From IMG/VR virus record IMGVR_UViG_3300033073_001657, positions 29,419 through 93,418 of that record: a DNA stretch of 64,000 nucleotides. One strand, given 5' to 3'. Positions 1 through 64,000 of this stretch are shown here, piece by piece. Source of the DNA: a virus (Duplodnaviria; Heunggongvirae; Uroviricota; Caudoviricetes). The notes under the pieces are model-generated. The model made no database searches, had not been told where the DNA came from, and worked only from the letters and a program-made list of their open reading frames with translations. A program made the position numbers and the translations under genes. How positions within the stretch are numbered: the first letter of the stretch is position 1; the number at the start of each line of letters is the position of its first letter.

Positions 1-47
1 AATTAAATACGTCTTGCCACTATGTCGGTGGCCCTCTATCATTATTA

Positions 48-590
48 TCATTTTAATTCTATTCTTCTGGATTCTCCAGCATTAAAGTTGTGTAGTCTAA
101 TCACTTTAGATTTATCAACAAAATACATTTTAACTTGATCTTGTAAAAAATCTTGATATTTTCTTAATTGTTCTAATGAGTCCTCATACACAGAGATCTC
201 TCTTACTTCTGGAAGTTGTTCAAGTTCTGATGCAAGAGTATCGATCTTTTGGGTCATTCGACCTAAAAAATACATTTCATCAAACACTATTCCATGCATC
301 TTAAGTAAACGTTCAGCACATGGACGAAGCTCTTCAGTTCGATGTGTTATTAAGATAGTTCTTGCATTTGGATCCTGTGAAGCTGCTTTCCAATCTTCAT
401 ATACTGGACCAATGATCTGAATGTTATGAATTTCAGGATCCATTGATGTTGGATGGTCGTAAAAAGAATACGGATTTGGAAAACTTAATTCTGGATAGAG
501 CCTCTCTACTGAAAACCTATCAGTGTATCCTGGCATTCTAAATAAAGTCTCATCAAAATCAAAGACTAAAATCTTAGTTATTTCATTCAT
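48..590 (-). CDS. HAD-superfamily hydrolase-like protein
   Basis: 180-aa ORF. The N-terminal motif VFDFDETLF matches HAD motif I (DxDxT). There is no other recognisable domain. Confidence 0.5.
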   Translation of the reverse strand: MNEITKILVFDFDETLFRMPGYTDRFSVERLYPELSFPNPYSFYDHPTSMDPEIHNIQIIGPVYEDWKAASQDPNARTILITHRTEELRPCAERLLKMHGIVFDEMYFLGRMTQKIDTLASELEQLPEVREISVYEDSLEQLRKYQDFLQDQVKMYFVDKSKVIRLHNFNAGESRRIELK

Positions 591-603
591 ACTATATTTT
601 ATT

Positions 604-619
604 GATAAATAATAAAAAG
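604..619 (+). promoter_or_regulatory. late-type promoter box GATAAATAATAAAAAG upstream of ORF 634
   Basis: Instance of the recurrent ATAAATAA(C/T)(T/A)AAAA box, about 15 nt before the ATG. The box resembles the T4 late -10 element TATAAATA. Confidence 0.4.
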
Positions 620-633
620 TTTTATCTTAAAGG

Positions 634-1125
634 ATGACTAAATACGTTAAATTATACGAAGACTATCAACAGGAAATCAATAAGACTACTGAGGAGACTG
701 GTCATACTTGGACTCAAATTAGGGATGCGATTCAAACTAAAATTCCATTCGTAATAATTACTTTTAAGAACAGTGAAAGCTATTCTTCTGCACTCGATTC
801 AGATCTTCTTCAAGACGATTATATCAAGCAGACTGCCGCCCTTAGTCACGATGGTAAGCTACTTGATTATCCTTCAATCTTCATGATACTTGACGATGAT
901 GTCGATTTCAAAGATAAGATACCACAAATCTTCGAAAAATATAAGATCAAGACCCTAATTTTTGGTAAAAAGGGAGAAGAATACGTTGATTATTATTTTG
1001 AAGACGGAACATCATCCCCTGCAGGAAACGAGATAGTCTCATCAATCAGTAAAGACGATATGGAGAACGATGAACACTTTAAAATGGGTTCAACTTATTA
1101 TAAATTCATCGATTTCGCCGGTTAA
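634..1125 (+). CDS. hypothetical protein with CTS-like N-terminus (MTKYVKLYED)
   Basis: 163-aa ORF preceded by a late-type box. The N-terminus KYVKLYED is shared with ORFs 3682-4050 and 55415-56413. Confidence 0.55.
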   Translation: MTKYVKLYEDYQQEINKTTEETGHTWTQIRDAIQTKIPFVIITFKNSESYSSALDSDLLQDDYIKQTAALSHDGKLLDYPSIFMILDDDVDFKDKIPQIFEKYKIKTLIFGKKGEEYVDYYFEDGTSSPAGNEIVSSISKDDMENDEHFKMGSTYYKFIDFAG

Positions 1126-1168
1126 ACTTTTATTCTTTTTTAAGTATAAAGGATAAAATACTTTTATT

Positions 1169-1603
1169 ATGAACGAAGAGACAAAAGCAAAGATTTCTAA
1201 AAAGTTTCAAGATCGTAGAGCTGAGGTTTCTAAAGAGATTTATGAAAATATCGAAAAACTTTCAAATCTTAAGACTCTTAAGGAGGCTCAAGTAAACATG
1301 CTCTCTCTTCGCCAAAGATTATTGGAAGACAATCATACTCTATTAGAACACGTTACTCTTCTTAGGAAAAAATACAGAGACGAGCGCTCGATCGAGATGG
1401 AAAACATATCTAGGAACCTTCAAATACGATACCAAGCCAACGAAAAAAATGTTGTGATTGAGGGTAGAACTTCAAACACCAAAGAATCATTGGAGATATT
1501 TGAAAATCAAATCTCCTTTTTTAATGAATCCATTAAGACTATCGATAACATCATATTTGGTATCAAGACTAGACTCGATATAGAAAAAACACTGGGTCTA
1601 TAA
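1169..1603 (+). CDS. hypothetical coiled-coil protein
   Basis: 144-aa ORF. An AGTATAAA box lies just upstream. Confidence 0.5.
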   Translation: MNEETKAKISKKFQDRRAEVSKEIYENIEKLSNLKTLKEAQVNMLSLRQRLLEDNHTLLEHVTLLRKKYRDERSIEMENISRNLQIRYQANEKNVVIEGRTSNTKESLEIFENQISFFNESIKTIDNIIFGIKTRLDIEKTLGL

Positions 1604-1614
1604 AAAAATGGACA

Positions 1615-3192
1615 ATGTTGTTAAAATTTAAGGTATCAAATGATAAGAAATTCATTAAACTTATAGACTCTACGTTAAATAGTGAAAAGTCAAGTCTATT
1701 TAAGTTTTTCAAACGTAAATCAAAAAAAGCAGCATTTAACGTTCTAGTCGATCGTGGAGTATGGGATGGACTTGACTCATTTATCACAAAAGACGGCAAT
1801 ATCGCGATCGGTTTATGGAAAGAGATTTACAATTTTGCCGATAAGTATGGATATGATTGTGAGATTGAAGGTGCTGAAACCTTTGTTAATAATAAGATCA
1901 GTCGAGAGCAGTACTTAAAGTATGTAGAGAAACTTCTTGATGGAATAGTCGATGAACGTGGTTTTCCAATCGTTCCTCGAGACTATCAAATTGAAGGAGC
2001 TTTTAGAGCAATCAAATACAAGTTCTGTACACAAGAATTGGCAACATCCGCCGGTAAAACTCTAATCTTTTTTATCTATAATTCATTCTTACGAGATGGA
2101 GGAAAGATCACAAAGGAGAAAAAATCATTGATAATCGTTCCAAATATTTCTCTAGTCGGTCAGACTGCTGAAAAATTCGAAATGTATGCTCAACCTGATC
2201 GAGAATGGAATGTATGTACGATTGGTGGAAAGGACAAGTTTACTCAAGAGAAGTTTGATGAAGCTGAAGTCGTGATTTCCACATATCAAAGCTTAATTAA
2301 CTTGCCAGTTCAACTATTTAGATCATTTGCGATAGTTCAAGTGGACGAAGTACATAAGTCTAAAGGTAATTCAATTCGAGAGATCCTTCTCTCTTGCGTC
2401 AACTGGGAATATCGTCTTGGTTTGTCAGGTACAGTTAAGTTAGATGAGCAATTTTCGGATTTTTTCAAAGTTCAGGAAAATGTTGGTCCATTAGTGATGG
2501 TTCTTTCAGCAAAACATCTAATCGATCATGGATATTCACCAAATATTAAGATCAAGATAGTCAAACTAAAATATGATGAGTCTGATCCAATGATTCAGAA
2601 ATACTGGCACCTTAAAGAGACCGGTAAAGAGATGTATAATAACCCCAAAGACTTTGGTCGTGATATGTTAGCCATCGAAAAAGGAATTATTTTTGATAGT
2701 AAAGAGAGACTTGACTTTATTAGCGACTTAGCTAAAAAATTCGGAAAAAACTCACTTATTCTCTTTTCAGACGTCAAAAACGGCTATGGAAAGATGATAC
2801 AGTCTAAACTATTGGAATGGAACCCAAATACTTTCTATATAGATGGCGAAGTCGACTCAAAGGAGCGCGATAGATTTAAAGATATACTGGAATCGCAAGA
2901 TGATGTGATTCTAGTCGCTTCGTTCGGTACTTTTGCTACTGGAATTGACTCTAAAAACTTACATCACATTATCTTAGCCGAATCAATAAAAGCTGAAGTC
3001 ACTTTACGTCAAGCAATAGGTCGAGGAATGAGAAAATTAGCGGAAAAGACAAAAGTCCTAGTTTGGGACCTAGTTGATCAATTGGATGGATATTCAATAC
3101 GACATGCTAAAGTACGAAAAGAGATCTATCGAGAGCAGAAATTTGAGACTTCTGAAAATGAAGTAGATTTAACAAAAAAGCGACTCAGTTGA
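1615..3192 (+). CDS. SF2 DEAD/DEAH-box helicase, UvsW-like
   Basis: DYQ motif, Walker A LATSAGKT (T4 UvsW has LPTSAGKS), Walker B DEVH, and the SAT-like LGLSGT motif. Confidence 0.7.
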   Translation: MLLKFKVSNDKKFIKLIDSTLNSEKSSLFKFFKRKSKKAAFNVLVDRGVWDGLDSFITKDGNIAIGLWKEIYNFADKYGYDCEIEGAETFVNNKISREQYLKYVEKLLDGIVDERGFPIVPRDYQIEGAFRAIKYKFCTQELATSAGKTLIFFIYNSFLRDGGKITKEKKSLIIVPNISLVGQTAEKFEMYAQPDREWNVCTIGGKDKFTQEKFDEAEVVISTYQSLINLPVQLFRSFAIVQVDEVHKSKGNSIREILLSCVNWEYRLGLSGTVKLDEQFSDFFKVQENVGPLVMVLSAKHLIDHGYSPNIKIKIVKLKYDESDPMIQKYWHLKETGKEMYNNPKDFGRDMLAIEKGIIFDSKERLDFISDLAKKFGKNSLILFSDVKNGYGKMIQSKLLEWNPNTFYIDGEVDSKERDRFKDILESQDDVILVASFGTFATGIDSKNLHHIILAESIKAEVTLRQAIGRGMRKLAEKTKVLVWDLVDQLDGYSIRHAKVRKEIYREQKFETSENEVDLTKKRLS

Positions 3193-3206
3193 GTCGCTTT
3201 TTTATT
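3174..3206 (+). terminator. rho-independent terminator
   Basis: Stem gcgactc / gagtcgc with loop agtt, followed by ttttttattt. Confidence 0.6.
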
Positions 3207-3221
3207 TAGAATGCATAAATA

Positions 3222-3623
3222 TTACCATTGCCATCTTCCACTAGAAAATTCTTCATTTGATATTTCTTCAATGCTAATTTCTCCACCAATCTCTTCTTCA
3301 AGCAGTGTCTCTATTAGACGTTTAAGAAACTCTTCTGTAAATACCGTTTTTACTCTAAAGTATGCAGTGTTTCCTACTATATTAACTCCATCATGTTTAC
3401 GGAACATTAAGTAATCGGGTTTAAGCTGAGTAAATTTACGAGTCAACATCCCTTCGCTCCTAGATTGACTTTCAGTACCGACATATTCTGGAGATAGTTC
3501 TACTTTAATTCGATATGCTCTAGGTATTAGGTAAACCATTGTATCCCTATGCTGATTTTGCGTAATAGAATCATCTAGATTTTCATTAATAAACTTAGAA
3601 AAAGTTGGAATATATTCTTTCAT
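3222..3623 (-). CDS. virion/internal protein candidate with CTS (MKEYIPTFSKFINE)
   Basis: 133-aa ORF. The N-terminal FxxFINE motif is present and a late-type box lies at 3626-3650. Confidence 0.6.
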   Translation of the reverse strand: MKEYIPTFSKFINENLDDSITQNQHRDTMVYLIPRAYRIKVELSPEYVGTESQSRSEGMLTRKFTQLKPDYLMFRKHDGVNIVGNTAYFRVKTVFTEEFLKRLIETLLEEEIGGEISIEEISNEEFSSGRWQW

Positions 3624-3681
3624 AATTTTTTATTTTTATTTATCTTTTTGTGATTTTTTTTAGTTAGTCAAAATAATATTT

Positions 3682-4050
3682 CTATCCAGTAGAATCAATA
3701 AATTTCATCTCCTTTGCAGTCATTCCATCAGGTTTCGGATGGCTCTTGCATCGAGCTCGATGAGTGTGTATGAACCAACCGTTCTTATCCACTCCCATCG
3801 AATATCCGGAAGGATATTTACCCTCACGAATCTTCTTTTTTAAGTCCGGATGCAGACTTAGTCCTGTGACTATTCCTTTTTTTGCATTAGTAATATATTG
3901 AATGTATTTACACGCTTCTTCTTTGTATTCCTTTGGCAGGTTTTTCAAGTTCATGATAGATTTAGCTTTCTCATCACTATCATATTTAAAAGAGTGACCG
4001 TATCTACTCTTCTCAACGACTATTTCTTCGTATAATTTAATGTATTTCAT
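3682..4050 (-). CDS. hypothetical protein with CTS-like N-terminus (MKYIKLYEE)
   Basis: 122-aa ORF. The box GAATAAATAAATGT lies directly upstream. Confidence 0.55.
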   Translation of the reverse strand: MKYIKLYEEIVVEKSRYGHSFKYDSDEKAKSIMNLKNLPKEYKEEACKYIQYITNAKKGIVTGLSLHPDLKKKIREGKYPSGYSMGVDKNGWFIHTHRARCKSHPKPDGMTAKEMKFIDSTG

Positions 4051-4054
4051 ACAT

Positions 4055-4816
4055 TTATTTATTCAGTTTTTCAGAATTTTCTATTTTCTCAAAGACTTCT
4101 TCTAGTTTCATGATGATCGGGTGACGTACGATATCTTCTTTAGATAACTGCGCAATTCCGATCTCTTCAACCTCTACAAAATATTCAATTAGGATTTCAA
4201 GAGCACTCTTTTGTCCCTTATTCACCGATTTTTGTTTAATATCTCCTAAAAATACCATTTTAGAATCGCTTCCGATTCGAGTCAATAGAGTGTGTAGATG
4301 GTCTTTCGCTATCTGCTGAGCCTCGTCAATTAAGATGATAGCATTATCTAGAGTCACGCCTAATGCAAACTTAATTGGCAAGATCTCAATGTTTCCGCCA
4401 GCCTTAAGAGACTCAGTTGCCTGTTTTCCAATCACCTTATGAAAGTTCGAGATGAATGGATACATATACATCTCCATCTTCTCTTCTAATGTCCCTTTTA
4501 GATAACCTATCTCCTCATCTTTAGGTACGTTAACTGATTTTATTAAGATAATCTTTTTATAGGTCCCAGGATCATCTTTTAAATATTTCAGTGCTCTTGC
4601 ACAAGAAAGATAAGTCTTACCTGTTCCTGGAGGTCCAGTTATTATTGAAATATCGTGATTTTCAATAGCTGTTAGTGCATCCTTTTGGGCTTTTGACTTG
4701 CATTTTATCTCTATTTTATTATTAAACGCTTTTGCTGCAAGTAATGCTTCACGTTCTCTTTGCCAGGATTCTACATCTTCTAGTTCCTCTCTGCTTAGTT
4801 TTCTTTTTTGTGCCAT
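4055..4816 (-). CDS. phoH: PhoH-like ATPase
   Basis: Walker A GPPGTGKT, Walker B LIDEAQ, and VFLGDIKQ. This is the PhoH family common in marine and T4-like phages. Confidence 0.75.
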   Translation of the reverse strand: MAQKRKLSREELEDVESWQREREALLAAKAFNNKIEIKCKSKAQKDALTAIENHDISIITGPPGTGKTYLSCARALKYLKDDPGTYKKIILIKSVNVPKDEEIGYLKGTLEEKMEMYMYPFISNFHKVIGKQATESLKAGGNIEILPIKFALGVTLDNAIILIDEAQQIAKDHLHTLLTRIGSDSKMVFLGDIKQKSVNKGQKSALEILIEYFVEVEEIGIAQLSKEDIVRHPIIMKLEEVFEKIENSEKLNK

Positions 4817-4819
4817 AGG

Positions 4820-5452
4820 TTAATATATTTTAGCTGCGATCACGATCCCAAGTAGGATCTTTGTATAGTGGATTTGAAAATTAAGGAATGCCTGCACTGC
4901 TTTAAATTGTTTTTCTGAGAATTCAGTAGATTTTAGTGTAGCTTCACTTAATTTTTGCAAACCCAATTTTATTTTTGAGTTGAGAGCAGTGTCGTAAATC
5001 ATCAAGAATTCTGATACTAACTCGTTAAAGTCAATTCCTGTGATTGCGTCACAATTTAAAAGTTTTGAAAATTTTCTTCCTAATTTAATAGCTTTGATCT
5101 TTAGAATAAGGTCTTCGCTAGAGAGTGCCTCATCTAGTGTTTTACGAAGAGCGTCAATTTTCTTTATATGAATTGCCTCTTCAGCTATCCATTCAACGTC
5201 CCCTCTGTATAGTGCGATTGAGACGTCCGATCCTTCTTCAACATAGTAGAAGTTAAGGCTTTGTATCTTTCCAGTATCCCCAAACTCCTTCACTAAAATC
5301 GGCGAAACTCCAAGTTGTATAAAGTCTTCACCTCGTTCAATCATCAGTATGTCATAATCCCTAAATGGAAATTCTGCCATAAATGGAAGAACAGTTAATA
5401 GTTCCGAAGTTCTGTCTACCGTTCCATCTTGATCACGGTCATCCATACCCAA
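4820..5452 (-). CDS. hypothetical protein
   Basis: 210-aa ORF with a late-type box at 5461-5476 upstream. Confidence 0.5.
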   Translation of the reverse strand: MGMDDRDQDGTVDRTSELLTVLPFMAEFPFRDYDILMIERGEDFIQLGVSPILVKEFGDTGKIQSLNFYYVEEGSDVSIALYRGDVEWIAEEAIHIKKIDALRKTLDEALSSEDLILKIKAIKLGRKFSKLLNCDAITGIDFNELVSEFLMIYDTALNSKIKLGLQKLSEATLKSTEFSEKQFKAVQAFLNFQIHYTKILLGIVIAAKIY

Positions 5453-5564
5453 ACTTCTTTTTATTATTTATTCCAACTTTGTCAAATTAAGATTTAATGT
5501 CAATTAAAGATTTAGTATTTTAGTCAGGTCTGAAACTGTATTGTTCAGATAAGTATAACACTAT

Positions 5565-6998
5565 ATGGAAGATAAAGCGAAACACATCAAAAAACTCGAT
5601 CTTAAACAAAATGCGATAAAGATCTTAATTAACTCAATTTACGGTGCCTTTGGAAACAAGTGGTTCTATTTCTATAATCCAGACATTGCCCAATCTATTA
5701 CCCTACAAGGACAAGACTTGATCAAGTTTTCGATTAAAGCAGTAAACCACTATTTTTTAGAAAAGTGGCATACTGACACTGAACTTCATAAGTTATTAGG
5801 AATCGATGGTTACACAATCAATAAAATTGAGGATGAAGCCGCCATCTATACTGATACTGACTCGATCTATGTACAGTTTGACTCTGCTCTTGATTCAATA
5901 GTCGGTGCTGATTTTACAAAAGACGAAGCTTTAAATATCTGTATCAATATAGATCGATATCGACTTTCAAGTTATTTTGATATGTGCTTTGAGAAGTATG
6001 GAAGGCTCTTCAATACTAAAAATAGACTTAAATTCAAATTAGAGAACCTCTCTGAAACTGGTATCTGGCTTAAGAAAAAGAATTATGCTATTCGAGTAGC
6101 GTATGAGCCTAATCCAAATTATGAATTAGAACCTCAAGAAAAAAGATATTTGATCATCAAAGGATTAGAACCAGTCAAAGGATCCTATCCTATTTGGGCT
6201 AGAGATAAATTAATTGAATTGACCTCATTTATCATGGATAGAGGTAAAAAACTAGATATCGAAAAGGATATTATTCCTAGACTTACTGTCTTAAAAGAAG
6301 AAGCTATCTCACTGCATCCGGATGAACTCGCATTCAATTTCAATATCCGAATCTATAACAAGTATGTTGCTAGTGAAGAAAAGCTAGAACTTAGAAAAGG
6401 TATCTCAATTTTTCCTCGAGCTGCTGCGATTTACAATCACATCTTAATTAAAACTGGACTTACTGAAAAATATCCAAAGATCAGAGAAAAAGACAAGATC
6501 AAATTCTATTACTGTAATCCTGCAACTAATGAGGGTGGACATGACGTATTTGCATATTCTCCTGGGACTTATCCCGATGAGATAGCATTACTTATGGATA
6601 TCGATGCTCAGTTCTTTTCACTAATCGTCGAACCAGTAAATCGTCTTCTTACTGCAATGAAGATGAGTTCGCTAGACTCAAACCTAAAAAGAGCAGTTGA
6701 TGTAGTAACAGTAAAGAGCAAAAAGGTACTCACTGACGCTGATATATTTCCTCTCTATATAGTTGATCAAGAAACACTACAATACGTAGAAGTTCCAGAA
6801 AAATTCTGGAGAGTGATCGGTAATCCAGATGCAAATATTCCAGAAGAAGATTTTCAAGAATATTTAGGTGTGATTACACGATATGGATTAAATACTACAA
6901 TCGTTCCCAAACCTGAACTTGAAAAGTACCTAAAGAGAATGACTAAGAAGAAGGAAAAAGCTGAACCTGTTCTTGAATTAGAGGAAGAAAATGATTGA
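5565..6998 (+). CDS. family-B DNA polymerase, C-terminal (palm/thumb) fragment only, gp43B-like
   Basis: The ORF starts immediately before motif B KILINSIYGAFGN (T4 gp43 has KILINSLYGALGN) and also contains motif C YTDTDS (T4 has YGDTDS). There is no exonuclease or motif A region, and no partner ORF is adjacent. Confidence 0.8.
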   Translation: MEDKAKHIKKLDLKQNAIKILINSIYGAFGNKWFYFYNPDIAQSITLQGQDLIKFSIKAVNHYFLEKWHTDTELHKLLGIDGYTINKIEDEAAIYTDTDSIYVQFDSALDSIVGADFTKDEALNICINIDRYRLSSYFDMCFEKYGRLFNTKNRLKFKLENLSETGIWLKKKNYAIRVAYEPNPNYELEPQEKRYLIIKGLEPVKGSYPIWARDKLIELTSFIMDRGKKLDIEKDIIPRLTVLKEEAISLHPDELAFNFNIRIYNKYVASEEKLELRKGISIFPRAAAIYNHILIKTGLTEKYPKIREKDKIKFYYCNPATNEGGHDVFAYSPGTYPDEIALLMDIDAQFFSLIVEPVNRLLTAMKMSSLDSNLKRAVDVVTVKSKKVLTDADIFPLYIVDQETLQYVEVPEKFWRVIGNPDANIPEEDFQEYLGVITRYGLNTTIVPKPELEKYLKRMTKKKEKAEPVLELEEEND

Positions 6999-8124
6999 TC
7001 TATTGACTGGATATAACATACATCAGTTCATAAAGGATCTCTTAAAAAAGAGATTCCCAGAAGACCGATTTAAACAAGAAGTATATGAATCGGGCGATAA
7101 GATAAACTTTGCCTGTCCATACTGTGGCGATTCTAAATCTGACTCTAGAAAAAAGAGAGGAAACTTATACCCAGACCGAGGATTCTATAAATGCTACAAC
7201 GATGGTTGTGGAGTAAAATCAGATATCCCTAAATTTATTTCTAAGTTTGCACTCAAATATTCATTAGGAGTACCTGATGTCAAGCCCGAAGTCAATTGGG
7301 TTCCTCAAACTTCTAAAAAGAAGAGAGGGTCTTTAATTGAGCTACTCATCAACAAGAATGCAAGTGACCACCTCTTGAAAATAGAAGAAGTCGCTCGTAG
7401 ATTTTCATTGACTCCATGTAGCGAGATTGAGCCAGAAACTGAACTTGGAATATTCATAAAGAATCGAGCTCTTGACACTCTTCCTGCATTTCAAAAGTGT
7501 AGTTATTTTGATTCGAGAGAAGACAAGATATATCTCTTTAACCTAGACCAGAGGACAGGCAAGATCCTAGGCTTTGCAATACGTCGAATTGGAGAAGGAA
7601 TTAGTGGACCGAAATATCTAATTAAAAACTATTCTGAGTTAAAAAAGAACGGACTTGTTCGAAATGTTGAAGATGATATTATCACTGATATCGATTCAAT
7701 CAACAACTATTTTAACGTGCTAAATGTTGACTTTTCAAAGCCCATTCTAGTGACAGAAGGTCAGATTGACGCAATGTTCCTAAATAATTCAATTGCGACC
7801 ACTGGTATTTCCAAAAGTAAACTCCTATTGGAAAATCTATTAAGTAAATCAAATACTTTAATCCTATTCGATAGCGACATGGCAGGTAAGAATCAATCAG
7901 TTGATCTAATTAAGAAAGGTTATCGAGTGTTCCTATGGAATAAAGTAATGGCTGATCTTCGTAAAAAATACAATTCGGATTATCGAAATGTCCGACTAAT
8001 CAAAGATGTTAACGACCTATATTCTTTCATGTTGAAACATGATGCGTCTCTTACATTTGATTCCTTTAATGAATTTGTTCTACAATACTTTTCAGAATCT
8101 CCACTAGATTTGCTTTATGTGTAA
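6991..8124 (+). CDS. DNA primase (zinc ribbon + TOPRIM)
   Basis: Zinc ribbon CPYCGDS...CYNDGC, TOPRIM motifs LVTEGQIDAM and ILFDSD. The ORF overlaps the polB stop by 8 nt. Confidence 0.7.
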   Translation: MIDLLTGYNIHQFIKDLLKKRFPEDRFKQEVYESGDKINFACPYCGDSKSDSRKKRGNLYPDRGFYKCYNDGCGVKSDIPKFISKFALKYSLGVPDVKPEVNWVPQTSKKKRGSLIELLINKNASDHLLKIEEVARRFSLTPCSEIEPETELGIFIKNRALDTLPAFQKCSYFDSREDKIYLFNLDQRTGKILGFAIRRIGEGISGPKYLIKNYSELKKNGLVRNVEDDIITDIDSINNYFNVLNVDFSKPILVTEGQIDAMFLNNSIATTGISKSKLLLENLLSKSNTLILFDSDMAGKNQSVDLIKKGYRVFLWNKVMADLRKKYNSDYRNVRLIKDVNDLYSFMLKHDASLTFDSFNEFVLQYFSESPLDLLYV

Positions 8125-8139
8125 ATAAATAATAAAAAA
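8123..8139 (+). promoter_or_regulatory. late-type promoter box TAAATAAATAATAAAAAAT
   Basis: Lies about 10 nt upstream of ORF 8149. Confidence 0.4.
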
Positions 8140-8148
8140 TCAAGATTC

Positions 8149-8457
8149 ATGAAAAGAATCATGTCTTTTAGAGAATATAAATTAAATGAGATGGAGGAAA
8201 TTGAAACTCCATTTGAATTGGACGAGTCGTTGCTTGACGAACTTGTTGAAATCGTCGGATCTGAAGAAGATATCGAAGAAGCTGCTGAGGAAGCTTATAA
8301 TGATCTTGCAGAAGCCGCTGAAAACGGAGAACTTGAAATGTCAGAGGAAGACATGCCAGAAAAACTGGTAGTTGCTGCACTTCTCGTTAAATTAGTAGAA
8401 AAAGGAAAACTTGGTCCAGAAGATGCAGATGGACTGATCGAAAAATACCTAGGATAA
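8149..8457 (+). CDS. small, highly acidic protein with CTS-like N-terminus (MKRIMSFREYKLNE)
   Basis: 102 aa. The protein is very rich in Glu/Asp, and the late box lies upstream. Confidence 0.55.
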   Translation: MKRIMSFREYKLNEMEEIETPFELDESLLDELVEIVGSEEDIEEAAEEAYNDLAEAAENGELEMSEEDMPEKLVVAALLVKLVEKGKLGPEDADGLIEKYLG

Positions 8458-8495
8458 TGCTCTAGCTTTTACCATGTTAGACGTATGTTTGTTTT

Positions 8496-8527
8496 ACCTC
8501 GTTCCTGCCAGAACGAGGTTTTTTCTT
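8496..8527 (+). terminator. rho-independent terminator
   Basis: Stem cctcgttc / gaacgagg followed by ttttttc. Confidence 0.6.
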
Positions 8528-8543
8528 GAAATAAATAATCAAT

Positions 8544-9044
8544 ATGAAGCAAGAAAGAGACATACACGATTTTCTTAAACCACAAAGAGGAAAAGTCAAA
8601 CAGGGTTACTTTACTCCAATGAATCCTGAAAAATATTCTGGCGATGTAAGTAAGATCATCTATCGTTCGAGTTGGGAACTTAAATTCTTGACATATTGCG
8701 ATAACACTGAAGCCGTCGTTGAATACGCTTCAGAACCCATGCCGATTAAATACTGGAACCCTATCTTAAAAAAGGAATCTACTTATTGGGTTGACTGTTA
8801 TATGGCCACAAAGTCACCTGAAGGTGAGATCACTAAATGGCTGATTGAAGTAAAACCTCAAAAGTATCTTAGTCCACCGGAACCGCCTAATCGACTTACT
8901 GAAAAAGCTACTCTTAATTATGCTCGTCATGCTAAAGCGTATATCATCAATGATGCAAAGTTTAGAGCAGCAAAAGTGTATGCAAAAAAGAATAATATGC
9001 GATTCGGCATAATAACAGAAAACTTTCTGTTTAATAAAGTGTAA
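8544..9044 (+). CDS. hypothetical protein
   Basis: 166-aa ORF. Box GAAATAAATAATCAAT lies upstream. Confidence 0.5.
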   Translation: MKQERDIHDFLKPQRGKVKQGYFTPMNPEKYSGDVSKIIYRSSWELKFLTYCDNTEAVVEYASEPMPIKYWNPILKKESTYWVDCYMATKSPEGEITKWLIEVKPQKYLSPPEPPNRLTEKATLNYARHAKAYIINDAKFRAAKVYAKKNNMRFGIITENFLFNKV

Positions 9045-9052
9045 AATATTAG

Positions 9053-9673
9053 GTGAAGAATTTCAACGACATATCAAAAAACAATGGTACACTTCCTCTA
9101 AATGTGGTTGCTAATAATTTTGGCATCGTTCAAAGTAGAGGCCAAGTTATTCCAGGAAGATTCTATTCACTTAAAACTCGAACTGATGTTCCAGCATTGA
9201 CTGAAGAACTTGTTCATGCTATTTCTGGTAAAAACTACTTAGACTTAAATCCAGTGGGTCTTCTTCTTTTTCATGATAATTGGAAAGAGACCGCTCTCAT
9301 ATTGAATCTAAAGGTCATGCCGCCTAGAGCAAGTGCAAAGATACTTGAAGCATATTGGAGATTTTCTCAACTTAATGGATTAAACAATCTTTTTGATAAT
9401 GACGGTAATCTTCGTTCGATCGAGGAGAGACGACTGATTGATCAGAGATTTTATTTAATCACTCCTACTGCACTTAGCACAATACTTGGAGTAAACAACT
9501 TAAATTACGCAATAAATAAATATAACATGGACCAAGTACTAGAAGCTAGGTTAATTGACTGGGATAACTTCGGTATGTTAGTCAACCCTACGATTACAGT
9601 AGATGGTTTATATCCAGATCCAATAAATCTGGCAAAAGTCTACGAAGACTTTTTAACAAATACATTAGTATAA
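9053..9673 (+). CDS. hypothetical protein (GTG start)
   Basis: 206-aa ORF with aggtga just upstream of a GTG start. Confidence 0.4.
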   Translation: MKNFNDISKNNGTLPLNVVANNFGIVQSRGQVIPGRFYSLKTRTDVPALTEELVHAISGKNYLDLNPVGLLLFHDNWKETALILNLKVMPPRASAKILEAYWRFSQLNGLNNLFDNDGNLRSIEERRLIDQRFYLITPTALSTILGVNNLNYAINKYNMDQVLEARLIDWDNFGMLVNPTITVDGLYPDPINLAKVYEDFLTNTLV

Positions 9674-9674
9674 T

Positions 9675-11393
9675 ATGGCAGGATTCTTAGATACCTCAGG
9701 AAGAAGAGTAAGTAGCGCTCTATCAAACTTAAGTAAGTTTGGTACAAGACACGAAGACCTTTTGCTTAAAAATTCACAAGCAATCGGTTTTATTGAAAGT
9801 CAGTTACAGTCTCGTACTTCTAGGCTAAACTCGAACGATGAACTTCTTAAGTTCTCAATGGCGATATCCGATACTACTTCTCAATTAAGAACTAAGGCGA
9901 TAGCTTTCTTTCAATTAGATTATGTAGTAAAAAGAGAGCGATTACGAGACGTTGCAGCCAATGGTGAAATCGAATTTATCCTTGAAACCATCGTCGACGA
10001 TATGATCGTTTATGACGATGAACAACGTTTTATCTATCCTAAAGACCTTACTGGTAAGATGCTTTATCGAGGAGATACAAAAGAAGAACGTTTGAATTTT
10101 CAAGAAAAAGTACTTAGAAAATATAACGATAACTTTGAAAGAATTTACACTGCTTGGGGATTCGCTGAAGGCATTTCTGCATGGCAATATGCATTTCAAT
10201 TCTTAGTAGAAGGACACCTCTCTTTTGAGATTATCTATGATGACTTAGAAAAACCTAAAGAAGTAATTGGATTTAAGGAACTTGATCCTGCTAGTATTGC
10301 TCCTCAATTACAGAAGGACTCTAAAGGTAAGATTTTTCTACAGTGGTTACAATACGATCAACAGACTGGTTCTACCAGAGTTCTTAATGATTCTCAAGTA
10401 ATCTATATCTCGTATGCTAATCACTTTAGAACAAAGAGAGTAAGTTTCGTTGAACGTCTAATTAGATCTTTTAACCTACTAAGAATCATCGAACACAGTA
10501 AAGTTATTTGGCACGTGATGAATGCGCCTATTCGTTTAACAACAACTGTTCCAATCGGAAGTAAGAGTTTTCAAAAGGGTCAAGAAGACGTTCGTGAATT
10601 CTTAAACATGTTCAAAGAAGACATCTATTTTAATGGTGATTCTGGAGAGCTAAACGTAGACGGTAAACCAAATATCCTATTTTATAAGAATTATATTTTA
10701 CCAGTTAATGACCAGAACCAACAAGTAAAAATTGAGACTCTGCAGACTCCTGGACCTAACTTGTCTGGGTCAGAACTATTGAACTATTTTTACAAAAAAT
10801 TGAAAATGGATTCAAAGATTCCTTATTCAAGATGGGAAGGTCAGTCTGGTATGGGTGCATTTACTCTTAATGCTGAAGGTATTACTCGTGAAGAGGTACG
10901 TTATCAAAAATTTGTCAATCGATTAAGATCGGCTTTTTCAGAGATGATGGTTAAACCATGGTATTTGCAAATGTGTTTAGACTTTCCCGATCTAGCCGAC
11001 GACTATAAGTTTAACAATGCAATAGGAATCAAATTCAATAATGATAACGTCTTTGAAGAGATGAAGAAAAATGAAATTGAAGCTAAGCGAATTGCTTCGT
11101 TCCAAGCTAAGAAAGGAGTAATGAAAGATGACGGTACTCCATTCTTCTCTACTGAATACTTAATTAGAGAAGAGCTTAAGATGACTGAATCTGAGATCCA
11201 AGCCAATCAGACTTGGTTCGATCAACACATAGATGAGGAAGAGGAAGCAGCGGCGGCACCTGCCGGAGCCGCTCCAGGAGCACAACCGGCACCAGGAGGC
11301 GGAGCACCGGCCGCTCCAGGCGGAGAGGCACCAGCTGAAGGAGGAAGTGAAGTAAAAGAAGGTGGAGAAACTTCTGGAGAAGGGCAACTTTAA
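9675..11393 (+). CDS. large structural protein, possibly portal
   Basis: 572 aa. The C-terminal tail is low-complexity and Ala/Pro/Gly/Glu-rich. The size and the position before the virion block fit a portal, but no motif was recognised. Confidence 0.3.
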   Translation: MAGFLDTSGRRVSSALSNLSKFGTRHEDLLLKNSQAIGFIESQLQSRTSRLNSNDELLKFSMAISDTTSQLRTKAIAFFQLDYVVKRERLRDVAANGEIEFILETIVDDMIVYDDEQRFIYPKDLTGKMLYRGDTKEERLNFQEKVLRKYNDNFERIYTAWGFAEGISAWQYAFQFLVEGHLSFEIIYDDLEKPKEVIGFKELDPASIAPQLQKDSKGKIFLQWLQYDQQTGSTRVLNDSQVIYISYANHFRTKRVSFVERLIRSFNLLRIIEHSKVIWHVMNAPIRLTTTVPIGSKSFQKGQEDVREFLNMFKEDIYFNGDSGELNVDGKPNILFYKNYILPVNDQNQQVKIETLQTPGPNLSGSELLNYFYKKLKMDSKIPYSRWEGQSGMGAFTLNAEGITREEVRYQKFVNRLRSAFSEMMVKPWYLQMCLDFPDLADDYKFNNAIGIKFNNDNVFEEMKKNEIEAKRIASFQAKKGVMKDDGTPFFSTEYLIREELKMTESEIQANQTWFDQHIDEEEEAAAAPAGAAPGAQPAPGGGAPAAPGGEAPAEGGSEVKEGGETSGEGQL

Positions 11394-11407
11394 TTTATAA
11401 GAACACT

Positions 11408-11433
11408 TGAGTATAATAACTAAAAATTATACT
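11408..11433 (+). promoter_or_regulatory. perfect 9-bp inverted repeat GAGTATAAT(aactaaaa)ATTATACTC abutting start codon of ORF 11435
   Basis: Seen directly in the sequence. The element combines the TATAAT-type and AACTAAAA boxes. Confidence 0.4.
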
Positions 11434-11434
11434 C

Positions 11435-11815
11435 ATGAAAGAAAAATTAACAAGTCTAACTGAGAGACTCATGATCCTTCCTGCTGAAATCTCAGATCTT
11501 CAAATTAAGGCTTTGTCATTAAATGATGGAATCCAATTAATCTCAGAAGAGATCGTTCAAAGAGAGTCTGAGATCAAGACAGAAATCAATTCTGCACTTG
11601 ACGAAAACGGTAAAAAGCTTTATTCTAATGATGAAGCAAGAAAAATTGCGTTTTTGACAGATTCAAAAGAAGATTCTATACTGTCTAAGTTGTATTCTGA
11701 GAAATCTGAACACTCTCACAAGTTAGATCTTATCAGAATCTCAATTGAGCAGCACTCGAATGAACAGAGAAATATACGATCTATCTTATCAGTGATTAAT
11801 TTGTTGGAAGATTAA
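11435..11815 (+). CDS. hypothetical coiled-coil protein
   Basis: 126-aa ORF. Confidence 0.5.
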   Translation: MKEKLTSLTERLMILPAEISDLQIKALSLNDGIQLISEEIVQRESEIKTEINSALDENGKKLYSNDEARKIAFLTDSKEDSILSKLYSEKSEHSHKLDLIRISIEQHSNEQRNIRSILSVINLLED

Positions 11816-12189
11816 TCGTAGAACATTGCAAACGAGTTCTTCGTTTCAGGTATGTCAATAAGAAGTACGAAAATGTCACGATTAGATTTATCATCTGGAT
11901 ATAGTGAAGGAGATACTGTGATCTGTCTTTTTCGTGCTTCTGCGACGTATTTATTGATCTGACCAGTAGCATCTTTACCTAGTCTACTCGGATCAATTGA
12001 ATATTCAAATAGGTAAGAATCTAAATCTATTCCAAAATCAGGTTCACCTAATACTTCTCCTTTTCGGGTAAAAAGAGTCATCTTAACCTGCTGAATAGCA
12101 GATTCTAATTCATCACTAATCTCAACACGGTCTCCTAAATATTTAGGATCCTCATTAGTTCGGGTATAAAAATCTCTAAGGCTTGCCAT
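11812..12189 (-). CDS. baseplate wedge protein, GpW/gp25-like
   Basis: 125 aa. The motif GEVLGEPDFGIDL is typical of the gp25/GpW family. Confidence 0.55.
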   Translation of the reverse strand: MASLRDFYTRTNEDPKYLGDRVEISDELESAIQQVKMTLFTRKGEVLGEPDFGIDLDSYLFEYSIDPSRLGKDATGQINKYVAEARKRQITVSPSLYPDDKSNRDIFVLLIDIPETKNSFAMFYD

Positions 12190-12191
12190 AA

Positions 12192-12926
12192 TTATTGTCT
12201 AGTTAAATACATCCAGTCTGGAGTGTTTTCTCCCTTCATCATCGTCTTAACGTCTTCCATCTCTTTTTCAGCAGTCGTTACGATATTCTGATAGTTTACC
12301 GTAACTCCTCCAGGAAGAGTATAATTAAATGTCTGAAGCATGTGAGCTAATCTCACCTTTGCATGAGCACGAACATATCTTTGAAACATCTCGTCCTCAA
12401 ATAATTTATCTTGATCAAGTTTTTTAAATACTCTAATCACTGCATTAGTTGCTGGTGTTCTACCAATAACTCCAAGTAACTTACTATTTTTATTATAGTC
12501 ATATGCGATAGTATCGATCATCATCGCTTTAGTCAAATCTAAGAATGAGAACATCACGGTTCTATACATAATACTCTCACCGATGAAAGGTGTTAAGAAT
12601 ATCTCAGCTCCAATAAATTTTTGTTCTGCGAAATCTCTATCAATGGTTCCGAAAATAGATCCTCCCTTAGCTTCTTTAAAGTCAACTACAAATTGAACAC
12701 AATCCGGTAATTGTATCTGACGAAGCTTTTTAAATGTTTCGTTTTGAAATAACTCTAACGGAAGCAATAAATATCTACTTTCTACTGCATGTCTCCAGTT
12801 ATCCCAAAAATATCTAGAATCATTCTCAATGATACGTTTCAATTCCTTTTCAGGAAGACCATATGGTAGAGCACCTGAGAAAGTAATCTCATCGTTTATA
12901 TCCTGTATTAACTCCTGTTCTGTCAT
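12192..12926 (-). CDS. hypothetical structural protein (baseplate-associated?)
   Basis: 244-aa ORF in an operon with the gp25-like ORF. Confidence 0.45.
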   Translation of the reverse strand: MTEQELIQDINDEITFSGALPYGLPEKELKRIIENDSRYFWDNWRHAVESRYLLLPLELFQNETFKKLRQIQLPDCVQFVVDFKEAKGGSIFGTIDRDFAEQKFIGAEIFLTPFIGESIMYRTVMFSFLDLTKAMMIDTIAYDYNKNSKLLGVIGRTPATNAVIRVFKKLDQDKLFEDEMFQRYVRAHAKVRLAHMLQTFNYTLPGGVTVNYQNIVTTAEKEMEDVKTMMKGENTPDWMYLTRQ

Positions 12927-12932
12927 GCTTCT

Positions 12933-13376
12933 TTATTGATTTGATCCGGTTCCTCCACCACGTTTATCACTAAATCTAACGCTAGACTTATCAATATCTA
13001 AGTTAAATTCTTTATCTCCCATCGATCTACCGATCGCTCTCTGATTCTTCTTAGCAATTACTGCATCCTGTTTACCAGCTCTTTCCATAGAGTTTTTCAT
13101 TACTTGATCTAGAGCTTGAGCTTTCATCTTTTTCTTCCAATCGCTGTGAAAGATCATATTCATTGCTCTAGTTATATCGACCTCTTGAACATGTCCATCA
13201 TAACGATTTGGGTTGCGTGCAGCTTTTTCATTAGCTAGTTCCCTAGCTATTGACATAATCGAAGTATAAAGTCCACCCAATGCACCTTGCACCATGCCTT
13301 TAAAATTAGTTGGGTACACCACTTCCTTAGTAGCTTCATTGATAAATTGATGATATGTTTTTATGTTTCTTTCCAT
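12933..13376 (-). CDS. internal/virion protein candidate with T4-like CTS (MERNIKTYHQFINE)
   Basis: The N-terminus closely matches the T4 internal protein III CTS MKTYQEFIAE. Confidence 0.6.
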   Translation of the reverse strand: MERNIKTYHQFINEATKEVVYPTNFKGMVQGALGGLYTSIMSIARELANEKAARNPNRYDGHVQEVDITRAMNMIFHSDWKKKMKAQALDQVMKNSMERAGKQDAVIAKKNQRAIGRSMGDKEFNLDIDKSSVRFSDKRGGGTGSNQ

Positions 13377-13705
13377 TATGCAGTAGGTGTAGCTGGGGCA
13401 GCAGGTTGTGCTGGAGCAGCTGGCTGATTTGCAGCAGCATTCTTTTGTGCAGCATTAGACTTAAGAACAGCTGCATCATACGCTTTTTGTAGATTCAAAA
13501 CTTTTGTATCTTGAGTAGCTTTTTGAGTGTTTATTTGAAGCTGTATTTCTTTTTCTTTCTGTAAAGCATTATATTGTGTTAAAAGAGCAGGATCAGTCGG
13601 TGCACCCTCTTCTTTAATCATTTGAGGATTTGCACCAGCTTCTACTTCTTGTGATGCTTTGTTTTCAGCATTTTGAAAGCTTTTAAAACTTTTTACGTAA
13701 GCCAT
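13376..13705 (-). CDS. internal/virion protein candidate with CTS (MAYVKSFKSFQNAE), Ala/Pro/Gln-rich
   Basis: 109 aa. A late box lies at 13715-13733. Confidence 0.55.
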   Translation of the reverse strand: MAYVKSFKSFQNAENKASQEVEAGANPQMIKEEGAPTDPALLTQYNALQKEKEIQLQINTQKATQDTKVLNLQKAYDAAVLKSNAAQKNAAANQPAAPAQPAAPATPTA

Positions 13706-13714
13706 TTTAATCTG

Positions 13715-13733
13715 CTTTTTTATTATTTATTTG
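13715..13733 (-). promoter_or_regulatory. late-type promoter box (AAATAAATAATAAAAAAG on - strand)
   Basis: Recurrent motif. Confidence 0.4.
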
Positions 13734-13998
13734 TAAATCGTTTTGATGTCTCGACAAACTCTTGATACGACAAAACTTTAACTTTTTTCTCCATCCTAGG
13801 ATTAGATCCGAATGCGCTACTCGCACTTCTTCCACCAAGGAACGGAGAATTATTCCATTGTGCTGGAACGGTCCCAGATGATCCCGAATAGAACATCATA
13901 GCATTTGCACGTTTAGTATCCGGCTCCATGATTCTTTCTGCTGGATCTGGTTCCATCATGATTGCACCAAAGCCCTCGACTAGTCTCATTAACCTCAT
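13723..13998 (-). CDS. hypothetical protein
   Basis: 91-aa ORF. Confidence 0.4.
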   Translation of the reverse strand: MRLMRLVEGFGAIMMEPDPAERIMEPDTKRANAMMFYSGSSGTVPAQWNNSPFLGGRSASSAFGSNPRMEKKVKVLSYQEFVETSKRFTNK

Positions 13999-13999
13999 A

Positions 14000-14461
14000 T
14001 TATCCTTGTGGAAAATCTAATTCTTCAGCTGGTTGGTCCAATGAAAATTCAGGAGCCTGTGGTTCCATTTGTTTTGAGAAATTAATATCAGTATCATCAC
14101 CTTCCATTTCAGTCTCTTCAGGAGCTTCTCCAGTAGTCTGATTAAGAATTTCTTCAGTATTTGAGTCAATGAATTGTTGTAGTCCCATACAGATAAGTGG
14201 GTTAATTGCATTACAACGATCGATTAATTCTCTTACCGTCAAGTTCATTACATCAGGTTGAGGCAATGCTTGTTGTTCTTGATCTGGGTTTTCCTGAAAA
14301 TCAAAATCTGGCATCATTTCCTCTGGTGATTGAACTGGTGCAGGTGGAGCCATTTGTGGCATAGATTGATCCATTTGTGGCATAGGTTGAGGGGCTGGCA
14401 TCTGTCCATTCATTGGTAACTGTTGAACATCATCAGCTTCATAAAGTCTCTTAATACGCAT
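14000..14461 (-). CDS. Pro/Gln/Met-rich acidic protein (scaffold- or internal-protein-like)
   Basis: 153 aa with N-terminus MRIKRLYEADD. A late box lies at 14484-14495. Confidence 0.5.
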   Translation of the reverse strand: MRIKRLYEADDVQQLPMNGQMPAPQPMPQMDQSMPQMAPPAPVQSPEEMMPDFDFQENPDQEQQALPQPDVMNLTVRELIDRCNAINPLICMGLQQFIDSNTEEILNQTTGEAPEETEMEGDDTDINFSKQMEPQAPEFSLDQPAEELDFPQG

Positions 14462-14529
14462 AATTTAAAGTTTATTTTATAGTGTTATTTATTTGGAAAC
14501 CGAATCGTCGTTTTAAGATATAATAAATC

Positions 14530-14778
14530 ATGAAGGAAAAAGATATAACTGCTAGACAAGCTGCATTGAATACTGCTCTCCGAGATACAATACTTAAGAA
14601 AATAGATGCCCTTAGGGAAAACATAGTTTTTGGAAAAGGCTCAGACAAGCCATCATATTTTCAAATGTTGATCATGGTGGATGAAGACCTAGATGATGTT
14701 TTACTTAATTGGGAATATGATTCGATTAATCCTAAGTTATCCTTTAATGGAGATGACTCCGATGAAGATGATTATTGA
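14530..14778 (+). CDS. hypothetical protein
   Basis: 82-aa ORF. Confidence 0.4.
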   Translation: MKEKDITARQAALNTALRDTILKKIDALRENIVFGKGSDKPSYFQMLIMVDEDLDDVLLNWEYDSINPKLSFNGDDSDEDDY

Positions 14779-15236
14779 TTCACATCGACTATGAATTTTC
14801 CAGCTCTAAGAAAATTTTTACCTAATATGCATGGATATTTCATGCTTTCTCGATCTGCTAGTGAGACTTTGATTTTAAATGAGTGTTCTCCTAATTCAAC
14901 TGTTGTATTAATCTGATATCTAGTCTCTTCTGAGCCAGAAGAGTTTTTTACTCTTATCTTCTTAAAATTTTTAAATTCCAAAACCTTTTTAGGCGAAGTT
15001 ACCCAAAAGAAGAGAACTCCTCCTTTTTCCTTTATATCATTTGCATGGATTGAGGTTCCGTCTGCACCAGTATCAAGCTTTGCTCTAATTGACTTTATTC
15101 CAAGGTCAGGAAAAGCTATTTTTTCAGCTTGTGATAGAGATCGAGGGTTAGAACCATATATGGTCCATCCATCAGGTCCTTGGTTAATCTTTGCAAGATC
15201 CAGGAATTCTCTAAAATTTTCTACTAATCTTATCAT
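14772..15236 (-). CDS. retropepsin-like aspartic protease domain protein with CTS-like N-terminus
   Basis: The motif AKLDTGADGTSIHA matches the D-T/S-G-A active-site signature. The N-terminus is MIRLVENFREF. Confidence 0.45.
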   Translation of the reverse strand: MIRLVENFREFLDLAKINQGPDGWTIYGSNPRSLSQAEKIAFPDLGIKSIRAKLDTGADGTSIHANDIKEKGGVLFFWVTSPKKVLEFKNFKKIRVKNSSGSEETRYQINTTVELGEHSFKIKVSLADRESMKYPCILGKNFLRAGKFIVDVNQ

Positions 15237-15237
15237 A

Positions 15238-15840
15238 TTAATGACTCATTAGAGCTCCTCCAAGAGAAGAAGCATGTACCGCAAGATGATTTATTGATTC
15301 GATATCAAGTTTAGTTTTTCTTTTAGTATAATCTACTCCGAGAACTCCTATGAACTTGTCATCAAGTGTCTTTATTGCAAAAAGATATGCTGACTTACAT
15401 CCAGATTCTTCAGCTACATATTTTAGTCCAAACGTTGCAATCTTTTCATCTTTAAAGTCTGATATTTCAATAATGTCTGCTGATAATAACTGATTCATTG
15501 ACTTAGTAAAGAGATTTACCGGAATGTTTTGAAAGCTTGTTTGAATCGAAGAAGTATTTACTGAAACCGTTTCATAGATAACACTAAATTTAGCAATCGA
15601 TTTTCCAGTAGGATAAAAATGTCCACCGTTATGAAATTGAGTTACCCAAACTCGATCAGCTTTAAATTCTTCTCTAATATGGTCTAATCTAGATATGACT
15701 AGCTCTCCGACTTTTAATGCATCAGTTACCATATCTGGTTTAGGTTTTGTTTTGTCTAATCTATTCTTGATCAAGATTATTAATACTGGCCCTAACACAC
15801 CAGTTATGAAAGCTATCGCAATTGACGTAAATGATTCCAT
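15238..15840 (-). CDS. membrane-anchored hypothetical protein
   Basis: 200 aa with an N-terminal transmembrane helix. Confidence 0.5.
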   Translation of the reverse strand: MESFTSIAIAFITGVLGPVLIILIKNRLDKTKPKPDMVTDALKVGELVISRLDHIREEFKADRVWVTQFHNGGHFYPTGKSIAKFSVIYETVSVNTSSIQTSFQNIPVNLFTKSMNQLLSADIIEISDFKDEKIATFGLKYVAEESGCKSAYLFAIKTLDDKFIGVLGVDYTKRKTKLDIESINHLAVHASSLGGALMSH

Positions 15841-15861
15841 CCTTTAACTTTAAAAATTTTA

Positions 15862-16446
15862 TTACATGTTGCATCCGCAAGAATATCCGTACTCGTTTGA
15901 GATTGGAACCTCTCCACAAATCTCACAAGTATCATCATCTTCTTCATTATGCGTATGATCTTCTTCGTCAAAAATATTTGGATAGTCTCCGTATTCTTCG
16001 TTAAGAAATTGAGCGAATCCTTTTACTAGAGTGATTCCTTCTTCTACTTTCTTTTTAGGATTTGCTCCAGCTTCAGGATTACCTTCCTCTTTTTCATCTT
16101 CGTCAGCCTCACCTTCTTCTGATCCGCCTTCTGCATGTTCAGCTTCCTCTTCTTCCGGTGACTCTTCGTTTTCATGTTCTTCGTTCTCTTCTGGTGCATT
16201 CATCTCTTGAGTATTATCTGCTGAGAATGCAGGTGAACCTTCTTCTCCAGGTCCAGCTGGGGTCATTTCATAGTTTCCAGCGACCGGTCTATTTGGTCCT
16301 ATTTGAGGTTGATCATATGTTTCTTCGTCAAAGCCTTCTTCGAAATTGGATGCAGCGTTCTTGATATCGTTTACGCTAGCTGGTTCGGTACTTCCATTAG
16401 AATATTTGTCAGAAAATTCCGTAAAATTTAAAACTCTACCTGGCAT
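15862..16446 (-). CDS. highly acidic protein with CTS (MPGRVLNFTEF) and C-terminal Cys cluster
   Basis: 194 aa. A long Glu/Asp run is followed by CEICG...CGC. Late box at 16458-16472. Confidence 0.55.
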   Translation of the reverse strand: MPGRVLNFTEFSDKYSNGSTEPASVNDIKNAASNFEEGFDEETYDQPQIGPNRPVAGNYEMTPAGPGEEGSPAFSADNTQEMNAPEENEEHENEESPEEEEAEHAEGGSEEGEADEDEKEEGNPEAGANPKKKVEEGITLVKGFAQFLNEEYGDYPNIFDEEDHTHNEEDDDTCEICGEVPISNEYGYSCGCNM

Positions 16447-16457
16447 TGTGTATAATT

Positions 16458-16472
16458 ATTTTAGTTATTTAT
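16458..16472 (-). promoter_or_regulatory. late-type promoter box (GATAAATAACTAAAA on - strand)
   Basis: Recurrent motif. Confidence 0.45.
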
Positions 16473-16522
16473 CTTGAACGATTCTTTGGTTTAGATGATA
16501 ACTTTAAAAAAACAAAATAACT

Positions 16523-16732
16523 ATGTCAATTAAAGTAAAGGACGAGTATCGAAAAAATGAATTGAGCCTTGATCCTGGAGGATCAACTGTCACCGCAATT
16601 ATGAGCAATGGAAAAAAATTAGATTATGATAAGATTAAATCTGTTGCAAAATATTGTGCTCGATTAAAAAATGAACCACAGATCGTTGAAATTCTTGTGG
16701 ATGGAGAACCTTATTGGAAACGTAATCAATAA
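16523..16732 (+). CDS. hypothetical protein
   Basis: 69-aa ORF. Confidence 0.4.
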   Translation: MSIKVKDEYRKNELSLDPGGSTVTAIMSNGKKLDYDKIKSVAKYCARLKNEPQIVEILVDGEPYWKRNQ

Positions 16733-16742
16733 AAACTAAAAT

Positions 16743-17153
16743 ATGACCGATGAAATGGAAAAATTGATCGATCTTTATTATGAAGATTCGATCGAATTAC
16801 CTGAAAACAGATTACTCTGTTTTAAGAGAATCTCAAATCACAAGTGCACTGACCGTCAAGCGGTAAGAGTATCAATTGAAGATCTTGAGACCGAAACTAC
16901 CACTGAACTTGGATTATATTTCGATGCTAAATGGACATTTAGTTCACCAATGAATGAAAGGATTTTTTGGCAACACGTAAAATCGAATATTCCAATGTTT
17001 AGAGAAGTCTTTGATCGTATGCGGATGAAGGTTCCAGGAAGAGAGATCCATGCTTATAAAATAAGATTCGGCCAGCTTACGAGTCGAAATTCAGCTAAGC
17101 TTGATAAATTAACAACAATCTTTAAAAGTGAATTAGATGAGTCGAATGTATAA
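16743..17153 (+). CDS. hypothetical protein
   Basis: 136-aa ORF. Confidence 0.45.
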   Translation: MTDEMEKLIDLYYEDSIELPENRLLCFKRISNHKCTDRQAVRVSIEDLETETTTELGLYFDAKWTFSSPMNERIFWQHVKSNIPMFREVFDRMRMKVPGREIHAYKIRFGQLTSRNSAKLDKLTTIFKSELDESNV

Positions 17154-17400
17154 AAACGTAGATATTGATGTCGAGATAGAATTCGATGATATCATGGAAT
17201 ATATTAATGACCATGCATCGGATTCTGAACTAAATTCAATTCGTAAAGAGATTGGTGAAATATTTGCAGAAGAATCAGACAATGGACTTGACGGATCCTA
17301 TATTCGAGGAGAAAAGATTATTCTCTTGGAATTGGCTGCTAAAAAGTATACACTTGAGGAGCTAGAACAACGCCTTGGAAATAAATTTGATTTGATATAA
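17137..17400 (+). CDS. hypothetical protein
   Basis: 87-aa ORF. Confidence 0.4.
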   Translation: MSRMYKNVDIDVEIEFDDIMEYINDHASDSELNSIRKEIGEIFAEESDNGLDGSYIRGEKIILLELAAKKYTLEELEQRLGNKFDLI

Positions 17401-17432
17401 AAAAAGCCGAGTTTAAACTCGGCTTTTTTATT
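17401..17432. terminator. bidirectional rho-independent terminator
   Basis: An A-run precedes the stem agccgagt / actcggct and a T-run follows, between convergent genes. Confidence 0.65.
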
Positions 17433-18214
17433 TACATTCTATATGCTTCTTTAAATGAGGTGTATCCGATGGTAAATCTTCGCCACTCAATTTGTGAATC
17501 GGGTTCGACTCCTTCATCCATTAGGAATTTAATTAGATCCATTGCATTTTTTCGATCTACTGCAAGTAGTGGCATTCTTTCGCTCTCAAACATCTGAATA
17601 GCTCCATCATGAGTTATAAATCCATGTATTACGACTGTTCCCCAGTCGGAATCCTTTCCTACTATTTTAAAATTTGAACCAAATGAACTGCGAAGTTCAA
17701 GATCAGTAACTGATAAATTAACTTCATCTCTATCTTGTCCACCAATAGGCATCCCTATTAGTTTAACCTCAGTAACTTGATTAGTTCCGTATTGTTTTCT
17801 ATGAGATGCTACGCGATCAGCAAAAACGCCCATGTTTCTTCCTCGTAGATCAGTCTCAATTTCTCTCCACTTTTTACCAGATACTTCATTCACATAACTT
17901 TCGAAGGTCTTAACAAAAATATCCCTTTCTGAAAAAGGATCCATTTCTCTATGTGAAGGAACTGCTACACTATTTTTTAGAAAGTTATATACTTCTTGAA
18001 TATCATCAGCTGACGATGCAATATGATCTACTGCCCATTCATGACCACCTTTTAGGATTTCATCAACTTGAGTACGATCCATTTGTACCAATTCATCGAT
18101 TATTCTCTTCATGGTTTCCAAGTTTCCAAAAAACATGTAATTTAGATCAGAGCCAGACTCTGCACATTTATCTGAGCTTCCTCCACATCCACATGAACAT
18201 TCATTAATTCTCAT
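17432..18214 (-). CDS. hypothetical protein with N-terminal Cys cluster
   Basis: 260-aa ORF. Confidence 0.5.
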   Translation of the reverse strand: MRINECSCGCGGSSDKCAESGSDLNYMFFGNLETMKRIIDELVQMDRTQVDEILKGGHEWAVDHIASSADDIQEVYNFLKNSVAVPSHREMDPFSERDIFVKTFESYVNEVSGKKWREIETDLRGRNMGVFADRVASHRKQYGTNQVTEVKLIGMPIGGQDRDEVNLSVTDLELRSSFGSNFKIVGKDSDWGTVVIHGFITHDGAIQMFESERMPLLAVDRKNAMDLIKFLMDEGVEPDSQIEWRRFTIGYTSFKEAYRM

Positions 18215-18223
18215 ATGTAATTT

Positions 18224-18997
18224 TTATTTTTTAATTACTCCCCTAGCGATTAGGATATCCTTTTTAGTGATTTCTCCATCTCCGCTCATATCTGGAAATT
18301 TTCCGCTCTGCTCGGGCTTCTTTTTTAGTTTAGTGCCTTTTTTAACCATTTTAGCTCGGTCTAATTCTTTTTTCGAGTTCTTCTTAGCCTCATTTACGAA
18401 TTGATTAAAACTCATGATTCCTCTAGACTCATTCGGCATCTCACCAACCACTGCATCTGGAGTAACTGCTCCACTTTCAATTTGTTCAGGAGTAGCTGGA
18501 ATAACTTCTTCCTTTGTTGAAGTATCAAGGTCAACTGACTTGATAAATTTAACTGTAATATCTGGAATGACATCCGCTTGTGCCGTTCCAGTTAGTACTT
18601 GAATAACATTAACACTGCTTTCTTCAAATCCCTTTAATATATTATTCTTAGCAGTCTCATCTAAATTAAATACTAAAGCTTCTGCATCATTTTTTTGTTT
18701 TTCATTGCTTGTATTTAAGATCACAAGCTTAATGTCAAGTGATTTAGTCTCATCCTGGTTATTCTTCCATTTAGCATCCTCTTTAGATACAGATTCTCCT
18801 TCCTTTAGATCATCGAAATCCTTTTTAGTAAGGGTGATCTCTAAGATATTTTCTTTAGCTAATATCCTAAAGTCCTTTAGCTTATCTACTGGTTCAGACT
18901 GTGTAGTACTTCCTGGAGTTCCCATCTCTTCTGGATCAAGTGGCATACCCATCTGTTCAGCTTCGTAAATTTTTGTAAAGTTAAAATATTTATGCAT
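18224..18997 (-). CDS. virion protein candidate with CTS-like N-terminus (MHKYFNFTKIYEAE)
   Basis: 257 aa. Late box at 19010-19026. Confidence 0.55.
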   Translation of the reverse strand: MHKYFNFTKIYEAEQMGMPLDPEEMGTPGSTTQSEPVDKLKDFRILAKENILEITLTKKDFDDLKEGESVSKEDAKWKNNQDETKSLDIKLVILNTSNEKQKNDAEALVFNLDETAKNNILKGFEESSVNVIQVLTGTAQADVIPDITVKFIKSVDLDTSTKEEVIPATPEQIESGAVTPDAVVGEMPNESRGIMSFNQFVNEAKKNSKKELDRAKMVKKGTKLKKKPEQSGKFPDMSGDGEITKKDILIARGVIKK

Positions 18998-19009
18998 CTT
19001 ATCAGATTC

Positions 19010-19026
19010 TTTTAGTTATTTATTTA
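19010..19026 (-). promoter_or_regulatory. late-type promoter box (TAAATAAATAACTAAAA on - strand)
   Basis: Recurrent motif. Confidence 0.45.
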
Positions 19027-19057
19027 ACCGTGTGTCAGTATTCTATAAAGAATTTAC

Positions 19058-19070
19058 GAATAAATAAATT
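19058..19070 (+). promoter_or_regulatory. late-type promoter box GAATAAATAAATT
   Basis: Lies 3 nt before the ATG of ORF 19073. Confidence 0.35.
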
Positions 19071-19072
19071 AG

Positions 19073-19816
19073 ATGAAACAACATATATCTACATATAGGA
19101 ATTTTATTTTTGAAAATCGTTTCTATCAAAGCGAACTAAATCCTTCGTTTTGGTCAGATTTTAAATTTGATCCAGAAGTTCGAATGAAATTACTTAAGAT
19201 AGCTAAAGATTTTTATGAGGATCTTGACATAGCTATTCCAGTAATCGACGTTCAGTTAACAGGCTCTCTTGCTAATTATAATTGGACCAAATATTCAGAT
19301 TTGGACGTCCATGTGATAATGGATCTTTCTCAAGTCAATCAAGACGTTGAGCTTGTTAAAAAGGCTCTTGATGGAATTCGAGTAAGCTGGAATCAACGTC
19401 ACCCAGTTGTGATTCGTAAACATGATGTTGAGCTTTATGCTCAAGACATTAATCAACTTCATCTAGCGTCTGGTCTTTTCTCTTTACTTAAAAACGAATG
19501 GATTCGCCAACCTCAATATAATCCACCAACGGTCGATGAAAAAGACGTCACTCGAAAGACTTCTGCTTATCGACATGAGATTGCAGAACTTAATAGAAGA
19601 CTCAAGAAAGCTTCTCCAGAAGAGGCTGCTACTGTTTTAGAATATGCATCTGCCCTTAAAAAGAAAATATCTAGAGCTCGTGATGAAAAATTAGCGCATA
19701 CTGGCGGTGAATTTTCAGTAGAAAACCTTGTTTTTAAAGAGATGAGAAATAATGGTCTTTATGGTGATTTAATCCAATTAAAGTCAGATGCCTACTCTAA
19801 AATCTATTCGGAATAA
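19073..19816 (+). CDS. nucleotidyltransferase-fold (Pol-beta-like) protein with CTS-like N-terminus
   Basis: TGSLANYNWTKYSDLDVHV matches the GS-x(10)-D-x-D minimal nucleotidyltransferase motif. The N-terminus is MKQHISTYRNFIFEN. Confidence 0.5.
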   Translation: MKQHISTYRNFIFENRFYQSELNPSFWSDFKFDPEVRMKLLKIAKDFYEDLDIAIPVIDVQLTGSLANYNWTKYSDLDVHVIMDLSQVNQDVELVKKALDGIRVSWNQRHPVVIRKHDVELYAQDINQLHLASGLFSLLKNEWIRQPQYNPPTVDEKDVTRKTSAYRHEIAELNRRLKKASPEEAATVLEYASALKKKISRARDEKLAHTGGEFSVENLVFKEMRNNGLYGDLIQLKSDAYSKIYSE

Positions 19817-19823
19817 TAATTTT

Positions 19824-20711
19824 ATGAATCTATACATTAAACCATTCGAGCCAATTAATGAGTCCATGAAACAACATGGCATCGTCTTAATTAAGGGTAA
19901 ACCTAAGGGAAAGAACAAAGAGCAAATGCTTTTTGCAACTCACGTAAATACTTGGGCAGAGCTTCGTCCTGGAGCAATGATGATGTTCCTATCCGATACG
20001 TTTTATCGTGTCATCAAGGAAGGTGATAAGCTGAAAGGAGTAAAAATCAATTGGAGAGATGAAGACTCTCTAAAGGATGCTCTTAATTTTAAAGCTCCTG
20101 GTAAAATTAGTGTAGTTCGCAACAATAATAAGACGCCATATCATTGGAAGACTCTAAAGCATACTAATTTAAGAGATGCTCTTGATGCAGTTGAGGGAGA
20201 TCTTAATGGAACAAGTTTTATCTTTGAATCTAGTGATTATACTGAATCAATAGAAAAGCAGGTGGTCGAAGATGCGATCGATGCAATATTTAAAGACGGT
20301 AAGAACGTGATAATCCTAGACTGGGAGATTCCAGACGATGATTTTAGAGATCTTGTCGATAGTGATGATAGTTACGGTTCGGAGATGACTGAATGGGGAG
20401 CAACCTTCGATTGCCTATATGTCGGTCAACCTGAATTGGACAAGGTTCTTGCTGACCTTGAACTTAATCGATTTGAAGTTACTGTCTACTTTGAATCAAG
20501 ATTTTCATTCCAACAGTGGTATTCTCCAGGAGATAGAGACACTCCGCCAGATGGAGAAATCGAAATCACTAGCGTTGATACTGAAATAACTAACATTTCA
20601 GTCAGTGGAATTGATGCAGACGATGTCTCCGGTCTGACTGAGATTGTCGGCACTATGGATGGAGTCGATTTAGAATCATTTATTAAGAAAAAACACGAAA
20701 AATTTATTTAA
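19824..20711 (+). CDS. hypothetical protein, CTS-like N-terminus (MNLYIKPFEPINE)
   Basis: The ORF track starts this gene at 19788. An internal ATG at 19824 gives the CTS-like N-terminus and is preferred. Confidence 0.45.
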   Translation: MNLYIKPFEPINESMKQHGIVLIKGKPKGKNKEQMLFATHVNTWAELRPGAMMMFLSDTFYRVIKEGDKLKGVKINWRDEDSLKDALNFKAPGKISVVRNNNKTPYHWKTLKHTNLRDALDAVEGDLNGTSFIFESSDYTESIEKQVVEDAIDAIFKDGKNVIILDWEIPDDDFRDLVDSDDSYGSEMTEWGATFDCLYVGQPELDKVLADLELNRFEVTVYFESRFSFQQWYSPGDRDTPPDGEIEITSVDTEITNISVSGIDADDVSGLTEIVGTMDGVDLESFIKKKHEKFI

Positions 20712-20752
20712 TCTTTGTTAACCATTAAGTATAATATTCAAAAAAGTACTTA

Positions 20753-21142
20753 ATGGAATCGAATAAAGAAAAGATTGATGCTTATCTAGAATCAATAGGC
20801 GGACTTGAAAACGGCTGGCGGACAGATCGCCCTTCGATCAAAGATGCTCACTTCTTTCAGTGTCACCAAGGCTGGTATCCGCTGATCCAGAAACTAATCG
20901 AAGACATTATTGAACTTGGATGGGACAAGCAAGTTACCCAAGTAAAAGAAAAGTTCGGCGGGCTTAGATTCTATATCAATTCGGCCTCAAGTGAGGTTCA
21001 CGATCGAATCACTGAGGCAGAACGCGAGAGTTACACTATCTGTGAGATGTGTGGTTCGTCTGGTGAACTCCGCCAGGACATTGGATGGCACCGAACTCTC
21101 TGTGATCATCACTATACTGAAATCAAAAACAAAAAATCATGA
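20753..21142 (+). CDS. hypothetical Cys/His-containing protein
   Basis: 129 aa. The AGTATAAT box at 20728-20738 lies upstream. Confidence 0.5.
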   Translation: MESNKEKIDAYLESIGGLENGWRTDRPSIKDAHFFQCHQGWYPLIQKLIEDIIELGWDKQVTQVKEKFGGLRFYINSASSEVHDRITEAERESYTICEMCGSSGELRQDIGWHRTLCDHHYTEIKNKKS

Positions 21143-21486
21143 GAGAGTTTAGATTTTATAAGGAGAATACCCATCGATGGTATGTTGATCTTCCTGAATG
21201 GGAAGGTCCCAAGTCTGCATTAGAAATGATAGACGGTGCCGACTCAATGTTAGAATACATGGCAGAGGGCTCCGGTGAAGTCAGAGCTATTCTTTCCACC
21301 AAGAAGGTAGATAATGCATATCACCTAAATTTTTTACGAGAGACTCCTGAAGTAGGCGAAGGTGCTCAATATCACCTTGATGAATACATCGGACTCACAA
21401 TCAATCTAAGAGTTTGGTTGTGTGACGTCACTAAGTTTGTCTTTGGGGACTTTCCTAAAGATATTTGGGTAGTTCCAGTTAATTAA
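21139..21486 (+). CDS. hypothetical protein
   Basis: 115-aa ORF. Confidence 0.45.
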   Translation: MREFRFYKENTHRWYVDLPEWEGPKSALEMIDGADSMLEYMAEGSGEVRAILSTKKVDNAYHLNFLRETPEVGEGAQYHLDEYIGLTINLRVWLCDVTKFVFGDFPKDIWVVPVN

Positions 21487-21506
21487 TCAATTCTTTTTAG
21501 TATAAT

Positions 21507-22058
21507 ATGAACATGGAAAGATTAAAAATAAAAACTGACTGGGTAGTAGACCAACATCGATGTACTAATCACATGTATGATAAGTATTTGCCTTATGAAT
21601 TCCACCTAAGAATGGTAGTCGAGGCATATAATCGATTTAAACATTTGCTTTCAAATGACCATGGGACAATTGATAACCAAGTAAACGTCTACTTAGCATG
21701 TTGGGGACATGATCTTATTGAAGACACTAGAGTTTCTTATAATGATGTGATGAAAGAGCTCGGTGAAAGTGCAGCCGATATCATCTATGCTGTGAGTAAT
21801 GAGAAAGGAAAGAATCGTGCTGAAAGAGCAAACGACAAGTATTATGAAGGAATTCGTAATCAACCCGGAGCAGTCTTTGTAAAATTGTGTGATCGTATAG
21901 CAAACGTACAATACTCAAAGATGGCGGGTTCTAGAATGTTTGAGATGTACAAGAAAGAAAATCCAAATTTTATGGAGAAATTGGGTTATGAAGAATTGAA
22001 AACTCATGAACTTCATCCACTTTTTGCATATTTAATTGAACTTTTTGAAAACAAATAA
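21507..22058 (+). CDS. HD-domain phosphohydrolase-like protein
   Basis: H...HDLIED motif. The AGTATAAT box at 21498-21508 lies upstream. Confidence 0.5.
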   Translation: MNMERLKIKTDWVVDQHRCTNHMYDKYLPYEFHLRMVVEAYNRFKHLLSNDHGTIDNQVNVYLACWGHDLIEDTRVSYNDVMKELGESAADIIYAVSNEKGKNRAERANDKYYEGIRNQPGAVFVKLCDRIANVQYSKMAGSRMFEMYKKENPNFMEKLGYEELKTHELHPLFAYLIELFENK

Positions 22059-22239
22059 AATGAAAGAACAGAAATTTTTAATCGTTGAAAGCGCATATGA
22101 TGTTAACGATTGGTTGGACAAAGGATGGGAAGTCGTTTCAGTGACTCCACAACACGTCGCAGTTGCTTTGACTGGTAATGTATATAGCCATAAGACTGTG
22201 ACCGGCAAGTTTGCAGTAGTAATTCAAAAACAGAAGTAA
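22036..22239 (+). CDS. hypothetical protein
   Basis: 67-aa ORF. Confidence 0.35.
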   Translation: MNFLKTNKMKEQKFLIVESAYDVNDWLDKGWEVVSVTPQHVAVALTGNVYSHKTVTGKFAVVIQKQK

Positions 22240-22241
22240 TC

Positions 22242-22712
22242 ATGATAGGCTATATTATCGGTGGCGCAGCAATAGTAGGAGTTTCAATAATATTAATTGC
22301 TGACTTCATGGCTAAACTACAGAGAAGAAAAGAGTATTCGGATTGGCAAGTAGGCGACAAGGTCGCAATAAAAGATAATGACGATCTTTACTCTCTTCAG
22401 GGTTGGGAAAAGACGGCTTTCTATGTAGAAAACAAGGACGGGTCTACTGTAAAACTGGAATGGAAGCGACTGGACTTTAATAAGTCTGCTACTTGGAGGA
22501 GAAACCATCAGTCTTGTGAAAAGGCAATGGGTAAGAAACCTGGATTTTCTCCTGAACTTGGAAAAACCACTAGCTCTTCTCAAAAGATTGACGGTAAGCA
22601 TATCGAGCTCTTGACTGAGATTGAGTGTCAGATCTATTTAAAACAGGCTCTTGAGACTGAAGACTATGAGCTTGCTGAAAAGATTAAAAAACAAATGGAA
22701 AAATACAGATGA
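22242..22712 (+). CDS. membrane-anchored protein with C-terminal UVR-like motif
   Basis: N-terminal transmembrane helix. The C-terminal stretch YELAEKIKKQMEK resembles a UvrB/C-type motif. Confidence 0.4.
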   Translation: MIGYIIGGAAIVGVSIILIADFMAKLQRRKEYSDWQVGDKVAIKDNDDLYSLQGWEKTAFYVENKDGSTVKLEWKRLDFNKSATWRRNHQSCEKAMGKKPGFSPELGKTTSSSQKIDGKHIELLTEIECQIYLKQALETEDYELAEKIKKQMEKYR

Positions 22713-23101
22713 AACTATTTTTAGACGATATTCGCCAACCGAAGGACGCGTGTTATCTAGTCTCAAACCCTGCTCTTTATTGGGAAGAGGATTGGCACAT
22801 CGTTAAAAACTATCCTGAATTTTGTGCATGGATCAAGAGAAATGGGCTCCCAAAAATAGTATCATTTGATCATGACTTGGCTGATGTACATTATGAGATC
22901 GATTTTAATGATTGGAACGATCTTACTGCCGATCAACTTGGAGTTGAGGAGACTGGCCTAGACTGTGCAAAATGGATGGTTGAATACTGCTTAGATAACA
23001 GTTTTCCTCTACCTGAATATTACGTGCACTCTGCAAACCCTGCAGGAAAAAAGAACATACAGGCATACTTAGACAATGCCAAGAAACATTTAGAGTTATG
23101 A
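22709..23101 (+). CDS. hypothetical protein
   Basis: 130-aa ORF. Confidence 0.45.
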   Translation: MKLFLDDIRQPKDACYLVSNPALYWEEDWHIVKNYPEFCAWIKRNGLPKIVSFDHDLADVHYEIDFNDWNDLTADQLGVEETGLDCAKWMVEYCLDNSFPLPEYYVHSANPAGKKNIQAYLDNAKKHLEL

Positions 23102-23505
23102 GTGAAACTATATTTGACAAACTAACAGCTTTCTTAAAGACTGAAGAGGGTCAAAGATCCCTTGAAGAGTTTGGTAAAAAACTTGAAAGAGACGCAGAAT
23201 ACAAGAGTCGTCAAGTTGAAAGATTTAAGAAAAATGCAGAGCATCGACTTGATGAAGTGCTTGAGAAGATAATAACTAAGTATGATTCAGATGAATACGT
23301 TCGTCGAGAATATAGACTTGGATATGAACCTAGAGAGACCCTTCTTTGGGTGGCTTTTAATTATGCAGAAGAATACTGTAAGCCCTGTGAAGATCCTCAG
23401 TATGCAAACCCGTTCACTGGCGAGATGTATTGGATCGGATCCTATGTAATTCAAGTAATGCATGGACAAGGCTCAGTAATTAAAATAGAAAAAATAAACA
23501 AATAG
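23098..23505 (+). CDS. hypothetical protein
   Basis: 135-aa ORF. Confidence 0.45.
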   Translation: MSETIFDKLTAFLKTEEGQRSLEEFGKKLERDAEYKSRQVERFKKNAEHRLDEVLEKIITKYDSDEYVRREYRLGYEPRETLLWVAFNYAEEYCKPCEDPQYANPFTGEMYWIGSYVIQVMHGQGSVIKIEKINK

Positions 23506-23506
23506 T

Positions 23507-23914
23507 ATGTTAAAGGATCAAATCAATAAGGATTACATGACTGCTTTCAAGGAGAGAGACACAGTCAAAAAGAATTTACTTTCAGTTATCAAAGGAGAAA
23601 TTCAAACACAAGAAAAAAACCAAGGCATTGACCACCTGTCAGATGATGAAGTCACTAAGATCTTAAATAAGATGGCTAAGTCATTACGCGAAGTTTTTGT
23701 GACAGACAGTTCACAAGTATTAACTGATGTGAAGATCGAATTAGATATCATTGAAGCATACTTGCCTAAGCAGATGTCTCGTGAAGAAATCTCTCTAAAA
23801 CTTGAAGAGTTGTATGGTTCAGGTATTACTCAAATGGGTGATATTATGAAAGCGTTCTCTACTTTACCGGCCGACAAGAAAGTGGTTTCTGAATTAATTA
23901 AAAATCGTAACTAA
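23507..23914 (+). CDS. GatB/YqeY-domain protein
   Basis: The layout resembles YqeY (N-terminal MLKDQINKDYMTAFKERD and a C-terminal helical region). Confidence 0.5.
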   Translation: MLKDQINKDYMTAFKERDTVKKNLLSVIKGEIQTQEKNQGIDHLSDDEVTKILNKMAKSLREVFVTDSSQVLTDVKIELDIIEAYLPKQMSREEISLKLEELYGSGITQMGDIMKAFSTLPADKKVVSELIKNRN

Positions 23915-23915
23915 G

Positions 23916-24809
23916 ATGTCTAAAATTAGCACACTCAATCTCGCATATCCTGAAAAATCAGATATTAAGTTCGAGAAAACAAAATTTCCTGACGGTCAAC
24001 AGTCAATTAAAATAACAAGTAATATTGCATCTGAAATAGCAATTAAAATCTACTCAAGATTTACTAGTTTTCAAGATCTAGAACTTATTCTTTGTGCAAC
24101 TGCCGCTCTTAAGAATTTGGGAATGACTGATATTTTTCTCTACATTCCATATTTCTTAGGTGGTCGTAGCGATCGTAAGTTTGAAGAGGGCTCAATCAAT
24201 TATATCAAAGATGTGGTTGCTCCAATTATTAATGCACAGCATTATAAAGGAGTCCTAGTCTTAGATCCTCACTCTGACGTTATCGAAGCGTGTATTGATC
24301 GACTGGATAAAATTGATAATTATAGCCTAGTTAAAGCGGCGCTTACTTCAATTGATAATACAAATGCTGCTCGAGAAAAAATGTGTATTATTTCGCCAGA
24401 CGCTGGAGCACTTAAGAAGATTTATGGTGTAGCTAAACATTTTGATATTAGAGATGTCTTAACTGCATCTAAAGTCCGAGATCTATCTACTGGTAAGATC
24501 CTGCATACGGAGATCCCGCAAATTCAAGGCACACAGCCTAAGAATTTTGTAATCATCGATGATATCTGTGATGGCGGTCGAACTTTTATTGAAGTAGCTA
24601 AAGCGATTCGTGAAAAACGTCCACATCCAATGTTTAGTGATAAGATCTACTTGATTGTCACCCATGGAATATTTTCAGGTGGACTACTTGAACTTTCTAG
24701 ACATTTTAGCGGAATCTATTCAACGAATAGTGTTAAGGATATTAAAGTTGATGAATATTCTGATTACACAGTAGATGATAGTTTTTTAACTCAATTCAAT
24801 ATATTTTAA
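23916..24809 (+). CDS. ribose-phosphate pyrophosphokinase homolog (Prs / ADPR-pyrophosphokinase Adps-like)
   Basis: FPDGQ aligns with FSDGE, IPYFLGGRSDRK with PYFGYARQDRK, and LDPH with DLH. The PRPP-binding loop VIIDDICDGGRT and the THGIFSGG motif are also present. Confidence 0.8.
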   Translation: MSKISTLNLAYPEKSDIKFEKTKFPDGQQSIKITSNIASEIAIKIYSRFTSFQDLELILCATAALKNLGMTDIFLYIPYFLGGRSDRKFEEGSINYIKDVVAPIINAQHYKGVLVLDPHSDVIEACIDRLDKIDNYSLVKAALTSIDNTNAAREKMCIISPDAGALKKIYGVAKHFDIRDVLTASKVRDLSTGKILHTEIPQIQGTQPKNFVIIDDICDGGRTFIEVAKAIREKRPHPMFSDKIYLIVTHGIFSGGLLELSRHFSGIYSTNSVKDIKVDEYSDYTVDDSFLTQFNIF

Positions 24810-24810
24810 T

Positions 24811-25284
24811 ATGGTAATCGTAAAACCTCCTCACCCAATCACTAAGGTTGGTGCAAATATCCAAGCAATATTTTTGGCTGGAAGCATTGAAATGGGTAGC
24901 GCGGAAGACTGGCAGGCCAAAGTAGAAAAGTTTTTTCGGTACTATCCTAAAGATGTTGTGATTCTTAATCCTCGTCGAGAAGACTGGGACTCTAGTTGGA
25001 CTCAAGAGTTTACTAATCCTCAGTTCTATCAACAAGTCAATTGGGAGCTCACTGCTCTTGATGCAGCTGATCTAATTATTATGTACTTTCATCCAGACAC
25101 GAAGGCTCCGATCTCATTATTAGAATTTGGAAAGTTTGCTGAGTCTGGTAAAATGATGGTGTGTTGCCCTACTGGATTTTGGAGAAAAGGTAACGTTGAT
25201 ATCGTGTGTGAACGATATGGAATCCCAAACTATGAGACACTAGACGAATTATTACAGGACATTCACAATAAAAACATAATATGA
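24811..25284 (+). CDS. nucleoside 2-deoxyribosyltransferase-like protein
   Basis: IFLAGSIEMG and LLEFGKFAESGK resemble the NDT-family motifs. Confidence 0.45.
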   Translation: MVIVKPPHPITKVGANIQAIFLAGSIEMGSAEDWQAKVEKFFRYYPKDVVILNPRREDWDSSWTQEFTNPQFYQQVNWELTALDAADLIIMYFHPDTKAPISLLEFGKFAESGKMMVCCPTGFWRKGNVDIVCERYGIPNYETLDELLQDIHNKNII

Positions 25285-25475
25285 TTGAATTTTTAGAGTT
25301 TACGTTCAGATCTTTCTGGACATTTATTGGAGTACTGATCCTAATTTCAGTACCCCTAAAATTTTTATTTAAGATGTGGAACCGTTTTTGGAGACACATG
25401 AGCATTCGTAAACATGGATATCCACAAAACTGCGATGCAGATGGAGATTTTCTAAAAAAGGGAGACGATGAATAA
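25281..25475 (+). CDS. small membrane protein
   Basis: 64 aa with a hydrophobic core. Confidence 0.4.
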   Translation: MIEFLEFTFRSFWTFIGVLILISVPLKFLFKMWNRFWRHMSIRKHGYPQNCDADGDFLKKGDDE

Positions 25476-25815
25476 TACAAAAAAGTTTTATCGAGTATCT
25501 AATGAGACCACTCAACAGGGATTGTGGTATGCATTCGATGGTGCATTCACTGGAAACATACACCATAAATTTAATTTCTGCAAACACAGGGATCTTGCAA
25601 TGGACTTTGATGAAGAACTAGTAGGTTTTATTTCAGCGACTCCTTCATTAGAGGAACTATATATGTGGTTTCCAAAAGAAGACATTATCCGACTTCAGAA
25701 ACACGGATATTACATTCATGTGTTTGAATCAAATAATCATAAGTTCTATGAAAGATTTCAACATCAAGTGATTGATCAAAAGACTGCAAAACTCATTGAA
25801 AAAATAGTACTATGA
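25468..25815 (+). CDS. hypothetical protein
   Basis: 115-aa ORF. Confidence 0.45.
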   Translation: MNNTKKFYRVSNETTQQGLWYAFDGAFTGNIHHKFNFCKHRDLAMDFDEELVGFISATPSLEELYMWFPKEDIIRLQKHGYYIHVFESNNHKFYERFQHQVIDQKTAKLIEKIVL

Positions 25816-26006
25816 ATCGATATGAATTACTTGTAATAATTGGTGATCAAACAGAAAGTTATACTGTTTTTGCTGAACATTTTAGCACTCAGACGACGAG
25901 CAGTACATCTTCTGGATTTTATGCATTCTATGCAGATCGTAAACTTGTTTGTTGCTATCCAATTGAGAGAACAATAATTGCTTCAATCGAAGATGCAGAT
26001 GAATAG
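25812..26006 (+). CDS. hypothetical protein
   Basis: 64-aa ORF. Confidence 0.35.
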   Translation: MNRYELLVIIGDQTESYTVFAEHFSTQTTSSTSSGFYAFYADRKLVCCYPIERTIIASIEDADE

Positions 26007-26511
26007 GATAGACGGTGACTTGATCCAACTTGCTAAAGAGGGTAAGTTTGACGTGATTGCACATGGTTGTAATTGCATGAGCACAATGGGCGCTGGTATT
26101 GCTCCTCAAATGGCTAAAGCATTCGGTTGCGACAGATTCGAGATGGAACTTTGGGGTCGAGATATTAATAAGCTAGGTAACATTGACTATCAAACTTTTG
26201 TACTTGGCAAAAAGGCTATTTGGTCACTAGAAGATGCAAAGAACAATCGTAATGAACCTGAGTTGACTGTTGTAAATGCATATACTCAATATAATTATGG
26301 TCGCAATCATAAAGATGGTGCAATTGCTCCATTTGATTATGAAGCATTTACCCTATGCATGAGAAAAATTAATACTATCTTTGGAGGAAAACATATTGGC
26401 TTGCCAAAGATTGGTGCAGGTCTTGCTGGAGGAGACTGGGAAAGGATTGAAAAGATTATTGAGAAGGAGCTTTGGTTTTGTGAAGTGACAATAGTTAGCT
26501 ACCGACCATAA
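25999..26511 (+). CDS. Macro-domain protein (ADP-ribose binding/processing)
   Basis: FDVIAHGCNCMSTMGAGIAPQMAKAFG matches the Macro signature DxIVNAAN...GGGVxxAI. The start is chosen at the ATG at 25999, which overlaps the upstream stop. Confidence 0.6.
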   Translation: MNRIDGDLIQLAKEGKFDVIAHGCNCMSTMGAGIAPQMAKAFGCDRFEMELWGRDINKLGNIDYQTFVLGKKAIWSLEDAKNNRNEPELTVVNAYTQYNYGRNHKDGAIAPFDYEAFTLCMRKINTIFGGKHIGLPKIGAGLAGGDWERIEKIIEKELWFCEVTIVSYRP

Positions 26512-26574
26512 TAATTTTAATCTTACAGTTTTTATTGGTATCATATAAACATAACCACCAATAAAATCAAAACC

Positions 26575-27087
26575 ATGAAAACTTTATTTTTAGCCCTAGT
26601 TGTATTAATCAGCACATCGATTTTTTCACAACAGTTTAGAGGAATGCGTCAAGCTGAGTTAAAGTTTCTAAAAAGATATGGCATCAATTATATGTCTCCA
26701 TGGGCTAGGAATGTTGTAAATACAAAATCAACACTTGACAGTTATACGGCAGTTGATCGTAAAACATTACAGTCAGCATACTCCAAATTTGTCACATGGA
26801 ATAAAGGCAATTTTGCATTAGACCCAATTAACTCAAAGGTAATATTAGATGGATCTTCTTTCTATTACGATATTGATCCAAATCCATGTCAGATCACTGG
26901 AAAGATTCGAATTACAGTAGATAGAGATGATATTGAATACATCGAGATAGTTGAATACACAGTAGTAAGAGGAAATGCAACTGATCATGAATCCATAATT
27001 CTAGTAAAATATGTATATCATCCAGTCGAGCAGTATTGGAATGATACTTTCTATGAAGATTGTGGACAATGTCCGACTTTAAACTAA
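26575..27087 (+). CDS. secreted hypothetical protein (signal peptide)
   Basis: N-terminus MKTLFLALVVLISTSIFSQQ. Confidence 0.5.
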   Translation: MKTLFLALVVLISTSIFSQQFRGMRQAELKFLKRYGINYMSPWARNVVNTKSTLDSYTAVDRKTLQSAYSKFVTWNKGNFALDPINSKVILDGSSFYYDIDPNPCQITGKIRITVDRDDIEYIEIVEYTVVRGNATDHESIILVKYVYHPVEQYWNDTFYEDCGQCPTLN

Positions 27088-27089
27088 AT

Positions 27090-27117
27090 AAAAAAGGGAG
27101 CTTCTGCTCCCTTTTTG
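27090..27117. terminator. bidirectional rho-independent terminator
   Basis: aaaaa gggagc ttct gctccc ttttt, between convergent genes. Confidence 0.65.
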
Positions 27118-27135
27118 TTATTTATATAGTATCGA

Positions 27136-27795
27136 TTATACTGCAGCAATTGCAGCATCTCCTACCTTTTGCATCAGTGATGCCATTCCTTTAGTAGGTT
27201 TTGTTTGTTTTTGCCATTCAGCAGGGTCTTTTCTAATTGACCAAAAGACCTTTTTTAAATATGCGGCGTTTGCACAAATAGTATTTACATATTGTAAGAA
27301 GGTATTTGTTGCATATGGATCCCAAAATGAAGAATCAAATCCTTTAAATCCGATTCCAGTATCATCATTTCGATTAGTTAGAGAATTATCGGAAACACTT
27401 ACTCCTTTTCCAGATGCATCCATTTGTGGTGAAACTTTTCCAGTTCGATCAACATAACATGATCCTAAGTATATAGGAGTTGGCCAGCTTGACTTAGATG
27501 TACCTATACAATAAACATTAAATGTCAATTGTGCTGAATTATAACTAGCACTACCGGCTTCAGTATTTTCTGATTTTTTTTCTAATTTACAATATAGCTG
27601 TTTTCCTGCATATTCTACTACCTGATCATATGGAAGCTTACCTCCACCTGCAGCAGCGACTGCTTTACCCATTGCAATACAGTCTGGGTGTTTATCCAAT
27701 GATACTGCCGTAATTGCAACCTGTTCAAAGATCCCTTGGGTTTTTCTAGCTTCATTGACTCTTACCCAATTTTTAAAATTTAAAACGTTTGACAT
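27136..27795 (-). CDS. virion protein candidate with CTS (MSNVLNFKNWVRVNEA)
   Basis: 219 aa. Late box at 27809-27824. Confidence 0.6.
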   Translation of the reverse strand: MSNVLNFKNWVRVNEARKTQGIFEQVAITAVSLDKHPDCIAMGKAVAAAGGGKLPYDQVVEYAGKQLYCKLEKKSENTEAGSASYNSAQLTFNVYCIGTSKSSWPTPIYLGSCYVDRTGKVSPQMDASGKGVSVSDNSLTNRNDDTGIGFKGFDSSFWDPYATNTFLQYVNTICANAAYLKKVFWSIRKDPAEWQKQTKPTKGMASLMQKVGDAAIAAV

Positions 27796-27808
27796 GTGTT
27801 AATGTTTT

Positions 27809-27824
27809 CTTATTATTTATTTAG
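27809..27824 (-). promoter_or_regulatory. late-type promoter box (CTAAATAAATAATAAG on - strand)
   Basis: Recurrent motif. Confidence 0.4.
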
Positions 27825-27887
27825 ATTGTGTCTAAAATTTTTAAAAGTGTCCTAGAATATAGTATAGTAGCTATAAATAAAACTATA

Positions 27888-28667
27888 ATGGGATTAGACA
27901 TTTATCTTTATAAGTATCAGGATTTTGAGAAGACTCAAAAGGCTGAACAAGAATACGAAGAATTTTCAGAGAAACTTTGGGAAGGTCTTGACTATGAGTC
28001 AATGGCACAAGAGGAAAAGGATTCTCTTCGCGAAAAAGAAAAAGAGTTTGCAGCAAGTCTTGGACTCGATGAATGGGGCGAGTCTAAAACCGGTAAAGAG
28101 AGTATAGAGCTACCGCATCCAGAATATCCAGATCACTATTTCAAAATAGGATATTTTAGAAGCTCTTATAATCCTGGTGGACTTGAAAGAATCTTACGAA
28201 ATCTTGGATTGCCAACTATGCATGATATCTTTCAAAAGAATGATGAAGAATATGCATTTCAACCAGATTGGCAAGAGGCTCTAACTAGAGTTACTGAGTT
28301 AATCAAAGTATTCAAAGAAAAAGGAGCATATCGAGTACACTCAGTCTCAGCCAATATGTTTAGCGAGCCTAACATAAAATCTGAAGCTGCTGCACTTGAA
28401 GCATTTACTGCTGAACTTAAACGAGAAAATCCACTTAACTCAAACTATTCTAATAAGACTGGAGAGTTTTATGTTGCTGAACCTCTGAAAGTCTTAGCTA
28501 TGATACCTGGAAAGTCTACCCTCCTTAGAGAACGTGACTGCATATACGTCGTGACTGAAAGCGACAATTCATGGTACGAACATGCTCTTGAGATAATCAA
28601 GGCGACTTGTGAACATGTTCTTGCACAGGACGACAATGAAAAATATTACCTACACTGGAGTGGATAA
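27888..28667 (+). CDS. hypothetical protein
   Basis: The track ORF runs 27828-28667. Start at the ATG at 27888 is preferred. Confidence 0.45.
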   Translation: MGLDIYLYKYQDFEKTQKAEQEYEEFSEKLWEGLDYESMAQEEKDSLREKEKEFAASLGLDEWGESKTGKESIELPHPEYPDHYFKIGYFRSSYNPGGLERILRNLGLPTMHDIFQKNDEEYAFQPDWQEALTRVTELIKVFKEKGAYRVHSVSANMFSEPNIKSEAAALEAFTAELKRENPLNSNYSNKTGEFYVAEPLKVLAMIPGKSTLLRERDCIYVVTESDNSWYEHALEIIKATCEHVLAQDDNEKYYLHWSG

Positions 28668-28950
28668 ACACACTAAACCTACAACGAGCGACTTTCGAGC
28701 AGTTGCTACTAGCGAGTCTTGCATAGAGATCACGATATCTGAAGAATTAGATCTAAGCGGAGCTTCGCTAAAGATCTTGGGAGAAAATAGGAATTTTTTG
28801 ACCGAGATAAAGAACCCAGAGTACTTTACACAATTATGTACCTATTCTGGAAACCCGATGTTCATTGAGTTGCACACTCCGACTGGAGTATCAGTACAGT
28901 ATGTCACTGGATCGGGCAAAGATTTTTATAAGAACTTTAATAATAACTAA
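28636..28950 (+). CDS. hypothetical protein
   Basis: The track ORF runs 28609-28950. The start is uncertain and overlaps the upstream gene. Confidence 0.3.
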   Translation: MKNITYTGVDKHTKPTTSDFRAVATSESCIEITISEELDLSGASLKILGENRNFLTEIKNPEYFTQLCTYSGNPMFIELHTPTGVSVQYVTGSGKDFYKNFNNN

Positions 28951-28952
28951 AT

Positions 28953-30431
28953 ATGTTTAAGCCAATTTCGCTTTTTTACACCGATGGCTACAAGATCGGC
29001 CATCGTAAGATGTTATCTCCAGGAACAGATTTCCTTTATGGAACCTGGATTCCACGTAGCACAAAACATGCACCTAAGGGTATCACTAAAATCGTTTCTT
29101 TCGGTCAACAATTAGTTGTTCGATGGTTACATGACGAATTCGCTGAGAATTTCTTTAAACTTCCTAAAGACGAAGCTCTAAAGTTTGGTCAAGACATGTC
29201 GATGTATTTGGGTATGGAATTTGATGCATCACACTTTGCTGATCTTCATGATTTAGGTTACTTGCCTATTCGAATCAAGTCTCTACCTGAGGGAATTGAG
29301 ACTAGTCCAAATGTTCCTCACATGACATTCGTCAATACTGTCAATGGATTTGCATGGTTGACTCTTTATTTGGAGACAATCATCTCCTCTCTTGCATGGA
29401 AACCTGCGACATCAGCTACAATCGCTCTTCAGTACAAAAGAAACTTGGTGGAATGGGTAATGAAGACTGACCCTGCAAATGCTTGGTTAATTCCTTTCTT
29501 AGCTCACGACTTTAGCGCCAGAGGATTAAGCCCATGGGATATGTTATCTAGCGGACTTGGTCATGCTACCTCTTTTAGAGGCTCAGATTCAATCATCGTG
29601 ATTCCAGGAGCTCGATACTTCTATGGAGAACCAGAACATGAAGTTTGTATCAATTCAGTGAATGCTTCAGAGCACTCAGTGTCTACTACTTGTATCTTCA
29701 CGATGGGTGAATCGCAAATGTTAAAATACTTCATGGATCAGTTTCCTACTGGAATTCTTTCAGTTGTATCAGATACATTCGACCTATGGAAATTGATTAC
29801 TGAATACCTTCCTGAAAACAAGGAACAGATCATGTCACGTGATGGTAAATTAGTTATTCGTCCCGATTCTGGAAACCCAGTTGATATTCTTTGTGGATGG
29901 GGAGGGTTTGACCCTGAAGAGGAAAGTGAAGAAGCTAGAAACCAACCCCAAAATAAAGGAGTTATCGAATTACTTTGGGACATCTTCGGTGGAACCATCA
30001 ATGAACAGGGATTCAAAGTTCTAGATCCTCACATCGGTGCAATCTATGGAGATTCAATTACACTGGACCGTCAGATTCAAATCTATGAAAGATTGGCTGC
30101 AAAAGGATTCGCTGCAACAAATATCGTATTAGGTGTTGGATCATATACATATCAAATGAATACTCGAGACACTTTCGGATTTGCAGCTAAGGGTGCATGG
30201 TTTGAAGCAAATGGAGTAGGCTACGATATCTACAAAGATCCAATTACTGATGATGGAACTAAAAAGTCACTGAAAGGTCTGATCGCGGTAGATGAGGATC
30301 ATGTAGTACACACTCAATGTTCTTGGGAAGAGGAAGAGACTGGACTCTTACGTACTATTTATGAAGATGGAAAGTTCCTTAATGAGGACACTCTAACCCA
30401 GATTCGTGAACGATTAGACTCAGCAATATAA
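28953..30431 (+). CDS. nadV: nicotinamide phosphoribosyltransferase family (NAMPT/NadV; Namat-like)
   Basis: Motif-by-motif match to NAMPT: TDGYKIGH, LPIRIKSLPEGIE, LAHDFSARGLS, SVVSDTFDLW, LVIRPDSGNPVD and GVGYDIYKDPITD. Confidence 0.85.
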   Translation: MFKPISLFYTDGYKIGHRKMLSPGTDFLYGTWIPRSTKHAPKGITKIVSFGQQLVVRWLHDEFAENFFKLPKDEALKFGQDMSMYLGMEFDASHFADLHDLGYLPIRIKSLPEGIETSPNVPHMTFVNTVNGFAWLTLYLETIISSLAWKPATSATIALQYKRNLVEWVMKTDPANAWLIPFLAHDFSARGLSPWDMLSSGLGHATSFRGSDSIIVIPGARYFYGEPEHEVCINSVNASEHSVSTTCIFTMGESQMLKYFMDQFPTGILSVVSDTFDLWKLITEYLPENKEQIMSRDGKLVIRPDSGNPVDILCGWGGFDPEEESEEARNQPQNKGVIELLWDIFGGTINEQGFKVLDPHIGAIYGDSITLDRQIQIYERLAAKGFAATNIVLGVGSYTYQMNTRDTFGFAAKGAWFEANGVGYDIYKDPITDDGTKKSLKGLIAVDEDHVVHTQCSWEEEETGLLRTIYEDGKFLNEDTLTQIRERLDSAI

Positions 30432-30691
30432 TGAAACGATTAATTATCTTGAGTGCAGTTCTAGTTGGACTGCACTCTTGTGCCTTTGAAGACAAGGACA
30501 CTAAGAAGAACTCACCAGTCAAGTATTTAGATAAGTCTTCACAGTATTATGATAAGCAGTATGAAATATACATGTTAGACGGGTGTGAGTATATAGTAGT
30601 CAATCGAGGTATTACAAAATGGGGTTCACATAAAGGAGACTGTAAAAATCCAATACACATACATAATGGAGAAGTACATCCTTCTAATTGA
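30431..30691 (+). CDS. lipoprotein
   Basis: Signal peptide with a lipobox (LVGLHSC). Confidence 0.5.
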   Translation: MKRLIILSAVLVGLHSCAFEDKDTKKNSPVKYLDKSSQYYDKQYEIYMLDGCEYIVVNRGITKWGSHKGDCKNPIHIHNGEVHPSN

Positions 30692-31034
30692 TATCGATGG
30701 CACCATTTGTGAGGATATCAAGAATGAGGATTCTCATCTATACCATTCAGCCAGACCTATTGAGGGTGCTCGTGAACGGTGTAATGCGTGGTATAAGGCG
30801 GGTGCACAAATCCATTTCTTTACAGCTAGGGAATCTAAAGATCGTGAAGTGACTGAGTTATGGCTTCGTCGTGAAGGTTTTCAATATCATTCACTAGTAA
30901 TGGACAAACCTAGAATTAAGGAAGGCGAAGAGTATATCTGGATCGATAATCGAAAAGTCAGAGCAGTAACTTTTAAAGGATTATGGTCAGACCTGGTAGA
31001 ATATACAAAAAAGATTTTATCTTTTGAAGAATAA
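30666..31034 (+). CDS. small HAD-like phosphatase
   Basis: LLIDIDGTI matches the DxDGT motif. It is a paralog of ORFs 38770-39156 and 42531-42929. Confidence 0.55.
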   Translation: MEKYILLIDIDGTICEDIKNEDSHLYHSARPIEGARERCNAWYKAGAQIHFFTARESKDREVTELWLRREGFQYHSLVMDKPRIKEGEEYIWIDNRKVRAVTFKGLWSDLVEYTKKILSFEE

Positions 31035-31070
31035 TAGTATAATAATCAAATAATCAATTAAATTAAATAA

Positions 31071-32933
31071 ATGTTAGAAACAGTTTTAAATTATGCATGG
31101 ACGTTAATTCCATTTTTAGCTCTAGTGTTTTACAAATTCACATTAAGAGTATTTTTCGGTATGGTAATTATCCCAGAAGACAAGATCGGGTTAGTTACTA
31201 AAAAGTTTGTTCTCTTCGGAGCAAACCGCTCTCTACCTGATGGTAAAATCATTGCACTCAATGGTGAAGCCGGTTTCCAAGCAGACACTCTTGCTCCTGG
31301 TTTATATTGGGGCTTTTGGGTATGGCAGTATTCTATTGAACAGGCAAACTTAACGATCGTTGAAAAAGGTAAGATCGGTTTGATCTCAGCCAAGGACGGT
31401 GCTCAGCTTCCTACTGGTGCGATCTTAGCTCGACACGTAGAGTGTGATAATTTCCAAGATGCTCGTGCATTCTTAACAGGTGGAGGTCAACGTGGTAAGC
31501 AAGTAGGCTATTTAAACAATGGTGTGTATCGTATCAACCCACAGTTATTCGATATCTATGCTGCTGAAATTACTTATATCGAAGACGGACAGGTCGGAAT
31601 TATTACTGCACTTGATGGTGTTCCATTAGATCAAGGAAATATCGCTGGTAAGATGATCGAGGATCATAATAACTATCAAGATTTCGATAAGTTCTTGGAT
31701 CATGGGGGTCAACGTGGTCTACAGACACAAGTTATTCAAGCTGGTACATATACTCTAAGCCCATGGGCAGTACAAGTCGAAAAAGTACCAATGACTCAGA
31801 TTCCAATCGGTCATGTTGGAGTTGTTATCTCATTCGTTGGTGATGAAGGAGAGGATACTTCTGGAGATTCTTTTAAACACGGTAACATCGTGAAAAAAGG
31901 ACAAAAAGGTGTATGTATCACTCCATTAGATCCAGGTAAATACGCGATCAATCCATACACTCACAAGATCGAGGTGGTACCGACTACTAACTTGGTTCTT
32001 AACTGGGCGAATGCACGAAACGAGTCTCACCAGTTGGACAAAGGATTAAGTACAATCACAGTACGTTCTAAAGACGGTTTCCCATTCAACTTGGACGTAT
32101 CTCAAATCATCCATATCCCTGCAACTGAAGCGCCTAAAGTAATTGCACGATTCGGTTCAATGCAAAACTTGGTTTCTCAAGTATTAGAGCCGACTATCGG
32201 AAACTACTTCCGTAACTCTGCTCAAGACTCAGATGTGATCTCTTTCTTATCTACACGTCAAAAACGTCAGGATGCAGCTAAAGAGTCTATCTCTAAAGTA
32301 CTTGACGAATATAACGTACATGCAGTCGATACCTTAATTGGTGATATCACTCCACCTGCAGAATTGATGAAGACTCTTACTGATCGTAAGATTGCATCTG
32401 AAGAGGAGGTAACTTTCGAGACTCAACGTAAAGCTCAAGATCAACGTAAGACCTTAGAATCTGCAAAAGCATTGGCTGATATGCAAGGAAAAATGGTTGC
32501 TGCTCAACAGTCAGTAGAGATCTCACAACGTGAAGCTGAAGCTGCCGTTAAGAGATCTGAGGGTGAAGCTCAAGCGACTAAGTTGAAAGCTGGTGCTCAG
32601 GCTGAGGCTAAGAAAATGATGGCCGAAGCGGATGCTGCTCAAATCGAATTGACTGGTGCTGCTGAAGCAAGTAAGATCGAAGCGATCGGTAAGGCAACTG
32701 CTGAAGCGTATGACTTACAAGTTAAGGCAATGGGCGAGGACAACTTCGGTAAATTGAAAGTCACTGAGATGATCGGTACGAACGGCATCAAAATTATCCC
32801 AGAGATCCTGATCTCAGGTAATGATGGAGCCGGTTCAATCAATGGCTTACTTGGAATGGAAATGTTAAAACAAATCCAAGAGAAGAAAAAATCTGAAATT
32901 GCACCGACTAGTGTAACTCCTCCGACTGAGTAA
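31071..32933 (+). CDS. flotillin/SPFH(band-7)-like membrane protein
   Basis: N-terminal transmembrane helix and an internal duplicated GGQRG motif. The C-terminal coiled coil carries Ala/Glu-rich AEA repeats like the flotillin C-terminus. Confidence 0.4.
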   Translation: MLETVLNYAWTLIPFLALVFYKFTLRVFFGMVIIPEDKIGLVTKKFVLFGANRSLPDGKIIALNGEAGFQADTLAPGLYWGFWVWQYSIEQANLTIVEKGKIGLISAKDGAQLPTGAILARHVECDNFQDARAFLTGGGQRGKQVGYLNNGVYRINPQLFDIYAAEITYIEDGQVGIITALDGVPLDQGNIAGKMIEDHNNYQDFDKFLDHGGQRGLQTQVIQAGTYTLSPWAVQVEKVPMTQIPIGHVGVVISFVGDEGEDTSGDSFKHGNIVKKGQKGVCITPLDPGKYAINPYTHKIEVVPTTNLVLNWANARNESHQLDKGLSTITVRSKDGFPFNLDVSQIIHIPATEAPKVIARFGSMQNLVSQVLEPTIGNYFRNSAQDSDVISFLSTRQKRQDAAKESISKVLDEYNVHAVDTLIGDITPPAELMKTLTDRKIASEEEVTFETQRKAQDQRKTLESAKALADMQGKMVAAQQSVEISQREAEAAVKRSEGEAQATKLKAGAQAEAKKMMAEADAAQIELTGAAEASKIEAIGKATAEAYDLQVKAMGEDNFGKLKVTEMIGTNGIKIIPEILISGNDGAGSINGLLGMEMLKQIQEKKKSEIAPTSVTPPTE

Positions 32934-32954
32934 TCAGTCCTCATATACCGACCG

Positions 32955-32983
32955 AGAGCTTGCTAATCGCAAGCTCTTTTTCG
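32955..32983 (+). terminator. rho-independent terminator
   Basis: Stem agagcttgc / gcaagctct followed by ttttc. Confidence 0.6.
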
Positions 32984-33015
32984 GGTTAAGAAGAGATAGA
33001 AATAACAAATTAGAA

Positions 33016-33417
33016 ATGAAAGTATACTGTAAATCTTGCGAAAAACCTACATCACATCGTCAAAAGCTACACGATATCGTGTGCGATAAATGTGATATCT
33101 GTAACTATCCAATCTTCCTTCAGAGGATCGGAGATGGACGCAGTAATGTTGGAAAGAAGTTGATATGGGTTGAATGGACTGAGGAAGGTCGAGGAAAGGC
33201 TGTACACACCGAGCCTCAAGTAGGATTTAGTTTATGTTTAGATCCGTATACTATTAAGTCTAGTACTGAAAACTTGCCGAGTGCTTCAGGTTTCGGTTGG
33301 ATGACGACTGAAGTCACTGAAATCTTAGAAGATAAGAAGTCTAAGGAATATCGTAAGATCCATTTCAAGACCAAGAATTCAGAATATGTTTTACATGTAA
33401 CAACAATTGAATCATGA
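33016..33417 (+). CDS. zinc-ribbon protein
   Basis: CKSCEK...CDKCDIC. Confidence 0.5.
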   Translation: MKVYCKSCEKPTSHRQKLHDIVCDKCDICNYPIFLQRIGDGRSNVGKKLIWVEWTEEGRGKAVHTEPQVGFSLCLDPYTIKSSTENLPSASGFGWMTTEVTEILEDKKSKEYRKIHFKTKNSEYVLHVTTIES

Positions 33418-33590
33418 CAATTTTATTTTTAATACTTGTATTAATCGTTCTAAATCTAGGCTGTTGGATCTTCTCAACATCTACCCTAGTGAACGGTGAA
33501 CATAATCGAACTGCATTCATTGTAAAATCGATCTTTTACTGGATCTCAGTAATTGCAAACGTTTCAATAGGAATCTTATTAATGACCATA
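33414..33590 (+). CDS. small two-TM membrane protein (58 aa)
   Basis: An ATGA overlap joins it to the upstream stop. It is not in the ORF track because it is shorter than 60 aa. Confidence 0.35.
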
Positions 33591-33790
33591 TGACAGACTG
33601 GAAAGAAATACCAAGCACAGCTCAGTGTTTTCAATTAGACGAAGAACCTGAACTAATCCATGTAATTAAGACTGGATTTAGAGATATGTACATGATAGTT
33701 CATGAAGATGCATATGAATATTCAATAGGAAAAGTTGAATTCGGAACCAAAAGAGATATTGAAGTAAGATATAAAATAAAAATTAATTAA
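33590..33790 (+). CDS. hypothetical protein
   Basis: 66-aa ORF. Confidence 0.4.
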   Translation: MTDWKEIPSTAQCFQLDEEPELIHVIKTGFRDMYMIVHEDAYEYSIGKVEFGTKRDIEVRYKIKIN

Positions 33791-34207
33791 ATGGACTCTA
33801 AAAGAATCATCTTAAACCAGATCAAGACACCAGACGGTACGATCTTAAAATCCATGCACCGACATGACTATGTGACATATACTGATAAAAACGGTCTTGA
33901 ATATATGGTCGATGGGGGTCATGACTATTTACGTCGTATTGTTCATGACTCCGCTCCATATGAAGAGTTAACAGTATATGAAGATGCTCCGTTCGAGGAG
34001 ATTCGTGAAGCTTTCCACAGAGGAGGTCGAGGCAAGGATGGGCTACAACCATTAACTTGGGTACCAATGTCAAAGATGAGTAATAACTGGTTACTTGCGT
34101 GTATCACATACAATGAGGAACGTGGACTTGGAGAAAGTTTCGCAAATGACATGTACAAGAAAGAATTAATGTACCGTCAGGAAAAAGGAATTGAAATAGA
34201 AGATTAG
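33791..34207 (+). CDS. hypothetical protein
   Basis: 138-aa ORF. Confidence 0.45.
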   Translation: MDSKRIILNQIKTPDGTILKSMHRHDYVTYTDKNGLEYMVDGGHDYLRRIVHDSAPYEELTVYEDAPFEEIREAFHRGGRGKDGLQPLTWVPMSKMSNNWLLACITYNEERGLGESFANDMYKKELMYRQEKGIEIED

Positions 34208-34791
34208 GTAAGAAGATCAGCTACTAACGTGTCTCGAGTAACATCAGCTTTAATTTTCTTAGCTGCTGCAATAAAGCCTTTAATATAACCTTCTGTATCA
34301 TTTTCATTAGGCGGAGCATAAGTATAGAAAAATTGAGCAATCGTAGGTTTAGCTCCCTTAACATACTTCTTTCCGCCTTTGCTTGAAACGATTAATGTCT
34401 GATTACCGGCAGTTGGTGGCATTCCGCCATTTGCCCATTTAATTATCTTCTTTTCGATTAGTGCTTTTGCTCCTAACTCAGGTTTAGAAAAAGCAGCATA
34501 TCTACCGGGTGTTCCATCTAATTTAGTTTCAACCTTAACTGCAGGATCAATATCTTTAAAGTCAGTTCCATCAAGATTTCCTGGGTTGTTATTACGATAT
34601 GATCTAGTTCCCTTTCCGCCATTCGGTTTAGGATCCCATCCTTCTTTATTTGCAATAATTTTTGCTATTTCAAATGGAGCAGATCCGACTGCATATCCGC
34701 TTGCAGCGATAACTGAATCTATGTTGTTCTTGTTTACATTAGTTGTTTCACTCTCATTAATGTGGTTTAACCATTGATTGAAATTTAACAT
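34204..34791 (-). CDS. virion protein candidate with CTS (MLNFNQWLNHINE)
   Basis: 195-aa ORF. Confidence 0.55.
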   Translation of the reverse strand: MLNFNQWLNHINESETTNVNKNNIDSVIAASGYAVGSAPFEIAKIIANKEGWDPKPNGGKGTRSYRNNNPGNLDGTDFKDIDPAVKVETKLDGTPGRYAAFSKPELGAKALIEKKIIKWANGGMPPTAGNQTLIVSSKGGKKYVKGAKPTIAQFFYTYAPPNENDTEGYIKGFIAAAKKIKADVTRDTLVADLLT

Positions 34792-34807
34792 TCGTATTTA
34801 GTTTAAT

Positions 34808-36181
34808 TTAAAATAACCAGTTTCCTGATGATTGACCTTTTGCGGATGACGTTCTTTTAAATTCATTATCGGCATCATCCATTGTAACTCCCAATAAACC
34901 TGCAATACTGATTTCAGGAGCTTTAATCTTACCTGTTACTAAGTATGCTGCAAACTTATCGATTGCTCCATCTAGTGTATGTGTAGCGATAATGCTAGGA
35001 ATAGAAGCATACTCACCAGCGATTGGCAATTCTCTTTTATATTTTTCAGCCTGTGCCTCTCTAAATCCAGTTTCAGGATCAGTTCCCTCTTCGTCTGGAC
35101 TAAATTTTTTAGTACTTACTTTATACGGTCTTAACCAGAATGCTCGACTTGAAGCCTCTTGATTTTCTTTTTCTAACTCAAAGCCAGAAGTCTTAGTATA
35201 TGCACTAGGAGCTCCTTGAACTCGGCCTCGGCCTTCTTCAAAAAGTTCTTTTCTAAATTCTGCGAAGTTATGATATAGCCAGTATTGTGCGCGACCTGCA
35301 TCTGAACCCAATGCTGTCGCTAGTTCATCAAACTCTGGATCTTTTACGTTAGATGAGTGTTCATTATCAATCGCATTGATTAGTCTCTCCTGAATTTGAG
35401 GTTTAGCTTTAGCTACGATCTTTGCAAATCTGCTAGCAAACACTCTTAGGAACTCAGTCGAAGTCGTCTCACCTTTTGCTGAAGTTCGGGTTTCTCTAGT
35501 TGTTCGAGGCTCAGTTGCTGGAGTCACAGGTAAAACATAAACATATAATGGTTTCTCTAAAGAAGGAGCATATTTCTTTTCTCCTTGTCTAGTCATTGCT
35601 CTAACGAATTCTTGAATCTTACCGTTAGTGTTTCCTCCTTTTGTATCGTGAACTCCTCTTAATTGAGAACGGTCAACTCCACTAGTAGTCAACTCAGAAT
35701 ATCCATAATCAATTACCTTCTTTCTTTCAGGATCCCATGCCATTACTGCATATTGTTCTCCAGTAGCGCCTTTACTTGGCTGTTTGTGATATAGGAACAT
35801 AAAGAAATCGATCTCTTTATTTATAATAAAGATTCTAATCTCACCAAATGGAATAGATTGTAGGTACCATGCAAAATCCGTATACTCACTCTTAACCTCC
35901 TTGTCTTGGAATGGACTACGATTTGACTTACGGCCTCTCAACTTAATTGGTTCAGGAATCTCAATGTCTGGCGAAGGGATATAATACTTATACGGCATCG
36001 GAATAGCCGCTCTAGATTTATATGTGTGACCCATTTGAGGATACTTTTCAGTGTAGTGCTCTTCCTTAGTATGGATCTTTCTGATCATATCTTTAGGAAG
36101 ACCTAATTGACTTAAGTTTGAGTCTTCAAATATAGCAAACGACTCAAACGTCGGCGCACAATAAATATCTCTTTTAGACAT
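34808..36181 (-). CDS. hypothetical virion-block protein
   Basis: 457-aa ORF. Late box at 36191-36206 upstream. Confidence 0.5.
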   Translation of the reverse strand: MSKRDIYCAPTFESFAIFEDSNLSQLGLPKDMIRKIHTKEEHYTEKYPQMGHTYKSRAAIPMPYKYYIPSPDIEIPEPIKLRGRKSNRSPFQDKEVKSEYTDFAWYLQSIPFGEIRIFIINKEIDFFMFLYHKQPSKGATGEQYAVMAWDPERKKVIDYGYSELTTSGVDRSQLRGVHDTKGGNTNGKIQEFVRAMTRQGEKKYAPSLEKPLYVYVLPVTPATEPRTTRETRTSAKGETTSTEFLRVFASRFAKIVAKAKPQIQERLINAIDNEHSSNVKDPEFDELATALGSDAGRAQYWLYHNFAEFRKELFEEGRGRVQGAPSAYTKTSGFELEKENQEASSRAFWLRPYKVSTKKFSPDEEGTDPETGFREAQAEKYKRELPIAGEYASIPSIIATHTLDGAIDKFAAYLVTGKIKAPEISIAGLLGVTMDDADNEFKRTSSAKGQSSGNWLF

Positions 36182-36197
36182 TGTATTAAGTTTTTTA

Positions 36198-37340
36198 TTA
36201 TTTATCTTCAGGCTCTTCTAGATTGTCTTCGATTCGGTCATCTGTTTGAGCAGGTTGACCGGCCTGTAAGAATTCTACAAATCCTTGAACAGTTTTTGTG
36301 TCTGCGACAAATGGATGCTTTCCTCCTTTAATATCTGTGTAGTCTTTAGTTGGCATTCTATATAAAACATAAAATGCAAATCGAGTATCGACATTTGGTC
36401 TCTTCTTGTCTAGGCCAGCAACAATTTCCTCAATATTACGGCGAATCGTCCGCATATCTGTCCCAGAATGTTTATTGTCATCGATAATTAACATTCTGCT
36501 GCCATTCACGGCACAGTCAACGACTGCTTCTATGAATGACGTAGTCTCGTAGTCATATTTGTCTTTCCACATGCTTCGAGCACCTCCAAAATTTATACCT
36601 GAACTTCTTACTATAAATGGCTTGGCCGGCTTATTATTAACAATGTCTCTCCAGACTATTCCATATGCTGCAACCGCTCGTCTAAGTTCATCTACTGTTG
36701 TCGCTGCCGTAATTGCTGCTTTAAGCTCAGGCGGAGTCTGTTCTTTATCAATATAGTCATATATCGTGTTTTTAGCTTTCCTAAAAGTTGCCGCGCCATT
36801 TCTATCTACTTGGCTATTTACTTCTTTCCAATCAAATGCATCATATGCATCAAAATAAACAACTTTAGGTAATTCAATAATTTTTACACTTGAACCTACT
36901 GTTTGTGAAATTGCAGTTGCCATTGAATTTACTAAACCTGCAGTCGAACCAACTGTGACTACGTAGTCTGGTCTAAAATTAGAAGTTATTCCTACTCTTC
37001 TAAATGATCCTTTAATAAAATCATTTAAACTTGATGGCATGTCGGCAATTTCGCCATTCTTTAATTTATCCATAGTATATTTTATTCTACCTGGATGATC
37101 TATCTTTGGAGAAATATTATCTGGTCCTAATCCCCAAAAAATCGGCCATGACCATAAGTCAGGTCGTTTATCATCTTTACCTGAAGTGAAAGTTCCTTCT
37201 GCATGAGATCTGCCAGAATCAGCTGTCTTTAAGACCTCGGCCGGATTATTTCTATCATCTGCATATTGTAGATGAACAAGACCGTCCTGTCCAAGATACG
37301 CGCCTTCATTGATAAATTGATTGAATGATAATAGTTCCAT
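36198..37340 (-). CDS. virion protein candidate with CTS (MELLSFNQFINEG), weak PRTase-like loop
   Basis: 380 aa. MLIIDDNKHSGTD resembles the PRPP-binding loop hhIVDDhhxTGxT. Late box at 37343-37356. Confidence 0.55.
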   Translation of the reverse strand: MELLSFNQFINEGAYLGQDGLVHLQYADDRNNPAEVLKTADSGRSHAEGTFTSGKDDKRPDLWSWPIFWGLGPDNISPKIDHPGRIKYTMDKLKNGEIADMPSSLNDFIKGSFRRVGITSNFRPDYVVTVGSTAGLVNSMATAISQTVGSSVKIIELPKVVYFDAYDAFDWKEVNSQVDRNGAATFRKAKNTIYDYIDKEQTPPELKAAITAATTVDELRRAVAAYGIVWRDIVNNKPAKPFIVRSSGINFGGARSMWKDKYDYETTSFIEAVVDCAVNGSRMLIIDDNKHSGTDMRTIRRNIEEIVAGLDKKRPNVDTRFAFYVLYRMPTKDYTDIKGGKHPFVADTKTVQGFVEFLQAGQPAQTDDRIEDNLEEPEDK

Positions 37341-37349
37341 ATTGTTTAT

Positions 37350-37784
37350 TTATTCTTCTATAAATGCTCGAATATCTTCTCCATCTGGATTATCTAGGGT
37401 CCAACATGCATCTCCGATTGAACTACTTGCACAATCAATAGTAGTGTCCTTCTTCAGTTTTGCCCAAATCTTATCGACCATTGGATTTTGACGACGACCT
37501 TTGCCTGAATAGAGATGACCGAGTCGATCAATTAGCGCTCGATAGATCTTGGTGGCAAGCCCCATTCCTCTAAGGTTCTCGTCAAGAGTTATGTGAGGTT
37601 GATATAAGTAATCATGAATTACCTGAAGGGTTAATACTATTCCTGGATTAGGAACATCCTCTCCAGGTAAAATAACTCCCAGATTCATTAAGTTACCCTC
37701 TGATTCTAATCTCACGAATCTTATCCCTTGCCAATTTAGATCTTGACTAAAAAATTCTTCTCTTTCTAGGATATGTTTTAACAC
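37350..37784 (-). CDS. hypothetical protein (GTG start)
   Basis: 144 aa. Late box AATAAATAACTAAAAG at 37793-37808. Confidence 0.45.
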
Positions 37785-37819
37785 TTAAAAATCTTTTAGT
37801 TATTTATTATAAAAGAGAG

Positions 37820-38326
37820 ATGGAAAAGATTATAACATTCACTAAAGTTAAGCTTCCATATGGTTGGTTGGGCAACATGTCCCCATATCCAATTGAATAT
37901 GATGGCAAGGAATGGAGAACGACGGAAGCCTTGTTCCAAGCGCTTCGATTTGAGGATGAAGATATACGTGAATTGATACGAAGTCAAAAGTCTCCGATGG
38001 CTGCAAAGATGATGGCAAAGAAACATCGTGAGTCAATGAAAGTTGAGCCACTTTCTGATGAAGACTATGGCAACATGGCCTTATGCTTGATCCTAAAACT
38101 CAAACATCATCCTGAACTAATAGATGCTCTTCTTGAAACTGGAGATTCAGTAATCGTTGAGGACGTTACTTCTAGGGGATCAAGAGGATCTAATCTTTAT
38201 TGGGGAGCGATGCTCGATGAGAATGGAAACTGGATCGGAGAAAATAAACTTGGAAGATCTTGGATGTATCTTAGAGAATTATATCAAGTTAGTGTAAACT
38301 CTCCTGAAAAAGAGAGTACAATATAA
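37820..38326 (+). CDS. NADAR (YbiA-like, DUF1768) domain protein
   Basis: [30 protein letters not shown]...SP..AK matches the NADAR consensus W.SN..P....G..y.s.Eh.fqa.kf. Confidence 0.55.
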
Positions 38327-38334
38327 AAGTTCTT

Positions 38335-38752
38335 TGAATATTGCATGAGCAGGTAGGAATTGGGTATGAATAAGCAACCTTGTGTTCTCAAGGCGCCCTT
38401 TGACCGAAAGCTCTGCTCTTAACTACTGACTGAATGTTGACACAGAGGAAACAATAGACGCTATCAAACCTTGGGGGTCTTTAACTTTGATAAGGACTCA
38501 GCAAGTTAGGAGGAACGGAATTGGGACATTGGGGTAATAACACGTCGAGCGACTGACACAAAAGGCCGAACCTTTGTCTGAAACTGTTTACAGCCAAGAG
38601 TATTCGATTCGATGCATAGTGTCGAGTCAACGGTAAGGTATTTGATTCCTTGAGGCTAATCATTCTGAATGGAGCCAAGATTAGGTAGAATATTCCAATT
38701 GGAAATGGATCAAGTAGTTATTAAGGCCCCTTCGGGGGCCTTTTTATTTTTG
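38335..38752 (+). ncRNA. candidate structured non-coding RNA (unclassified)
   Basis: About 430 bp with no credible ORF and visibly higher GC than the flanks. It contains local hairpins and ends in a strong UUCG-loop terminator at 38723-38752. Confidence 0.3.
38723..38752 (+). terminator. rho-independent terminator
   Basis: Stem aaggcccc / ggggcctt with loop ttcg, followed by tttttatttttg. Confidence 0.7.
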
Positions 38753-38769
38753 TAAAATAATTTAGAATA

Positions 38770-39156
38770 ATGGATATATTAGTAGACTTCGATGGGACTT
38801 GCACGACACATGACTTTCCAAAGGTAGGTAAAGAAATTGGCGCACCTGAAGTATTGAGAGACTTAGTATTAGCAGGACATAGACTAATCTTGTTCACCAT
38901 GCGTAGCGATACAAGTCAAGGTAATTATCTAAAGGACGCAGTTCGCTGGTTTGAAGAACAAGATATCCCACTATATGGGATTCAAGAAAATCCTACTCAA
39001 AAGGCATGGACAAGTTCGCCTAAGGCTTATGGCCAACTAATCATTGATGATATATGTTTAGGCATTCCGTTAATGGTGGATCCTGAACTATCAGACAGAC
39101 CCTTTGTTGATTGGGCAAAATGTCGAATCTTAATGGAGGAGTCAGGAATTCTTTAA
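38770..39156 (+). CDS. small HAD-like phosphatase
   Basis: VDFDGTC matches the DxDGT motif. Confidence 0.5.
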   Translation: MDILVDFDGTCTTHDFPKVGKEIGAPEVLRDLVLAGHRLILFTMRSDTSQGNYLKDAVRWFEEQDIPLYGIQENPTQKAWTSSPKAYGQLIIDDICLGIPLMVDPELSDRPFVDWAKCRILMEESGIL

Positions 39157-39479
39157 TCTCTGAACTTTCCTGGAAAAATGCGTCTCCATTCATGACCTTT
39201 AGGAACGTCCTTTGTTCTTACTCCAAAGATTTTCTTTTCAGATTGACGACATGCATCTTCACCATTCCATTTGAATCCATTACGACAGGCCCAACCTTTA
39301 ATAAAAGGAATTTGTAAAGGTTGTCCAGTAACAAAAGGAAAGATAATTCCACTATTGTTTTCGATCTCCTCGATCTTACCGTGACGAATTTTTAGTATAA
39401 TCTCACGACCCATTCTAGAAGTCATGATTATCTCTTCTTCACGTTGCCAGCTTTCAAATAATTGAATATATTGTTTCAT
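39153..39479 (-). CDS. hypothetical protein, CTS-like N-terminus (MKQYIQLFESW)
   Basis: 108-aa ORF. Confidence 0.45.
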   Translation of the reverse strand: MKQYIQLFESWQREEEIIMTSRMGREIILKIRHGKIEEIENNSGIIFPFVTGQPLQIPFIKGWACRNGFKWNGEDACRQSEKKIFGVRTKDVPKGHEWRRIFPGKFRD

Positions 39480-39488
39480 GTCTTTGGA

Positions 39489-39821
39489 TTATACAATTGG
39501 TGTAACTGCTGCAACTAATTCATCGACTAGGTTACCTAAAAGAGTTGTATCGATTTCAGTCATGCTAATGATAAAGTCAGTCTTATCTGCATGATTTCCG
39601 GTACCTTTACCTAAATAACGAACGTCCATTCCATTAAAAATATGAATGACGTGATAATCAGTCAATACAACTTCTTCTGGTTTAAAAGTCAATACATGAT
39701 CTACAAATGCTTGTAAATTTGTTAAGGTATCTGATTTTACAGTACCGTTATTATCTTTTCCAATAATTTGTGAATCACCGAATCCAAATAGGTGAATTGT
39801 ATTAAATTGTGACATTGTCAT
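39489..39821 (-). CDS. hypothetical protein
   Basis: 110 aa. Late box at 39828-39845. Confidence 0.5.
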   Translation of the reverse strand: MTMSQFNTIHLFGFGDSQIIGKDNNGTVKSDTLTNLQAFVDHVLTFKPEEVVLTDYHVIHIFNGMDVRYLGKGTGNHADKTDFIISMTEIDTTLLGNLVDELVAAVTPIV

Positions 39822-39840
39822 TAATTATTTTTATTATTTA

Positions 39841-39877
39841 TCTCATAAAACAACAAAGGATCCCTTTCGAGATCCTT
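39841..39877 (-). terminator. rho-independent terminator for ORF 39900-40655
   Basis: Stem aaggatc / gatcctt followed by a T-run on the minus strand. Confidence 0.55.
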
Positions 39878-39899
39878 CATTAGAGCCTGACTTTAAAAT

Positions 39900-40655
39900 T
39901 TAGATAGGAGTTCCGCAATTAGGGCAGAACTTCCAGCTTGATTTTTTGTGACGTGAACCACAATTGGTGCAATAGTTTCTGATTTCTTTTACCTCCACCG
40001 GTTTTTGAGATTCCGGTAATATCTGCATGTGAACAGTATGACACGTCCAAGCGTTATATGTAGAATCGTCATTAGTGAATCCTTGATCTGAACTTTCTCC
40101 CTTTTCAGCACGACCAGTCTCAAAAGAATCTAGGGTAACTGATGAAGTAGTAATTGAACTGTTCTGACCAATAATATCACTTGATATTCCAAGTGAAGAT
40201 GTAAAGTAGACTTGATTGTGAGTCGTTCCTCCATAAACCGGCTGACTCGTAGAGTCGTATGTCCATGTGCTAGTTGGCATGATATTCAAGTTCGGTCGAG
40301 ATGTCGACTCCTCATAGAATTCCACCCTTACTTTTCCGTTCTCACTGACCGCTTTTTTAGCCTCCTTTGAGTTTTCTATCTCATATGTCTCGAATAAGAA
40401 CTTTTTAGGTTCATCGATCCATCTCTCTAGGAAGACTCTTTGTCCTGGTTTAAGTACTATTCCTGCATTGGAGATTGCAACTCCATCTAGAAAGATCTTA
40501 GCTAAGACTTTTGTTGTTTTTGGATTAAAGAGCTCGATCTCAAAGTGAGTCGCGTTCTTTAAATAGATTTTTTCGCCATATTGTTTTAAGCGATTTCTGT
40601 TTACTGCAATATTTGCAGTTGGACTTGAGTAGCCCGTGATGTTTGTAAAGTACAT
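39900..40655 (-). CDS. hypothetical protein with C-terminal zinc ribbon
   Basis: 251 aa. The C-terminus carries CTNCGS...CPNCG. Confidence 0.5.
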   Translation of the reverse strand: MYFTNITGYSSPTANIAVNRNRLKQYGEKIYLKNATHFEIELFNPKTTKVLAKIFLDGVAISNAGIVLKPGQRVFLERWIDEPKKFLFETYEIENSKEAKKAVSENGKVRVEFYEESTSRPNLNIMPTSTWTYDSTSQPVYGGTTHNQVYFTSSLGISSDIIGQNSSITTSSVTLDSFETGRAEKGESSDQGFTNDDSTYNAWTCHTVHMQILPESQKPVEVKEIRNYCTNCGSRHKKSSWKFCPNCGTPI

Positions 40656-40834
40656 AGTTTACCTGTTATTTTTATAAGCAGACGTCTTCGCGGCACAAAC
40701 CGCTCAAAAGTTATAAACTCAACGCCGACTAGAGTGTCAGGCTCTATTAATATTTAACTATAATTTTTACAATAGTTTTAAAGATAATTATTTCTTTAGT
40801 ACAATATTACTATTGTCTAACTAAAATAAAAATT

Positions 40835-41155
40835 ATGAACTTTAACAAAGTAGTGATTGCTCGAAGTTTAAAGCCAATCATCAACGTAGTCATTCTAGTT
40901 TCGATCTCGACAGCTGCGTTCCAATTGGGAGGCATGTATGCCACTTCGAAAAAGAAAGAGGTTAAACAAGAAAACCCTTATGCTCATGCATTTTCTCCTG
41001 AGGAGATCTCAATTGCGGTCAACGAAAGCAATGAATTGATCATGATTGAGAGAGCGACTGGAAAGTACATCGTATATTCGGACAAGATCGGTCAGACCAT
41101 CTTTGGAATGTATGCTAATCGTATTCACCAAGAAGTGACTGATGCTGGTAAATAG
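40835..41155 (+). CDS. membrane protein (holin/lysis-accessory candidate)
   Basis: One transmembrane helix. It lies immediately upstream of the transglycosylase and overlaps it. Confidence 0.35.
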   Translation: MNFNKVVIARSLKPIINVVILVSISTAAFQLGGMYATSKKKEVKQENPYAHAFSPEEISIAVNESNELIMIERATGKYIVYSDKIGQTIFGMYANRIHQEVTDAGK

Positions 41156-41669
41156 TATTAAAATCGGTATTGTGGTGGGAGCTTTTGCTGTCACCGCTCT
41201 CACCGTTACTGAACCGGAAGTGCCTCAAAAACAAGAGGTCCGTATTCCGGCGAGTATCGATCAAGGTTCTCCTCCATGCATACAGATGTACAGATACATT
41301 AAAGAATACGCAGATACTTTCGATATCCCTATTCGATATGCATTTGGAATAGCTTATGCTGAGACTCGATACGATGGTCCTTTTCATTGGAAGTACAATC
41401 CAGCCCAAACAAGTTCAGCCGGCGCAGTAGGTCCGATGCAAGTGATGGTAGCTACAGCTAGATACGTTAATCGAGATGGGGTCTCAAAGGACTATTTGAG
41501 AACCAATATAAAATACAATGTATATACTTCAATGAAACTCTTACGTCGTCTCTATAACTTACGAGGTAATTGGAAAGTAGTATTTGGAGAGTATAACACA
41601 GGTCGGCCGTGCATAAACGAATACGCTGAGCGTGTGTACAACCATAAAATAGATTGGGAACTAAATTAA
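41142..41669 (+). CDS. lytic transglycosylase (SLT domain) with N-terminal signal-anchor
   Basis: IAYAETRYD...SSAGAVGPMQV matches the SLT signature ES...S.AGA.GLMQ. An N-terminal transmembrane segment is present. Confidence 0.65.
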   Translation: MLVNSIKIGIVVGAFAVTALTVTEPEVPQKQEVRIPASIDQGSPPCIQMYRYIKEYADTFDIPIRYAFGIAYAETRYDGPFHWKYNPAQTSSAGAVGPMQVMVATARYVNRDGVSKDYLRTNIKYNVYTSMKLLRRLYNLRGNWKVVFGEYNTGRPCINEYAERVYNHKIDWELN

Positions 41670-41676
41670 ACACATA

Positions 41677-42054
41677 ATGCAAGAAAAAGCAACTCAAATT
41701 CTTGGTTGGAACGGAGCGATGCTCTCCGGCTCCAAATCAGGATACATTCAAAGAAACCCAAAAAACATGGCAATCTTTAATTCGAATGTTATCGCAATGG
41801 GCAGTCAACCTGAAAAAATCTGGTATGGAGATCTTGATGTGACTATGAGCTTAGAGAAACTAAAGACCTTAGCTGAAACTATTGGAACTGAAGTGAGAGT
41901 TCTACGCGAAATGGACGCTCGATTCGAATATGAAGAGAAGCCTAACGTGAAAAAGTTTGTGATTAGTGTTCAACCTGATGGCTCATATGAACTAGGTAAT
42001 TTCGAAAAGGATTATTATTTACACGAAAGCTTAACTCGAAAAGACGATGAGTGA
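41677..42054 (+). CDS. hypothetical protein
   Basis: 125-aa ORF. Confidence 0.45.
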   Translation: MQEKATQILGWNGAMLSGSKSGYIQRNPKNMAIFNSNVIAMGSQPEKIWYGDLDVTMSLEKLKTLAETIGTEVRVLREMDARFEYEEKPNVKKFVISVQPDGSYELGNFEKDYYLHESLTRKDDE

Positions 42055-42421
42055 AATACATTTTAAATTAGATTCAATAACTCGAATCACACTGGTAAAA
42101 AGAAAGCCTAGTGAATATTATTGGGCATCATCTCGCCCAGAAAAAAGAACTTTTTTCGGTTTAATCGTATCACAGAAAGCTTTACCTGCAGGCTGGGCTT
42201 ATAACAAAGATGATCGGACAGAATTAAAAGATATTCTAAAGTACAAGTGGTATGGTTTTGATGAATCTAAGAATGAGATCTACATTAAACCCCTAGTCGA
42301 AATAAGATTGCTTGAAAAAGGAGAAATCGGTCAGCGTTTTAATTCAGACGAAGAAGCCATTGCATGGATCGATGATGTCATTGCTCAAGCTAAACATAAA
42401 TTTGTTGTAATAGGTCGATAA
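42047..42421 (+). CDS. hypothetical protein
   Basis: 124-aa ORF. Confidence 0.45.
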   Translation: MSEIHFKLDSITRITLVKRKPSEYYWASSRPEKRTFFGLIVSQKALPAGWAYNKDDRTELKDILKYKWYGFDESKNEIYIKPLVEIRLLEKGEIGQRFNSDEEAIAWIDDVIAQAKHKFVVIGR

Positions 42422-42530
42422 AATAATCAGTGTTCTATGAATAATAAATTAGCAGTCGTTTACACAATCCTCTGGTTCGTAGTAGTTGTGATTATTGCAC
42501 TAATCGTAACTTAATAAAATTTGTAAAAAG

Positions 42531-42929
42531 ATGAAAGTAAGCTTTGATTTCGACGGTACTCTACGCCGATCTGACGTACAAAAATATGCAAAGGGTCTAG
42601 TGGAAGAGGGTCATGAAGTATGGATCGTTACTACTCGAACCTCTACTGAAGACATACTTGCGAGAGACTGGCACTGGTGTAAAGATCAAAATATTATTCT
42701 TTTCGAGATAGCCGAGTCCTGTGGAATACTTAAGGAACACATTGTCTTTACTGACCATCAAGATAAGATACATTTTCTTAAAGGTAAGGGTTTTGCTTTT
42801 CACTTAGACGATGATGTCGATGAACTCATGAAGATATCTGAAGGTAGAGATCCATGCCGACCAGTAAATGTAGAACATTTTGAATGGAAAGAGAGATGTG
42901 CAGGAGTTCTTAGTAAAACAAATGATTGA
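42531..42929 (+). CDS. small HAD-like phosphatase
   Basis: FDFDGTL matches the HAD motif. Confidence 0.5.
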   Translation: MKVSFDFDGTLRRSDVQKYAKGLVEEGHEVWIVTTRTSTEDILARDWHWCKDQNIILFEIAESCGILKEHIVFTDHQDKIHFLKGKGFAFHLDDDVDELMKISEGRDPCRPVNVEHFEWKERCAGVLSKTND

Positions 42930-43152
42930 TTGTAAAATAAAAATTATGGGAAAAAATAGAAGTAATGAATTGTTAGAATCTTTACTGGGACTAACCAAAG
43001 AAGAGGGTTTAAAATTATGTTCAGAAAATGACTATATTGTTAGAGTTAAAAGAGAAGATTCTAACCATTATAGTATCAACTTGGACTATCGTTTTAATAG
43101 AATTAATTTGGAATTAGATAAGGGAATAATAACTAAATGTAATATTGGTTAG
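42880..43152 (+). CDS. hypothetical protein
   Basis: 90-aa ORF. Confidence 0.35.
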   Translation: MNGKRDVQEFLVKQMIDCKIKIMGKNRSNELLESLLGLTKEEGLKLCSENDYIVRVKREDSNHYSINLDYRFNRINLELDKGIITKCNIG

Positions 43153-43213
43153 TTATTTTATTACATATAACAGTTGCAAATTAGCTTCTCGCTAGATTTA
43201 GTATAATTATCAC

Positions 43214-43795
43214 ATGGAAGAATACATTCGTAAGGGCAATCATCACATCGCAGTGTTCATGGAAGATTTCTATGATACTGGATTAGAACCTTCATATTAC
43301 ATTCGTAAGAATAAAGAGTATAAGATTGAGGAAGCTCAATACCATTCTTCTTGGGAATGGCTCATGACTGTCGTTGAAAAGATCGAAGAGCTTGGATTTC
43401 GAGTCTATCTTGCAAAGGAATCTTGTCAGATCTATAAAAAGTATTGCGACTTTCCAGATAACTTTATTATCGATGCAGACTTTAAATGGGACAGGTTGGA
43501 GAATGCATTTGATGGGATCTCTGCATTCGCAGAATGGTGGGAACGTAAAGGACGAAAACAACCAGCTTTAAAAAAGTATTCAGAGCTTCATAAAGAAGTT
43601 GATGAATTCATCGATCAGTGGTTACTTGAAAAGGTTCGTTATCGAGAGGAAGAAGTATTTGAGACTGAACCTCGTCCAGGACTGATCAGAAAATGGCATC
43701 CTGTACATCCAAAGGGAAGTTCAAATAGACCATTCCTTGAAGAGAAGATGAGAGCTGATTTAATCTCAATGTTTAAATTAAAATCTGAAAAATAG
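43214..43795 (+). CDS. hypothetical protein
   Basis: 193 aa. The TAGTATAAT box at 43199-43209 lies upstream. Confidence 0.5.
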   Translation: MEEYIRKGNHHIAVFMEDFYDTGLEPSYYIRKNKEYKIEEAQYHSSWEWLMTVVEKIEELGFRVYLAKESCQIYKKYCDFPDNFIIDADFKWDRLENAFDGISAFAEWWERKGRKQPALKKYSELHKEVDEFIDQWLLEKVRYREEEVFETEPRPGLIRKWHPVHPKGSSNRPFLEEKMRADLISMFKLKSEK

Positions 43796-43807
43796 TATAA
43801 TATACAC

Positions 43808-44413
43808 ATGAAGTTATACGTACCAGAAATCGGAGATCATATAATCTTAACTAAAGATTGGACATTTGATCTACATGCAGAGACTCGTAATGAACAATTA
43901 GGCGCACTCTTTGGTCACTACCTATCTAGTGCATATCGAGGCGGTTGGATTGAAGAAGAAATACTTCCTCGACTTAGACCACTCGACTATTCAATTAACT
44001 ATCCATCATATGATGATCCAAAGTTTCGTAAGAGGTTTGGAGGATTTGATAAGGAAGCATATGATCGAGCAAAAAAAGAAGCTGAAGATTCTTGTCCAGA
44101 ATTCGCGAAATATTGGGCAGACCATAAAGAATGGAATGATCGCGCTAATGAGATAATGAAGGAGAAACTTACAGTTACTATCCCAGCTGGCACGACGCTA
44201 GCCGTCGATCGAATCTATATTCGTAAGGGCGCTTCTGATTACTCATCGATCACGTTTTATGCAAAGCAATTGGGAGAAGTAACAATTCCAGGAAGCAGAT
44301 GGAGCTGGGGAAATCCCAAAGCAAAAAAGGTCAAAGCTCAGCGATTTTGGGCAAAATTGACTGACTGTAACACTATTGAATTTAAACTATTATCTCAAGA
44401 TGAAAAAAACTAG
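43808..44413 (+). CDS. hypothetical protein
   Basis: 201 aa. The TAGTATAAT box at 43793-43803 lies upstream. Confidence 0.5.
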   Translation: MKLYVPEIGDHIILTKDWTFDLHAETRNEQLGALFGHYLSSAYRGGWIEEEILPRLRPLDYSINYPSYDDPKFRKRFGGFDKEAYDRAKKEAEDSCPEFAKYWADHKEWNDRANEIMKEKLTVTIPAGTTLAVDRIYIRKGASDYSSITFYAKQLGEVTIPGSRWSWGNPKAKKVKAQRFWAKLTDCNTIEFKLLSQDEKN

Positions 44414-44696
44414 GAACCCAATAACTGAAACTGAGATATTCGTTTGTGAATGCCACTCCTTTGAGCATCAGATGAAATTCGTTCATGATAGTGAAGAAAA
44501 CTTGTTATATGTATATGTTCACTTAACTAAAGATAAGTTTTGGGCAAGATTAAAGAAAGGCATCAAATATATCTTTGGTCACTCTTCTCGCTTTGGAGAA
44601 TGGGATGAGTTCATTTTTCAAGAAAAAGACGAAGTTGCCTTGCGTGACTTTTTAAATCAAATCAAACGCAAAGAAGATGAAGACCCGCTCCCTTAA
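44376..44696 (+). CDS. hypothetical protein
   Basis: 106-aa ORF. Confidence 0.4.
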   Translation: MNLNYYLKMKKTRNPITETEIFVCECHSFEHQMKFVHDSEENLLYVYVHLTKDKFWARLKKGIKYIFGHSSRFGEWDEFIFQEKDEVALRDFLNQIKRKEDEDPLP

Positions 44697-44982
44697 AATG
44701 AAGATTGGAATCGTTGAATATAATTTCAGTGAGATTATCGACGAATGGGTCACAGCAGACTGTCGACTTGAGGCACGTGAGATTATTCGACACATGTTGA
44801 AATGGGATACTCGATATACGTATGCTCTACTTGTTGAGTTTATCATATATCATGAAAAAGGCATGGGAAGCATTGTATGCAGCCATCTTGATTTTATGAA
44901 ATCAAAGCTAGTAGACTTTGGAAAGATGAAAGCTGGAGGATGTTTCGGCTCTCCATTCACCAAACTAGAAGATGATGTTTAA
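44677..44982 (+). CDS. hypothetical protein
   Basis: 101-aa ORF. Confidence 0.4.
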   Translation: MKTRSLKMKIGIVEYNFSEIIDEWVTADCRLEAREIIRHMLKWDTRYTYALLVEFIIYHEKGMGSIVCSHLDFMKSKLVDFGKMKAGGCFGSPFTKLEDDV

Positions 44983-45665
44983 GAATTGACTGCTCTCATT
45001 TGAGAATCAGTTAACTCTACTGCGATGCATGCTTCTCCTTGTTGTTTAATCAAACGTTCCATATAAGGAATAGTGATCCATGCATGACCTCCTTGACCCC
45101 AAGATTGACCCCAAGAGTTTTTAATTCTAATTTTATTGGCTTTAGTATCGACTCCATTTAAGACGTATGCATGTCCTCCCATTAACTGACCAGTAGGTTG
45201 GATAAATCCAATCTGATTAGTATTCATCATGTTTGCATACCAATTAGTTCCTACGACCAGTGGTCCAGTCGTTAGAAGAGTATTTACGATCGTCTTAATA
45301 TCGAATGCCCAATAATAACTAGAAATTTTCTTAGCTGATCTTAAGTATTTTGCTGCTCCTCTAACTGAAGTGCCTTCATAATTTTCACCAGCCCATTCAT
45401 CAAGACGTTGAGCATTATCATATATAAGCTTTGGCGGAACGATTGGTGCAATTCCACCGTGTTCAACTGGTCCGTCTTCGATCCAATGCGCCCATGCATA
45501 ACCTACACAGTAAGGAGTTTCACCTTGATCTCCCCACCAGCCATTATCATTCCAGTAACGCTGTGTGTATTGAATAGTCTTATTGACTGGCAAGTGTTGC
45601 CTGATTAGATATTTTTTATCCCTAGCATCCGGTAGATAGACTCTATTTAGAGTAAAAGATGACAT
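44979..45665 (-). CDS. papain-like (C1 family) cysteine peptidase
   Basis: QGETPYCVGYAWAHW matches QGxCGSCWAF around the catalytic Cys. HAYVLNG...NSWGQSWGQGG matches the His and NSWG..WG..GY motifs. Confidence 0.65.
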   Translation of the reverse strand: MSSFTLNRVYLPDARDKKYLIRQHLPVNKTIQYTQRYWNDNGWWGDQGETPYCVGYAWAHWIEDGPVEHGGIAPIVPPKLIYDNAQRLDEWAGENYEGTSVRGAAKYLRSAKKISSYYWAFDIKTIVNTLLTTGPLVVGTNWYANMMNTNQIGFIQPTGQLMGGHAYVLNGVDTKANKIRIKNSWGQSWGQGGHAWITIPYMERLIKQQGEACIAVELTDSQMRAVNS

Positions 45666-45666
45666 A

Positions 45667-47163
45667 TTAAGAATTAAGTTTTATCCAAATCTCATAAGGA
45701 AGTAGAGCAGATTCACCAAGATATTTCTTACGAACTGCTTCGGCTGCTTCTCTTCCGCCCTTTTGATATGCGTCCAAGATACGATCATTAATCTCCTCTT
45801 GAGAAAGATTCTCATCTTCTTCTGGTTCAAACATAGATCCCGGTTCTTCTTCAATTTCAGGTGCGACCTGTGCAGGCCCCGGAGATCCTTGTTTTTGAGC
45901 AGCTTGATACGCCTCTTCAGCATCTAAGTTGTTGAGAGCCTCTTCTACCAAAGGATGAAATAACTCTTCTATTTTTGTTTGATCTTCACTTAATACTGTA
46001 TAAACGATCTTTAACATTTCTTTTGCATCCTCTTGATGAGAAACTGCAAGTAAACCAAATACCATCCAGAAGAGTCTTTCCTCAAAGGCTCCAAGCTCGT
46101 CCCAGTCTTCATCCGATTCAAGATTATTTCGATATCCTTCAAGTCTCTCATTTACATCAGGCTGAGAGGAGATTGCTCTATAAAAAGATTCTTGCATCTC
46201 AGGCCCATACTTAAATTCCTGTGCCTCATCAAGTAGAGTATCAGTATTTGATATTACTAAGTCGGCTCCTTCTCCATAGAGGTGTTCTAGGCTCAACTGT
46301 AAAGGAAGCTTATAGACTGCTTTAATTGCTTCGTGAATTAGAACTGACATGTCCACTCCTCGAGCAGTAATGCTTGCACCTATTCCCTGAACTAAGTCCG
46401 CAGCTGCTTCACTGTCTTCCAATGGAGACCCGTTCATGATTTCATCAATAAGATCTTCAGCAGATTTTTCTTTTTGTTCAGCTTCTTCATCAGACTTAAA
46501 ATTTTCTTTCTCTTCAAAATCGATTTTACAGGCACCAGCAGTTCCTCCACGTAATGCTCGCTTAATGAATTCCTCTGATAATCTCCAATCGTTAAATTGA
46601 CTGATGCTTGAAATCTTATTTAATACTTCAAGATATTCATCAGCTGCGTCTCCGATAATGCTGCGAACTCCATTTTTAAACATTGGCAAGTTTAAAATAG
46701 CTTTAGAGGTTAGACCTTTACCTTGTTGAATAGTTCTTAATATTTTACGTCTCTCGATCTCACTTAAAATTCTTTCATCATCGATAGATTCGATCCTCTG
46801 TTCGATGTTACTCTCGTCTGGAGTTTCTTGAATCATTTGACTTGCTTCCGGTCCAATCTTAAAACTAAGAGTGACATCATTAAGAAAACTTCCAAATAAC
46901 TTTATAAATGAATCTTCTGCAAGTTTTGATAAATCGTCTTCATGTCCTCTTTGGATCTGCTGTGATCTACCGATTAACTGGCCAAATCTCATAAGATCTT
47001 GGCGATTCTCTCTCTCGAAATTAGCCATTTTTGCCTCTTTCTCAGTGCTAGTCTTCTTTAGCCATGAGTTAGATTCATCTCCAGCTTCTCCTGGAATTCC
47101 TCTATTTCCTTCTAATGAAACTTCATTTAGGAAAGATTTAAAATCGCGTACCTTATTTTGCAT
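45667..47163 (-). CDS. large acidic virion/internal protein candidate with CTS (MQNKVRDFKSFLNE)
   Basis: 498-aa ORF. Confidence 0.6.
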   Translation of the reverse strand: MQNKVRDFKSFLNEVSLEGNRGIPGEAGDESNSWLKKTSTEKEAKMANFERENRQDLMRFGQLIGRSQQIQRGHEDDLSKLAEDSFIKLFGSFLNDVTLSFKIGPEASQMIQETPDESNIEQRIESIDDERILSEIERRKILRTIQQGKGLTSKAILNLPMFKNGVRSIIGDAADEYLEVLNKISSISQFNDWRLSEEFIKRALRGGTAGACKIDFEEKENFKSDEEAEQKEKSAEDLIDEIMNGSPLEDSEAAADLVQGIGASITARGVDMSVLIHEAIKAVYKLPLQLSLEHLYGEGADLVISNTDTLLDEAQEFKYGPEMQESFYRAISSQPDVNERLEGYRNNLESDEDWDELGAFEERLFWMVFGLLAVSHQEDAKEMLKIVYTVLSEDQTKIEELFHPLVEEALNNLDAEEAYQAAQKQGSPGPAQVAPEIEEEPGSMFEPEEDENLSQEEINDRILDAYQKGGREAAEAVRKKYLGESALLPYEIWIKLNS

Positions 47164-47425
47164 ATCTATCGTGTAAATTTTTGATCATCATCTTTCCTTC
47201 TGGAGTATCTTTAATATTTTCCAATTCTTGAAAGAATAAGTCAATCATTTCAGCATACTCAGCCATAGGTTTAGTCTTTTCCTTTTCGCTAGGTCTCTTA
47301 GTAGGAACTGGTCTAAATGGTCTAGTAACTGGCGGTGCAGTAACAGGAGGAGCAGTAGTCGGTTTAGTTTTAGTATCATCCATTAAGAACCTTTCGTTCA
47401 TAGTCTTGATGTGCTTTCTAGCCAT
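47153..47425 (-). CDS. hypothetical Pro/Thr-rich protein
   Basis: 90 aa. Late box ATAAATAACTAAAA at 47438-47454. Confidence 0.5.
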   Translation of the reverse strand: MARKHIKTMNERFLMDDTKTKPTTAPPVTAPPVTRPFRPVPTKRPSEKEKTKPMAEYAEMIDLFFQELENIKDTPEGKMMIKNLHDRYAK

Positions 47426-47437
47426 AAAAATAGATTT

Positions 47438-47454
47438 ATTTTAGTTATTTATCT
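47438..47454 (-). promoter_or_regulatory. late-type promoter box (GATAAATAACTAAAA on - strand)
   Basis: Recurrent motif. Confidence 0.45.
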
Positions 47455-47530
47455 CCATATTTAGATCAAACCGAAAAAGAAAGAGTACAATCTTTAAGAT
47501 AAATAAGTCTATAAAACAGTTTATTTTATT

Positions 47531-49048
47531 ATGAATGGAATTTTAAATTTTTCCCAATGGGTCAGAACTACTGCACTAAATGAAAACGTTAAAGCAGCAA
47601 AAGCTTACTTAATTAAAAAGTACGCCGACTATCATAAGCTTGAGGAAATTACACCAGAAGATGAACGCAAAGCAGTTGACATTAAAGCTTATCATCAGAT
47701 TAGAGAAATAGTTGGATCGAACGATGGATACGTTTACCCATTCATTAAGTTTCATTTTGAGCAAAAAATACCTATATCTGGTTCAGCTGAGACTCGAGTT
47801 ACCCTAAAAAATCTCTATGCTAAGATTAAGGATCACGCTGGAATTCTAAATACTCTTCCTATGACTATTCAACAGTATTCTGAAACTCCAATGGTTGGAG
47901 GTGTTTCTGGCTGTGAAGCGTTAATGGATGAGTTTGATAGATATGATCTTAGGAAAAAACATAAATGGGTCATTGAAAAAGTTAATGGCGAGTTACGTAG
48001 AAGCATTAAGCAATTGTCAAGAGATGAAATTAACAGGTTGTATGATGCCGCTAAGATAATAGATGATGTTGATGCGGAGTCCGGAAAAGAATATAAAGAC
48101 AGTCAGCAAGTAAGCATATTAAAGAAATCTAATGCATTTAAAGATGGATTAACTTATTTGAATGCAATTGAATCTACCGCTGAAGGTTTATCAAACTCAG
48201 ATGTAAATCAAAAAATTAATGAATTAAGAACAGTTTCACCAGAAGCAGGTTTAATTTATGCTGGTGGAGGATACCTTGTAATATCAGTTAGAACACAGAG
48301 AGCTCAACTTGAACTATTTAAAATAGTTGATTCGACATGGTGCTTAAATTATGCAAAAGCTCATAAATCATATGGAGGAAAGCCAGGATACCTACAGTAT
48401 AATATTTTCAATTTTAATTTACCAGTAACAGATCAGTTATATATTGTTGGGAATACAATTGATGCATCTAATAATCTTTCAAATGCTCATCAGATGAATG
48501 ATGCGTCAATCGTAAAATCTAGAAATTTTGCTGAACACCTTAGAATATTAGGATATCCAGAAGAATTAATTACGGCGACCGTTGAAAGTATCCCAGAAGA
48601 GAGACAAATTAAAAATATTGTTGCTGACTTAGAATTAGAGTCTCCTAATCCAACAGAATCACTATTTAAAATTATTAAATCGAGTTACCACACGAGCATA
48701 GATAAGGATCCTGAGCTTTTAAGCATCATAGTTGGAATTATACGAGACCAATTAGCTAAAAGACTTTCTAAACAAGCTATTTTAGAAGGTTACATGAAGT
48801 TTGGAGTCATGTCCGAATTTTCGGCGAGAGTATTAAATGTTCTTATTCCAAATATCACAGATGAAGAAAAAACTCAGCTACTAAATAAAAATGATCAGAT
48901 CATAAATGATCCGGTTAGAGGTTTTAAAGCAGTTATAGCTAGAAACGGTAGATCGATGTATCCACAAATAACTAAAGCTGTCGATAATGAAGAAAAAATT
49001 AAAGACATTATTGCTAGTGGAGAATCAATTACTTCTGAAGGTTTCTAA
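47531..49048 (+). CDS. virion/internal protein candidate with CTS (MNGILNFSQWVRTTALNE)
   Basis: 505-aa ORF. Confidence 0.55.
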   Translation: MNGILNFSQWVRTTALNENVKAAKAYLIKKYADYHKLEEITPEDERKAVDIKAYHQIREIVGSNDGYVYPFIKFHFEQKIPISGSAETRVTLKNLYAKIKDHAGILNTLPMTIQQYSETPMVGGVSGCEALMDEFDRYDLRKKHKWVIEKVNGELRRSIKQLSRDEINRLYDAAKIIDDVDAESGKEYKDSQQVSILKKSNAFKDGLTYLNAIESTAEGLSNSDVNQKINELRTVSPEAGLIYAGGGYLVISVRTQRAQLELFKIVDSTWCLNYAKAHKSYGGKPGYLQYNIFNFNLPVTDQLYIVGNTIDASNNLSNAHQMNDASIVKSRNFAEHLRILGYPEELITATVESIPEERQIKNIVADLELESPNPTESLFKIIKSSYHTSIDKDPELLSIIVGIIRDQLAKRLSKQAILEGYMKFGVMSEFSARVLNVLIPNITDEEKTQLLNKNDQIINDPVRGFKAVIARNGRSMYPQITKAVDNEEKIKDIIASGESITSEGF

Positions 49049-49078
49049 ACTTTTAACGGCACCTGAGTATAATCTATC

Positions 49079-49357
49079 ATGAAACAAAATAAGATAGACG
49101 ATGCTCTTTTTGATTGTTATCGAGAGCTTTTTGCTAATTCTACACCAGTTGGAGACTTTGATAAATTGGTAGAGACTGCTACCGTCAATGAAAGAGGTCA
49201 AAAGGAGATCCCGTTTGATGATTATGAAATAAGTGAAGAGAGATTTCAGGAGATTATCAAAGAGACTTTAACTAAACATAAGGTTCCAAAAAGATTACAT
49301 GAATCATTTAGCGTCGCGATTCATTTAGGTTGTTCACCAAGATTTACTAAGAGGTGA
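49079..49357 (+). CDS. hypothetical protein
   Basis: 92 aa. The GAGTATAAT box at 49065-49074 lies upstream. Confidence 0.45.
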   Translation: MKQNKIDDALFDCYRELFANSTPVGDFDKLVETATVNERGQKEIPFDDYEISEERFQEIIKETLTKHKVPKRLHESFSVAIHLGCSPRFTKR

Positions 49358-49563
49358 GAGATTACTTGAGACTCATGGTCCCAGCCATACGCTGACATCT
49401 TTCCATTGTGAGTGAACGACCAAGTCATTGGATTCTTACCATGATAGTTTACAATGACTATTTCATATCCATTATCACGAAGTAATTTTAGGTTAGCTCG
49501 ATACTCTTCTTGCATCGCTTGAAGCTTAGCTCTCTTTTTTGGGCCAATATAATCGTTTCTCAT
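49321..49563 (-). CDS. hypothetical protein
   Basis: 80 aa. An ATGA overlap joins it to the stop of the M28 gene. Confidence 0.4.
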   Translation of the reverse strand: MRNDYIGPKKRAKLQAMQEEYRANLKLLRDNGYEIVIVNYHGKNPMTWSFTHNGKMSAYGWDHESQVISHLLVNLGEQPK

Positions 49564-50309
49564 TCTTGTGTGACTATTGGAACTAATATCTTTTCAACAA
49601 AGGTTTGCATGTCTTCAGTATCAATCGTGTCCAGAGAATCTCTTTCAGAGTGACAGTTGTAAACCATTGAAAAATCTAAATATTCATCTCCCCATTTTAC
49701 ATTCGACTCACCTTCGGTCAATATCGGTAGGGGATTGATTACGACAGAATCGATTCCATGCTTTCTAAAGATCACCGAATCATTGAATGGAGTACGAACT
49801 ATCGGACATTCAAAGATCCCTCTAATGTGATCTGATAATTTACCTGGGTAATCGCCAATAAAGAAAGTATCTCCTCCTTTTCCAGTCAGTTCAAGGTTAA
49901 GAATCCATTCGACTTCTCCGAACTCTCCGCCATTGACCTGATTAGCTAAATGTTCTGAACCTAGACCTCCGACCTCTTCGCCATCTAAAAGAACGACGGT
50001 TAATTCAGGACAAAGGAGTTTTAGTGCGATCGCATTTATCACCGATGCTGAATTATCGTTTGCATTATCGATGTTTGGATTCACGATGTCATGATGGGCA
50101 GTGACAATCCTATTGCTCGTACCTCGTAAAACGATATTGAATCCTCGATTATTATCATCGATCCACCACGTGTGAAGTTCCTGAAGAATTCCATGTTTTT
50201 GAATAAGTTCAGTCAAGAAATTTACTCGTGGAGTAGTGTCAAATCCGTTTCTATAACACGAACCAGTGTTTCTTGCTTTACAGAATTCTATTATCTCTTC
50301 ATATATCAT
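49560..50309 (-). CDS. M28-family zinc aminopeptidase-like protein
   Basis: Motifs AHHD (HxD), NANDNSASV (DDxSG-like), LLDGEEVGGLGS (EExGLxGS) and ILNLELTG. Confidence 0.55.
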   Translation of the reverse strand: MIYEEIIEFCKARNTGSCYRNGFDTTPRVNFLTELIQKHGILQELHTWWIDDNNRGFNIVLRGTSNRIVTAHHDIVNPNIDNANDNSASVINAIALKLLCPELTVVLLDGEEVGGLGSEHLANQVNGGEFGEVEWILNLELTGKGGDTFFIGDYPGKLSDHIRGIFECPIVRTPFNDSVIFRKHGIDSVVINPLPILTEGESNVKWGDEYLDFSMVYNCHSERDSLDTIDTEDMQTFVEKILVPIVTQE

Positions 50310-50320
50310 GATCTAATAAT

Positions 50321-50355
50321 ACTAAAAATGCCCCTGATAATAAAACCAAGGGCAT
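50321..50355 (-). terminator. rho-independent terminator after ORF 50377-50769
   Basis: Stem atgcccctg / caagggcat with a T-run on the minus strand. Confidence 0.5.
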
Positions 50356-50376
50356 CATAAAATAAGATTTAATGAG

Positions 50377-50769
50377 TTATTCTTCTACTTTAGAGTATTT
50401 TCTAGAAGTTCTAGAGGTTGCGCTTAATAGAGTAGGTGCAGCCGCCCCTTCAGGTAAAGGAACAGTCATTATGTATTTGATGCTTGGGCACTTTCCAGCA
50501 AGGGCAATGATATCCACCGTGTCTTCATGAGTGTCTTTACCTGCAAACTCTACTTTTTCTGAGACTAATTGATCACTTAAGTCAATTCTTTTAAACTGCT
50601 CTCTAACCGCGAGCTTAACTTCAGCAACAGTCAAACTATCTGATTCTTTATTGATGTCAAAGACGAATGATCTAGTTGCAGGTTTAGTTGTTCCTTCAAA
50701 GAAGGCTTCTACTTTTACGAATGCTTTCATGTTTATGAATTTAAGTTTTTTTAATAGTATGAATACCAT
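50377..50769 (-). CDS. hypothetical protein
   Basis: 130-aa ORF. Confidence 0.45.
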   Translation of the reverse strand: MVFILLKKLKFINMKAFVKVEAFFEGTTKPATRSFVFDINKESDSLTVAEVKLAVREQFKRIDLSDQLVSEKVEFAGKDTHEDTVDIIALAGKCPSIKYIMTVPLPEGAAAPTLLSATSRTSRKYSKVEE

Positions 50770-52934
50770 GCTGGGAAGTCATTCTCCCACCAATAATCAC
50801 TCGGACCGACGTTTACTACGCTTACTGATGACTGTCCAAAATAATAGTGATCTGATGCATTAACATTTGTATCAGGTACAATACTAATAATTGCACGATC
50901 AGTAAGATTCCATACATCGACTTCACCAGTCACGTTAGCATCTGCCGAGATGTTTGTTCCAGATAAAATATTTCCTTTTAGATCATATAAGTTGGCACTC
51001 CAACCGCCGATGTTATTTTGCCATGCAAATAACAGAGTATCACGGCCAAGTTCTCCTTTCCAATCATTTGAATAGATCATAGGTAGAGTATACTCGAAAT
51101 AATCTTCACGTAGGATAGAAATGGTCTTGCCATAGTCAGCATCATCTACTCCAGTATCATGAACGATCACGATTGATCCCCATCCAGTGTTATTTGGATA
51201 GTATGCGAACTCAATGGTCGGCGAGATATCACCATACCCGTTCTTATGAGAAACGAATACTTTATTGTACCAAACACCAGTCTCAGTATTAAGATCTAGA
51301 ATATCGTAGTTTGAGTTTTTATTCACAATATACGTTCTTTCACTGCTGAAATCGACTATTGCCAGCGTATCATGCGTTCGATAATATTGAGTGGATGAAC
51401 CTAAGTTCTGAGATACAGAATTGCTCTGCCCATCACTATCAACTTTAATCCAAAAATATGTATTGTTACTATTATCGTAAAAACAATATAGTCTCGCAGA
51501 ACTTAGGAAGAAGCCATCGACTAACTTAGAAGTATTGATACTAATTGCTGCGTTTACGACAGTACGCGAAGCATTAGGCTTAAAGATCACTCTTTGATAA
51601 TTCTCGCTGCCTCGACCGACTCCCTCATCCCAGGTAAATCCGTCGAAGATGATTGTTTGGTCTTCACTAAATGAACGAATCACTCTTTCATAATCGAAGT
51701 GGAAAGTATCAAACGCATAAGCTAGAGTAGTGTCTTCGCTAAAACTTGAAGTTCCATCAAATAGTACATAAGTATTTAATGTATCTACTCGATACCACCA
51801 TATGTTATTATCATACCAACTGTCGATCTCGTTAGAATAGGTCACCATCAAATCATTACTTAAGGTTACTCCAAGTATTCCGTCATCATTATAGTCAGAC
51901 ATTCCATTAGGATAATCTGAATCCCAATAGTGATAATAAACATTGATGTCTAATAGATTAGCACCGGCGGCTGTCTGTTGGATGATCTCATTCGTGTTAT
52001 AATCGTATGAGCAAATTAAATTTGAATCGTCGGAAGATCCGCTTAATATAAAAAAGTATTTATTATTTCCATAAAAAGAATCTCTTCTAAAGTTATCGTG
52101 TTGGTATGAAGTAAGATTAAGAGATTTTATAACTGCACCGGTTGAATCAAACACTTTAAATGATTTATATTCACCAGTTGTATAATCTGCCTTAGTCACT
52201 GTGATAAAGTCTGCATTCCAATCATTTGTAATATTCCAAGTCTCTTCTCCTGTTATGATACTATCGACTATTGAAACTGAACCATTAATCATGGTTCCTA
52301 AATAGTATTTGGTTGAATCAGCACTTCTCCAACTAATAAAAGTCTCTCCGTTTTTCATTGGATGTACGGAATAGTCAGCACCACCTCCAAATGGATATAA
52401 GTAAATATCACTAATCGTATATTTCTTAACTGTTGATCCATTAAATATGTGGAGTTCTAATCCAGTGGTTTCAGATATTGCATATACGTAAAACATTACT
52501 CCATTTTTAACATAACGACCTGTTACAACATACTGAGTAGTATCAATCGTTAGTTTCTTGATCACGTCTCCGTTAATATCAGTAAAAATATATTTTCTGA
52601 TATTATTACTTGAATATCGTAAAATGAAGCCCTTGTCTTGTAAAACATAAATCGTATCTGAATATGTCGACGGTATATTAGTAGCTCTAATATCAGTTAA
52701 CATATCAGTATCGTAGTTATACGTATAATACTTGTATTCTCCATCTTCTATGAAACTACTCATTGACGACCGACCAGTCAGTGCATAATTTTTCGCAAGC
52801 CCGCCTGATCCAGCAGCGGCTGCTGCCGCCATTGCCGCACTATACGACATCTGCTCGAACAGCATACGTTCTTCCATCTTGCGTCGAATTTCCTTCTGCT
52901 CAGGAGTCTCATGTCCCCAGTTAATAAATGACAT
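50751..52934 (-). CDS. tail fibre/tailspike-like protein (shared N-terminal anchor domain)
   Basis: 727 aa. N-terminal MSFINWGHETPEQKEIRRKMEE...AAAAAAGSGG is about 70% nucleotide-identical to the N-terminus of ORF 61891-62757. The C-terminus is Asn/Tyr/Ser/Thr-rich. Late box at 52947-52961. Confidence 0.55.
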   Translation of the reverse strand: MSFINWGHETPEQKEIRRKMEERMLFEQMSYSAAMAAAAAAGSGGLAKNYALTGRSSMSSFIEDGEYKYYTYNYDTDMLTDIRATNIPSTYSDTIYVLQDKGFILRYSSNNIRKYIFTDINGDVIKKLTIDTTQYVVTGRYVKNGVMFYVYAISETTGLELHIFNGSTVKKYTISDIYLYPFGGGADYSVHPMKNGETFISWRSADSTKYYLGTMINGSVSIVDSIITGEETWNITNDWNADFITVTKADYTTGEYKSFKVFDSTGAVIKSLNLTSYQHDNFRRDSFYGNNKYFFILSGSSDDSNLICSYDYNTNEIIQQTAAGANLLDINVYYHYWDSDYPNGMSDYNDDGILGVTLSNDLMVTYSNEIDSWYDNNIWWYRVDTLNTYVLFDGTSSFSEDTTLAYAFDTFHFDYERVIRSFSEDQTIIFDGFTWDEGVGRGSENYQRVIFKPNASRTVVNAAISINTSKLVDGFFLSSARLYCFYDNSNNTYFWIKVDSDGQSNSVSQNLGSSTQYYRTHDTLAIVDFSSERTYIVNKNSNYDILDLNTETGVWYNKVFVSHKNGYGDISPTIEFAYYPNNTGWGSIVIVHDTGVDDADYGKTISILREDYFEYTLPMIYSNDWKGELGRDTLLFAWQNNIGGWSANLYDLKGNILSGTNISADANVTGEVDVWNLTDRAIISIVPDTNVNASDHYYFGQSSVSVVNVGPSDYWWENDFPAWYSYY

Positions 52935-52946
52935 ATTAAAAAGTTA

Positions 52947-52961
52947 TTTTAGTTATTTATC
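52947..52961 (-). promoter_or_regulatory. late-type promoter box (GATAAATAACTAAAA on - strand)
   Basis: Recurrent motif. Confidence 0.45.
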
Positions 52962-53000
52962 TTACTCTTATTTTAAAATTAGATCTCTATTTTGTATAAT

Positions 53001-53957
53001 ATGTACATGAAAAAAAGAAGCATAGGCAATACGATCGAACGAATTCGAGAAGAAATGAGATTAGAAGAAGAACCAAAGGACTTAACTGTTCCGTGTTGTT
53101 GGAGCAATTTGAAGAACGATGCATTTGCGCCAGCGTATATCACAGTAGAACAGGTTCCAGCTGGCGTATATGAGATCGATTATAATAGCTCGATAGGTAC
53201 ACATACATTAAATAAGCAGCCATTCAAAACGGATGAATTATATCATCTCCCTTCTCCTGAGATCATGGATATCCTTAAAGATATCGAAAACTTTTGGACC
53301 AGGGCAGATATCTATCGTAAGTACAACTTTGTACATAAACGAGGTATCTTAATGTATGGAGAACCCGGATGTGGTAAATCAGGTATCATTCAGATCCTAG
53401 CTAACATGCTGATGGAATTGAATGGAATTGTGATCAATATTAAGTCGCAGCAAGATATCGATTACTTCATTGATTTTATCCCAACATTTAGAAAGATTGA
53501 GCCATCACGACCGCTAGTCGTGATTCTTGAAGACATCGATGCTCTTGCTGGAGAGGACAGATATTCTACTTCTCAACTCTTAAATATCCTAGATGGAGTA
53601 AAACAGATTGAGGGAGTAGTGTATATTGCAACGACGAACTATCCAGAAAAATTACAGGAACGTTTGACTAATCGACCTTCTCGATTTGATCGTCGATACA
53701 AGATCGAGTTGCCTAGCAAAGAGATTCGCCGAGCTTACATCACAAATAAGCTTAATGCAGAGGACCTTGCCAATATCGATCTTGATGAATGGGTAAAGAG
53801 AACCGACGGCATGTCGCTATCTCACCTAAAAGAAGTAGTGGTGTCAGTTGTTGTAATGGGCAGAACTTTTGAGGAGACAATAGATTCTCTTGAAGAACTT
53901 AAGAAGGCACCTAAAGTAAAAGAAACTAAACAAGTAGGTTTTGGAACAGAACGATAA
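53001..53957 (+). CDS. AAA+ ATPase (classic AAA clade)
   Basis: Walker A GEPGCGKSG, Walker B VVILEDID, and the SRH-like TTNYPEKL...RPSRFDRRY. The track starts the ORF at TTG 52992, which is probably a TTGTATAAT promoter box. ATG at 53001 or 53007 is preferred. Confidence 0.75.
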   Translation: MYMKKRSIGNTIERIREEMRLEEEPKDLTVPCCWSNLKNDAFAPAYITVEQVPAGVYEIDYNSSIGTHTLNKQPFKTDELYHLPSPEIMDILKDIENFWTRADIYRKYNFVHKRGILMYGEPGCGKSGIIQILANMLMELNGIVINIKSQQDIDYFIDFIPTFRKIEPSRPLVVILEDIDALAGEDRYSTSQLLNILDGVKQIEGVVYIATTNYPEKLQERLTNRPSRFDRRYKIELPSKEIRRAYITNKLNAEDLANIDLDEWVKRTDGMSLSHLKEVVVSVVVMGRTFEETIDSLEELKKAPKVKETKQVGFGTER

Positions 53958-54339
53958 TTGGAAATTTTTTAAAGAGATTGACTTCTCAGACGAGTCGGTC
54001 ATAAAATATAACGTTGATACTCGAGACTTCCATGTGAGTTGCATGAGAGCGGAGGATATAGATTCAGAGTTCGATACGACCAAGATAGAGAAGTACGCAG
54101 ATCGCTTCTTTCACACCTCAGACGAGGTCATTGATCTATTGGATCGGTACTTTATTGAGAGCGGAGGCCGAGTCAAGTGGAGGTTCTTTTCGCTAGAAGG
54201 AATAGATAACTGGTCAATGAAATACATCAGAATTCGTCGCACGCCTCATGGATTAGTAGTATGTAATGAGGACAATCGAGCTCTAAGAAAAGATATTTTA
54301 GCGAATAAAGTTAATCCGGAACATTTAAGTGCTCACTAA
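53941..54339 (+). CDS. hypothetical protein
   Basis: 132-aa ORF. Confidence 0.45.
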   Translation: MEQNDNWKFFKEIDFSDESVIKYNVDTRDFHVSCMRAEDIDSEFDTTKIEKYADRFFHTSDEVIDLLDRYFIESGGRVKWRFFSLEGIDNWSMKYIRIRRTPHGLVVCNEDNRALRKDILANKVNPEHLSAH

Positions 54340-54370
54340 TTTATAGTATAATAATTAAAATCAATAACTT

Positions 54371-54577
54371 ATGGTAATTACAATCGCAATCTTAAGCCTA
54401 ATTGGAATGATCCTTAGTCTTTTTAACAATGTCTTTAATCACGATAAGTGTGATGTTAATCTTCTTTTTCCAGCAATTTTAACAATTGCAGTATGGGAAG
54501 CAAATATTACTCTAGCCATAATTACAATAGTTGTGACTGCAGTGATCGCAATAATTGGTTTAGCGCATAATAATTAA
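54371..54577 (+). CDS. small membrane protein
   Basis: 68 aa with two transmembrane helices. The TAGTATAATAAT box at 54345-54356 lies upstream. Confidence 0.45.
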   Translation: MVITIAILSLIGMILSLFNNVFNHDKCDVNLLFPAILTIAVWEANITLAIITIVVTAVIAIIGLAHNN

Positions 54578-54579
54578 AT

Positions 54580-54882
54580 ATGAAACACTTAATCAAACAG
54601 TATCCTAACGATCAGGAATTAGGTCGCGCGATACGAAAACGATTCTTAACTGAAGGTGATGAAGCAGCTGAGCTCTTAAAGGAGGTTCTTGCTCTACATG
54701 GATTTGGTGGGTATGGTTATACGAACGGTTTAGTCGAAAGAGGTATTTATCTTGAGACAGAAGACGGTCAGATCAGAAAGTGGAAGAACTCTTGTGATGG
54801 CGAGATGATGAATGAAGTAGATGCAAAAATAAGAGCATTCTTAGAAAAAATAGGAGACAATGACAGGAAAGATCGTAAATAA
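54580..54882 (+). CDS. hypothetical protein
   Basis: 100-aa ORF. Confidence 0.45.
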   Translation: MKHLIKQYPNDQELGRAIRKRFLTEGDEAAELLKEVLALHGFGGYGYTNGLVERGIYLETEDGQIRKWKNSCDGEMMNEVDAKIRAFLEKIGDNDRKDRK

Positions 54883-55093
54883 GGATAATGAGTTAATGGT
54901 TGAGTACTTGACTCAGTACGGTAGAACTAAAACGATTCCTATTATCAAAGCACCTGAGTCAATCAAAGAGGGACATGTAGTTGATTTTCAACCAGTTGAC
55001 GAGTTTTCTCATCCTATGCTCTTCGTAAACGTTGGCCTTTTTGAAGGGCTTGAATCAGCACTAATCCTAGTAGACTACGGCAACAATGATTGA
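54860..55093 (+). CDS. hypothetical protein
   Basis: 77-aa ORF. Confidence 0.4.
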   Translation: MTGKIVNKDNELMVEYLTQYGRTKTIPIIKAPESIKEGHVVDFQPVDEFSHPMLFVNVGLFEGLESALILVDYGNND

Positions 55094-55418
55094 TGATATT
55101 AAGATCGTGCATCTAAAGAGCAATGCACAACGTCTTGAGACATGGATCGCTATGGTCAATGGTGAGATAGTTGGTCACATCTATATGGAACGAGAAGAGA
55201 ATAAGAAGATCAAGTTCTTGGATGCTTGGGTTCATGAAGATCACCGACGTAAAGGAATATTCAGAAGTCTTTGGGATGCTAGATGGGACTATGTACAATT
55301 AAAGTTTAAAGGCTATCTAGTCTATGCTTGGTGTAAGCCGGCTTCTCTACCTCTACTTATTGAAAAGGGCTTTGATGCTGGTGAGACATGTACATATGTT
55401 GAAAAAATAGTAGATTAA
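55086..55418 (+). CDS. small GNAT-like acetyltransferase (putative)
   Basis: HEDHRRKGIFRSLW resembles GNAT motif A (R/Q-x-x-G-x-G/A). Confidence 0.35.
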   Translation: MIDDIKIVHLKSNAQRLETWIAMVNGEIVGHIYMEREENKKIKFLDAWVHEDHRRKGIFRSLWDARWDYVQLKFKGYLVYAWCKPASLPLLIEKGFDAGETCTYVEKIVD

Positions 55419-56413
55419 GCGATTCCTTTTGGGCCATCAATCGATGGAAATCTTGCCGGGTTAGTGAAAGCAATAAATATCTGACGAATATATGCGCCTT
55501 TTCCCTGCCAACCGAAATCCTTTATGTCTTTGATCTCAACGTTAGGGTCAGCTAAACCTGATTTAATTCGAGTCTTAAGCTCATCGATTTGAAGTTTAGC
55601 TCTAGCGATAGAGCCAGATGGACCTTCCTTCGGTCCAGCCCCTCCTCTACTTGTCAATCCCATCCACGCTTTACCGTCTTTACTCTCCTCAATAACTACT
55701 CTCCAATTTACTTTCCAAGAGGAATCATCCATTTTAATATCAATGCTCGTAATCTCAGGATTACGACCGCTCTGATAGAATTCTAGCAGTGCTTTATTTA
55801 CTTTAGTGTTCATCATTCCTCCGAAACCATCCTTTTTTCTAGACTGGAATGAGTGCATCGCGTCGTAGTCTCCAGGTCTAGGGGAATACGATCCCTCGAC
55901 AATTACCCTGTTTGGAGTAGACCTTTGAGATCCAGTAGAGATCGATGCATATTTTTTTAGAGCTCCCCAATGGAGTGGACTATTTGACTTAGATTCGCCT
56001 GGAACAATTCCTTCACCTCGACTAAAACCAGAACCTACATATACATTTTTTGCAGGTATCCCATTTTTTACTGCATTTACTACTATTTGTTTAGCGCTAG
56101 GTCCGTGTGGCTCAATTATGAAAACTCTACTAGGATTGATGTGAGGACTTTTTGATATTTCTTCAGCCTTACTACATCCTGCACTAAACATATAAACGTC
56201 AATCTTTGGATTTTTAGATAAGAATTCTAGTATTACTGAAGTAGGAGTGTTATATCTAAAGCCTTTTACGTTCTTAGAAGAGCCGTATGTCTTCTTTAAT
56301 AGTTGTACCTGTTGATCGATCTTATAATCACTAGGTCGATAGTCAAGTCCACCGATTAGCACTGCATCATACGATGAACCTTCATAATCTTCGTAAATTT
56401 TAATGTACTTCAT
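55415..56413 (-). CDS. virion protein candidate with CTS-like N-terminus (MKYIKIYEDYE)
   Basis: 332 aa. Late box at 56414-56428. Confidence 0.55.
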   Translation of the reverse strand: MKYIKIYEDYEGSSYDAVLIGGLDYRPSDYKIDQQVQLLKKTYGSSKNVKGFRYNTPTSVILEFLSKNPKIDVYMFSAGCSKAEEISKSPHINPSRVFIIEPHGPSAKQIVVNAVKNGIPAKNVYVGSGFSRGEGIVPGESKSNSPLHWGALKKYASISTGSQRSTPNRVIVEGSYSPRPGDYDAMHSFQSRKKDGFGGMMNTKVNKALLEFYQSGRNPEITSIDIKMDDSSWKVNWRVVIEESKDGKAWMGLTSRGGAGPKEGPSGSIARAKLQIDELKTRIKSGLADPNVEIKDIKDFGWQGKGAYIRQIFIAFTNPARFPSIDGPKGIA

Positions 56414-56448
56414 ATTTTTTATTTATTCTATTTTGTAGTATAATAGTC
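56414..56448. promoter_or_regulatory. back-to-back divergent promoter core (late box for - gene, TAGTATAAT box for + gene)
   Basis: attttttatttattctattttgtagtataatag lies between ORFs 55415-56413 (-) and 56451-57101 (+). Confidence 0.4.
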
Positions 56449-56450
56449 TC

Positions 56451-57101
56451 ATGATAGACAACTTGGAACTCATAAGACCCTTACTTAACTTCTCAGAACC
56501 AGGAGATTTCTATATGCTCTATGTGTTTAAACGTAAGAAGGACCAGCCCGAAGGGGAACGCGAAAATCACCAGTCGGTCAGAACTATTAAAAGCTATTGC
56601 ATTGAGAGTATCGATCACCTAGAGAGACGCTGGGATGAGATCAAGCAGCTGTGCGAAGTATTTAAGGCTAGAGCTTATATTCATGTGCAAAAACAAAACC
56701 ATATGGAAGTCTCACTGAACATGATGGTCGACCTAGCTGAACGTATTCGAAATGGTGTCCCAAATCAAAAGGGACTCTTTGATTCGGTCGTTGGTCAAAT
56801 GAAGACTCAAGAGAAACGTTGGATCATTGACGTGGACGATCAAAAAGAGCCAAGCCCAATGATGGCAACATTTATTGAATATGAATGTATGCCATATACT
56901 GACATTATATTTGATGGTGCTGGTATGCCGGTCGGATTTGCAAAAGGTCCAAAGATCGAGGCAGTTATTCCCACTAAGAACGGACATCACTTGATCACCA
57001 AAAAATTTGACGTGCTGAAGTTTAGAGAGAAATATCCAGACATCGACATACAGAAGAAGAATCCGACTTTATTATATTATCCAAATTCACTAGAGAAATG
57101 A
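56451..57101 (+). CDS. hypothetical protein
   Basis: 216-aa ORF. Confidence 0.5.
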   Translation: MIDNLELIRPLLNFSEPGDFYMLYVFKRKKDQPEGERENHQSVRTIKSYCIESIDHLERRWDEIKQLCEVFKARAYIHVQKQNHMEVSLNMMVDLAERIRNGVPNQKGLFDSVVGQMKTQEKRWIIDVDDQKEPSPMMATFIEYECMPYTDIIFDGAGMPVGFAKGPKIEAVIPTKNGHHLITKKFDVLKFREKYPDIDIQKKNPTLLYYPNSLEK

Positions 57102-57424
57102 GTATAGTTATAGGAGGAAGCGCACTTAACTCATGTTATTATAACACGGCATACGGAGTATGTACACCACCAGTCCAAACAGTTAGTCCACCGTCTGAAG
57201 CTACTTATGTTTCTCTAGTAAAAAGAGTTGGACTTGACTGGAAGATTGAAATGCACGAAAGCAGAGACAAACAGAAACATCTTAATTATATTGAGAGTCT
57301 TCGTGGAAATCCAAATGTTGAAGTAGCGAAAGTCTTACAGTTTGTCAAAATTGCCGAGATTACTAATGTTTCGACTCAAAGTAAAGGCAAGAGTAATGAG
57401 CCTGATCTAGACAAGATATTATGA
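57098..57424 (+). CDS. hypothetical protein
   Basis: 108-aa ORF. Confidence 0.45.
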   Translation: MSIVIGGSALNSCYYNTAYGVCTPPVQTVSPPSEATYVSLVKRVGLDWKIEMHESRDKQKHLNYIESLRGNPNVEVAKVLQFVKIAEITNVSTQSKGKSNEPDLDKIL

Positions 57425-57843
57425 TTGATTATCAGAAAATTTGTGAAGAATATGGAATCATCCTGCATCAAGTGGTTCCTGGAGACAAATGGTGTAAGAT
57501 GGAGGGAGAAGATCACTACATTAATCGATCTTTCTGTGCAGGTCGAGATGAGATCTGGTTGGGCATCTATGATGATCCAGACTGGAAGACGGCTTCCTTT
57601 TTTCATGAGATGGGTCACTGCTTGACTCAACAAGAATGGAACGACGAGATGCTTAAGTTCCATTACGAATTGGATGCATGGTTAGTAGGTTTACAATTGG
57701 GTCAGGAATACGGATACTATGTCAAACCCAAGACAATAAAACAGTTTGTGATAAAGTCACTCTTTTCATACCAACACTGGGAAGCTAAGGAGATTCAAAA
57801 TCCGACTGGAGAAATAAAAGAATTAATTAAAAGATACAAATGA
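57421..57843 (+). CDS. HExxH zinc metallopeptidase-like protein
   Basis: FFHEMGHCL motif. Confidence 0.35.
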   Translation: MIDYQKICEEYGIILHQVVPGDKWCKMEGEDHYINRSFCAGRDEIWLGIYDDPDWKTASFFHEMGHCLTQQEWNDEMLKFHYELDAWLVGLQLGQEYGYYVKPKTIKQFVIKSLFSYQHWEAKEIQNPTGEIKELIKRYK

Positions 57844-58235
57844 AGACATTAGGACTAATCAATTATGAAGGTGACTGTTTAAAAGCAGTCAAAGTCGACA
57901 GCTATTTTATCAAAGTACTTGACCAGTATGGGGAATCATGTAGCACACTCACAGTTGAAGAATTTTACGGGTTCATCGACGGTCTGATCAACATCGTTGA
58001 TAGTAAAGGTAAGTCTTGGAATTTTCCAAGCGAACACAGGGACGCTAAGCCAAGCCAGTCGAGGATCTATCATTTTACGAAAGGTTTCAGGTTCACTGAA
58101 ACGGAGCTAAATGATGCCTTCGTTAAGGGTTGGGAGCTTCGACACATGGGTCTGAGTGATGAACTGATCATTCACGAATTCGTAGGTTTCTTAAACGAAG
58201 TTCACGGAAAAAGAGAAAAAAGGAGAAATACTTAG
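57840..58235 (+). CDS. hypothetical protein
   Basis: 131-aa ORF. Confidence 0.45.
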   Translation: MKTLGLINYEGDCLKAVKVDSYFIKVLDQYGESCSTLTVEEFYGFIDGLINIVDSKGKSWNFPSEHRDAKPSQSRIYHFTKGFRFTETELNDAFVKGWELRHMGLSDELIIHEFVGFLNEVHGKREKRRNT

Positions 58236-58257
58236 TATAATAACTAAAAATTAAATC

Positions 58258-58773
58258 ATGTTAAAATTTTATGAATTAAGTCAAAATAATACTGGTGGCT
58301 CATTCGATGTCGACAGTAAGCTATGTCATCGCCTAGTCATTGAGGCTGGATCAGAAGAGGAAGCCTTATCGATAGCCGAAGATCTAGGTTGTTACTGGTA
58401 TGGAGTCGATAATGGAAATGACTGTCCTTGTTGCGGAGACCGATGGTATCGATCTGCCAGTGAAATAGATATTGAAACGTATAATGAAAAATGGAATGGG
58501 ATGGAACTCTCTGAGTGGGGCACTTCTTCGGAGACCGATCATGACAAAGCTATTAAGGAGCTCGAAGCAAAGTATCCGGGTGTCGAATGGTCAGTTAAAC
58601 CTCAGGCTGAAGACAAGTATGGATCAGTTAGAGTGACTGGAAGGATCCGACTGAGAAGCATGGAAGAGTATGCTCAACTCATGGCAGATCAGTTTGGCTG
58701 GACGACGCCAGATATTCGAATCTTTTACAAGAACGGAGAAGTCAAAGAAATATTCAGTAAAAAAGTAAAATAA
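58258..58773 (+). CDS. hypothetical protein
   Basis: 171 aa. The box TAGTATAATAACTAAAAA at 58233-58250 lies upstream. Confidence 0.5.
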   Translation: MLKFYELSQNNTGGSFDVDSKLCHRLVIEAGSEEEALSIAEDLGCYWYGVDNGNDCPCCGDRWYRSASEIDIETYNEKWNGMELSEWGTSSETDHDKAIKELEAKYPGVEWSVKPQAEDKYGSVRVTGRIRLRSMEEYAQLMADQFGWTTPDIRIFYKNGEVKEIFSKKVK

Positions 58774-58774
58774 T

Positions 58775-59323
58775 ATGAAACTTAATCACAACAGTATCTC
58801 AGCTCGATTATATCGCTGGTTTTATATCACAGATCAGATGCCGCAAAACTTATGTCCATATTTTTGGAAACTCGTAATCATGTGGGTGTTAATCATTCCA
58901 TATGGTCTGATCTCCTTACCGACGATAGTCACTAACCAGGCTCCAGAAGAATGGGGAGTCAGACCTCTCTTCGGAGCATTCATGTACCTCTTCCTATTTG
59001 TGGTATTCATAGCTCTATTTCCATTGACCTACTTCGTTTGGGGCTGGTTTGGTCACAACTCAACATTTGGTAAGTGGCAAGTCGGAGGTATTTTAATCTG
59101 GGCAGTAGTTTTAATGATTGCAGTCGTTTGGGGAATACTAAGGATTATCGATAGGAGAAAACGTATAAGGAGACATCGTCAGACTGAATTTATATGGAAT
59201 GATGAGGGAGATTATATACCAAATCCTGATTATGTTCCATACGAGGAGAAACCAAGCATCATCATTGAATTTATTAAGGCAAAATATAATAAGTACTGTC
59301 CTAAGATAGATTGGACCGAATAA
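58775..59323 (+). CDS. multi-pass membrane protein
   Basis: 182 aa with several hydrophobic helices. Confidence 0.5.
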   Translation: MKLNHNSISARLYRWFYITDQMPQNLCPYFWKLVIMWVLIIPYGLISLPTIVTNQAPEEWGVRPLFGAFMYLFLFVVFIALFPLTYFVWGWFGHNSTFGKWQVGGILIWAVVLMIAVVWGILRIIDRRKRIRRHRQTEFIWNDEGDYIPNPDYVPYEEKPSIIIEFIKAKYNKYCPKIDWTE

Positions 59324-59721
59324 ATTACACCATGACAGAAGAGAGTAAAATAATGATTTTCAACCAGACTTTAATTAGTCAGGTTGACTTACGAAGTAAT
59401 CCTGAAGAAGAATTGGGACTTGACTGGGATATCCATGCAGATAGTATAGTTAAAGGTGACCTCTATTGTGATGCCGGACTAGTCAACATCGATCAACTGA
59501 TCGATACCTTGACTGAGATGAGAAGCAAAGGTGCAACTCACGCTGCATGTGACTGGCATTGTGACCATCAGGAGCTTGAAGTATATGGAGTCAAGTTTGA
59601 GCTCGCAAGCGAAGAGGAACGTCAAGCCCACTTTGATCGAGTAAAAGAACGTGACCAAAAGAAAAAAGAGATGGAGATTAAGGCTCTTGAACACAAGTTG
59701 GCTAAACTAAAAGGAGAATAA
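59311..59721 (+). CDS. hypothetical protein
   Basis: 136-aa ORF. Confidence 0.45.
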   Translation: MDRINYTMTEESKIMIFNQTLISQVDLRSNPEEELGLDWDIHADSIVKGDLYCDAGLVNIDQLIDTLTEMRSKGATHAACDWHCDHQELEVYGVKFELASEEERQAHFDRVKERDQKKKEMEIKALEHKLAKLKGE

Positions 59722-59722
59722 G

Positions 59723-59947
59723 ATGTTAGATATTTCAAAACTAAAGATCGGAGACCGTGTCCATTACACACCATTTGAAGGGTGTGATGAGTCCCTGATC
59801 GAAAACGGTAGAGTCAAGGAGATTCCGGATCACACCAATACTTCAGTGAGAGTAGTCTTTAACTGTGCTGGTGAGTGGGACCTGTTCATGAATTACACCT
59901 CTCAGTTGACTCCAATTGATAAGCTTGAGATTGGATGGAAACACTAA
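59723..59947 (+). CDS. hypothetical protein
   Basis: 74-aa ORF. Confidence 0.4.
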   Translation: MLDISKLKIGDRVHYTPFEGCDESLIENGRVKEIPDHTNTSVRVVFNCAGEWDLFMNYTSQLTPIDKLEIGWKH

Positions 59948-60074
59948 GCGAAAAGTGGTTTACTTTTAGGAGGATTCCATGTAAGGAAGGGTGTATCGAT
60001 ATGTGGCAAGGAGATCAGGCTAATGATCCGAATCGAGATGAAAGTCACCATATAACTTGAACTCAGGCTCGACC

Positions 60075-60317
60075 ATGTTCAGGCTTAATGGCGAGGGACA
60101 ATGGTACCATCAGTCAAGCCTAGTCGGTCTCTATCCCGACATCATTATTGGATATCCTGAAATATTTTCAGCGACTGACCTGTGGTACATGGCTCAAATC
60201 AAGACGATTCATCGAGTGACCAGTTATTCAAAGGAAGAGTGCGGAGTTCTACTTGAGGAACATGGAACAGTCGATGCAGCAATCGCATGGTTTGTTAAAA
60301 ATAAAAAATCAAAGTAA
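60075..60317 (+). CDS. hypothetical protein
   Basis: The track starts the ORF at TTG 60057. An internal ATG is preferred. Confidence 0.35.
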   Translation: MFRLNGEGQWYHQSSLVGLYPDIIIGYPEIFSATDLWYMAQIKTIHRVTSYSKEECGVLLEEHGTVDAAIAWFVKNKKSK

Positions 60318-60589
60318 TGAATACACCAGTTATTGGAGAATACCGATTGATTCCGAAAGGAACGCCTGTGTGGTCAATACATAATCAGTTATCGATGATC
60401 TTGAGTGATGATGAGATCGTTGAAATTACACATACTGTTGTGGTCGGTGATTATGTATACTGTAAACCTAAACAACTTCTATTTAATATTCCAGGTCATA
60501 TTCCTACTCTAATTGGTCGAGGTCAAGATGAATGGGGAATACAATATTCTAAAACTGAATCGTATTGTGTGCCAGAACCTCAATTCTAA
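60317..60589 (+). CDS. hypothetical protein
   Basis: 90-aa ORF. Confidence 0.4.
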   Translation: MNTPVIGEYRLIPKGTPVWSIHNQLSMILSDDEIVEITHTVVVGDYVYCKPKQLLFNIPGHIPTLIGRGQDEWGIQYSKTESYCVPEPQF

Positions 60590-60628
60590 TAAAACCATAG
60601 TTTTCTTTAAAGTAAAAGAAAGTAAACT

Positions 60629-61069
60629 ATGAAACTTTTAGTTATCAACTTCCTAAAGAAGTTGCTTAAACACAGGTGTAAGACTTTCAAGTTAGGCGAA
60701 GGCCACGTCAAAAGGTACACTATCATCGAGATCAGATCTCTATTCTCAATCTACATTCACGAAATCGAGACCCGTTGTCAGGACAGGTTCCATACCCATG
60801 CGTTCAATGCGATCGGATGGACCATAACTGGTGGATATCTTGAAGAACAGCTACCGTCCATGAATCATGCTGGTCCAGGTAAAATAGTCAAGGTCTCAGG
60901 AGTCAGGCGGATTCCTCGAGAGCTTAATCATAAGCTTCTAAGAGCATTACCTAACACGAATACTATTCTTTTTACTGGTGCCTACTCTCATCTCTGGACA
61001 GAGGAAGATGACGAAGGAGTCAAGGTGATCACGACACATCAACAAATAGTCGGACATTTTAAAAAATAA
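60629..61069 (+). CDS. hypothetical protein
   Basis: 146-aa ORF. Confidence 0.45.
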   Translation: MKLLVINFLKKLLKHRCKTFKLGEGHVKRYTIIEIRSLFSIYIHEIETRCQDRFHTHAFNAIGWTITGGYLEEQLPSMNHAGPGKIVKVSGVRRIPRELNHKLLRALPNTNTILFTGAYSHLWTEEDDEGVKVITTHQQIVGHFKK

Positions 61070-61105
61070 GTTTAATATCTCTCTAGTTTTGAGTATACTA
61101 TACCC

Positions 61106-61426
61106 ATGGAAGATAAATCACCAACTAAGATCCGAGTTGAACGAGAGATTTTCAGAAAGGACTCTCAAAAACCTTTTACTTGGAAACAACTGAAGGAGAT
61201 CAAATTTAAAGATGATGATCGTCTTGAAATCGGTTATGACGAAGGTCATTACTCAGAAAACAACTCATGGGACCCACATTATTATGCGGTAGTGTATCGA
61301 ATGGAGGAGGAGACTGATATCGAGTTTGAAAGACGTCAGGCCAGAATAGTGATAGATGAAAAGTTGATGAAGAAACGTCGATACGAAAGCTACCTAAAAC
61401 TTAAAAAAGAATTTGAGAATGAATAG
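61106..61426 (+). CDS. hypothetical protein
   Basis: 106-aa ORF. Confidence 0.45.
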   Translation: MEDKSPTKIRVEREIFRKDSQKPFTWKQLKEIKFKDDDRLEIGYDEGHYSENNSWDPHYYAVVYRMEEETDIEFERRQARIVIDEKLMKKRRYESYLKLKKEFENE

Positions 61427-61640
61427 AGAAGAGATCTTCGCTGTTACTCAGGCGATGTGCCTTGAGACATATAATGAGAATGACAAATACTTCTGTATCA
61501 AGGGAGTCAATGGTCATGCAACAACCGTCTACTATGGAGATGGAGCAATGGCGATGTTGCGTGGTCATCTAATTCAAATGGGCCGAGACGAGCTAAAAAT
61601 GGAACTCAATCAGCTATTGGATATAACTAAACATCATTAG
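61413..61640 (+). CDS. hypothetical protein
   Basis: 75-aa ORF. Confidence 0.4.
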   Translation: MRMNREEIFAVTQAMCLETYNENDKYFCIKGVNGHATTVYYGDGAMAMLRGHLIQMGRDELKMELNQLLDITKHH

Positions 61641-61646
61641 AATAAG

Positions 61647-61889
61647 ATGGAACTAGTTAAAGTAATCTTAGTGCTCTCTATGGCATGTCAAACGGCCTCA
61701 TTTGTTGTGATCTCAATCATGGGTCAAGATGCACCCAAACTCATAAGGATTTTCGGATGGATCTCATCGGCAATCGTCATTATCGCACTATCGACGTTCA
61801 TATCATACGTTGATAGCGATACTTATCGTGATCGACCTTGCCCTGAATACAAGAGGATTGAAACGCCTGTCTATAAATTAGTAGAATAA
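61647..61889 (+). CDS. small membrane protein
   Basis: 80 aa with two transmembrane helices. Confidence 0.4.
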   Translation: MELVKVILVLSMACQTASFVVISIMGQDAPKLIRIFGWISSAIVIIALSTFISYVDSDTYRDRPCPEYKRIETPVYKLVE

Positions 61890-61890
61890 A

Positions 61891-62757
61891 TTATCTTTTG
61901 CTTGATCTGCGAGCTTCTCCGCTTGACATCATAGATCTTCTCATACCAAGTTGAGGAGTATAGCTCTTTCCTGAAAGATAAGAGTGAATGTTCATTCGTA
62001 AGTAAGTGGCTTCAGGCTGAGGGTCGTGAAACTCAGTGACGGTCATTCCCCCAAAGATCACTTTACCATCACCCCAGCTAATTTCTCCACAGACAATCTT
62101 CTCTCCAGGATTCACGATTAATGTTGTTATGCTGCCCTCGATTATTGCATGAGCAAAGGAATTTCCAGTCCAAACATCTCCGCAATTTCCAGGACCAATA
62201 AATATCGGATGGCTTTCTTGACCAGTTGAGATCGTCACTTGATCTGAGTTATTTACGTCGTCTGCATAGATTAGAGTAGTTCCACCGAATCCGAGATTAA
62301 TATTTCCTCCTTCATTTGGTGCAGCATTTAGAAATAGGTTACCTCCGCTATAAACCCAGTTCTCGATAATTTCATGGTTATCTGCCAAGAATGTGGCAAG
62401 CTCTTCTGCACCGTTGTCACTACCGTCAATAAAAACATAGGTCGTTCCTTCAGCAAATACTCCAGCAGGATCGACTGATTCGAATGTATTTAGGGCCCAT
62501 CCATTTTCTCCAAAAACCGCATTGAGTTCATTAATATTTGTGGTCCCATCCCAAGGCTCAGTGTTTGCATCGTCTCCGCTAGAATCAAATGCTCTTAGAT
62601 AATAAACAGTAGGTGCTTTCTTAATTCCACCTGAGCCTGCAGCTGCCGCTGCAGTCGCTGCGCTTTGCATAGCTTGTTCAAGAAGCATCTGTTCTTCCAA
62701 TAGTTTACGTATCCTTAGTTGTTCTGGGCTCTCGCTGCCCCAATTGATAAATGACAT
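61891..62757 (-). CDS. tail fibre/receptor-binding-like protein, paralog of ORF 50751-52934 N-terminus
   Basis: N-terminal MSFINWGSESPEQLRIRKLLEEQ...AAAAAGSGG. The C-terminus is Gly/Asn-rich. An ATAAATAAAACAAATAAAC box lies upstream. Confidence 0.55.
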   Translation of the reverse strand: MSFINWGSESPEQLRIRKLLEEQMLLEQAMQSAATAAAAAGSGGIKKAPTVYYLRAFDSSGDDANTEPWDGTTNINELNAVFGENGWALNTFESVDPAGVFAEGTTYVFIDGSDNGAEELATFLADNHEIIENWVYSGGNLFLNAAPNEGGNINLGFGGTTLIYADDVNNSDQVTISTGQESHPIFIGPGNCGDVWTGNSFAHAIIEGSITTLIVNPGEKIVCGEISWGDGKVIFGGMTVTEFHDPQPEATYLRMNIHSYLSGKSYTPQLGMRRSMMSSGEARRSSKR

Positions 62758-62765
62758 CTTAAAAT

Positions 62766-62808
62766 CGGTTTATTTGTTTTATTTATCATCAGAATTATAG
62801 TATAATAG
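62766..62808. promoter_or_regulatory. divergent promoter core: late-type box for the - fibre gene plus TAGTATAATAG box for a small + ORF
   Basis: ggtttatttgttttatttatc ... tagtataatag. A 27-aa ORF at 62813-62896 follows on the plus strand. Confidence 0.35.
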
Positions 62809-63054
62809 ATACATGAAGAAATTATTCAAGCTATTGAGATTCCTTGAGGACCATCGCATTAAGGCAATGATTTACACAGGATCGGCTAACTATTAAATCA
62901 GAACAGGATGGACTTTGCATTAGGATACATATCAGGCGTGATTGTCATGTGGGCAGCATCAAGAATGCTTAAAGCTCAATGGAAAAGAGACCTTGAAAAA
63001 TTAGAGGACTTTGATACTTGGAAGGAGTGGAAGAATAGAAAGAAAAACTAAAAT

Positions 63055-63165
63055 AGTCAGGTGGCGGAATGGTAGACGCACATCGGCAGGTGATTCTGAT
63101 TGAGGGTACACCGGCAGTCGAGGCCACAATCACATAGAATACAGGTTCGAATCCTGTCCTGACTA
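63055..63165 (+). tRNA. tRNA-like element (type-II/Leu-like D-arm) with non-canonical 61-nt anticodon/variable region
   Basis: A perfect 7-bp acceptor stem pairs AGTCAGG with CCTGACT. U8 is present. The D-arm GCGGAATGGTAGACGC matches tRNA-Leu GCGGAAUUGGUAGACGC. The T-arm is ACAGG-TTCGAAT-CCTGT with discriminator A. No canonical 5-bp/7-nt anticodon arm can be found between the D-arm and T-arm. Confidence 0.45.
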
Positions 63166-63180
63166 CTAAAAAATAATAAG

Positions 63181-63510
63181 ATGAAAGTAAGATTACTTAA
63201 AAGGATTAGAAAGAGATTTGAGATTCACCACTTGCCTAACGGAGAGATCGGTCCGTTTGGCGACCATTATGATTACAATCTCTTTAAACTCACTGACTCA
63301 ACTAATGCGTATTTTGAAAGATACGCTCAGTTTAGAAGTAAAGAAGGAGCCAAACAGTTTTGTCCACTCGAACAGAGATTTGATACTGAAGAGAAGTGCA
63401 TCAACTATCTTAAGAGTCTTATTATCGGTCGACTTAGAAGCGAAGGTTATCGTGGCAGAAAAGATCGCCATATATCTAGCTCTCAAGAGAAGAAGTGGTA
63501 TAAAAAATAA
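63181..63510 (+). CDS. hypothetical basic protein
   Basis: 109-aa ORF. Confidence 0.45.
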   Translation: MKVRLLKRIRKRFEIHHLPNGEIGPFGDHYDYNLFKLTDSTNAYFERYAQFRSKEGAKQFCPLEQRFDTEEKCINYLKSLIIGRLRSEGYRGRKDRHISSSQEKKWYKK

Positions 63511-63607
63511 TACATAATATGATTGAAATCAATCCAAAAACCCTATTGCAGATTGCACTAGTTGCCGGTATCGTTTACCTAGCCTCATATGGAATAGATG
63601 GCTGGGG

Positions 63608-63844
63608 ATGGTTAACCTTTGCTCTATTTCTTACGCTATGAAACTAGGCAAACCAGAGAAGAGTGTAACGACTCGAATTGAGCATCTCTCGTTTGAGGTC
63701 AATGGTTCCTACATGGACGTTGAATCCCATGATGGATACGTTGATATTACAATCGGCGGTATCGAGAACGAAAAGCTCTCAGTCACTCTAGAGGAATGGC
63801 AGGAGATCAATGAACATGTTGTTAAACTCTTAAAACAGGGATAA
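63608..63844 (+). CDS. hypothetical protein
   Basis: 78-aa ORF. Confidence 0.4.
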   Translation: MVNLCSISYAMKLGKPEKSVTTRIEHLSFEVNGSYMDVESHDGYVDITIGGIENEKLSVTLEEWQEINEHVVKLLKQG

Positions 63845-64000
63845 TCAATCTAGGGTAATTCTAAATAAATAATTAAAAAAGAATAGGATGATAAAAAAGT
63901 TCGATGAATGGTTGGTAGAGAATGCCAATGGAGTTGGTGGAATAGACCTACGAGAGCTAAAAACACTCATACAGGACGCTGTTCTAGGTAACGCTGAAAT

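Follow-up and report, generated by a model that had tools for sequence, protein, structure and literature searches.

Why should a score of proteins from one phage begin with much the same few residues? We examined this in a 64,000-nt stretch of DNA (the window; positions 29,419 to 93,418 of IMG/VR record IMGVR_UViG_3300033073_001657, Caudoviricetes), where a first-pass annotation had quoted 19 N-terminal peptides and read them as a T4-like capsid-targeting sequence (CTS) that ends in a gp21-type [ILV]-x-E site and is carried by late genes. All 19 quoted peptides are exact in the sequence, and the shared N-terminal motif is confirmed. We consider it likely that the shared peptide serves as a capsid-targeting propeptide of the T4 type, borne by an unusually large number of proteins, which would be packaged into the head, cleaved, and injected. 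The first-pass interpretation as a whole is partly supported, in that every indirect test that we ran agrees with a CTS on late genes but three of the proposed members are doubtful.

The tag is bipartite. Its first element is a hydrophobic patch, usually an aromatic pair at i and i+3 or, in the short form, Y/K-[IV]-K-[LI]-[YF]; its second is an [ILV]-x-Glu site, mostly [IL]-N-E, with a small or polar residue next. Form A can be written as aromatic-x-x-aromatic, 0 to 5 residues, and [ILV]-N/x-E, with the Glu at residue 12 to 18, and form B as K/R-[LI]-[YF]-E, with the Glu at residue 8 to 12. In every well-supported member the Glu lies between residues 8 and 18, making the tag a short, flexible peptide at the extreme N-terminus. 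About 16 of the 19 quoted proteins carry the motif (Table 1), those at 14772, 15862, and 39153 being weak or different, and two further genes, 17432 and 13723, had been left out of the original list.

Together, these roughly 16 proteins and the two additions define a significant, position-specific motif. For the 110 called genes, we counted motifs whose end lies in the first 22 aa and took the frequency at internal sites of these proteins as the expectation. The enrichment, which the first-pass annotation had proposed to test, was significant for the specific forms: the T4-derived pattern [FYW]xx[FYW][ILV]xE was found in 5 genes (0.62 expected; Poisson tail, 4.6e-4), [ILV]NE near the N-terminus in 9 genes (1.73 expected; Poisson tail, 8e-5), and K[LI]YE in 4 genes, with 0 matches at 17,784 internal positions (Poisson tail, <4e-6). 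Relaxed or spaced forms account for about 11 genes beyond the 5 with the strict pattern. Decoy ORFs (n = 107) gave 0, 2, and 0 matches for the same three motifs. Looser versions were not enriched ([ILV]xE, 37 versus 43 expected; aromatic-xx-aromatic, 27 versus 25.6 expected), so the signal resides in the specific forms. A rough, home-made EM search for motifs in residues 2 to 25 recovered [NS]-F-x-x-[FW]-[LI]-N with an LLR of 149.6, compared with 126 +/- 7 (maximum, 137.7) on shuffles, which is modest support for a shared motif.

Table 1. Tagged genes, candidates, and head genes of the window. A slash follows the motif Glu; A and B denote well-supported members of each form; box gives the position of the upstream late box.
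Gene	Coordinates	Strand	Form	Tag	Tag coordinates	Box	Description
634	634..1125	+	B	MTKYVKLYE/D	634..660	ATAAATAA at 605	
3222	3222..3623	-	A, strict	MKEYIPTFSKFINE/N	3582..3623	ATAAATAA at 3643	
3682	3682..4050	-	B	MKYIKLYE/E	4027..4050	4062	
8149	8149..8457	+	A	MKRIMSFREYKLNE/M	8149..8190	8125	Small, very acidic (31% D+E)
gp4-like	8544..9044	+				ATAAATAA at 8531	Head completion gene
Portal	9675..11393	+					T4 gp20 family (Pfam Portal_T4, E = 4e-62); defines head type
12933	12933..13376	-	A	MERNIKTYHQFINE/A	13335..13376		Conserved helical protein
13376	13376..13705	-	A, variant FKSFQNAE	MAYVKSFKSFQNAE/N	13664..13705	13730	Small protein
13723	13723..13998	-	Possible	MRLMRLVE/GF			Small protein, not in original list; weak in window copy
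14000	14000..14461	-	B	MRIKRLYE/A	14438..14461	14492	Acidic, Pro/Gln/Met rich
14772	14772..15236	-	Doubtful	MIRLVE/NFREF			N-terminus conserved, fits neither form
15862	15862..16446	-	Doubtful	MPGRVLNFTE/F		16472	Very acidic
17432	17432..18214	-	Extra candidate	MRINE/C	18200..18214		Not in original list
18224	18224..18997	-	B	MHKYFNFTKIYE/AE	18962..18997	19023	
19073	19073..19816	+	A	MKQHISTYRNFIFE/N	19073..19114	19060	Pol-beta-fold nucleotidyltransferase (Pfam NTP_transf_2)
19824	19824..20711	+	A	MNLYIKPFEPINE/S	19824..19862		Next gene downstream of 19073
27136	27136..27795	-	A, 1-residue spacer	MSNVLNFKNWVRVNE/A	27751..27795	27820	
34204	34204..34791	-	A	MLNFNQWLNHINE/S	34753..34791		Lytic-transglycosylase-like domain
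36198	36198..37340	-	A, strict	MELLSFNQFINE/G	37305..37340	37353	
39153	39153..39479	-	Doubtful	MKQYIQLFE/S			GTATAAT early-type box upstream
45667	45667..47163	-	A, strict	MQNKVRDFKSFLNE/V	47122..47163		Acidic, 498 aa
47531	47531..49048	+	A, bipartite	MNGILNFSQWVRTTALNE/N	47531..47584	47499	505 aa
55415	55415..56413	-	B	MKYIKIYE/D	56390..56413	56426	

Orthologs from related contigs tend to keep the tag. It is present in 34 of 40 orthologs of 634, 30 of 36 of 14000, and 9 of 9 of 18224, and R-I-N-E stands at aa 2 to 5 in 8 of 9 orthologs of 17432. All 119 homologs of 12933 have the strict pattern, and Y8 and E14 are invariant; the residues right behind the Glu show the same degree of conservation as the tag itself, and therefore this family gives no sign of a boundary. 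The AF2 model of 12933 (pLDDT, 66) has three helices. Orthologs of 13376 read FKKFIKTEE or FKKFMKTAE, and those of 13723 have YINEE, FLNES, or FIKES in 24 of 42 cases. The start of 19824 is an internal Met of ORF 19788..20711, at which the orthologs begin, keeping x-INES. In an ortholog of 47531 (52% identity), FSQW and LNE are kept, but the stretch between them is 16 residues long instead of 5. One ortholog of 634 (L044/L122) has form A (KTFQHYLNE) in place of form B, and orthologs of 8149 show form A (FASFNASIINE, MNQFLNE), form B (MKLYEFE), or variants containing G-A-N-P; the two forms are thus exchanged among orthologs and are interchangeable. Among the doubtful members, 15862 has a highly conserved N-terminus, yet the motif was matched in 0 of 31 orthologs, and the orthologs of 39153 are uninformative because their overall similarity is too high. 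We also observed AGANPQM at aa 24 of the 13376 protein, FGSNPRM in that of 13723, YGSNPRS at aa 28 of 14772, and AGANPKK at aa 127 of 15862.

Tagged genes are associated with an upstream box, as the first-pass annotation had held. The strict ATAAATAA box occurs in 26 copies, 21 of them at 12 to 32 nt upstream of start codons, including 13 ahead of listed genes. Counting variants, a box precedes 13 of 20 motif genes and 14 of 90 other genes (Fisher p = 2e-5). Motif genes without a box of their own mostly come next downstream within a box-headed unit; for instance, 34204 follows the box-bearing gene 34808, and 45667 follows the box-bearing gene 47153..47425 and is itself followed by a papain-like peptidase gene (44979..45665). 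No late box was found upstream of 39153. The gp4-like gene lies behind a ATAAATAA box, which anchors the box as late or structural, and we treat ATAAATAA as a putative late promoter, a role that we infer from its position. With boxes so close to the ATG the leaders must be very short, and no Shine-Dalgarno sequence was seen.

The phage of the window belongs to an uncultured lineage of distant T4-like jumbo phages, whose contigs span 200 to 270 kb, and its portal is about 30 to 38% identical to those of the nearest database phages. The protease and capsid genes lie outside the window, and both were located on the contigs of relatives. A gp21-like prohead protease, for which the first-pass annotation had proposed a search elsewhere in the genome, is present in the lineage as a 658-aa protein (L088, 18582-20558) with a Peptidase_S77 domain (38.9 bits; cutoff, 27); L088 and L071 belong to one IMG/VR contig, and the L071 portal is 91% identical to that of the window. 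In the more distant relatives L115 and L109, the protease gene is followed by a Gp23-family capsid gene (119.7 bits in L115), and the portal on the L115 contig is 70% identical to that of the window. The protease gene sits ∼20 kb to the left of the window. The lineage thus has a T4-type prohead set: a gp20-family portal in the window and a gp21-family protease and gp23-family capsid protein in relatives.

Eleven 14-residue repeats make up a scaffold to which the protease is fused; 7 to 9 of them fit the T4-derived pattern (e.g., YSQYIAE), and the 658 aa of the fusion protein contain [ILV]NE 5 times, the rate for the proteome of the window being 1.14 per 1000 aa. When 43 distinct scaffold repeat units were turned into a position-weight matrix, it did not single out the N-termini of the window, with 5 to 6 of its top 50 matches being N-terminal versus about 4.3 expected. 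This indicates that the tags and the scaffold repeats share a residue-class pattern only.

Across families, the distribution of the tag is bimodal. Of the 72 families that have 5 or more members, 13 have it in ≥80% of members and 43 in ≤7%, the latter group including the portal (none of 79 orthologs), gp4, neck, gp25, polymerase, primase, helicase, and PhoH families. No similarity was found among the tagged proteins beyond residue 25 (best BLAST E-value, 0.013). The nucleotidyltransferase at 19073 is the one enzyme of the first-pass list to which Pfam gave the named fold: the Pfam scans of tagged proteins turned up no Asp-protease-like domain, and the sole Pfam PRTase match (23916..24809) is in an untagged gene. 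The strict pattern is present in 94 of 118 homologs of 19073 and, among representatives of the family at 50% identity, within the first 24 aa of 27 of 142 (0.47 expected). Tagless members of this family begin at the start of the domain, and in relatives whose nucleotidyltransferase domain is C-terminal, the tag is still at the extreme N-terminus. The tag is therefore common to otherwise unrelated proteins and independent of the domain behind it.

In mutagenesis of the T4 CTS, MKTYQEFIAE, residues 4 (Y) and 7 (F) were found to serve targeting and residues 8 (I) and 10 (E) processing (PMC9026906), and the four conserved positions of our motif are these same positions. The T4 gp23 maturation site, FGSFLTE/A, also matches the motif. 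In T4 the CTS is borne by IPI, IPII, IPIII, and Alt (Mullaney and Black 1996, reviewed in PMC9026906 and PMC5694885). Like the putative propeptides here, it is an N-terminal peptide of 10 to 20 residues with hydrophobic or aromatic residues at i and i+3 and then aliphatic-x-Glu, found on otherwise unrelated products of late genes, or putatively late genes in our case, in phages with gp20-, gp21-, and gp23-family head genes. The near identity of ORF 12933 to the T4 sequence claimed at first pass amounts to 6 of 9 identical positions (KTYHQFINE versus KTYQEFIAE). There are also differences. At least 16 genes are tagged in 64 kb here, with more to the left of the window, whereas T4 has a handful; the tag here has two interchangeable forms, a variable spacer between targeting and cleavage elements, and usually Asn at P2; and T4 encodes genes 21 and 22 separately. 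It is important to note that this lineage is very distant from T4 and that the function of its tag is a predicted one.

The tag could instead be a sorting or assembly signal, cleaved or not, for a destination other than the prohead core, such as the tail or baseplate, the membrane, a chaperone, or a common partner. A tagged 647-aa protein (L083, 14977-16920) lies among baseplate-like genes, so not all tagged proteins need be head proteins; the transglycosylase-like domain of 34204, whose ortholog retains the tag, was assigned by matches to phrog_873, phrog_7182, and phrog_2276, families annotated as tail associated; and the scaffold-derived matrix fails to recognize the tags. We nevertheless regard such a signal as unlikely, given that the conserved positions coincide with both the targeting and the processing residues of T4 and that the tag ends in aliphatic-x-Glu, an S77 protease signature that is overrepresented in the lineage's own scaffold. 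Maribacter phage Molly offers a parallel: it has another N-terminal tag, [ST]-L-[VI]-E-[ST], on 6 proteins (0.23 expected), including a homolog of the 19073 nucleotidyltransferase, and the ending of this tag mirrors sites in Molly's own scaffold and capsid protein, both rich in L-T-E-S.

We give less credence to a pro-sequence that is merely removable, keeping late enzymes inactive, as in a zymogen, until head maturation and having no part in targeting. Several tagged proteins are enzymes or enzyme-like, and the [ILV]-x-E ending is the best-conserved part of the tag, as such a pro-sequence would have it. However, the aromatic pair is conserved apart from the cleavage element, across a spacer of variable length, and in T4 the aromatic positions serve targeting and not processing. 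Many tagged proteins are small, acidic, and nonenzymatic. Moreover, in the AF2 model of 19073 (pLDDT, 88), residues 1 to 12 score <50 and the fold begins at about residue 20, placing the tag outside the fold as a predicted disordered segment.

Common descent, or duplication of a cassette comprising the promoter and 5' coding segment, would need no shared function. T-even hypervariable internal-protein loci, in which the proteins are diverse and only the CTS is conserved (PMC3012670, PMC9026906), are thought to shuffle in this way. Similarly, relatives L136 to L138 have at the 36198 position an unrelated 406-aa protein whose N-terminus, MLKDFQSFINEA, keeps the tag, so that the cargo is swapped and the tag retained; T-even internal-protein genes, however, are clustered in one locus, while the tagged genes here are scattered across the whole window. 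Genes 50751 and 61891 share a duplicated N-terminus of another kind. Against this explanation, which we hold to be highly improbable, stand the lack of similarity beyond residue 25, the differences in codons and box-to-ATG spacing among tagged genes, and the absence of any long nucleotide identity over the promoter and first codons between them. The tag is under purifying selection across portal identities of 64 to 94% and across 50%-identity clusters, and shuffling accounts for its spread but not for its maintenance.

It is the protein sequence of the tag that is under selection. Across 33 distinct 12933 orthologs, the residues Y, F, I/V, N, and E stay constant and their codons differ (TTT 15/TTC 14; ATT 9/ATC 9/ATA 5; AAT 23/AAC 8; GAA 22/GAG 11), giving a third-position entropy of 0.9 to 1.7 bits at invariant residues. 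Conservation at the nucleotide level was an objection that the first-pass annotation raised against itself. A downstream box or initiation element in late mRNAs with short leaders, or else a bias toward AT-rich codons at gene starts, would suit the close boxes, the missing Shine-Dalgarno sequence, and the AT-rich codons of the motif residues, but such an explanation is disfavored to the point of being scarcely tenable, since synonymous positions vary freely, paralogous tags use different codons, the distance from motif to Met varies, the decoy ORFs lack enrichment, and phage PTm1, similarly AT rich, with the same head genes and without a Shine-Dalgarno sequence, shows none, ruling out a composition artifact.

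Returning to a capsid-targeting propeptide, we compared the tags with other packaging signals. In the phiKZ-like giant phages 201phi2-1, phiKZ, and SPN3US, inner-body or ejection proteins carry propeptides (PMC5694885, PMC10052503). These are also jumbo phages in which many head proteins are processed after Glu by a gp21-related protease, and their propeptides are likewise thought to direct proteins to the prohead. The sites, however, are A-x-E or S/A/G-x-E, and most of the propeptides exceed 100 residues; the tags here, with 8 to 18 residues and I, L, or V at P3 as in T4, are not of this type, and no phiKZ-type marker was seen in the window. In encapsulins, a short terminal peptide suffices to load unrelated cargo into an HK97-fold shell, although it is usually C-terminal and is not removed by a maturation protease. 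The Dar proteins of phage P1 have N-terminal packaging determinants (PMC9024508). Both differ from the tags here in position, sequence, and machinery.

If the tag acts as in T4, the tagged genes would be transcribed late from ATAAATAA-box promoters, and the hydrophobic patch would dock each protein on a prohead core formed by the S77 protease-scaffold fusion. Once the gp23-family shell had closed, the protease would cut after the Glu and leave the mature protein free inside the head. Core binding, cleavage, retention in the head, and ejection are steps that we infer. The first-pass annotation had described the cargo as including very acidic proteins, and acidic members are indeed present, but those at 8149, 12933, 13376, and 14000, which are small, acidic, helical, and encoded next to the neck and portal genes (the gp4-like and portal genes being directly downstream of 8149), resemble prohead-core or scaffold components more than they do injected cargo and would probably be degraded or expelled. 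Others among the tagged proteins probably remain with the DNA and pass into the host upon infection, as do T4's internal proteins and Alt; candidates for this set are the nucleotidyltransferase, the transglycosylase-like protein, and the proteins of 330 to 505 aa. Because the tag has the features of the T4 head-loading tag, the packaged proteins of this jumbo phage might, if this is true, be predicted from sequence only.

The first-pass annotation had listed 19 window genes whose products share an N-terminal tag resembling the capsid targeting sequence (CTS) of phage T4, MKTYQEFIAE, and all 19 of the peptides that it quoted were found where it had placed them (genes are named here by the start coordinate of the open reading frame [ORF]). 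The tag has a long form, in which an aromatic-x-x-aromatic element is followed after 0 to 5 residues by [ILV]-N/x-E, and a short form, K/R-[LI]-[YF]-E. Simple gene calling gave 110 non-overlapping ORFs covering 95% of the window, and we set the number of motifs ending in the first 22 residues against the rate seen farther inside these proteins. A strict pattern fixed a priori from the T4 tag, [FYW]xx[FYW][ILV]xE, was found at 5 N termini versus 0.62 expected (Poisson tail, 4.6e-4), [ILV]NE at 9 versus 1.73 (8e-5), and K[LI]YE at 4, with 0 internal matches in 17,784 positions (<4e-6). The same three patterns matched 0, 2, and 0 of 107 decoy ORFs. Tenacibaculum phage PTm1, which is cultured and AT-rich and has portal, protease-scaffold, and capsid genes of the same kind, showed no enrichment at its N termini (strict pattern, 2 versus 1.5 expected; [ILV]NE, 7 versus 7.9), and a PTm1 tag resembling its own scaffold repeat (W-I-x3-F-T-x2-L-S-E) was looked for and not found. 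PTm1 is therefore a negative control, and the motif is not a by-product of base composition.

Among the 110 window genes, neither [ILV]xE alone (37 versus 43 expected) nor aromatic-xx-aromatic alone (27 versus 25.6) was enriched at N termini. We therefore dropped 14772, 15862, and 39153, which fit these loose patterns alone, from the membership proposed in the first-pass annotation, and found two tagged candidates that it lacked (see the table). A de novo motif search that it had suggested, run with a home-made ZOOPS EM, overfitted (gamma, 0.7 to 0.8) and beat shuffles modestly, so it was used as weak support.

The tag is conserved as protein. Across 33 distinct orthologs of 12933, the Y, F, I/V, N, and E of the tag change little or not at all and third codon positions vary freely (TTT 15 and TTC 14; ATT 9, ATC 9, and ATA 5; AAT 23 and AAC 8; GAA 22 and GAG 11), and the strict pattern was present in 119/119 of the 12933 homologs. 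Conservation at the nucleotide level, which the first-pass annotation had named as the alternative, is disfavored by this synonymous variation, by the differing codons used in the tags of different window genes, and by the lack of enrichment in PTm1 and the decoys; neither a downstream box nor another nucleotide element accounts for the conservation.

Clustering of 2,397 proteins, taken from the window together with 120 related loci, gave 72 families of five or more members. Tag presence was bimodal, with the tag in at least 80% of members in 13 families, in at most 7% in 43, and at intermediate frequency in 16. The portal, gp4-like, neck, gp25-like, polymerase, primase, helicase, and PhoH families all belonged to the group at 7% or less. 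The 634 ortholog in one related locus (L044) has KTFQHYLNE in place of KYVKLYED, one 8149 ortholog reads MKLYEFE, and two homologs of the nucleotidyltransferase 19073 (P0034 and P0129) read MKYLKLYED. Because orthologs swap the two forms, we conclude that the long and short forms are one functional motif. The tag is also bipartite; a 47531 ortholog (52% identical) keeps both FSQW and LNE, separated by 16 residues instead of 5. Paralogy or the copying of a cassette could give shared N termini but does not explain why the tag is maintained, since it is kept family by family and, once the first 25 residues were removed, no significant similarity was found among the tagged proteins (best BLAST E value, 0.013). 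At the position of 36198, relatives encode an unrelated 406-aa protein that likewise starts MLKDFQSFINEA, which echoes the cargo swapping at the internal-protein loci of T-even phages.

The tag does not depend on the protein behind it. The 19073 product is a Pol-beta-fold nucleotidyltransferase (NTase; Pfam NTP_transf_2; Foldseek matches to CD-NTases, ANT enzymes, and DrrA). In its AF2 model (pLDDT, 88), residues 1 to 12 score below 50, the tag is a short helix at residues 8 to 14, and the fold begins near residue 20. The strict pattern was found in 94/118 full-length close homologs and, among 50%-identity representatives of the family, within the first 24 residues in 27/142 (0.47 expected). 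Tagless members open directly with the domain (e.g., MDYYKKELNPSFW), and members with a C-terminal NTase domain still have the tag at the extreme N terminus. Gene 34204 encodes a transglycosylase-like protein. PDB sequence searches gave no significant match for 36198 and 55415, Pfam and PHROG gave none for 36198, 45667, 47531, 55415, 27136, and 19824, and the AF2 structure of 12933 (pLDDT, 66) was too low in confidence for a fold search. The small, acidic or helical proteins 8149, 12933, 13376, and 14000, encoded beside the portal/neck genes, are less likely to be injected cargo than parts of the core or scaffold. Better candidates for cargo are the nucleotidyltransferase, the transglycosylase-like 34204, and larger proteins without assigned function.

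The strict ATAAATAA box occurs in 26 copies in the window, of which 21 sit 12 to 32 nt upstream of a start codon. As the first-pass annotation had claimed, most of its listed genes lie behind this box: 13 of the 21 copies precede them, and others precede the gp4-like gene and several large genes without assigned function. When close variants are included, the box was found at 13/20 motif genes versus 14/90 other genes (Fisher p = 2e-5), and most motif genes without their own box are the next gene downstream in a boxed unit. The position of the box suggests a late promoter. A second element, TAGTATAAT, has 11 copies in the window, all on the plus strand before small genes and often 0 to 13 nt from the ATG; judged by this position, it is likely an early or middle promoter giving leaderless or very-short-leader mRNAs. 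Window genes lack a Shine-Dalgarno sequence, and their leaders are A/T-rich.

Other features were recorded alongside the tagged genes. A second shared peptide, G-[AS]-N-P, occurs 4 times in the whole window proteome, always in adjacent small proteins, and is conserved in the orthologs of those four proteins and in some 8149 orthologs. The products of 50751 and 61891 have in common the first ~48 residues alone (MSFINWG.E.PEQ..IR..., 62% identity). Each of these genes stands behind a ATAAATAA box, and in relatives this N terminus, a module distinct from the tag, is found on proteins of 930 and 272 aa.

Coordinates of features in the window and in related loci (L083 and L088)
Feature	Sequence	Coordinates	Strand	Remarks
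Tagged candidate	Window	13723..13998		
Tagged candidate	Window	17432..18214		MRINE...
G-[AS]-N-P proteins	Window	13376-16446	-	AGANPQM (13376, aa 24), FGSNPRM (13723, aa 64), YGSNPRS (14772, aa 28), AGANPKK (15862, aa 127)
TAGTATAAT examples	Window	9666-9674, 21498-21506, 43193-43201, 43787-43795, 56430-56438	+	Approximate coordinates
PRPP-synthetase-like or PRTase protein	Window	23916-24809	+	Tagless
492-aa protein	Window	28953-30431	+	N terminus resembles nicotinamide phosphoribosyltransferase (putative); tagless
SPFH/Band7 protein, 620 aa	Window	31071-32933	+	Pfam E = 2.7e-27; tagless
Papain-like cysteine peptidase	Window	44979-45665	-	phrog_16701, E = 3e-53; directly downstream of tagged 45667; tagless
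M28-family peptidase	Window	49560-50309	-	Near 45667; tagless
727-aa protein	Window	50751-52934	-	N terminus shared with 61891
288-aa protein	Window	61891-62757	-	N terminus shared with 50751
Rfam tRNA match, 111 nt	Window	63055-63165	+	41.7 bits (gathering score 29); missed by ARAGORN; anticodon-arm region 55 nt versus 17 in model
Tagged gene, 183 aa	L083	10520-11071		MATKYTLGYLQYIKE; left of window
Tagged gene, 647 aa	L083	14977-16920		MSFEAYLRNWLRINE; left of window
DnaJ-family gene	L088	17507-18535		Just upstream of protease-scaffold gene
Protease-scaffold gene, 658 aa	L088	18582-20558		Peptidase_S77 (gp21-family) domain, 38.9 bits versus cutoff 27

By sequence similarity, the window phage is a very distant T4-like phage. 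It encodes a gp20-family T4 portal (Pfam Portal_T4, E = 4e-62), a UvsW-like helicase, part of a family-B polymerase, a primase, PhoH, and a gp4-like head completion protein, with weaker gp25-like baseplate and neck-like matches. A near-identical phage record was not found by megablast. In tblastn with the portal, the nearest database phages were huge uncultured phages (38%) and Prevotella Lak phages (32%), followed by PTm1 (30%) and Sphingomonas phage PAU (30%); many relatives, 64 to 94% identical in the portal, are present in IMG/VR. Homologs of window proteins sit on contigs of 200 to 270 kb, so this is a jumbo phage lineage. The tRNA match near the end of the window may be an interrupted or unusual tRNA gene.

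Pfam and PHROG scans of the tested window proteins found no prohead protease or capsid protein, and phmmer searches of PTm1 proteins against the window and portal-flank loci gave no match for protease or capsid genes. The gp21-like protease that the first-pass annotation had suggested looking for was found outside the window, together with capsid genes, by walking left through IMG/VR relatives. Its gene, ~20 kb left of the window as judged from relatives, is in L088, on one contig with L071, whose portal is 91% identical to that of the window. In the more distant relatives L115 and L109, the protease gene is followed by a Gp23-family capsid gene (119.7 bits), and the portal of the L115 contig is 70% identical to that of the window. 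The protease protein has as its C-terminal half a scaffold, which consists of 11 perfect, indel-free 14-residue repeats (L088; also L084, L092, L109, and L115) with the consensus x-[YF]-x-x-[YH]-[LIV]-x-E-x-[LV]-N-x-S-[IV]. Between 7 and 9 of the 11 repeats fit the T4-derived pattern (e.g., YSQYIAE), and [ILV]NE is several-fold overrepresented in the protein.

In mutagenesis of the T4 CTS, targeting was found to depend mainly on residues 4 and 7, and processing on residues 8 and 10 (PMC9026906). The residues conserved in the window tag are exactly those at these four positions, and the maturation site of T4 gp23 (FGSFLTE|A) matches the tag pattern too. A matrix built from 43 distinct repeat units gave no enrichment for window N termini; therefore, tag and scaffold resemble each other at the level of residue classes only, and we offer mimicry of a scaffold unit by the tag as a hypothesis rather than a result.

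Maribacter phage Molly (NC_062751.1, Molly_1; 124.7 kb), a cultured flavobacterial phage with T4-like portal, protease-scaffold, and capsid genes, has a different N-terminal tag. The pattern [ST]-L-[VI]-E-[ST] was found in the first 24 residues of 6 proteins versus 0.23 expected, and the full range is 6 to 8 small proteins versus 0.23 to 0.81 expected (e.g., at 13131, 13571, 16762, 17676, 17921, and 118268), and the tagged set includes a homolog of the window nucleotidyltransferase. L-T-E-S and I-T-E-S are abundant in the Molly scaffold and capsid protein; thus, each phage appears to have a tag ending matched to its own probable cleavage sites.

We propose that tagged proteins would be made late and docked by their aromatic/hydrophobic patch onto the prohead core, which the protease-scaffold protein would form. 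Once the shell closes, the S77 protease would cut after the Glu of [ILV]-x-E; mature proteins would remain in the head, core components would be degraded, and the retained proteins would pass into the host together with the DNA. If the tag were purely a zymogen-like pro-sequence, the aromatic pair, which is conserved separately from the cleavage element, would be left unexplained. The tag may instead address proteins to a destination other than the head, in favor of which the tagged 647-aa L083 protein stands among baseplate-like genes.

Loading into the head, the reading that we prefer, is a principle well known for T4 and its close relatives. In the literature, such tags were not found described outside T4, phiKZ-like phages, and P1, and none for the window lineage or for Bacteroidota-type T4-like phages. 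The phiKZ-like giants use propeptide-based loading with longer propeptides and A/S/G-x-E sites (PMC5694885). The present case stands out for how many genes are tagged and for the interchangeability of the two tag forms; the fusion of protease and scaffold and the parallel Molly tag are likewise notable. A tentative and rather doubtful extension is that distant T4-like phages each have their own N-terminal "address code" copying the cleavable unit of their own scaffold. If so, the window-lineage tag F-x-x-F-[IL]-N-E would echo the scaffold repeats Y-x-x-Y-L-x-E and K-L-N-E-S, the Molly tag K-S-L-V-E-S would echo the L-T-E-S of the Molly scaffold and capsid protein, and cargo would enter the prohead core as a surrogate scaffold unit to be freed by the same cut. 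Cargo would then make up ~15% of genes in the window lineage, which would be the largest such cargo known; one shared cargo, the nucleotidyltransferase, would have been re-addressed between lineages by a tag swap; and the sequences of uncultured jumbo phages would reveal the full set of proteins that they package in the head and probably inject.

What is known of jumbo and huge phages comes mainly from metagenomes, and functions have been assigned to only a minority of their genes. The tag could be used as a packaging handle in engineering, as the T4 CTS already is, and Molly, being cultured and having a parallel tag, provides a way in for experiments. A recognizable tag would mark head-loaded proteins, probably delivered to the host with the DNA, and would allow candidate early-acting effectors, anti-defence proteins, and core components of uncultured phages to be listed from sequence only. 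The capsid-targeting principle of T4 would be extended to a lineage with a portal only ~30 to 38% identical to those of the nearest database phages, and its reach into so distant a lineage suggests that it is old and holds generally for phages that have gp21-family proteases.

What the first reader, a model, noticed from the sequence alone, without database searches (positions are those of the whole stretch)
5565..6998. Family-B DNA polymerase is split: only a gp43B-like C-terminal half is encoded here
The ORF starts a few residues before motif B KILINSIYGAFGN, which is almost identical to T4 gp43 KILINSLYGALGN. It carries motif C YTDTDS but has no exonuclease or motif A region. The gene immediately upstream is on the opposite strand, so the N-terminal half must be encoded elsewhere. 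It is not adjacent as in the Aeromonas phage 43A/43B splits. The gene is translationally coupled to the primase (8-nt overlap).
Basis: partly seen in the sequence, partly recalled or inferred. Interest (0 to 1): 0.6.

Follow-up and report, generated by a model that had tools for sequence, protein, structure and literature searches.

The report
Polymerase half-gene far from its partner
This T4-like phage window encodes only the back half of its replicative DNA polymerase as a separate, well-conserved gene, and the front half was not found in the 64-kb window or near this gene in about 85 related phage contigs, which extends a known kind of split polymerase to a much looser genome layout.

Summary
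ORF 5565-6998 (+, 477 aa) is a gp43-type family-B polymerase fragment. It starts 18 residues before the motif-B lysine, carries motif C (YTDTDS), and lacks the exonuclease motifs and motif A. It is real and functional. The identical protein occurs on three independent assemblies, more than 120 homolog clusters keep the same length, dN/dS is 0.01-0.05, and an in-frame stop lies two codons before the ATG. The predicted fold matches RB69/T4 gp43 palm and thumb. The break lies at the fingertip, the known 43A/43B split site. The halves are not adjacent. A profile search found no N-half in the window, in 10 kb upstream of it, or within 10 kb of the gene in about 85 related loci. N-half-only genes are abundant in related phages, with gaps of about 1 kb to 16 kb, and about 221 kb on opposite strands in the complete Lak-A2 genome. 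I could not locate this clade's own N-half, so its existence elsewhere in the genome is inferred. The 8-nt overlap with the primase gene is confirmed and conserved. No intein or homing-endonuclease remnant is present at this junction. Verdict: a new variant of a known kind, of moderate interest.

The parts
5565..6998 (+). C-terminal subunit gene of a split family-B (gp43-type) DNA polymerase, 477 aa: fingers helix P with motif B, palm with motif C, thumb, and a C-terminal add-on domain
5619..5657 (+). Motif B KILINSIYGAFGN (residues 19-31); K19 aligns with RB69 K560
5847..5864 (+). Motif C YTDTDS (residues 95-100), the catalytic aspartates of the palm; this is the intein insertion site in some relatives
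6690..6995 (+). Add-on specific to the long-type group (residues ~376-477): an ordered alpha/beta domain of about 90 residues plus an acidic tail. It replaces the short aromatic C-terminal tail seen in T4, Syn30 and the short-type C-halves
   Evidence: the fold search covers only ~365-390 columns
5453..5564 (.). Divergent intergenic region upstream of the C-half gene. An in-frame stop ends at 5558. There is no intein, homing-endonuclease or polB remnant, and no promoter-like site above background
6991..8124 (+). DNA primase gene (gp61-like, Toprim) overlapping the C-half stop codon by 8 nt. The overlap is conserved in relatives (4, 8 and 14 nt)
4820..5452 (-). Conserved 210-aa gene of unknown function, divergent from the C-half gene; it shows that no polB sequence abuts the start
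4055..4816 (-). PhoH-like ATPase gene, part of the conserved neighbourhood
1615..3192 (+). UvsW-type helicase gene. The order UvsW / C-half / primase / head-closure gene / portal is conserved down to 47-55% C-half identity

Best explanation
The ORF encodes the C-terminal subunit of a two-polypeptide T4-type replicative DNA polymerase. The enzyme is broken at the tip of the fingers domain, between helix N and helix P. This subunit supplies motif B (dNTP binding), motif C (two catalytic aspartates), the rest of the palm, and the thumb. A separate N-terminal subunit of about 460-520 aa must supply the N-terminal domain, the 3'-5' exonuclease, motif A and fingers helix N. It is encoded at a locus that is not linked to this one. 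After translation the two polypeptides are expected to assemble non-covalently, with the two antiparallel fingers helices packing against each other, as shown for the adjacent 43A/43B genes of Aeromonas phage 25. The C-subunit gene is co-transcribed with, and probably translationally coupled to, the primase gene. Shown here: the identity of the fragment, the split position, conservation and purifying selection, absence of the N-half nearby, and the existence of N-half-only genes at variable and sometimes very large distances in related phages. Inferred: that this genome has an N-half gene, that the two products assemble, and that the overlap causes coupling.
For: Fragment identity and split point. 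Met1 corresponds to about RB69 residue 542 and K19 to RB69 K560. Real and functional: the identical protein is on three assemblies; the 120 best-scoring homolog clusters listed are nearly all 470-480 aa, apart from intein-bearing or contig-truncated forms; invariant columns include the motif B and C residues; dN/dS is 0.01-0.05 with near-saturated synonymous sites and no internal stops. No N-half nearby: the window; 10 kb upstream of the window; 54 clade loci; 29 more long-type loci; P0121 and P0122 contexts. The partner type exists: 80 of 80 N-half loci encode N-half-only ORFs ending at the fingertip, and 2,227 to 2,375 proteins score as N-half relatives, with nearly all of the listed ones 457-498 aa. 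Both halves placed on one contig or genome in other lineages: 3.6-5.1 kb apart, 13.5 kb, 14.7 and 15.9 kb, about 221 kb on opposite strands in the complete Lak-A2 genome, and 2.4 kb in cultured phage PAU. In the model, residues 1-49 (helix P) have pLDDT below 50 while the rest is confident, as expected for a helix that needs a partner. Phage 25 43A and 43B co-purify and are active (PMC2988022), and a split at the Pfu fingertip keeps full activity (PMC3061061).
Against: The N-half of this clade was never found. Eight viral-collection scans, one metagenome scan and two N-half protein searches failed to place an N-half on any contig known to carry a long-type C-half. Still, it leaves the central inference untested. 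Only about 74 kb of a genome of roughly 250 kb was visible. Assembly and activity of the two subunits are untested for this group.
Confidence: 0.8

Rival explanations
1. The N-half is not truly relocated. It lies farther upstream on the same strand (more than 15.5 kb), as part of a stretched but still colinear replication and nucleotide-metabolism module, as in lineages where nrdB, nrdA and other genes have accumulated between the halves.
For: The gap grows in steps across lineages and stays on the same strand: about 1 kb, 2.4 kb, 3.6-5.1 kb, 13.5 kb, 14.7-15.9 kb. The window has no nrdA or nrdB, and these genes follow the N-half in three lineages.
Against: In the window group, UvsW sits 2-3 kb upstream of the C-half, and the next 12 kb upstream contains mostly opposite-strand genes of 500-650 aa with no Pfam match. 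In the L092 lineage the N-half lies between UvsW and the C-half, so here it has been removed from that interval rather than pushed away. Lak-A2 shows that full unlinking with strand inversion does occur.
Confidence: 0.25
2. The ORF is a decaying remnant or a duplicate, and a full-length polB elsewhere in the genome does the replication.
For: Most of the genome is outside the window, so a full-length gene cannot be excluded directly.
Against: dN/dS is 0.01-0.05 and no relative has a stop. The length is conserved in over 120 clusters down to 57% identity and in the 47-55% relatives. The catalytic motifs are invariant. The arrangement with the primase is conserved. In the exhaustive search most of the nearest relatives are also half-length and only a few are full-length, at 38% identity or less.
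Confidence: 0.03
3. The two halves are joined covalently by protein trans-splicing through a split intein, as in cyanobacterial DnaE or Nanoarchaeum PolB.
For: Inteins are active in this gene family. Relatives carry a mini-intein or a split intein at motif C, and phage MIJ3 has a split intein in PolB (PMC6892783).
Against: The window ORF has only 18 residues before motif B, which leaves no room for an intein C-fragment of about 35-45 residues. There is no ...HN + Ser/Thr/Cys junction at its N-terminus. The N-half-only proteins of related lineages end in helix N with no intein N-fragment. Pfam finds only DNA_pol_B.
Confidence: 0.02
4. The clade has lost the canonical N-half. The C-half works with a non-homologous partner, such as a separate exonuclease or another polymerase, or has taken on another role at the fork together with the primase.
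For: Every attempt to find the N-half failed. The C-half has gained a C-terminal domain of about 100 residues and is tightly coupled to the primase.
Against: Motif A, which supplies a catalytic aspartate, is indispensable for family-B catalysis (established knowledge of the family), while motifs B and C here are under strict conservation. Every related lineage examined keeps an N-half-only gene. The failure to find one here has plausible technical causes.
Confidence: 0.05

Closest known systems
Bicistronic gp43 (43A/43B) of T4-related phages 25, 31, 44RR, 65 and Acinetobacter phage 133 (Petrov et al. 2006 J Mol Biol 361:46; 2010 J Mol Biol 395:457; summarised in PMC3061061 and PMC2988022)
   Same: The same enzyme family and the same break site at the fingertip, between helices N and P. 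The C-fragment starts shortly before motif B, and there are two separate polypeptides with no intein. In phage 25 the two products co-purify and are active.
   Different: In those phages the two cistrons are 2 bp to 3 kb apart, on the same strand and in N-to-C order. Here no N-half lies within 15.5 kb upstream or 57 kb downstream, and none within 10 kb in about 85 relatives. The lead before motif B is shorter (18 against 46 residues in phage 25). The C-half carries an extra C-terminal domain of about 100 residues and overlaps the primase gene.
Split PolB of Methanothermobacter thermautotrophicus (Kelman et al. 1999, cited in PMC3061061)
   Same: A family-B polymerase made from two genes far apart in the genome (85 kb), assembling without splicing.
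   Different: It is archaeal and cellular. The break is in the palm domain, about 83 residues C-terminal to the fingertip site, so it is an independent event.
Prevotella megaphage Lak-A2 (MK250019.1) PolB, as found here
   Same: An N-half-only ORF and a C-half at unlinked loci in a complete phage genome, with the break at the fingertip.
   Different: The C-half is only about 33% identical. The halves are about 221 kb apart on opposite strands. The Lak C-half is itself broken at motif C into two adjacent ORFs. The arrangement is not mentioned in the Lak paper.
Fractured genes with split inteins (Dassa et al. 2009, PMC2677866); MIJ3 PolB split intein (PMC6892783)
   Same: Close relatives of the window phage (L025, L028) have this arrangement at motif C of the same gene: N-extein plus intein N-fragment, a free-standing ORF, then intein C-fragment plus C-extein.
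   Different: The window gene has no intein, and the fingertip break has no intein signature at all.

Membership tests
Family-B DNA polymerase, T4 gp43 type (Pfam PF00136 / PF03104) | Motif B (KxxxNSxYG) in fingers helix P | tested here: met
   KILINSIYGAFGN at residues 19-31; aligned with T4 and RB69
Family-B DNA polymerase, T4 gp43 type (Pfam PF00136 / PF03104) | Motif C (YxDTDS) catalytic aspartates | tested here: met
   YTDTDS at residues 95-100; Y95, D97, T98, D99 and S100 are invariant and T96 is at least 90% conserved in 26 homologs
Family-B DNA polymerase, T4 gp43 type (Pfam PF00136 / PF03104) | Motif A (DxxSLYPS) and Exo I-III on the same polypeptide | tested here: not met
   Absent from the ORF and from the whole window. 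The ORF is therefore a fragment or subunit of the family, not a complete member
Family-B DNA polymerase, T4 gp43 type (Pfam PF00136 / PF03104) | Palm and thumb fold | tested here: met
   AlphaFold model with pLDDT 79.8 and pTM 0.76. The top Foldseek hits are RB69 and T4 gp43, probability 1.0, 365-390 aligned columns
Fingertip-split gp43 (43A/43B) of T4-related phages | Break between fingers helices N and P | tested here: met
   Met1 lies 18 residues before the motif-B lysine, at about RB69 residue 542. Phage 25 43A ends and 43B starts in the same inter-helix segment
Fingertip-split gp43 (43A/43B) of T4-related phages | A separate N-terminal cistron in the same genome | tested here: inconclusive
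   Not in the window, nor in the 10 kb upstream of the window start (L057). Related lineages all have one
Fingertip-split gp43 (43A/43B) of T4-related phages | The two cistrons adjacent (2 bp to 3 kb), same strand | tested here: not met
   No N-half within 10 kb in about 85 long-type loci, nor in the window
Fingertip-split gp43 (43A/43B) of T4-related phages | The two polypeptides assemble into an active polymerase | not testable with these tools
   Needs biochemistry. Shown only for phage 25 (PMC2988022)
Split-intein fractured gene | Intein C-fragment (blocks F and G, ...HN) followed by a nucleophile at the start of the C-terminal gene | tested here: not met
   The window ORF has no such segment. 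Relatives P0061, L025 and L028 have it at motif C, not at the fingertip

The most novel reading that the evidence does not exclude
A large, so far uncultured group of T4-like phages, including genomes of about 250-270 kb, builds its replicative polymerase from two genes that have become genetically unlinked. The catalytic-core/thumb subunit is expressed together with the primase, and the exonuclease/motif-A subunit is expressed from another module, possibly with ribonucleotide reductase genes as in sister lineages. The two halves could then be regulated separately and exchanged by recombination. The added C-terminal domain of about 100 residues may be an adaptation that stabilises the heterodimer or rewires the contacts with the clamp or the primase.
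Probability: 0.45. Interest if true: 0.6.

Novelty: new variant of a known kind. Interest (0 to 1): 0.45.

Why it matters
Fingertip-split gp43 has been treated as a curiosity of a few Aeromonas and Acinetobacter phages with adjacent cistrons. The data here show two things. First, half-length polymerase genes are the majority form among the nearest relatives found in a library of 1.84 billion proteins. Second, the distance between the halves ranges from a few bases to hundreds of kilobases. This affects annotation, because half-genes are routinely labelled 'DNA polymerase' or 'hypothetical'. It affects the use of polB as a phylogenetic marker in viromics. It also offers a natural series for studying how a replicative polymerase tolerates being split and how two unlinked subunits are kept in balance. 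The conserved overlap with the primase gene suggests a testable link between the amounts of polymerase C-subunit and primase.

Tried and rejected
Attempts to find the clade's N-half, all negative:
- tblastn with Syn30 gp43 and an 11-sequence N-half HMM against the window and all loci held.
- Extension of both window ends. This gave 10 kb upstream; downstream only a 1.9-kb contig was available.
- Two natural N-halves as probes. Both turned out to belong to lineages with a linked short C-half.
No hit contig matched a long-type C-half contig by name or by length, and no flanking gene matched the clade at high identity.
- Protein searches with the N part of the closest unsplit relative P0201 and with a family consensus. 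No longest-contig value coincided with the C-half list.
- Size coincidences (131,465 against 131,445 bp; 270,756 against about 271,000 bp; 264 against 266 kb), which proved to be different phages.
- GenBank LR796916.1, which is not in the local collections.

Also rejected: an upstream in-frame extension (a stop lies two codons before the ATG); a homing-endonuclease remnant in the 210-aa upstream ORF (no Pfam or PHROG hit); the 498-, 505- and 727-aa unannotated ORFs as divergent N-halves (no Pfam, PHROG or HMM signal); and a sigma-70 promoter in the intergenic region (none above background).

Full report
**1. What is in the sequence**

ORF 5565-6998 (+) encodes 477 aa from an ATG. Pfam matches DNA_pol_B only over profile positions 146-238 of 453. 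Motif B (KILINSIYGAFGN, residues 19-31) and motif C (YTDTDS, residues 95-100) are present. Exo I-III and motif A are not.

Full-length gp43 of cyanophage Syn30 aligns to the window only over its residues 485-828. A profile HMM built from 11 N-terminal halves and run without speed filters found nothing in the six-frame translation of the window (best E 9.4).

The gene just upstream (4820-5452) is on the other strand. An in-frame stop lies two codons before the ATG, with no alternative start codon. The stop codon overlaps the start of the next gene by 8 nt (ATGATTGA). That gene is a DNA primase (PHROG 47, E 1e-22; weak Toprim hit in Pfam).

**2. The gene is real and under selection**

- The identical protein, with the same neighbours, is on three independently assembled contigs from three samples. 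One of them is a 98.2%-identical strain variant.
- A search of 5.8 billion protein clusters returned 495 hits at E <= 1e-10. The best 120 (57-94% identity) are almost all 470-480 aa. The exceptions carry an intein or are cut by contig ends.
- Against five relatives at 89-93% protein identity, synonymous sites are close to saturation (pS 0.62-0.75) while pN is 0.05-0.07. This gives dN/dS of 0.01-0.05, and no relative has a stop.
- In an alignment of 26 homologs, Y95, D97, T98, D99 and S100 of motif C and most of motif B are invariant.
- An AlphaFold model built on that alignment has mean pLDDT 79.8 and pTM 0.76. Its best structural matches are RB69 and T4 gp43, at probability 1.0 over 365-390 aligned columns.
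- A profile search of PDB sequences aligns residues 16-259 to RB69 residues 557-783.

**3. Where the break is**

In a multiple alignment with T4, Syn30, eight full-length relatives and phage 25 43A/43B, Met1 lies 18 residues before the motif-B lysine. K19 corresponds to RB69 K560, so Met1 is at about RB69 residue 542. This is the variable fingertip between fingers helices N and P. It is the segment in which the natural splits of T4-related phages 25, 31, 44RR, 65 and 133 fall (Petrov 2006 and 2010, as summarised in PMC3061061).

Phage 25 gp43B starts 46 residues before the same lysine, and gp43A ends in the same inter-helix segment. In the model, residues 1-49, which are helix P with motif B, have pLDDT below 50, while residues 50-467 are confident. 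That is what one expects of a helix that normally packs against a partner helix from another chain.

**4. The halves are not adjacent, and this is the rule for the group**

No N-half signal was found in any of the following:
- the window, which covers 5.5 kb upstream and 57 kb downstream of the gene;
- L057, which adds 10 kb upstream of the window;
- 54 loci of relatives at 51-100% identity, each with up to 10 kb on both sides;
- 29 further loci of the same long type, 50-77% identical;
- the contexts of P0121 (48%) and P0122 (47%).

The gene order UvsW / C-half / primase / head-closure gene / portal is kept in relatives with only 47-55% C-half identity. So are the stop/start overlaps with the primase: 4 nt in L236, 8 nt in L616 and 14 nt in L499. 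Contigs of this group reach 250-275 kb, and two independent contigs of 270,962 and 271,160 bp suggest complete genomes of that size.

**5. The wider picture**

An exhaustive search of 1.84 billion representatives gave 2,484 hits. Among the best 150, down to about 30% identity, most are C-half-only proteins of 370-600 aa that begin 20-45 residues before motif B. Only a handful are full-length.

The counterpart holds for the N-half. All 80 loci recovered with an N-half alignment encode N-half-only ORFs of 460-530 aa that end at the fingertip. Two N-half protein searches each gave more than 2,200 hits, and nearly all listed ones are 457-498 aa.

Where both halves could be placed, the gap varies widely:

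| Lineage | Gap between halves | Strand |
|---|---|---|
| Phage 25 (homing endonuclease in the gap) | about 0.85 kb | same |
| L101, L156 | about 0.9-1.1 kb | same |
| Cultured Sphingomonas phage PAU (gp105 / gp110) | 2.4 kb | same |
| Two abundant lineages (about 70 loci with a placed C-half) | 3.6-5.1 kb | same |
| L555 (nrdB, nrdA, a kinase and topoisomerase-like genes between) | about 13.5 kb | same |
| L366/L446 and L371/L466 | 14.7 and 15.9 kb | same |
| Complete circular Lak-A2 genome | about 221 kb | opposite |

In Lak-A2 the C-half is itself broken at motif C into two adjacent ORFs. The Lak paper does not mention the polymerase. A survey of jumbo phages calls the group-2 PolB 'classic' and reports distantly encoded halves only for a Pol III alpha-like protein (PMC7824862). 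I found no paper describing unlinked fingertip halves in phages, within the limits of the library searched.

**6. What I could not show**

I did not find the N-half of the window's own group. The list of attempts is under 'tried and rejected'. Likely technical reasons are these:
- The collection scans stop at 120 or 600 rows and were saturated by abundant lineages.
- Motif A varies. The closest unsplit relative, P0201, has DFASLYPN, and the scan for that variant recovered lineages that pair with short-type C-halves.
- Protein searches list only the best 120 of more than 2,000 hits.
- The public record most likely to settle the matter, LR796916.1 (250,308 bp, with a C-half 88% identical at about 139-140.6 kb), is not in the local collections.

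The statement that the N-half is encoded elsewhere in this genome therefore rests on three things. Motif A is required for family-B catalysis. Motifs B and C here are under strong purifying selection. And every related lineage examined keeps an N-half-only gene.

**7. Mechanism**

The most likely reading is a heterodimeric polymerase that is rebuilt after translation by packing of helix N (the end of the N-subunit) against helix P (the start of this protein). This is what happens in phage 25, where 43A and 43B co-purify and are active (PMC2988022). A Pfu polymerase split at the fingertip also behaves like the wild type (PMC3061061).

Trans-splicing is very unlikely. There is no room for an intein C-fragment before motif B, and the related N-half proteins end in helix N without an intein N-fragment.

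The overlap with the primase gene is conserved. This points to co-transcription and probably to translational coupling, which is an inference. The long-type C-half carries an ordered add-on of about 90 residues and an acidic tail, where T4, Syn30 and the short-type C-halves end in a short aromatic tail. Its role is unknown. Stabilising the heterodimer or changing the contacts with the clamp or the primase are hypotheses only.

**8.

Nothing of the kind is present at the fingertip junction in the window. The upstream 210-aa ORF has no Pfam or PHROG match and is conserved in relatives.

Inteins are active elsewhere in the same gene. P0043 and P0108 have a mini-intein at motif C (YTDTD|S...VHN|SIYV). 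Relatives L025 and L028, 87-89% identical over the matched part, have the 'fractured gene' layout at that site: 220 aa (exteins 1 to ~98 plus intein N-fragment), a free-standing ORF of 385-392 aa, then 424-425 aa (intein C-fragment plus the rest). In those phages the polymerase is encoded in three genes.

**9. Verdict**

The thing is a known kind, the fingertip-split gp43, in a new variant. The halves are unlinked in the genome, across a large uncultured group that includes genomes of about 250-270 kb, and the C-half has an added C-terminal domain and a conserved overlap with the primase gene. Interest is moderate. The main gap is the unlocated N-half, which one tblastn run on a public 250-kb record would close.

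Noticed in passing
L025 8042-11140 and L028 8032-11143 (relatives 87-89% identical to the window protein over the matched part); proteins P0061, P0043, P0108, P0237: The C-half gene is itself fractured at motif C by a split intein with a free-standing ORF of 385-392 aa between the two pieces. Other relatives carry a contiguous mini-intein at the same site, and P0237 carries two inteins. In these phages the polymerase is encoded in three genes.
   Followed up: partly
Lak-A2 MK250019.1: about 122,980-124,503 (-) and 345,466-347,615 (+) (loci L505, L506): The complete circular megaphage genome has an N-half-only polB ORF and a C-half about 221 kb apart on opposite strands. The C-half is broken again at motif C into ORFs of 273 and 329 aa. 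The Lak paper does not mention this.
   Followed up: partly
Loci L140-L235 and L377-L410; Sphingomonas phage PAU NC_019521 83,441-88,543: Two abundant IMG/VR lineages (one with at least 308 confirmed stretches in IMG/VR) have polB halves 3.6-5.1 kb apart on the same strand. Cultured phage PAU has gp105 (N-half) and gp110 (C-half) 2.4 kb apart with a dUTPase gene in between.
   Followed up: yes
window 6690-6995 (residues ~376-477 of the C-half): An ordered C-terminal add-on domain (pLDDT about 86-92) plus an acidic tail, conserved in the long-type group. The short aromatic C-terminal tail of T4, Syn30 and the short-type C-halves is missing. The function is unknown.
   Followed up: partly
L496 10001-17863; L503 10001-14911; L555 about 10,475-14,488: In three N-half-only lineages the N-half gene is followed directly by nrdB and nrdA. 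In L496, nrdA is itself split into 397 aa with a Hint domain, a DUF723 ORF, and 500 aa. The window has no nrdA or nrdB.
   Followed up: partly
window 49560-50309 (-); loci L515, L532, L535, L544, L551, L552, L560, L584, L586, L594, L601: The window's M28-peptidase ORF has homologs about 55% identical that sit next to the N-half gene in 11 metagenomic 'SLYPN'-type loci. In the window the equivalent neighbourhood holds unannotated ORFs of 130 and 727 aa and a clamp-loader-like AAA gene instead.
   Followed up: partly
window 23916-25284 and 28953-30431; L057 11084-12958: A set of nucleotide and NAD salvage genes: a phosphoribosyltransferase, a nucleoside deoxyribosyltransferase-like ORF (53% identical to an ORF in L503 that carries the Nuc_deoxyri_tr2 Pfam hit), an NAPRTase-family protein, and, upstream of the window, a 624-aa protein with a faint cytidylyltransferase-like match.
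   Followed up: no
window 31071-32933 (+), 44979-45665 (-), 41142-41669 (+): A 620-aa protein with an SPFH/Band 7 domain, a papain-like cysteine protease and an SLT transglycosylase. The first two are unusual cargo for a T4-like phage.
   Followed up: no
L499 (JGI Ga0502761_0000038, 265,902 bp; C-half P0068, 72% identical): This relative's locus has GC 0.547 against 0.37 for the window. Other members go down to 0.29, so the group spans a very wide GC range and presumably very different hosts.
   Followed up: no
window 45667-47163 (-), 47531-49048 (+), 50751-52934 (-): Three large ORFs (498, 505 and 727 aa) have no Pfam or PHROG match at all. They are not divergent polymerase halves by HMM.
   Followed up: partly

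What the first reader, a model, noticed from the sequence alone, without database searches (positions are those of the whole stretch)
38327..38769. GC-enriched 430-bp ORF-free island: candidate structured ncRNA between the NADAR and HAD genes
No plausible ORF covers 38327-38769. The only track ORF, 38481-38678 on the minus strand, has no promoter box and unremarkable composition. Base composition here is visibly richer in G and C than the surrounding genes, a classic signature of structured RNA in an AT-rich genome. The region contains the local hairpin ccttgtgttctcaagg and a repeated ggaattggg element. It ends in a strong UUCG-tetraloop terminator at 38723-38752. It sits inside the NAD/ADP-ribose accessory region.
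Basis: seen in the sequence. Interest (0 to 1): 0.7.

Follow-up and report, generated by a model that had tools for sequence, protein, structure and literature searches.

The report
New structured RNA gene in phages
The gene-free stretch encodes a roughly 300-base, intricately folded non-coding RNA of a family not found in Rfam 15 or the papers searched; related uncultivated phages usually carry it inside their tRNA gene clusters, like the little-understood giant phage RNAs GOLLD and ROOL.

Summary

- **Extent.** The conserved RNA is 38420-38720 on the + strand. A lineage-specific leader of about 90 nt precedes it and an intrinsic terminator (38723-38752) follows.
- **Family.** I found 13 further distinct copies, all on phage-like or unclassified metagenome contigs. 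None turned up in one motif scan of 185,579 bacterial and archaeal genomes or in a blastn search of 50,697 deposited phage genomes.
- **Context.** In most relatives the RNA sits inside a tRNA array on the tRNA strand. A tRNA often starts 1-4 nt after its closing helix.
- **Structure.** There are eleven helices and a loop-linker pseudoknot. On the seven helices and one loop that were counted, 91% of cells pair against 34-48% for slid controls. 32 of 48 pairs changed on both sides.
- **Dimer signal.** One hairpin loop always holds a 6-nt palindrome (AUGCAU, GUGCAC or GUCGAC). This pattern indicates a symmetric kissing loop between two copies.
- **Exclusions.** Rfam 15 has no match: not GOLLD, ROOL, HEARO, tmRNA, RNase P or a group I intron. 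The element is not coding.
- **Weak points of the finding.** GC enrichment and folding energy are unremarkable. The NAD/ADP-ribose neighbourhood is probably incidental.
- **Function.** Unknown. My best guess is a stable, self-associating, trans-acting phage RNA of the GOLLD/ROOL kind.

The parts
38317..38322 (+). Possible -10 promoter box (TACAAT; TATAAT in L001 and L009), overlapping the last NADAR codons
   Evidence: The box stays with the RNA in L009, where NADAR is absent. L010 has its own TATAAT ending 7 nt before the first base of the conserved RNA. No -35 box is evident and no transcription start was measured, so this is inferred.
38330..38419 (+). Lineage-specific 5' leader. It holds the hairpin at 38378-38393 and the first GGAATTGGG at 38356-38364
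   Evidence: It aligns only with L001 and L009. L010 and all distant members lack it. Whether it belongs to the mature RNA is unknown.
38420..38720 (+). Conserved structured RNA, 301 nt, closed by helix H0 (38420-38427 with 38713-38720)
   Evidence: nhmmer E 9e-73. Covariance model R1 scores it 211.9 bits. H0 covaries in five sequence versions. The strand is set by frequent G-U pairs, the terminator and the tRNA strand in relatives.
38436..38445 (+). 5' strands of H1 (38436-38441, pairs with 38626-38631) and H2 (38442-38445, pairs with 38584-38587)
   Evidence: H1 has 6 pairs, 5 with changes on both sides, 100% paired. H2 has 8 model pairs, 6 with changes on both sides. The window forms only 4 of the H2 pairs.
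38446..38463 (+). Junction J2/3, nearly invariant (AAYAAUARAYGCUA)
   Evidence: Invariant columns. Unpaired in the consensus.
38464..38518 (+). Arm H3 (38464-65 with 38517-18; 38469-74 with 38506-10) and H4 (38475-82 with 38492-99)
   Evidence: H3 is almost invariant, so it is uninformative. H4 covaries in 5 of 6 pairs and carries insertions of 24-45 nt in other lineages.
38524..38579 (+). Helix H5 (38524-38532 with 38571-38579) closing a 38-nt, almost invariant loop (38533-38570; GGUAAUAAC..GUCGNGCGACUGACAYAAAAGGCCGAA)
   Evidence: 9 pairs, 7 with changes on both sides, including the fully re-coded helix of L032.
38595..38598 (+). CCAA in linker J2/7, the partner of the H10 loop (pseudoknot PK1, with 38699-38702)
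   Evidence: Five compensated versions sit at the same place: AUUGG/CCAAU, CUUGG/CCAAG, CUAGG/CCUAG, AUAGG/CCUAU and CCUGA/UCAGG. The window has 4 bp.
38604..38625 (+). Hairpin H7 (38604-38610 with 38619-38625) with an 8-nt loop G-AUGCAU-A. The palindrome is at 38612-38617 and is the predicted kissing-loop dimerisation site
   Evidence: All 7 stem pairs changed on both sides. The loop palindrome is kept in 13 of 13 sequences as AUGCAU, GUGCAC or GUCGAC (columns 244/249 GC:8 AU:5; columns 246/247 GC:7 CG:6).
38638..38709 (+). 3' domain: H9 (38638-43 with 38688-93) enclosing H8 (38649-57 with 38673-79), then H10 (38694-97 with 38706-09) with loop AUUGGAAA
   Evidence: H9 and H10 are present in all 13 full-length members with different, complementary sequences. 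Examples for H9: GTATTT/GAATAT, ACGTCT/AGATGT, GTACTT/GAGTAC, ATGCT/AGTAT, ATGTTT/AAACAT, GTGAGAG/CTCTCAT. For H10: UCCA/UGGA, GGCA/UGUC, GGUA/UACC. H8 was read by eye.
38723..38752 (+). Intrinsic terminator (AAGGCCCC-UUCG-GGGGCCUU followed by a U-run)
   Evidence: L001, L009 and L010 have a different but complementary stem at the same position.

Best explanation
The region is a gene for a stand-alone, non-coding, highly structured RNA of about 300 nt (38420-38720, + strand). The family is absent from Rfam 15 and was found only on phage-like and unclassified metagenome contigs.

**Expression (inferred).** In this phage it forms its own small unit: a -10-like box at the end of the NADAR gene, or read-through from NADAR, then a leader of about 90 nt, the RNA, and an intrinsic terminator. 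In most other carriers it lies inside a tRNA array. There it would be cut out of the tRNA precursor, with RNase P cleavage of the next tRNA setting its 3' end.

**Fold (shown by covariation).**
- A terminal helix joins the two ends.
- Two stacked helices lead to a three-way core with about 70 nearly invariant unpaired bases. These lie in a junction and a 38-nt loop.
- A peripheral domain is tied back to the core by a loop-linker pseudoknot.
- One hairpin loop carries a 6-nt palindrome that changes in evolution yet stays self-complementary.

**Mechanism I commit to (inferred).** Two copies join through that loop as a symmetric kissing complex, giving a dimer or larger assembly. The RNA then acts in trans during infection as a stable RNA or RNA-protein particle. 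It belongs to the same functional niche as GOLLD and ROOL, most likely connected with tRNA, translation or counter-defence rather than with the neighbouring NADAR and HAD genes.

**Sub-probabilities.**

| Claim | Probability |
|---|---|
| Real structured ncRNA | about 0.95 |
| Family not previously described | about 0.85 |
| Self-association through the palindromic loop | about 0.6 |
| Role tied to tRNA or translation | about 0.35 |

The overall confidence given (0.8) refers to the core claim: a genuine, stand-alone structured ncRNA gene of a family not in Rfam 15, belonging to the tRNA-island phage RNA niche.
For: **Family and distribution.**
- Homologues at about 80% identity are in L001, L009 and L010.
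- Distant ones came from the motif GACTGACANAAAAGGCCGA in IMG/VR and metagenomes.
- All 23 hits of that motif in bacterial and archaeal genomes are chance matches.
- INPHARED phages gave nothing.

**Context.**
- The RNA lies in tRNA arrays on the tRNA strand.
- A tRNA starts 1-4 nt after H0 in L016, L017, L018, L030, L033 and L041. In L031 the RNA starts about 3 nt after a tRNA-Leu.

**Structure.**
- RNAalifold predicts 46 pairs, 24 of them compensatory.
- My helices counted on A4: 91.0% of cells paired against 33.9-48.1% when partners are slid by 1-3 columns. 32 of 48 pairs changed on both sides against 2-12. The covariation score is 0.426 against 0.045-0.103. No shuffle in 500 reached the observed value on four of the five measures.
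- H0, H9, H10 and PK1 each occur in three or more compensated versions.
- Segment lengths between anchors are almost constant across lineages.

**Self-association.**
- The palindrome switches between AUGCAU, GUGCAC and GUCGAC.
- The same signature was used to support intermolecular kissing loops in OLE and GOLLD (PMC12286853).

**Not coding.**

**Separation from noise.** Model R1 scores members at 142-275 bits and everything else at 23 bits or less.

**Independence from neighbours.** L009 keeps the RNA without NADAR. The site upstream of the HAD gene holds other cargo in L002-L008.
Against: - There are no expression data. The promoter, the transcript ends and processing are all inferred.
- Folding energies are ordinary (z -1.10 and -0.26).
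- The family is small: 14 distinct copies in about five lineages, with an effective sequence number of 1.97. Covariation therefore rests on a limited number of independent events.
- No R-scape-type test was available.
- The window copy is somewhat weaker than others. H2 has 4 bp, H3 has two mismatches and PK1 has 4 bp.
- The minimal member L032 lacks the palindromic hairpin, so dimerisation cannot be essential to the core.
- A palindrome could also be a protein-binding or restriction site.
- Function is argued by analogy only. At 300 nt it is much smaller than ROOL or GOLLD.
Confidence: 0.8

Rival explanations
1. It is a ribozyme or ligand-binding RNA. The invariant three-way core (junction J2/3 plus the 38-nt loop) would be an active site or binding pocket. 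The peripheral domain would only stabilise it.
For: About 70 unpaired positions are invariant or nearly so across lineages whose helices have been fully re-coded. This is typical of catalytic or ligand-binding cores. L032 keeps only this core: H2, H3/H4 and H5, about 165 nt, between two genes. The tRNA-array setting would suit an RNA that acts on tRNA precursors.
Against: No match to any ribozyme or riboswitch model in Rfam 15, even at E up to 10. No consistent downstream gene, as a riboswitch would have. No cleavage site or ligand can be proposed. This reading is compatible with, not exclusive of, the main explanation.
Confidence: 0.2
2. It is a cis-acting part of a messenger RNA: a 3' UTR element of NADAR, or a leader or attenuator controlling the downstream HAD-like gene.
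For: It lies on the same strand directly after NADAR and 50 nt before the HAD-like gene. In L032 the core lies 30-40 nt upstream of an ORF and ends in a helix followed by a U-run.
Against: L009 keeps the RNA with NADAR deleted. Most members lie between tRNAs with neither gene nearby. A strong terminator separates it from the HAD gene. Relatives L002-L008 have the HAD gene without the RNA.
Confidence: 0.05
3. It is a detached or divergent piece of a GOLLD RNA, for example a counterpart of GOLLD's poorly conserved 5' region, rather than a separate family.
For: In L016 a GOLLD-like RNA lies about 600 nt downstream in the same tRNA array (Rfam RF02032, 131 bits, E 7e-36, below the gathering score of 150, with a tRNA-Asn embedded). 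The Rfam model covers only GOLLD's 3' region, and the 5' region is described as less conserved (PMC12286853).
Against: No GOLLD 3' region was found anywhere in the 64-kb window (E up to 1) or in five other loci (E up to 0.1). There is no sequence similarity to the GOLLD env-38 5' region or to the 440 nt upstream of the L016 GOLLD match. The RNA closes on itself through H0 and is bounded by tRNAs or by a promoter and terminator.
Confidence: 0.05
4. It is not a functional RNA: a decayed gene, or conserved DNA such as a replication, packaging or protein-binding site.
For: The palindromes (ATGCAT, GTGCAC, GTCGAC, CCAATTGG) could be DNA sites. The locus is a hot-spot for gene swapping. Single-sequence folding is unremarkable.
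Against: Compensatory changes occur in nine of the eleven helices (H3 is nearly invariant; H8 was read by eye only). Many G-U pairs work on one strand only, for example four positions with 12-13 G-U pairs each. Lengths are constant, there is no ORF or codon signal, and boundaries abut tRNAs precisely.
Confidence: 0.03

Closest known systems
GOLLD RNA (Rfam RF02032)
   Same: Phage-borne, often in or next to tRNA islands. Many helices supported by covariation. Symmetric kissing loops whose palindromes switch in evolution (PMC12286853). One carrier (L016) has both RNAs in one tRNA array.
   Different: No model match and no sequence similarity to either half. About 300 nt instead of more than 800. 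No disordered linker holding tRNAs. Only one palindromic loop, which predicts a dimer rather than a 14-mer cage.
ROOL RNA (Rfam family)
   Same: Found in phages and prophages near tRNA islands. Ornate, with pseudoknots, no known protein partner, and covariation-detected loop contacts that proved to be intermolecular (PMC12286853). The PK1 contact here could likewise be within or between molecules.
   Different: No Rfam match. About half the size. Unrelated sequence and helix order.
HIV-1 dimerisation initiation site and other palindromic kissing loops (from my own knowledge, not tested here)
   Same: A hairpin loop with a 6-nt self-complementary core flanked by purines. GUGCAC is even one of the two common HIV-1 variants.
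   Different: 8-nt loop rather than 9-nt. It is part of a 300-nt folded phage RNA, not a viral genome leader. Dimerisation has not been demonstrated.
Stable RNAs encoded in the phage T4 tRNA cluster (species 1 and 2; from my own knowledge)
   Same: Non-tRNA stable RNAs encoded among phage tRNA genes and released by tRNA-processing enzymes, with unknown function.
   Different: Much smaller, about 120-140 nt. No sequence match to any deposited phage, T4 included. Not compared structurally.

Membership tests
GOLLD (RF02032) | Match to the covariance model of the conserved 3' region at or above the gathering score (150 bits) | tested here: not met
   No GOLLD match in 38200-38900 at E up to 10 or anywhere in the window at E up to 1. 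The same search detects a GOLLD-like RNA in L016 (131 bits), so it has the needed sensitivity.
GOLLD (RF02032) | Similarity to a GOLLD 5' region | tested here: not met
   nhmmer and blastn against the env-38 5' region and the L016 upstream 440 nt gave nothing beyond chance words. Sequence only; the fold was not compared.
GOLLD / ROOL kind (ornate phage RNAs of tRNA islands) | Phage-encoded and located in or beside tRNA arrays | tested here: met
   9 of 14 distinct copies lie inside tRNA arrays on the tRNA strand (L016, L017, L018, L023, L027, L028, L030, L033, L041) and a tenth, L031, abuts a tRNA-Leu. The window copy itself is not in an array; the nearest tRNA-like gene is 24 kb away.
GOLLD / ROOL kind | Forms RNA-only homo-oligomers | not testable with these tools
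   Only indirect evidence: the palindromic loop that covaries while staying self-complementary.
ROOL | Match to the Rfam covariance model | tested here: not met
   No match.
tmRNA | tRNA-like domain (acceptor stem plus T-arm) and a tag reading frame, detected by ARAGORN or Rfam RF00023 | tested here: not met
   ARAGORN finds none in the window or over the element in relatives. No Rfam match on the element. No T-loop motif in the sequence.
RNase P RNA, group I intron, HEARO/omega RNA, known riboswitches | Match to the respective Rfam models. For HEARO, also an adjacent IscB-type gene | tested here: not met
   All 4227 Rfam 15 models were scanned at E up to 10. The only hits in the window region are weak matches to the terminator and one to the leader; the L033, L041, L016 and L031 scan had none on the element. 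No nuclease gene is adjacent.
Cis-regulatory leader or riboswitch | Constant position upstream of one gene family | tested here: not met
   Neighbours differ: NADAR and HAD (window, L001), HAD only (L009), tRNAs (most members), unrelated small ORFs (L032).
Intrinsic (rho-independent) terminator, for 38723-38752 only | G+C-rich stem-loop followed by a U-run, conserved in position | tested here: met
   (8 pairs, 6 G-C, UUCG loop, T-run). Compensatory stem in L001, L009 and L010.

The most novel reading that the evidence does not exclude
This is a third, compact class of self-assembling phage RNA beside GOLLD and ROOL. It would be a 300-nt RNA released from tRNA precursors that dimerises, or builds larger particles, through a palindromic kissing loop and a possibly intermolecular loop-linker contact. 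Its invariant core would bind or act on a component of the tRNA or translation machinery during infection.
Probability: 0.35. Interest if true: 0.8.

Novelty: new variant of a known kind. Interest (0 to 1): 0.62.

Why it matters
Large, intricately folded bacterial and phage RNAs without a known function are few: OLE, GOLLD, ROOL, raiA and HEARO. Each has led to unexpected biology, most recently protein-free RNA cages.

This RNA has advantages as a new case:
- It is a small, well-delimited example from the same niche, the phage tRNA islands.
- Its boundaries are clear and a natural minimal version exists (L032).
- Its predicted dimerisation loop can be tested with one pair of compensatory mutants.
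- At 300 nt it is easy to synthesise and suited to cryo-EM or crystallography.
- It co-occurs with GOLLD in one phage, which gives a handle on what these tRNA-island RNAs do.

For genome annotation, it shows that 'empty' intergenic stretches in large uncultivated phages can hold RNA genes that current Rfam models miss.

Tried and rejected
- **Rfam.** Searched at gathering and at permissive thresholds on the window and on nine related loci. Nothing lay on the element except terminator look-alikes.
- **ARAGORN.** No tmRNA or tRNA on the element.
- **blastn against 50,697 phage genomes.** No match for the element. Only the HAD-like gene matches, in phage PAU and a crAss-like phage.
- **Promoter motif.** GTATAATAGA is not enriched in the window. 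A Bacteroidota-type TAnnTTTG promoter fits L010 and L032 by eye but not the window, so I did not pursue it.
- **Alternative pairing.** ACAAAAGG/CCUUUGU inside the H5 loop looked compensatory at first. Helix H5 explains it better.
- **H0 search.** The first automated run picked spurious helices. It was redone anchored on the CUGAAU motif.
- **More members.** Three further IMG/VR pattern scans found no new members. The last returned 111 stretches, of which those not already known as members scored as noise. The IMG/VR motif hit L024 also proved a chance match.
- **GOLLD 5' region.** Comparison was negative.
- **Literature.** Three full-text searches turned up no description of this RNA. The virus-wide catalogue of candidate RNAs (PMC10690425) holds only motifs of 151 nt or less.
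- **Other tertiary contacts.** I looked by eye for pairings of the invariant J2/3 and L5 bases. The bases do not vary, so nothing can be concluded.

Full report
**1. The observation**

The stretch 38327-38769 lies between a NADAR gene (37820-38326, Pfam PF08719, E 7e-19) and a 128-aa gene (38770-39156). Both are on the + strand. The second gene begins MDILVDFDGT, a HAD-like motif by my knowledge. It matches PHROG 1238 and PDB 2obb but no Pfam family.

The only sizeable ORF in the stretch is a 65-aa TTG-start ORF on the minus strand. It has no family match. The hairpin (38378-38393), both GGAATTGGG copies (38356, 38517) and the UUCG terminator (38723-38742 plus U-run) are all present.

GC is 0.411 against a window mean of 0.370, only the 89th percentile. 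Predicted folding energy is ordinary, with z = -0.79 for the region and -1.10 for the exact RNA.

**2. Relatives**

No deposited phage genome matches the stretch. Searching IMG/VR with the flanking proteins gave loci in which the stretch is about 80% identical: L001, L009 and L010.

L009 has the element but no NADAR gene. L010 has replaced the first 90 nt and carries a TATAAT box directly before the conserved part. L002-L008 have the HAD-like gene but other cargo in place of the element: a 470-aa protein, or a small membrane protein plus a roughly 300-aa protein I did not classify. So the site is a swap hot-spot and the element moves as a unit of its own.

A motif from the most conserved core (GACTGACANAAAAGGCCGA) retrieved distant copies:

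| Source | Loci |
|---|---|
| IMG/VR | L016, L017, L018, L020/L023 |
| Metagenomes | L027, L028 (same as L042), L030, L031, L032, L033, L041 |

The 23 hits in 185,579 bacterial and archaeal species genomes are all chance matches to the motif alone. That leaves 14 distinct copies in about five lineages, all on phage-like or unclassified metagenome contigs. The window holds one copy.

**3. Context**

In nine of the thirteen relatives the element lies inside a tRNA array, on the strand of the tRNAs. A tenth, L031, starts about 3 nt after a tRNA-Leu. The next tRNA starts 1-4 nt after the element's last paired base in L016, L017, L018, L030, L033 and L041.

This fixes the ends of the RNA independently of any folding. 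It also implies, by inference, release by the tRNA-processing enzymes. In the window's lineage the same RNA has instead a -10-like box, a leader and a terminator.

**4. Structure**

The distances between conserved anchors are almost constant across lineages: 17, 19, 21, 27 and 58-61 nt. RNAalifold on a MAFFT alignment predicted 46 pairs, 24 of them with compensatory changes.

I refined this by hand into H0-H5 and H7-H10. I counted seven of those helices (H1, H2, the two parts of H3, the outer part of H4, H5, H7) and the loop palindrome on alignment A4 with the pair-counting tool.

| Measure | Observed | 3' partners slid by 1-3 columns |
|---|---|---|
| Cells paired | 91.0% | 33.9-48.1% |
| Pairs changed on both sides | 32 of 48 | 2-12 |
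| Covariation score | 0.426 | 0.045-0.103 |

No shuffle in 500 reached the observed value on four of the five measures. The slid control keeps the relatedness of the sequences, so the signal is not a phylogenetic artefact.

Other structural points:
- H0 occurs in five compensated versions, H9 in at least seven and H10 in three.
- The first five bases of the H10 loop pair with the linker between H2 and H7. Five compensated Watson-Crick versions sit at the same position. The window has 4 bp.
- Frequent G-U pairs fix the + strand. Four positions have 12-13 G-U pairs each.
- About 70 unpaired bases are invariant or nearly so, in junction J2/3 and the 38-nt H5 loop.
- L032 is a natural minimal version, with H2, H3/H4 and H5 only.
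- A covariance model built from A4 scores members at 142-275 bits (window 211.9) and everything else at 23 bits or less.

**5. The palindromic loop**

The 8-nt loop of H7 reads as follows:

| Lineage | Loop |
|---|---|
| Window group | G-AUGCAU-A |
| L016, L031 | A-GUGCAC-G |
| L023 | A-AUGCAU-G |
| L017/L018 group | G-GUCGAC-A |

Positions 1/6 switch between A-U and G-C, and positions 3/4 between G-C and C-G. Adjacent bases of one loop cannot pair with each other, so this covariation points to pairing between two copies. The same argument was used for OLE L9.3 and GOLLD L21a, where cryo-EM confirmed symmetric kissing loops (PMC12286853). This is prediction, not proof.

**6. What it is not**

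- Not coding. The ORF is broken in relatives and there is no codon periodicity.
- Not tmRNA or tRNA.
- Not any Rfam 15 family at E up to 10, neither in the window nor in relatives.
- Not GOLLD. L016 carries a GOLLD-like RNA about 600 nt downstream in the same array (131 bits, with an embedded tRNA-Asn). The new RNA shares no sequence with either GOLLD half. No GOLLD 3' region occurs in the window or in the five other loci scanned for it.
- Not a leader of a particular gene, because the neighbours differ.

Full-text searches found no description of it.

**7. How it probably works**

- *Shown:* a conserved, strand-specific, multi-helix RNA fold with closed ends, carried only by phage-like contigs and mostly among tRNA genes.
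- *Inferred:* it accumulates as a stable RNA, from its own unit here and from tRNA precursors elsewhere. It self-associates through the H7 loop.
- *Guessed by analogy* with GOLLD and ROOL, which share the niche and whose function is also unknown: it acts in trans on the tRNA or translation apparatus, or against host defence.

The invariant core could equally be a catalytic or ligand-binding site. That rival is compatible with the rest. The NADAR and HAD neighbourhood is most likely coincidental.

**8. The host phage**

The portal protein (9675-11393) is 31-38% identical to those of uncultivated huge phages and Prevotella Lak phages. The window also encodes a helicase, a DNA polymerase and a nicotinamide phosphoribosyltransferase. 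The host is unknown.

**9. Verdict**

This is a genuine structured ncRNA gene of a family not found in Rfam 15 or the papers searched. It is best placed beside GOLLD and ROOL as a compact new class of tRNA-island phage RNA. The family is rare, no expression data exist, and its function remains open.

Noticed in passing
window 63055-63165 (+): A tRNA-like gene of 111 nt. Rfam tRNA scores it 41.7 bits with 55 nt in place of the 17 anticodon-arm positions, and ARAGORN misses it. By my knowledge its D-arm resembles bacterial tRNA-Leu. Similar over-long tRNA-like genes (106-120 nt) lie 74-76 nt upstream of the new RNA in L017, L030, L033 and L041, and another lies further upstream in the L018 array.
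   Followed up: partly
L016 6324-6813 (-): A GOLLD-like RNA with a tRNA-Asn embedded in its linker (RF02032, 131 bits, E 7e-36, below the gathering score of 150). It shares a tRNA array with the new RNA (7409-7766). The 440 nt upstream of the match may be its unmodelled 5' region.
   Followed up: partly
window 37810-38770 and the same site in L002-L010: The site just upstream of the HAD-like gene is a cargo-swap hot-spot. It holds NADAR plus the RNA (window, L001), the RNA alone (L009), a 470-aa protein (L003/L004), or a small membrane protein plus a roughly 300-aa protein (one ORF in L002, two ORFs of 124 and 167 aa in L005; presumably the same in L006-L008, not classified).
   Followed up: partly
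L018 10000-10072 (-): A tRNA with anticodon CTA (ARAGORN labels it tRNA-Pyl), that is an amber-suppressor type. ARAGORN also calls tRNAs with odd anticodon loops in L016, L018, L027, L028 and L042. Some carrier phages may recode a stop codon.
   Followed up: no
L032 9082-9278 (-): A natural minimal version of the RNA of about 165 nt (H2, H3/H4, H5 and the invariant loop). It lies between two small ORFs on a very AT-rich contig without tRNAs, is preceded by TATATTTG and TATGATAAT boxes, and ends in a helix followed by a U-run.
   Followed up: partly
window 17332-17534: Weak Rfam matches on both strands to enterobacterial sRNA models (STnc430 at 37 bits, E 0.03; HrrF). They sit at the junction with the ORF at 17432-18214. 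Most likely a bidirectional terminator-like hairpin.
   Followed up: no
The portal protein is closest (31-38% identity) to uncultivated huge phages and Lak phages.
   Followed up: partly
window 38545-38554 and 38564-38567: Inside the invariant loop, GUCGNGCGAC is a near-palindrome. The central AG or UG could form tandem G-A or G-U pairs in a self-duplex. GGCC is a 4-nt palindrome. Either could be a further contact between copies, but the bases hardly vary, so there is no covariation evidence.
   Followed up: no
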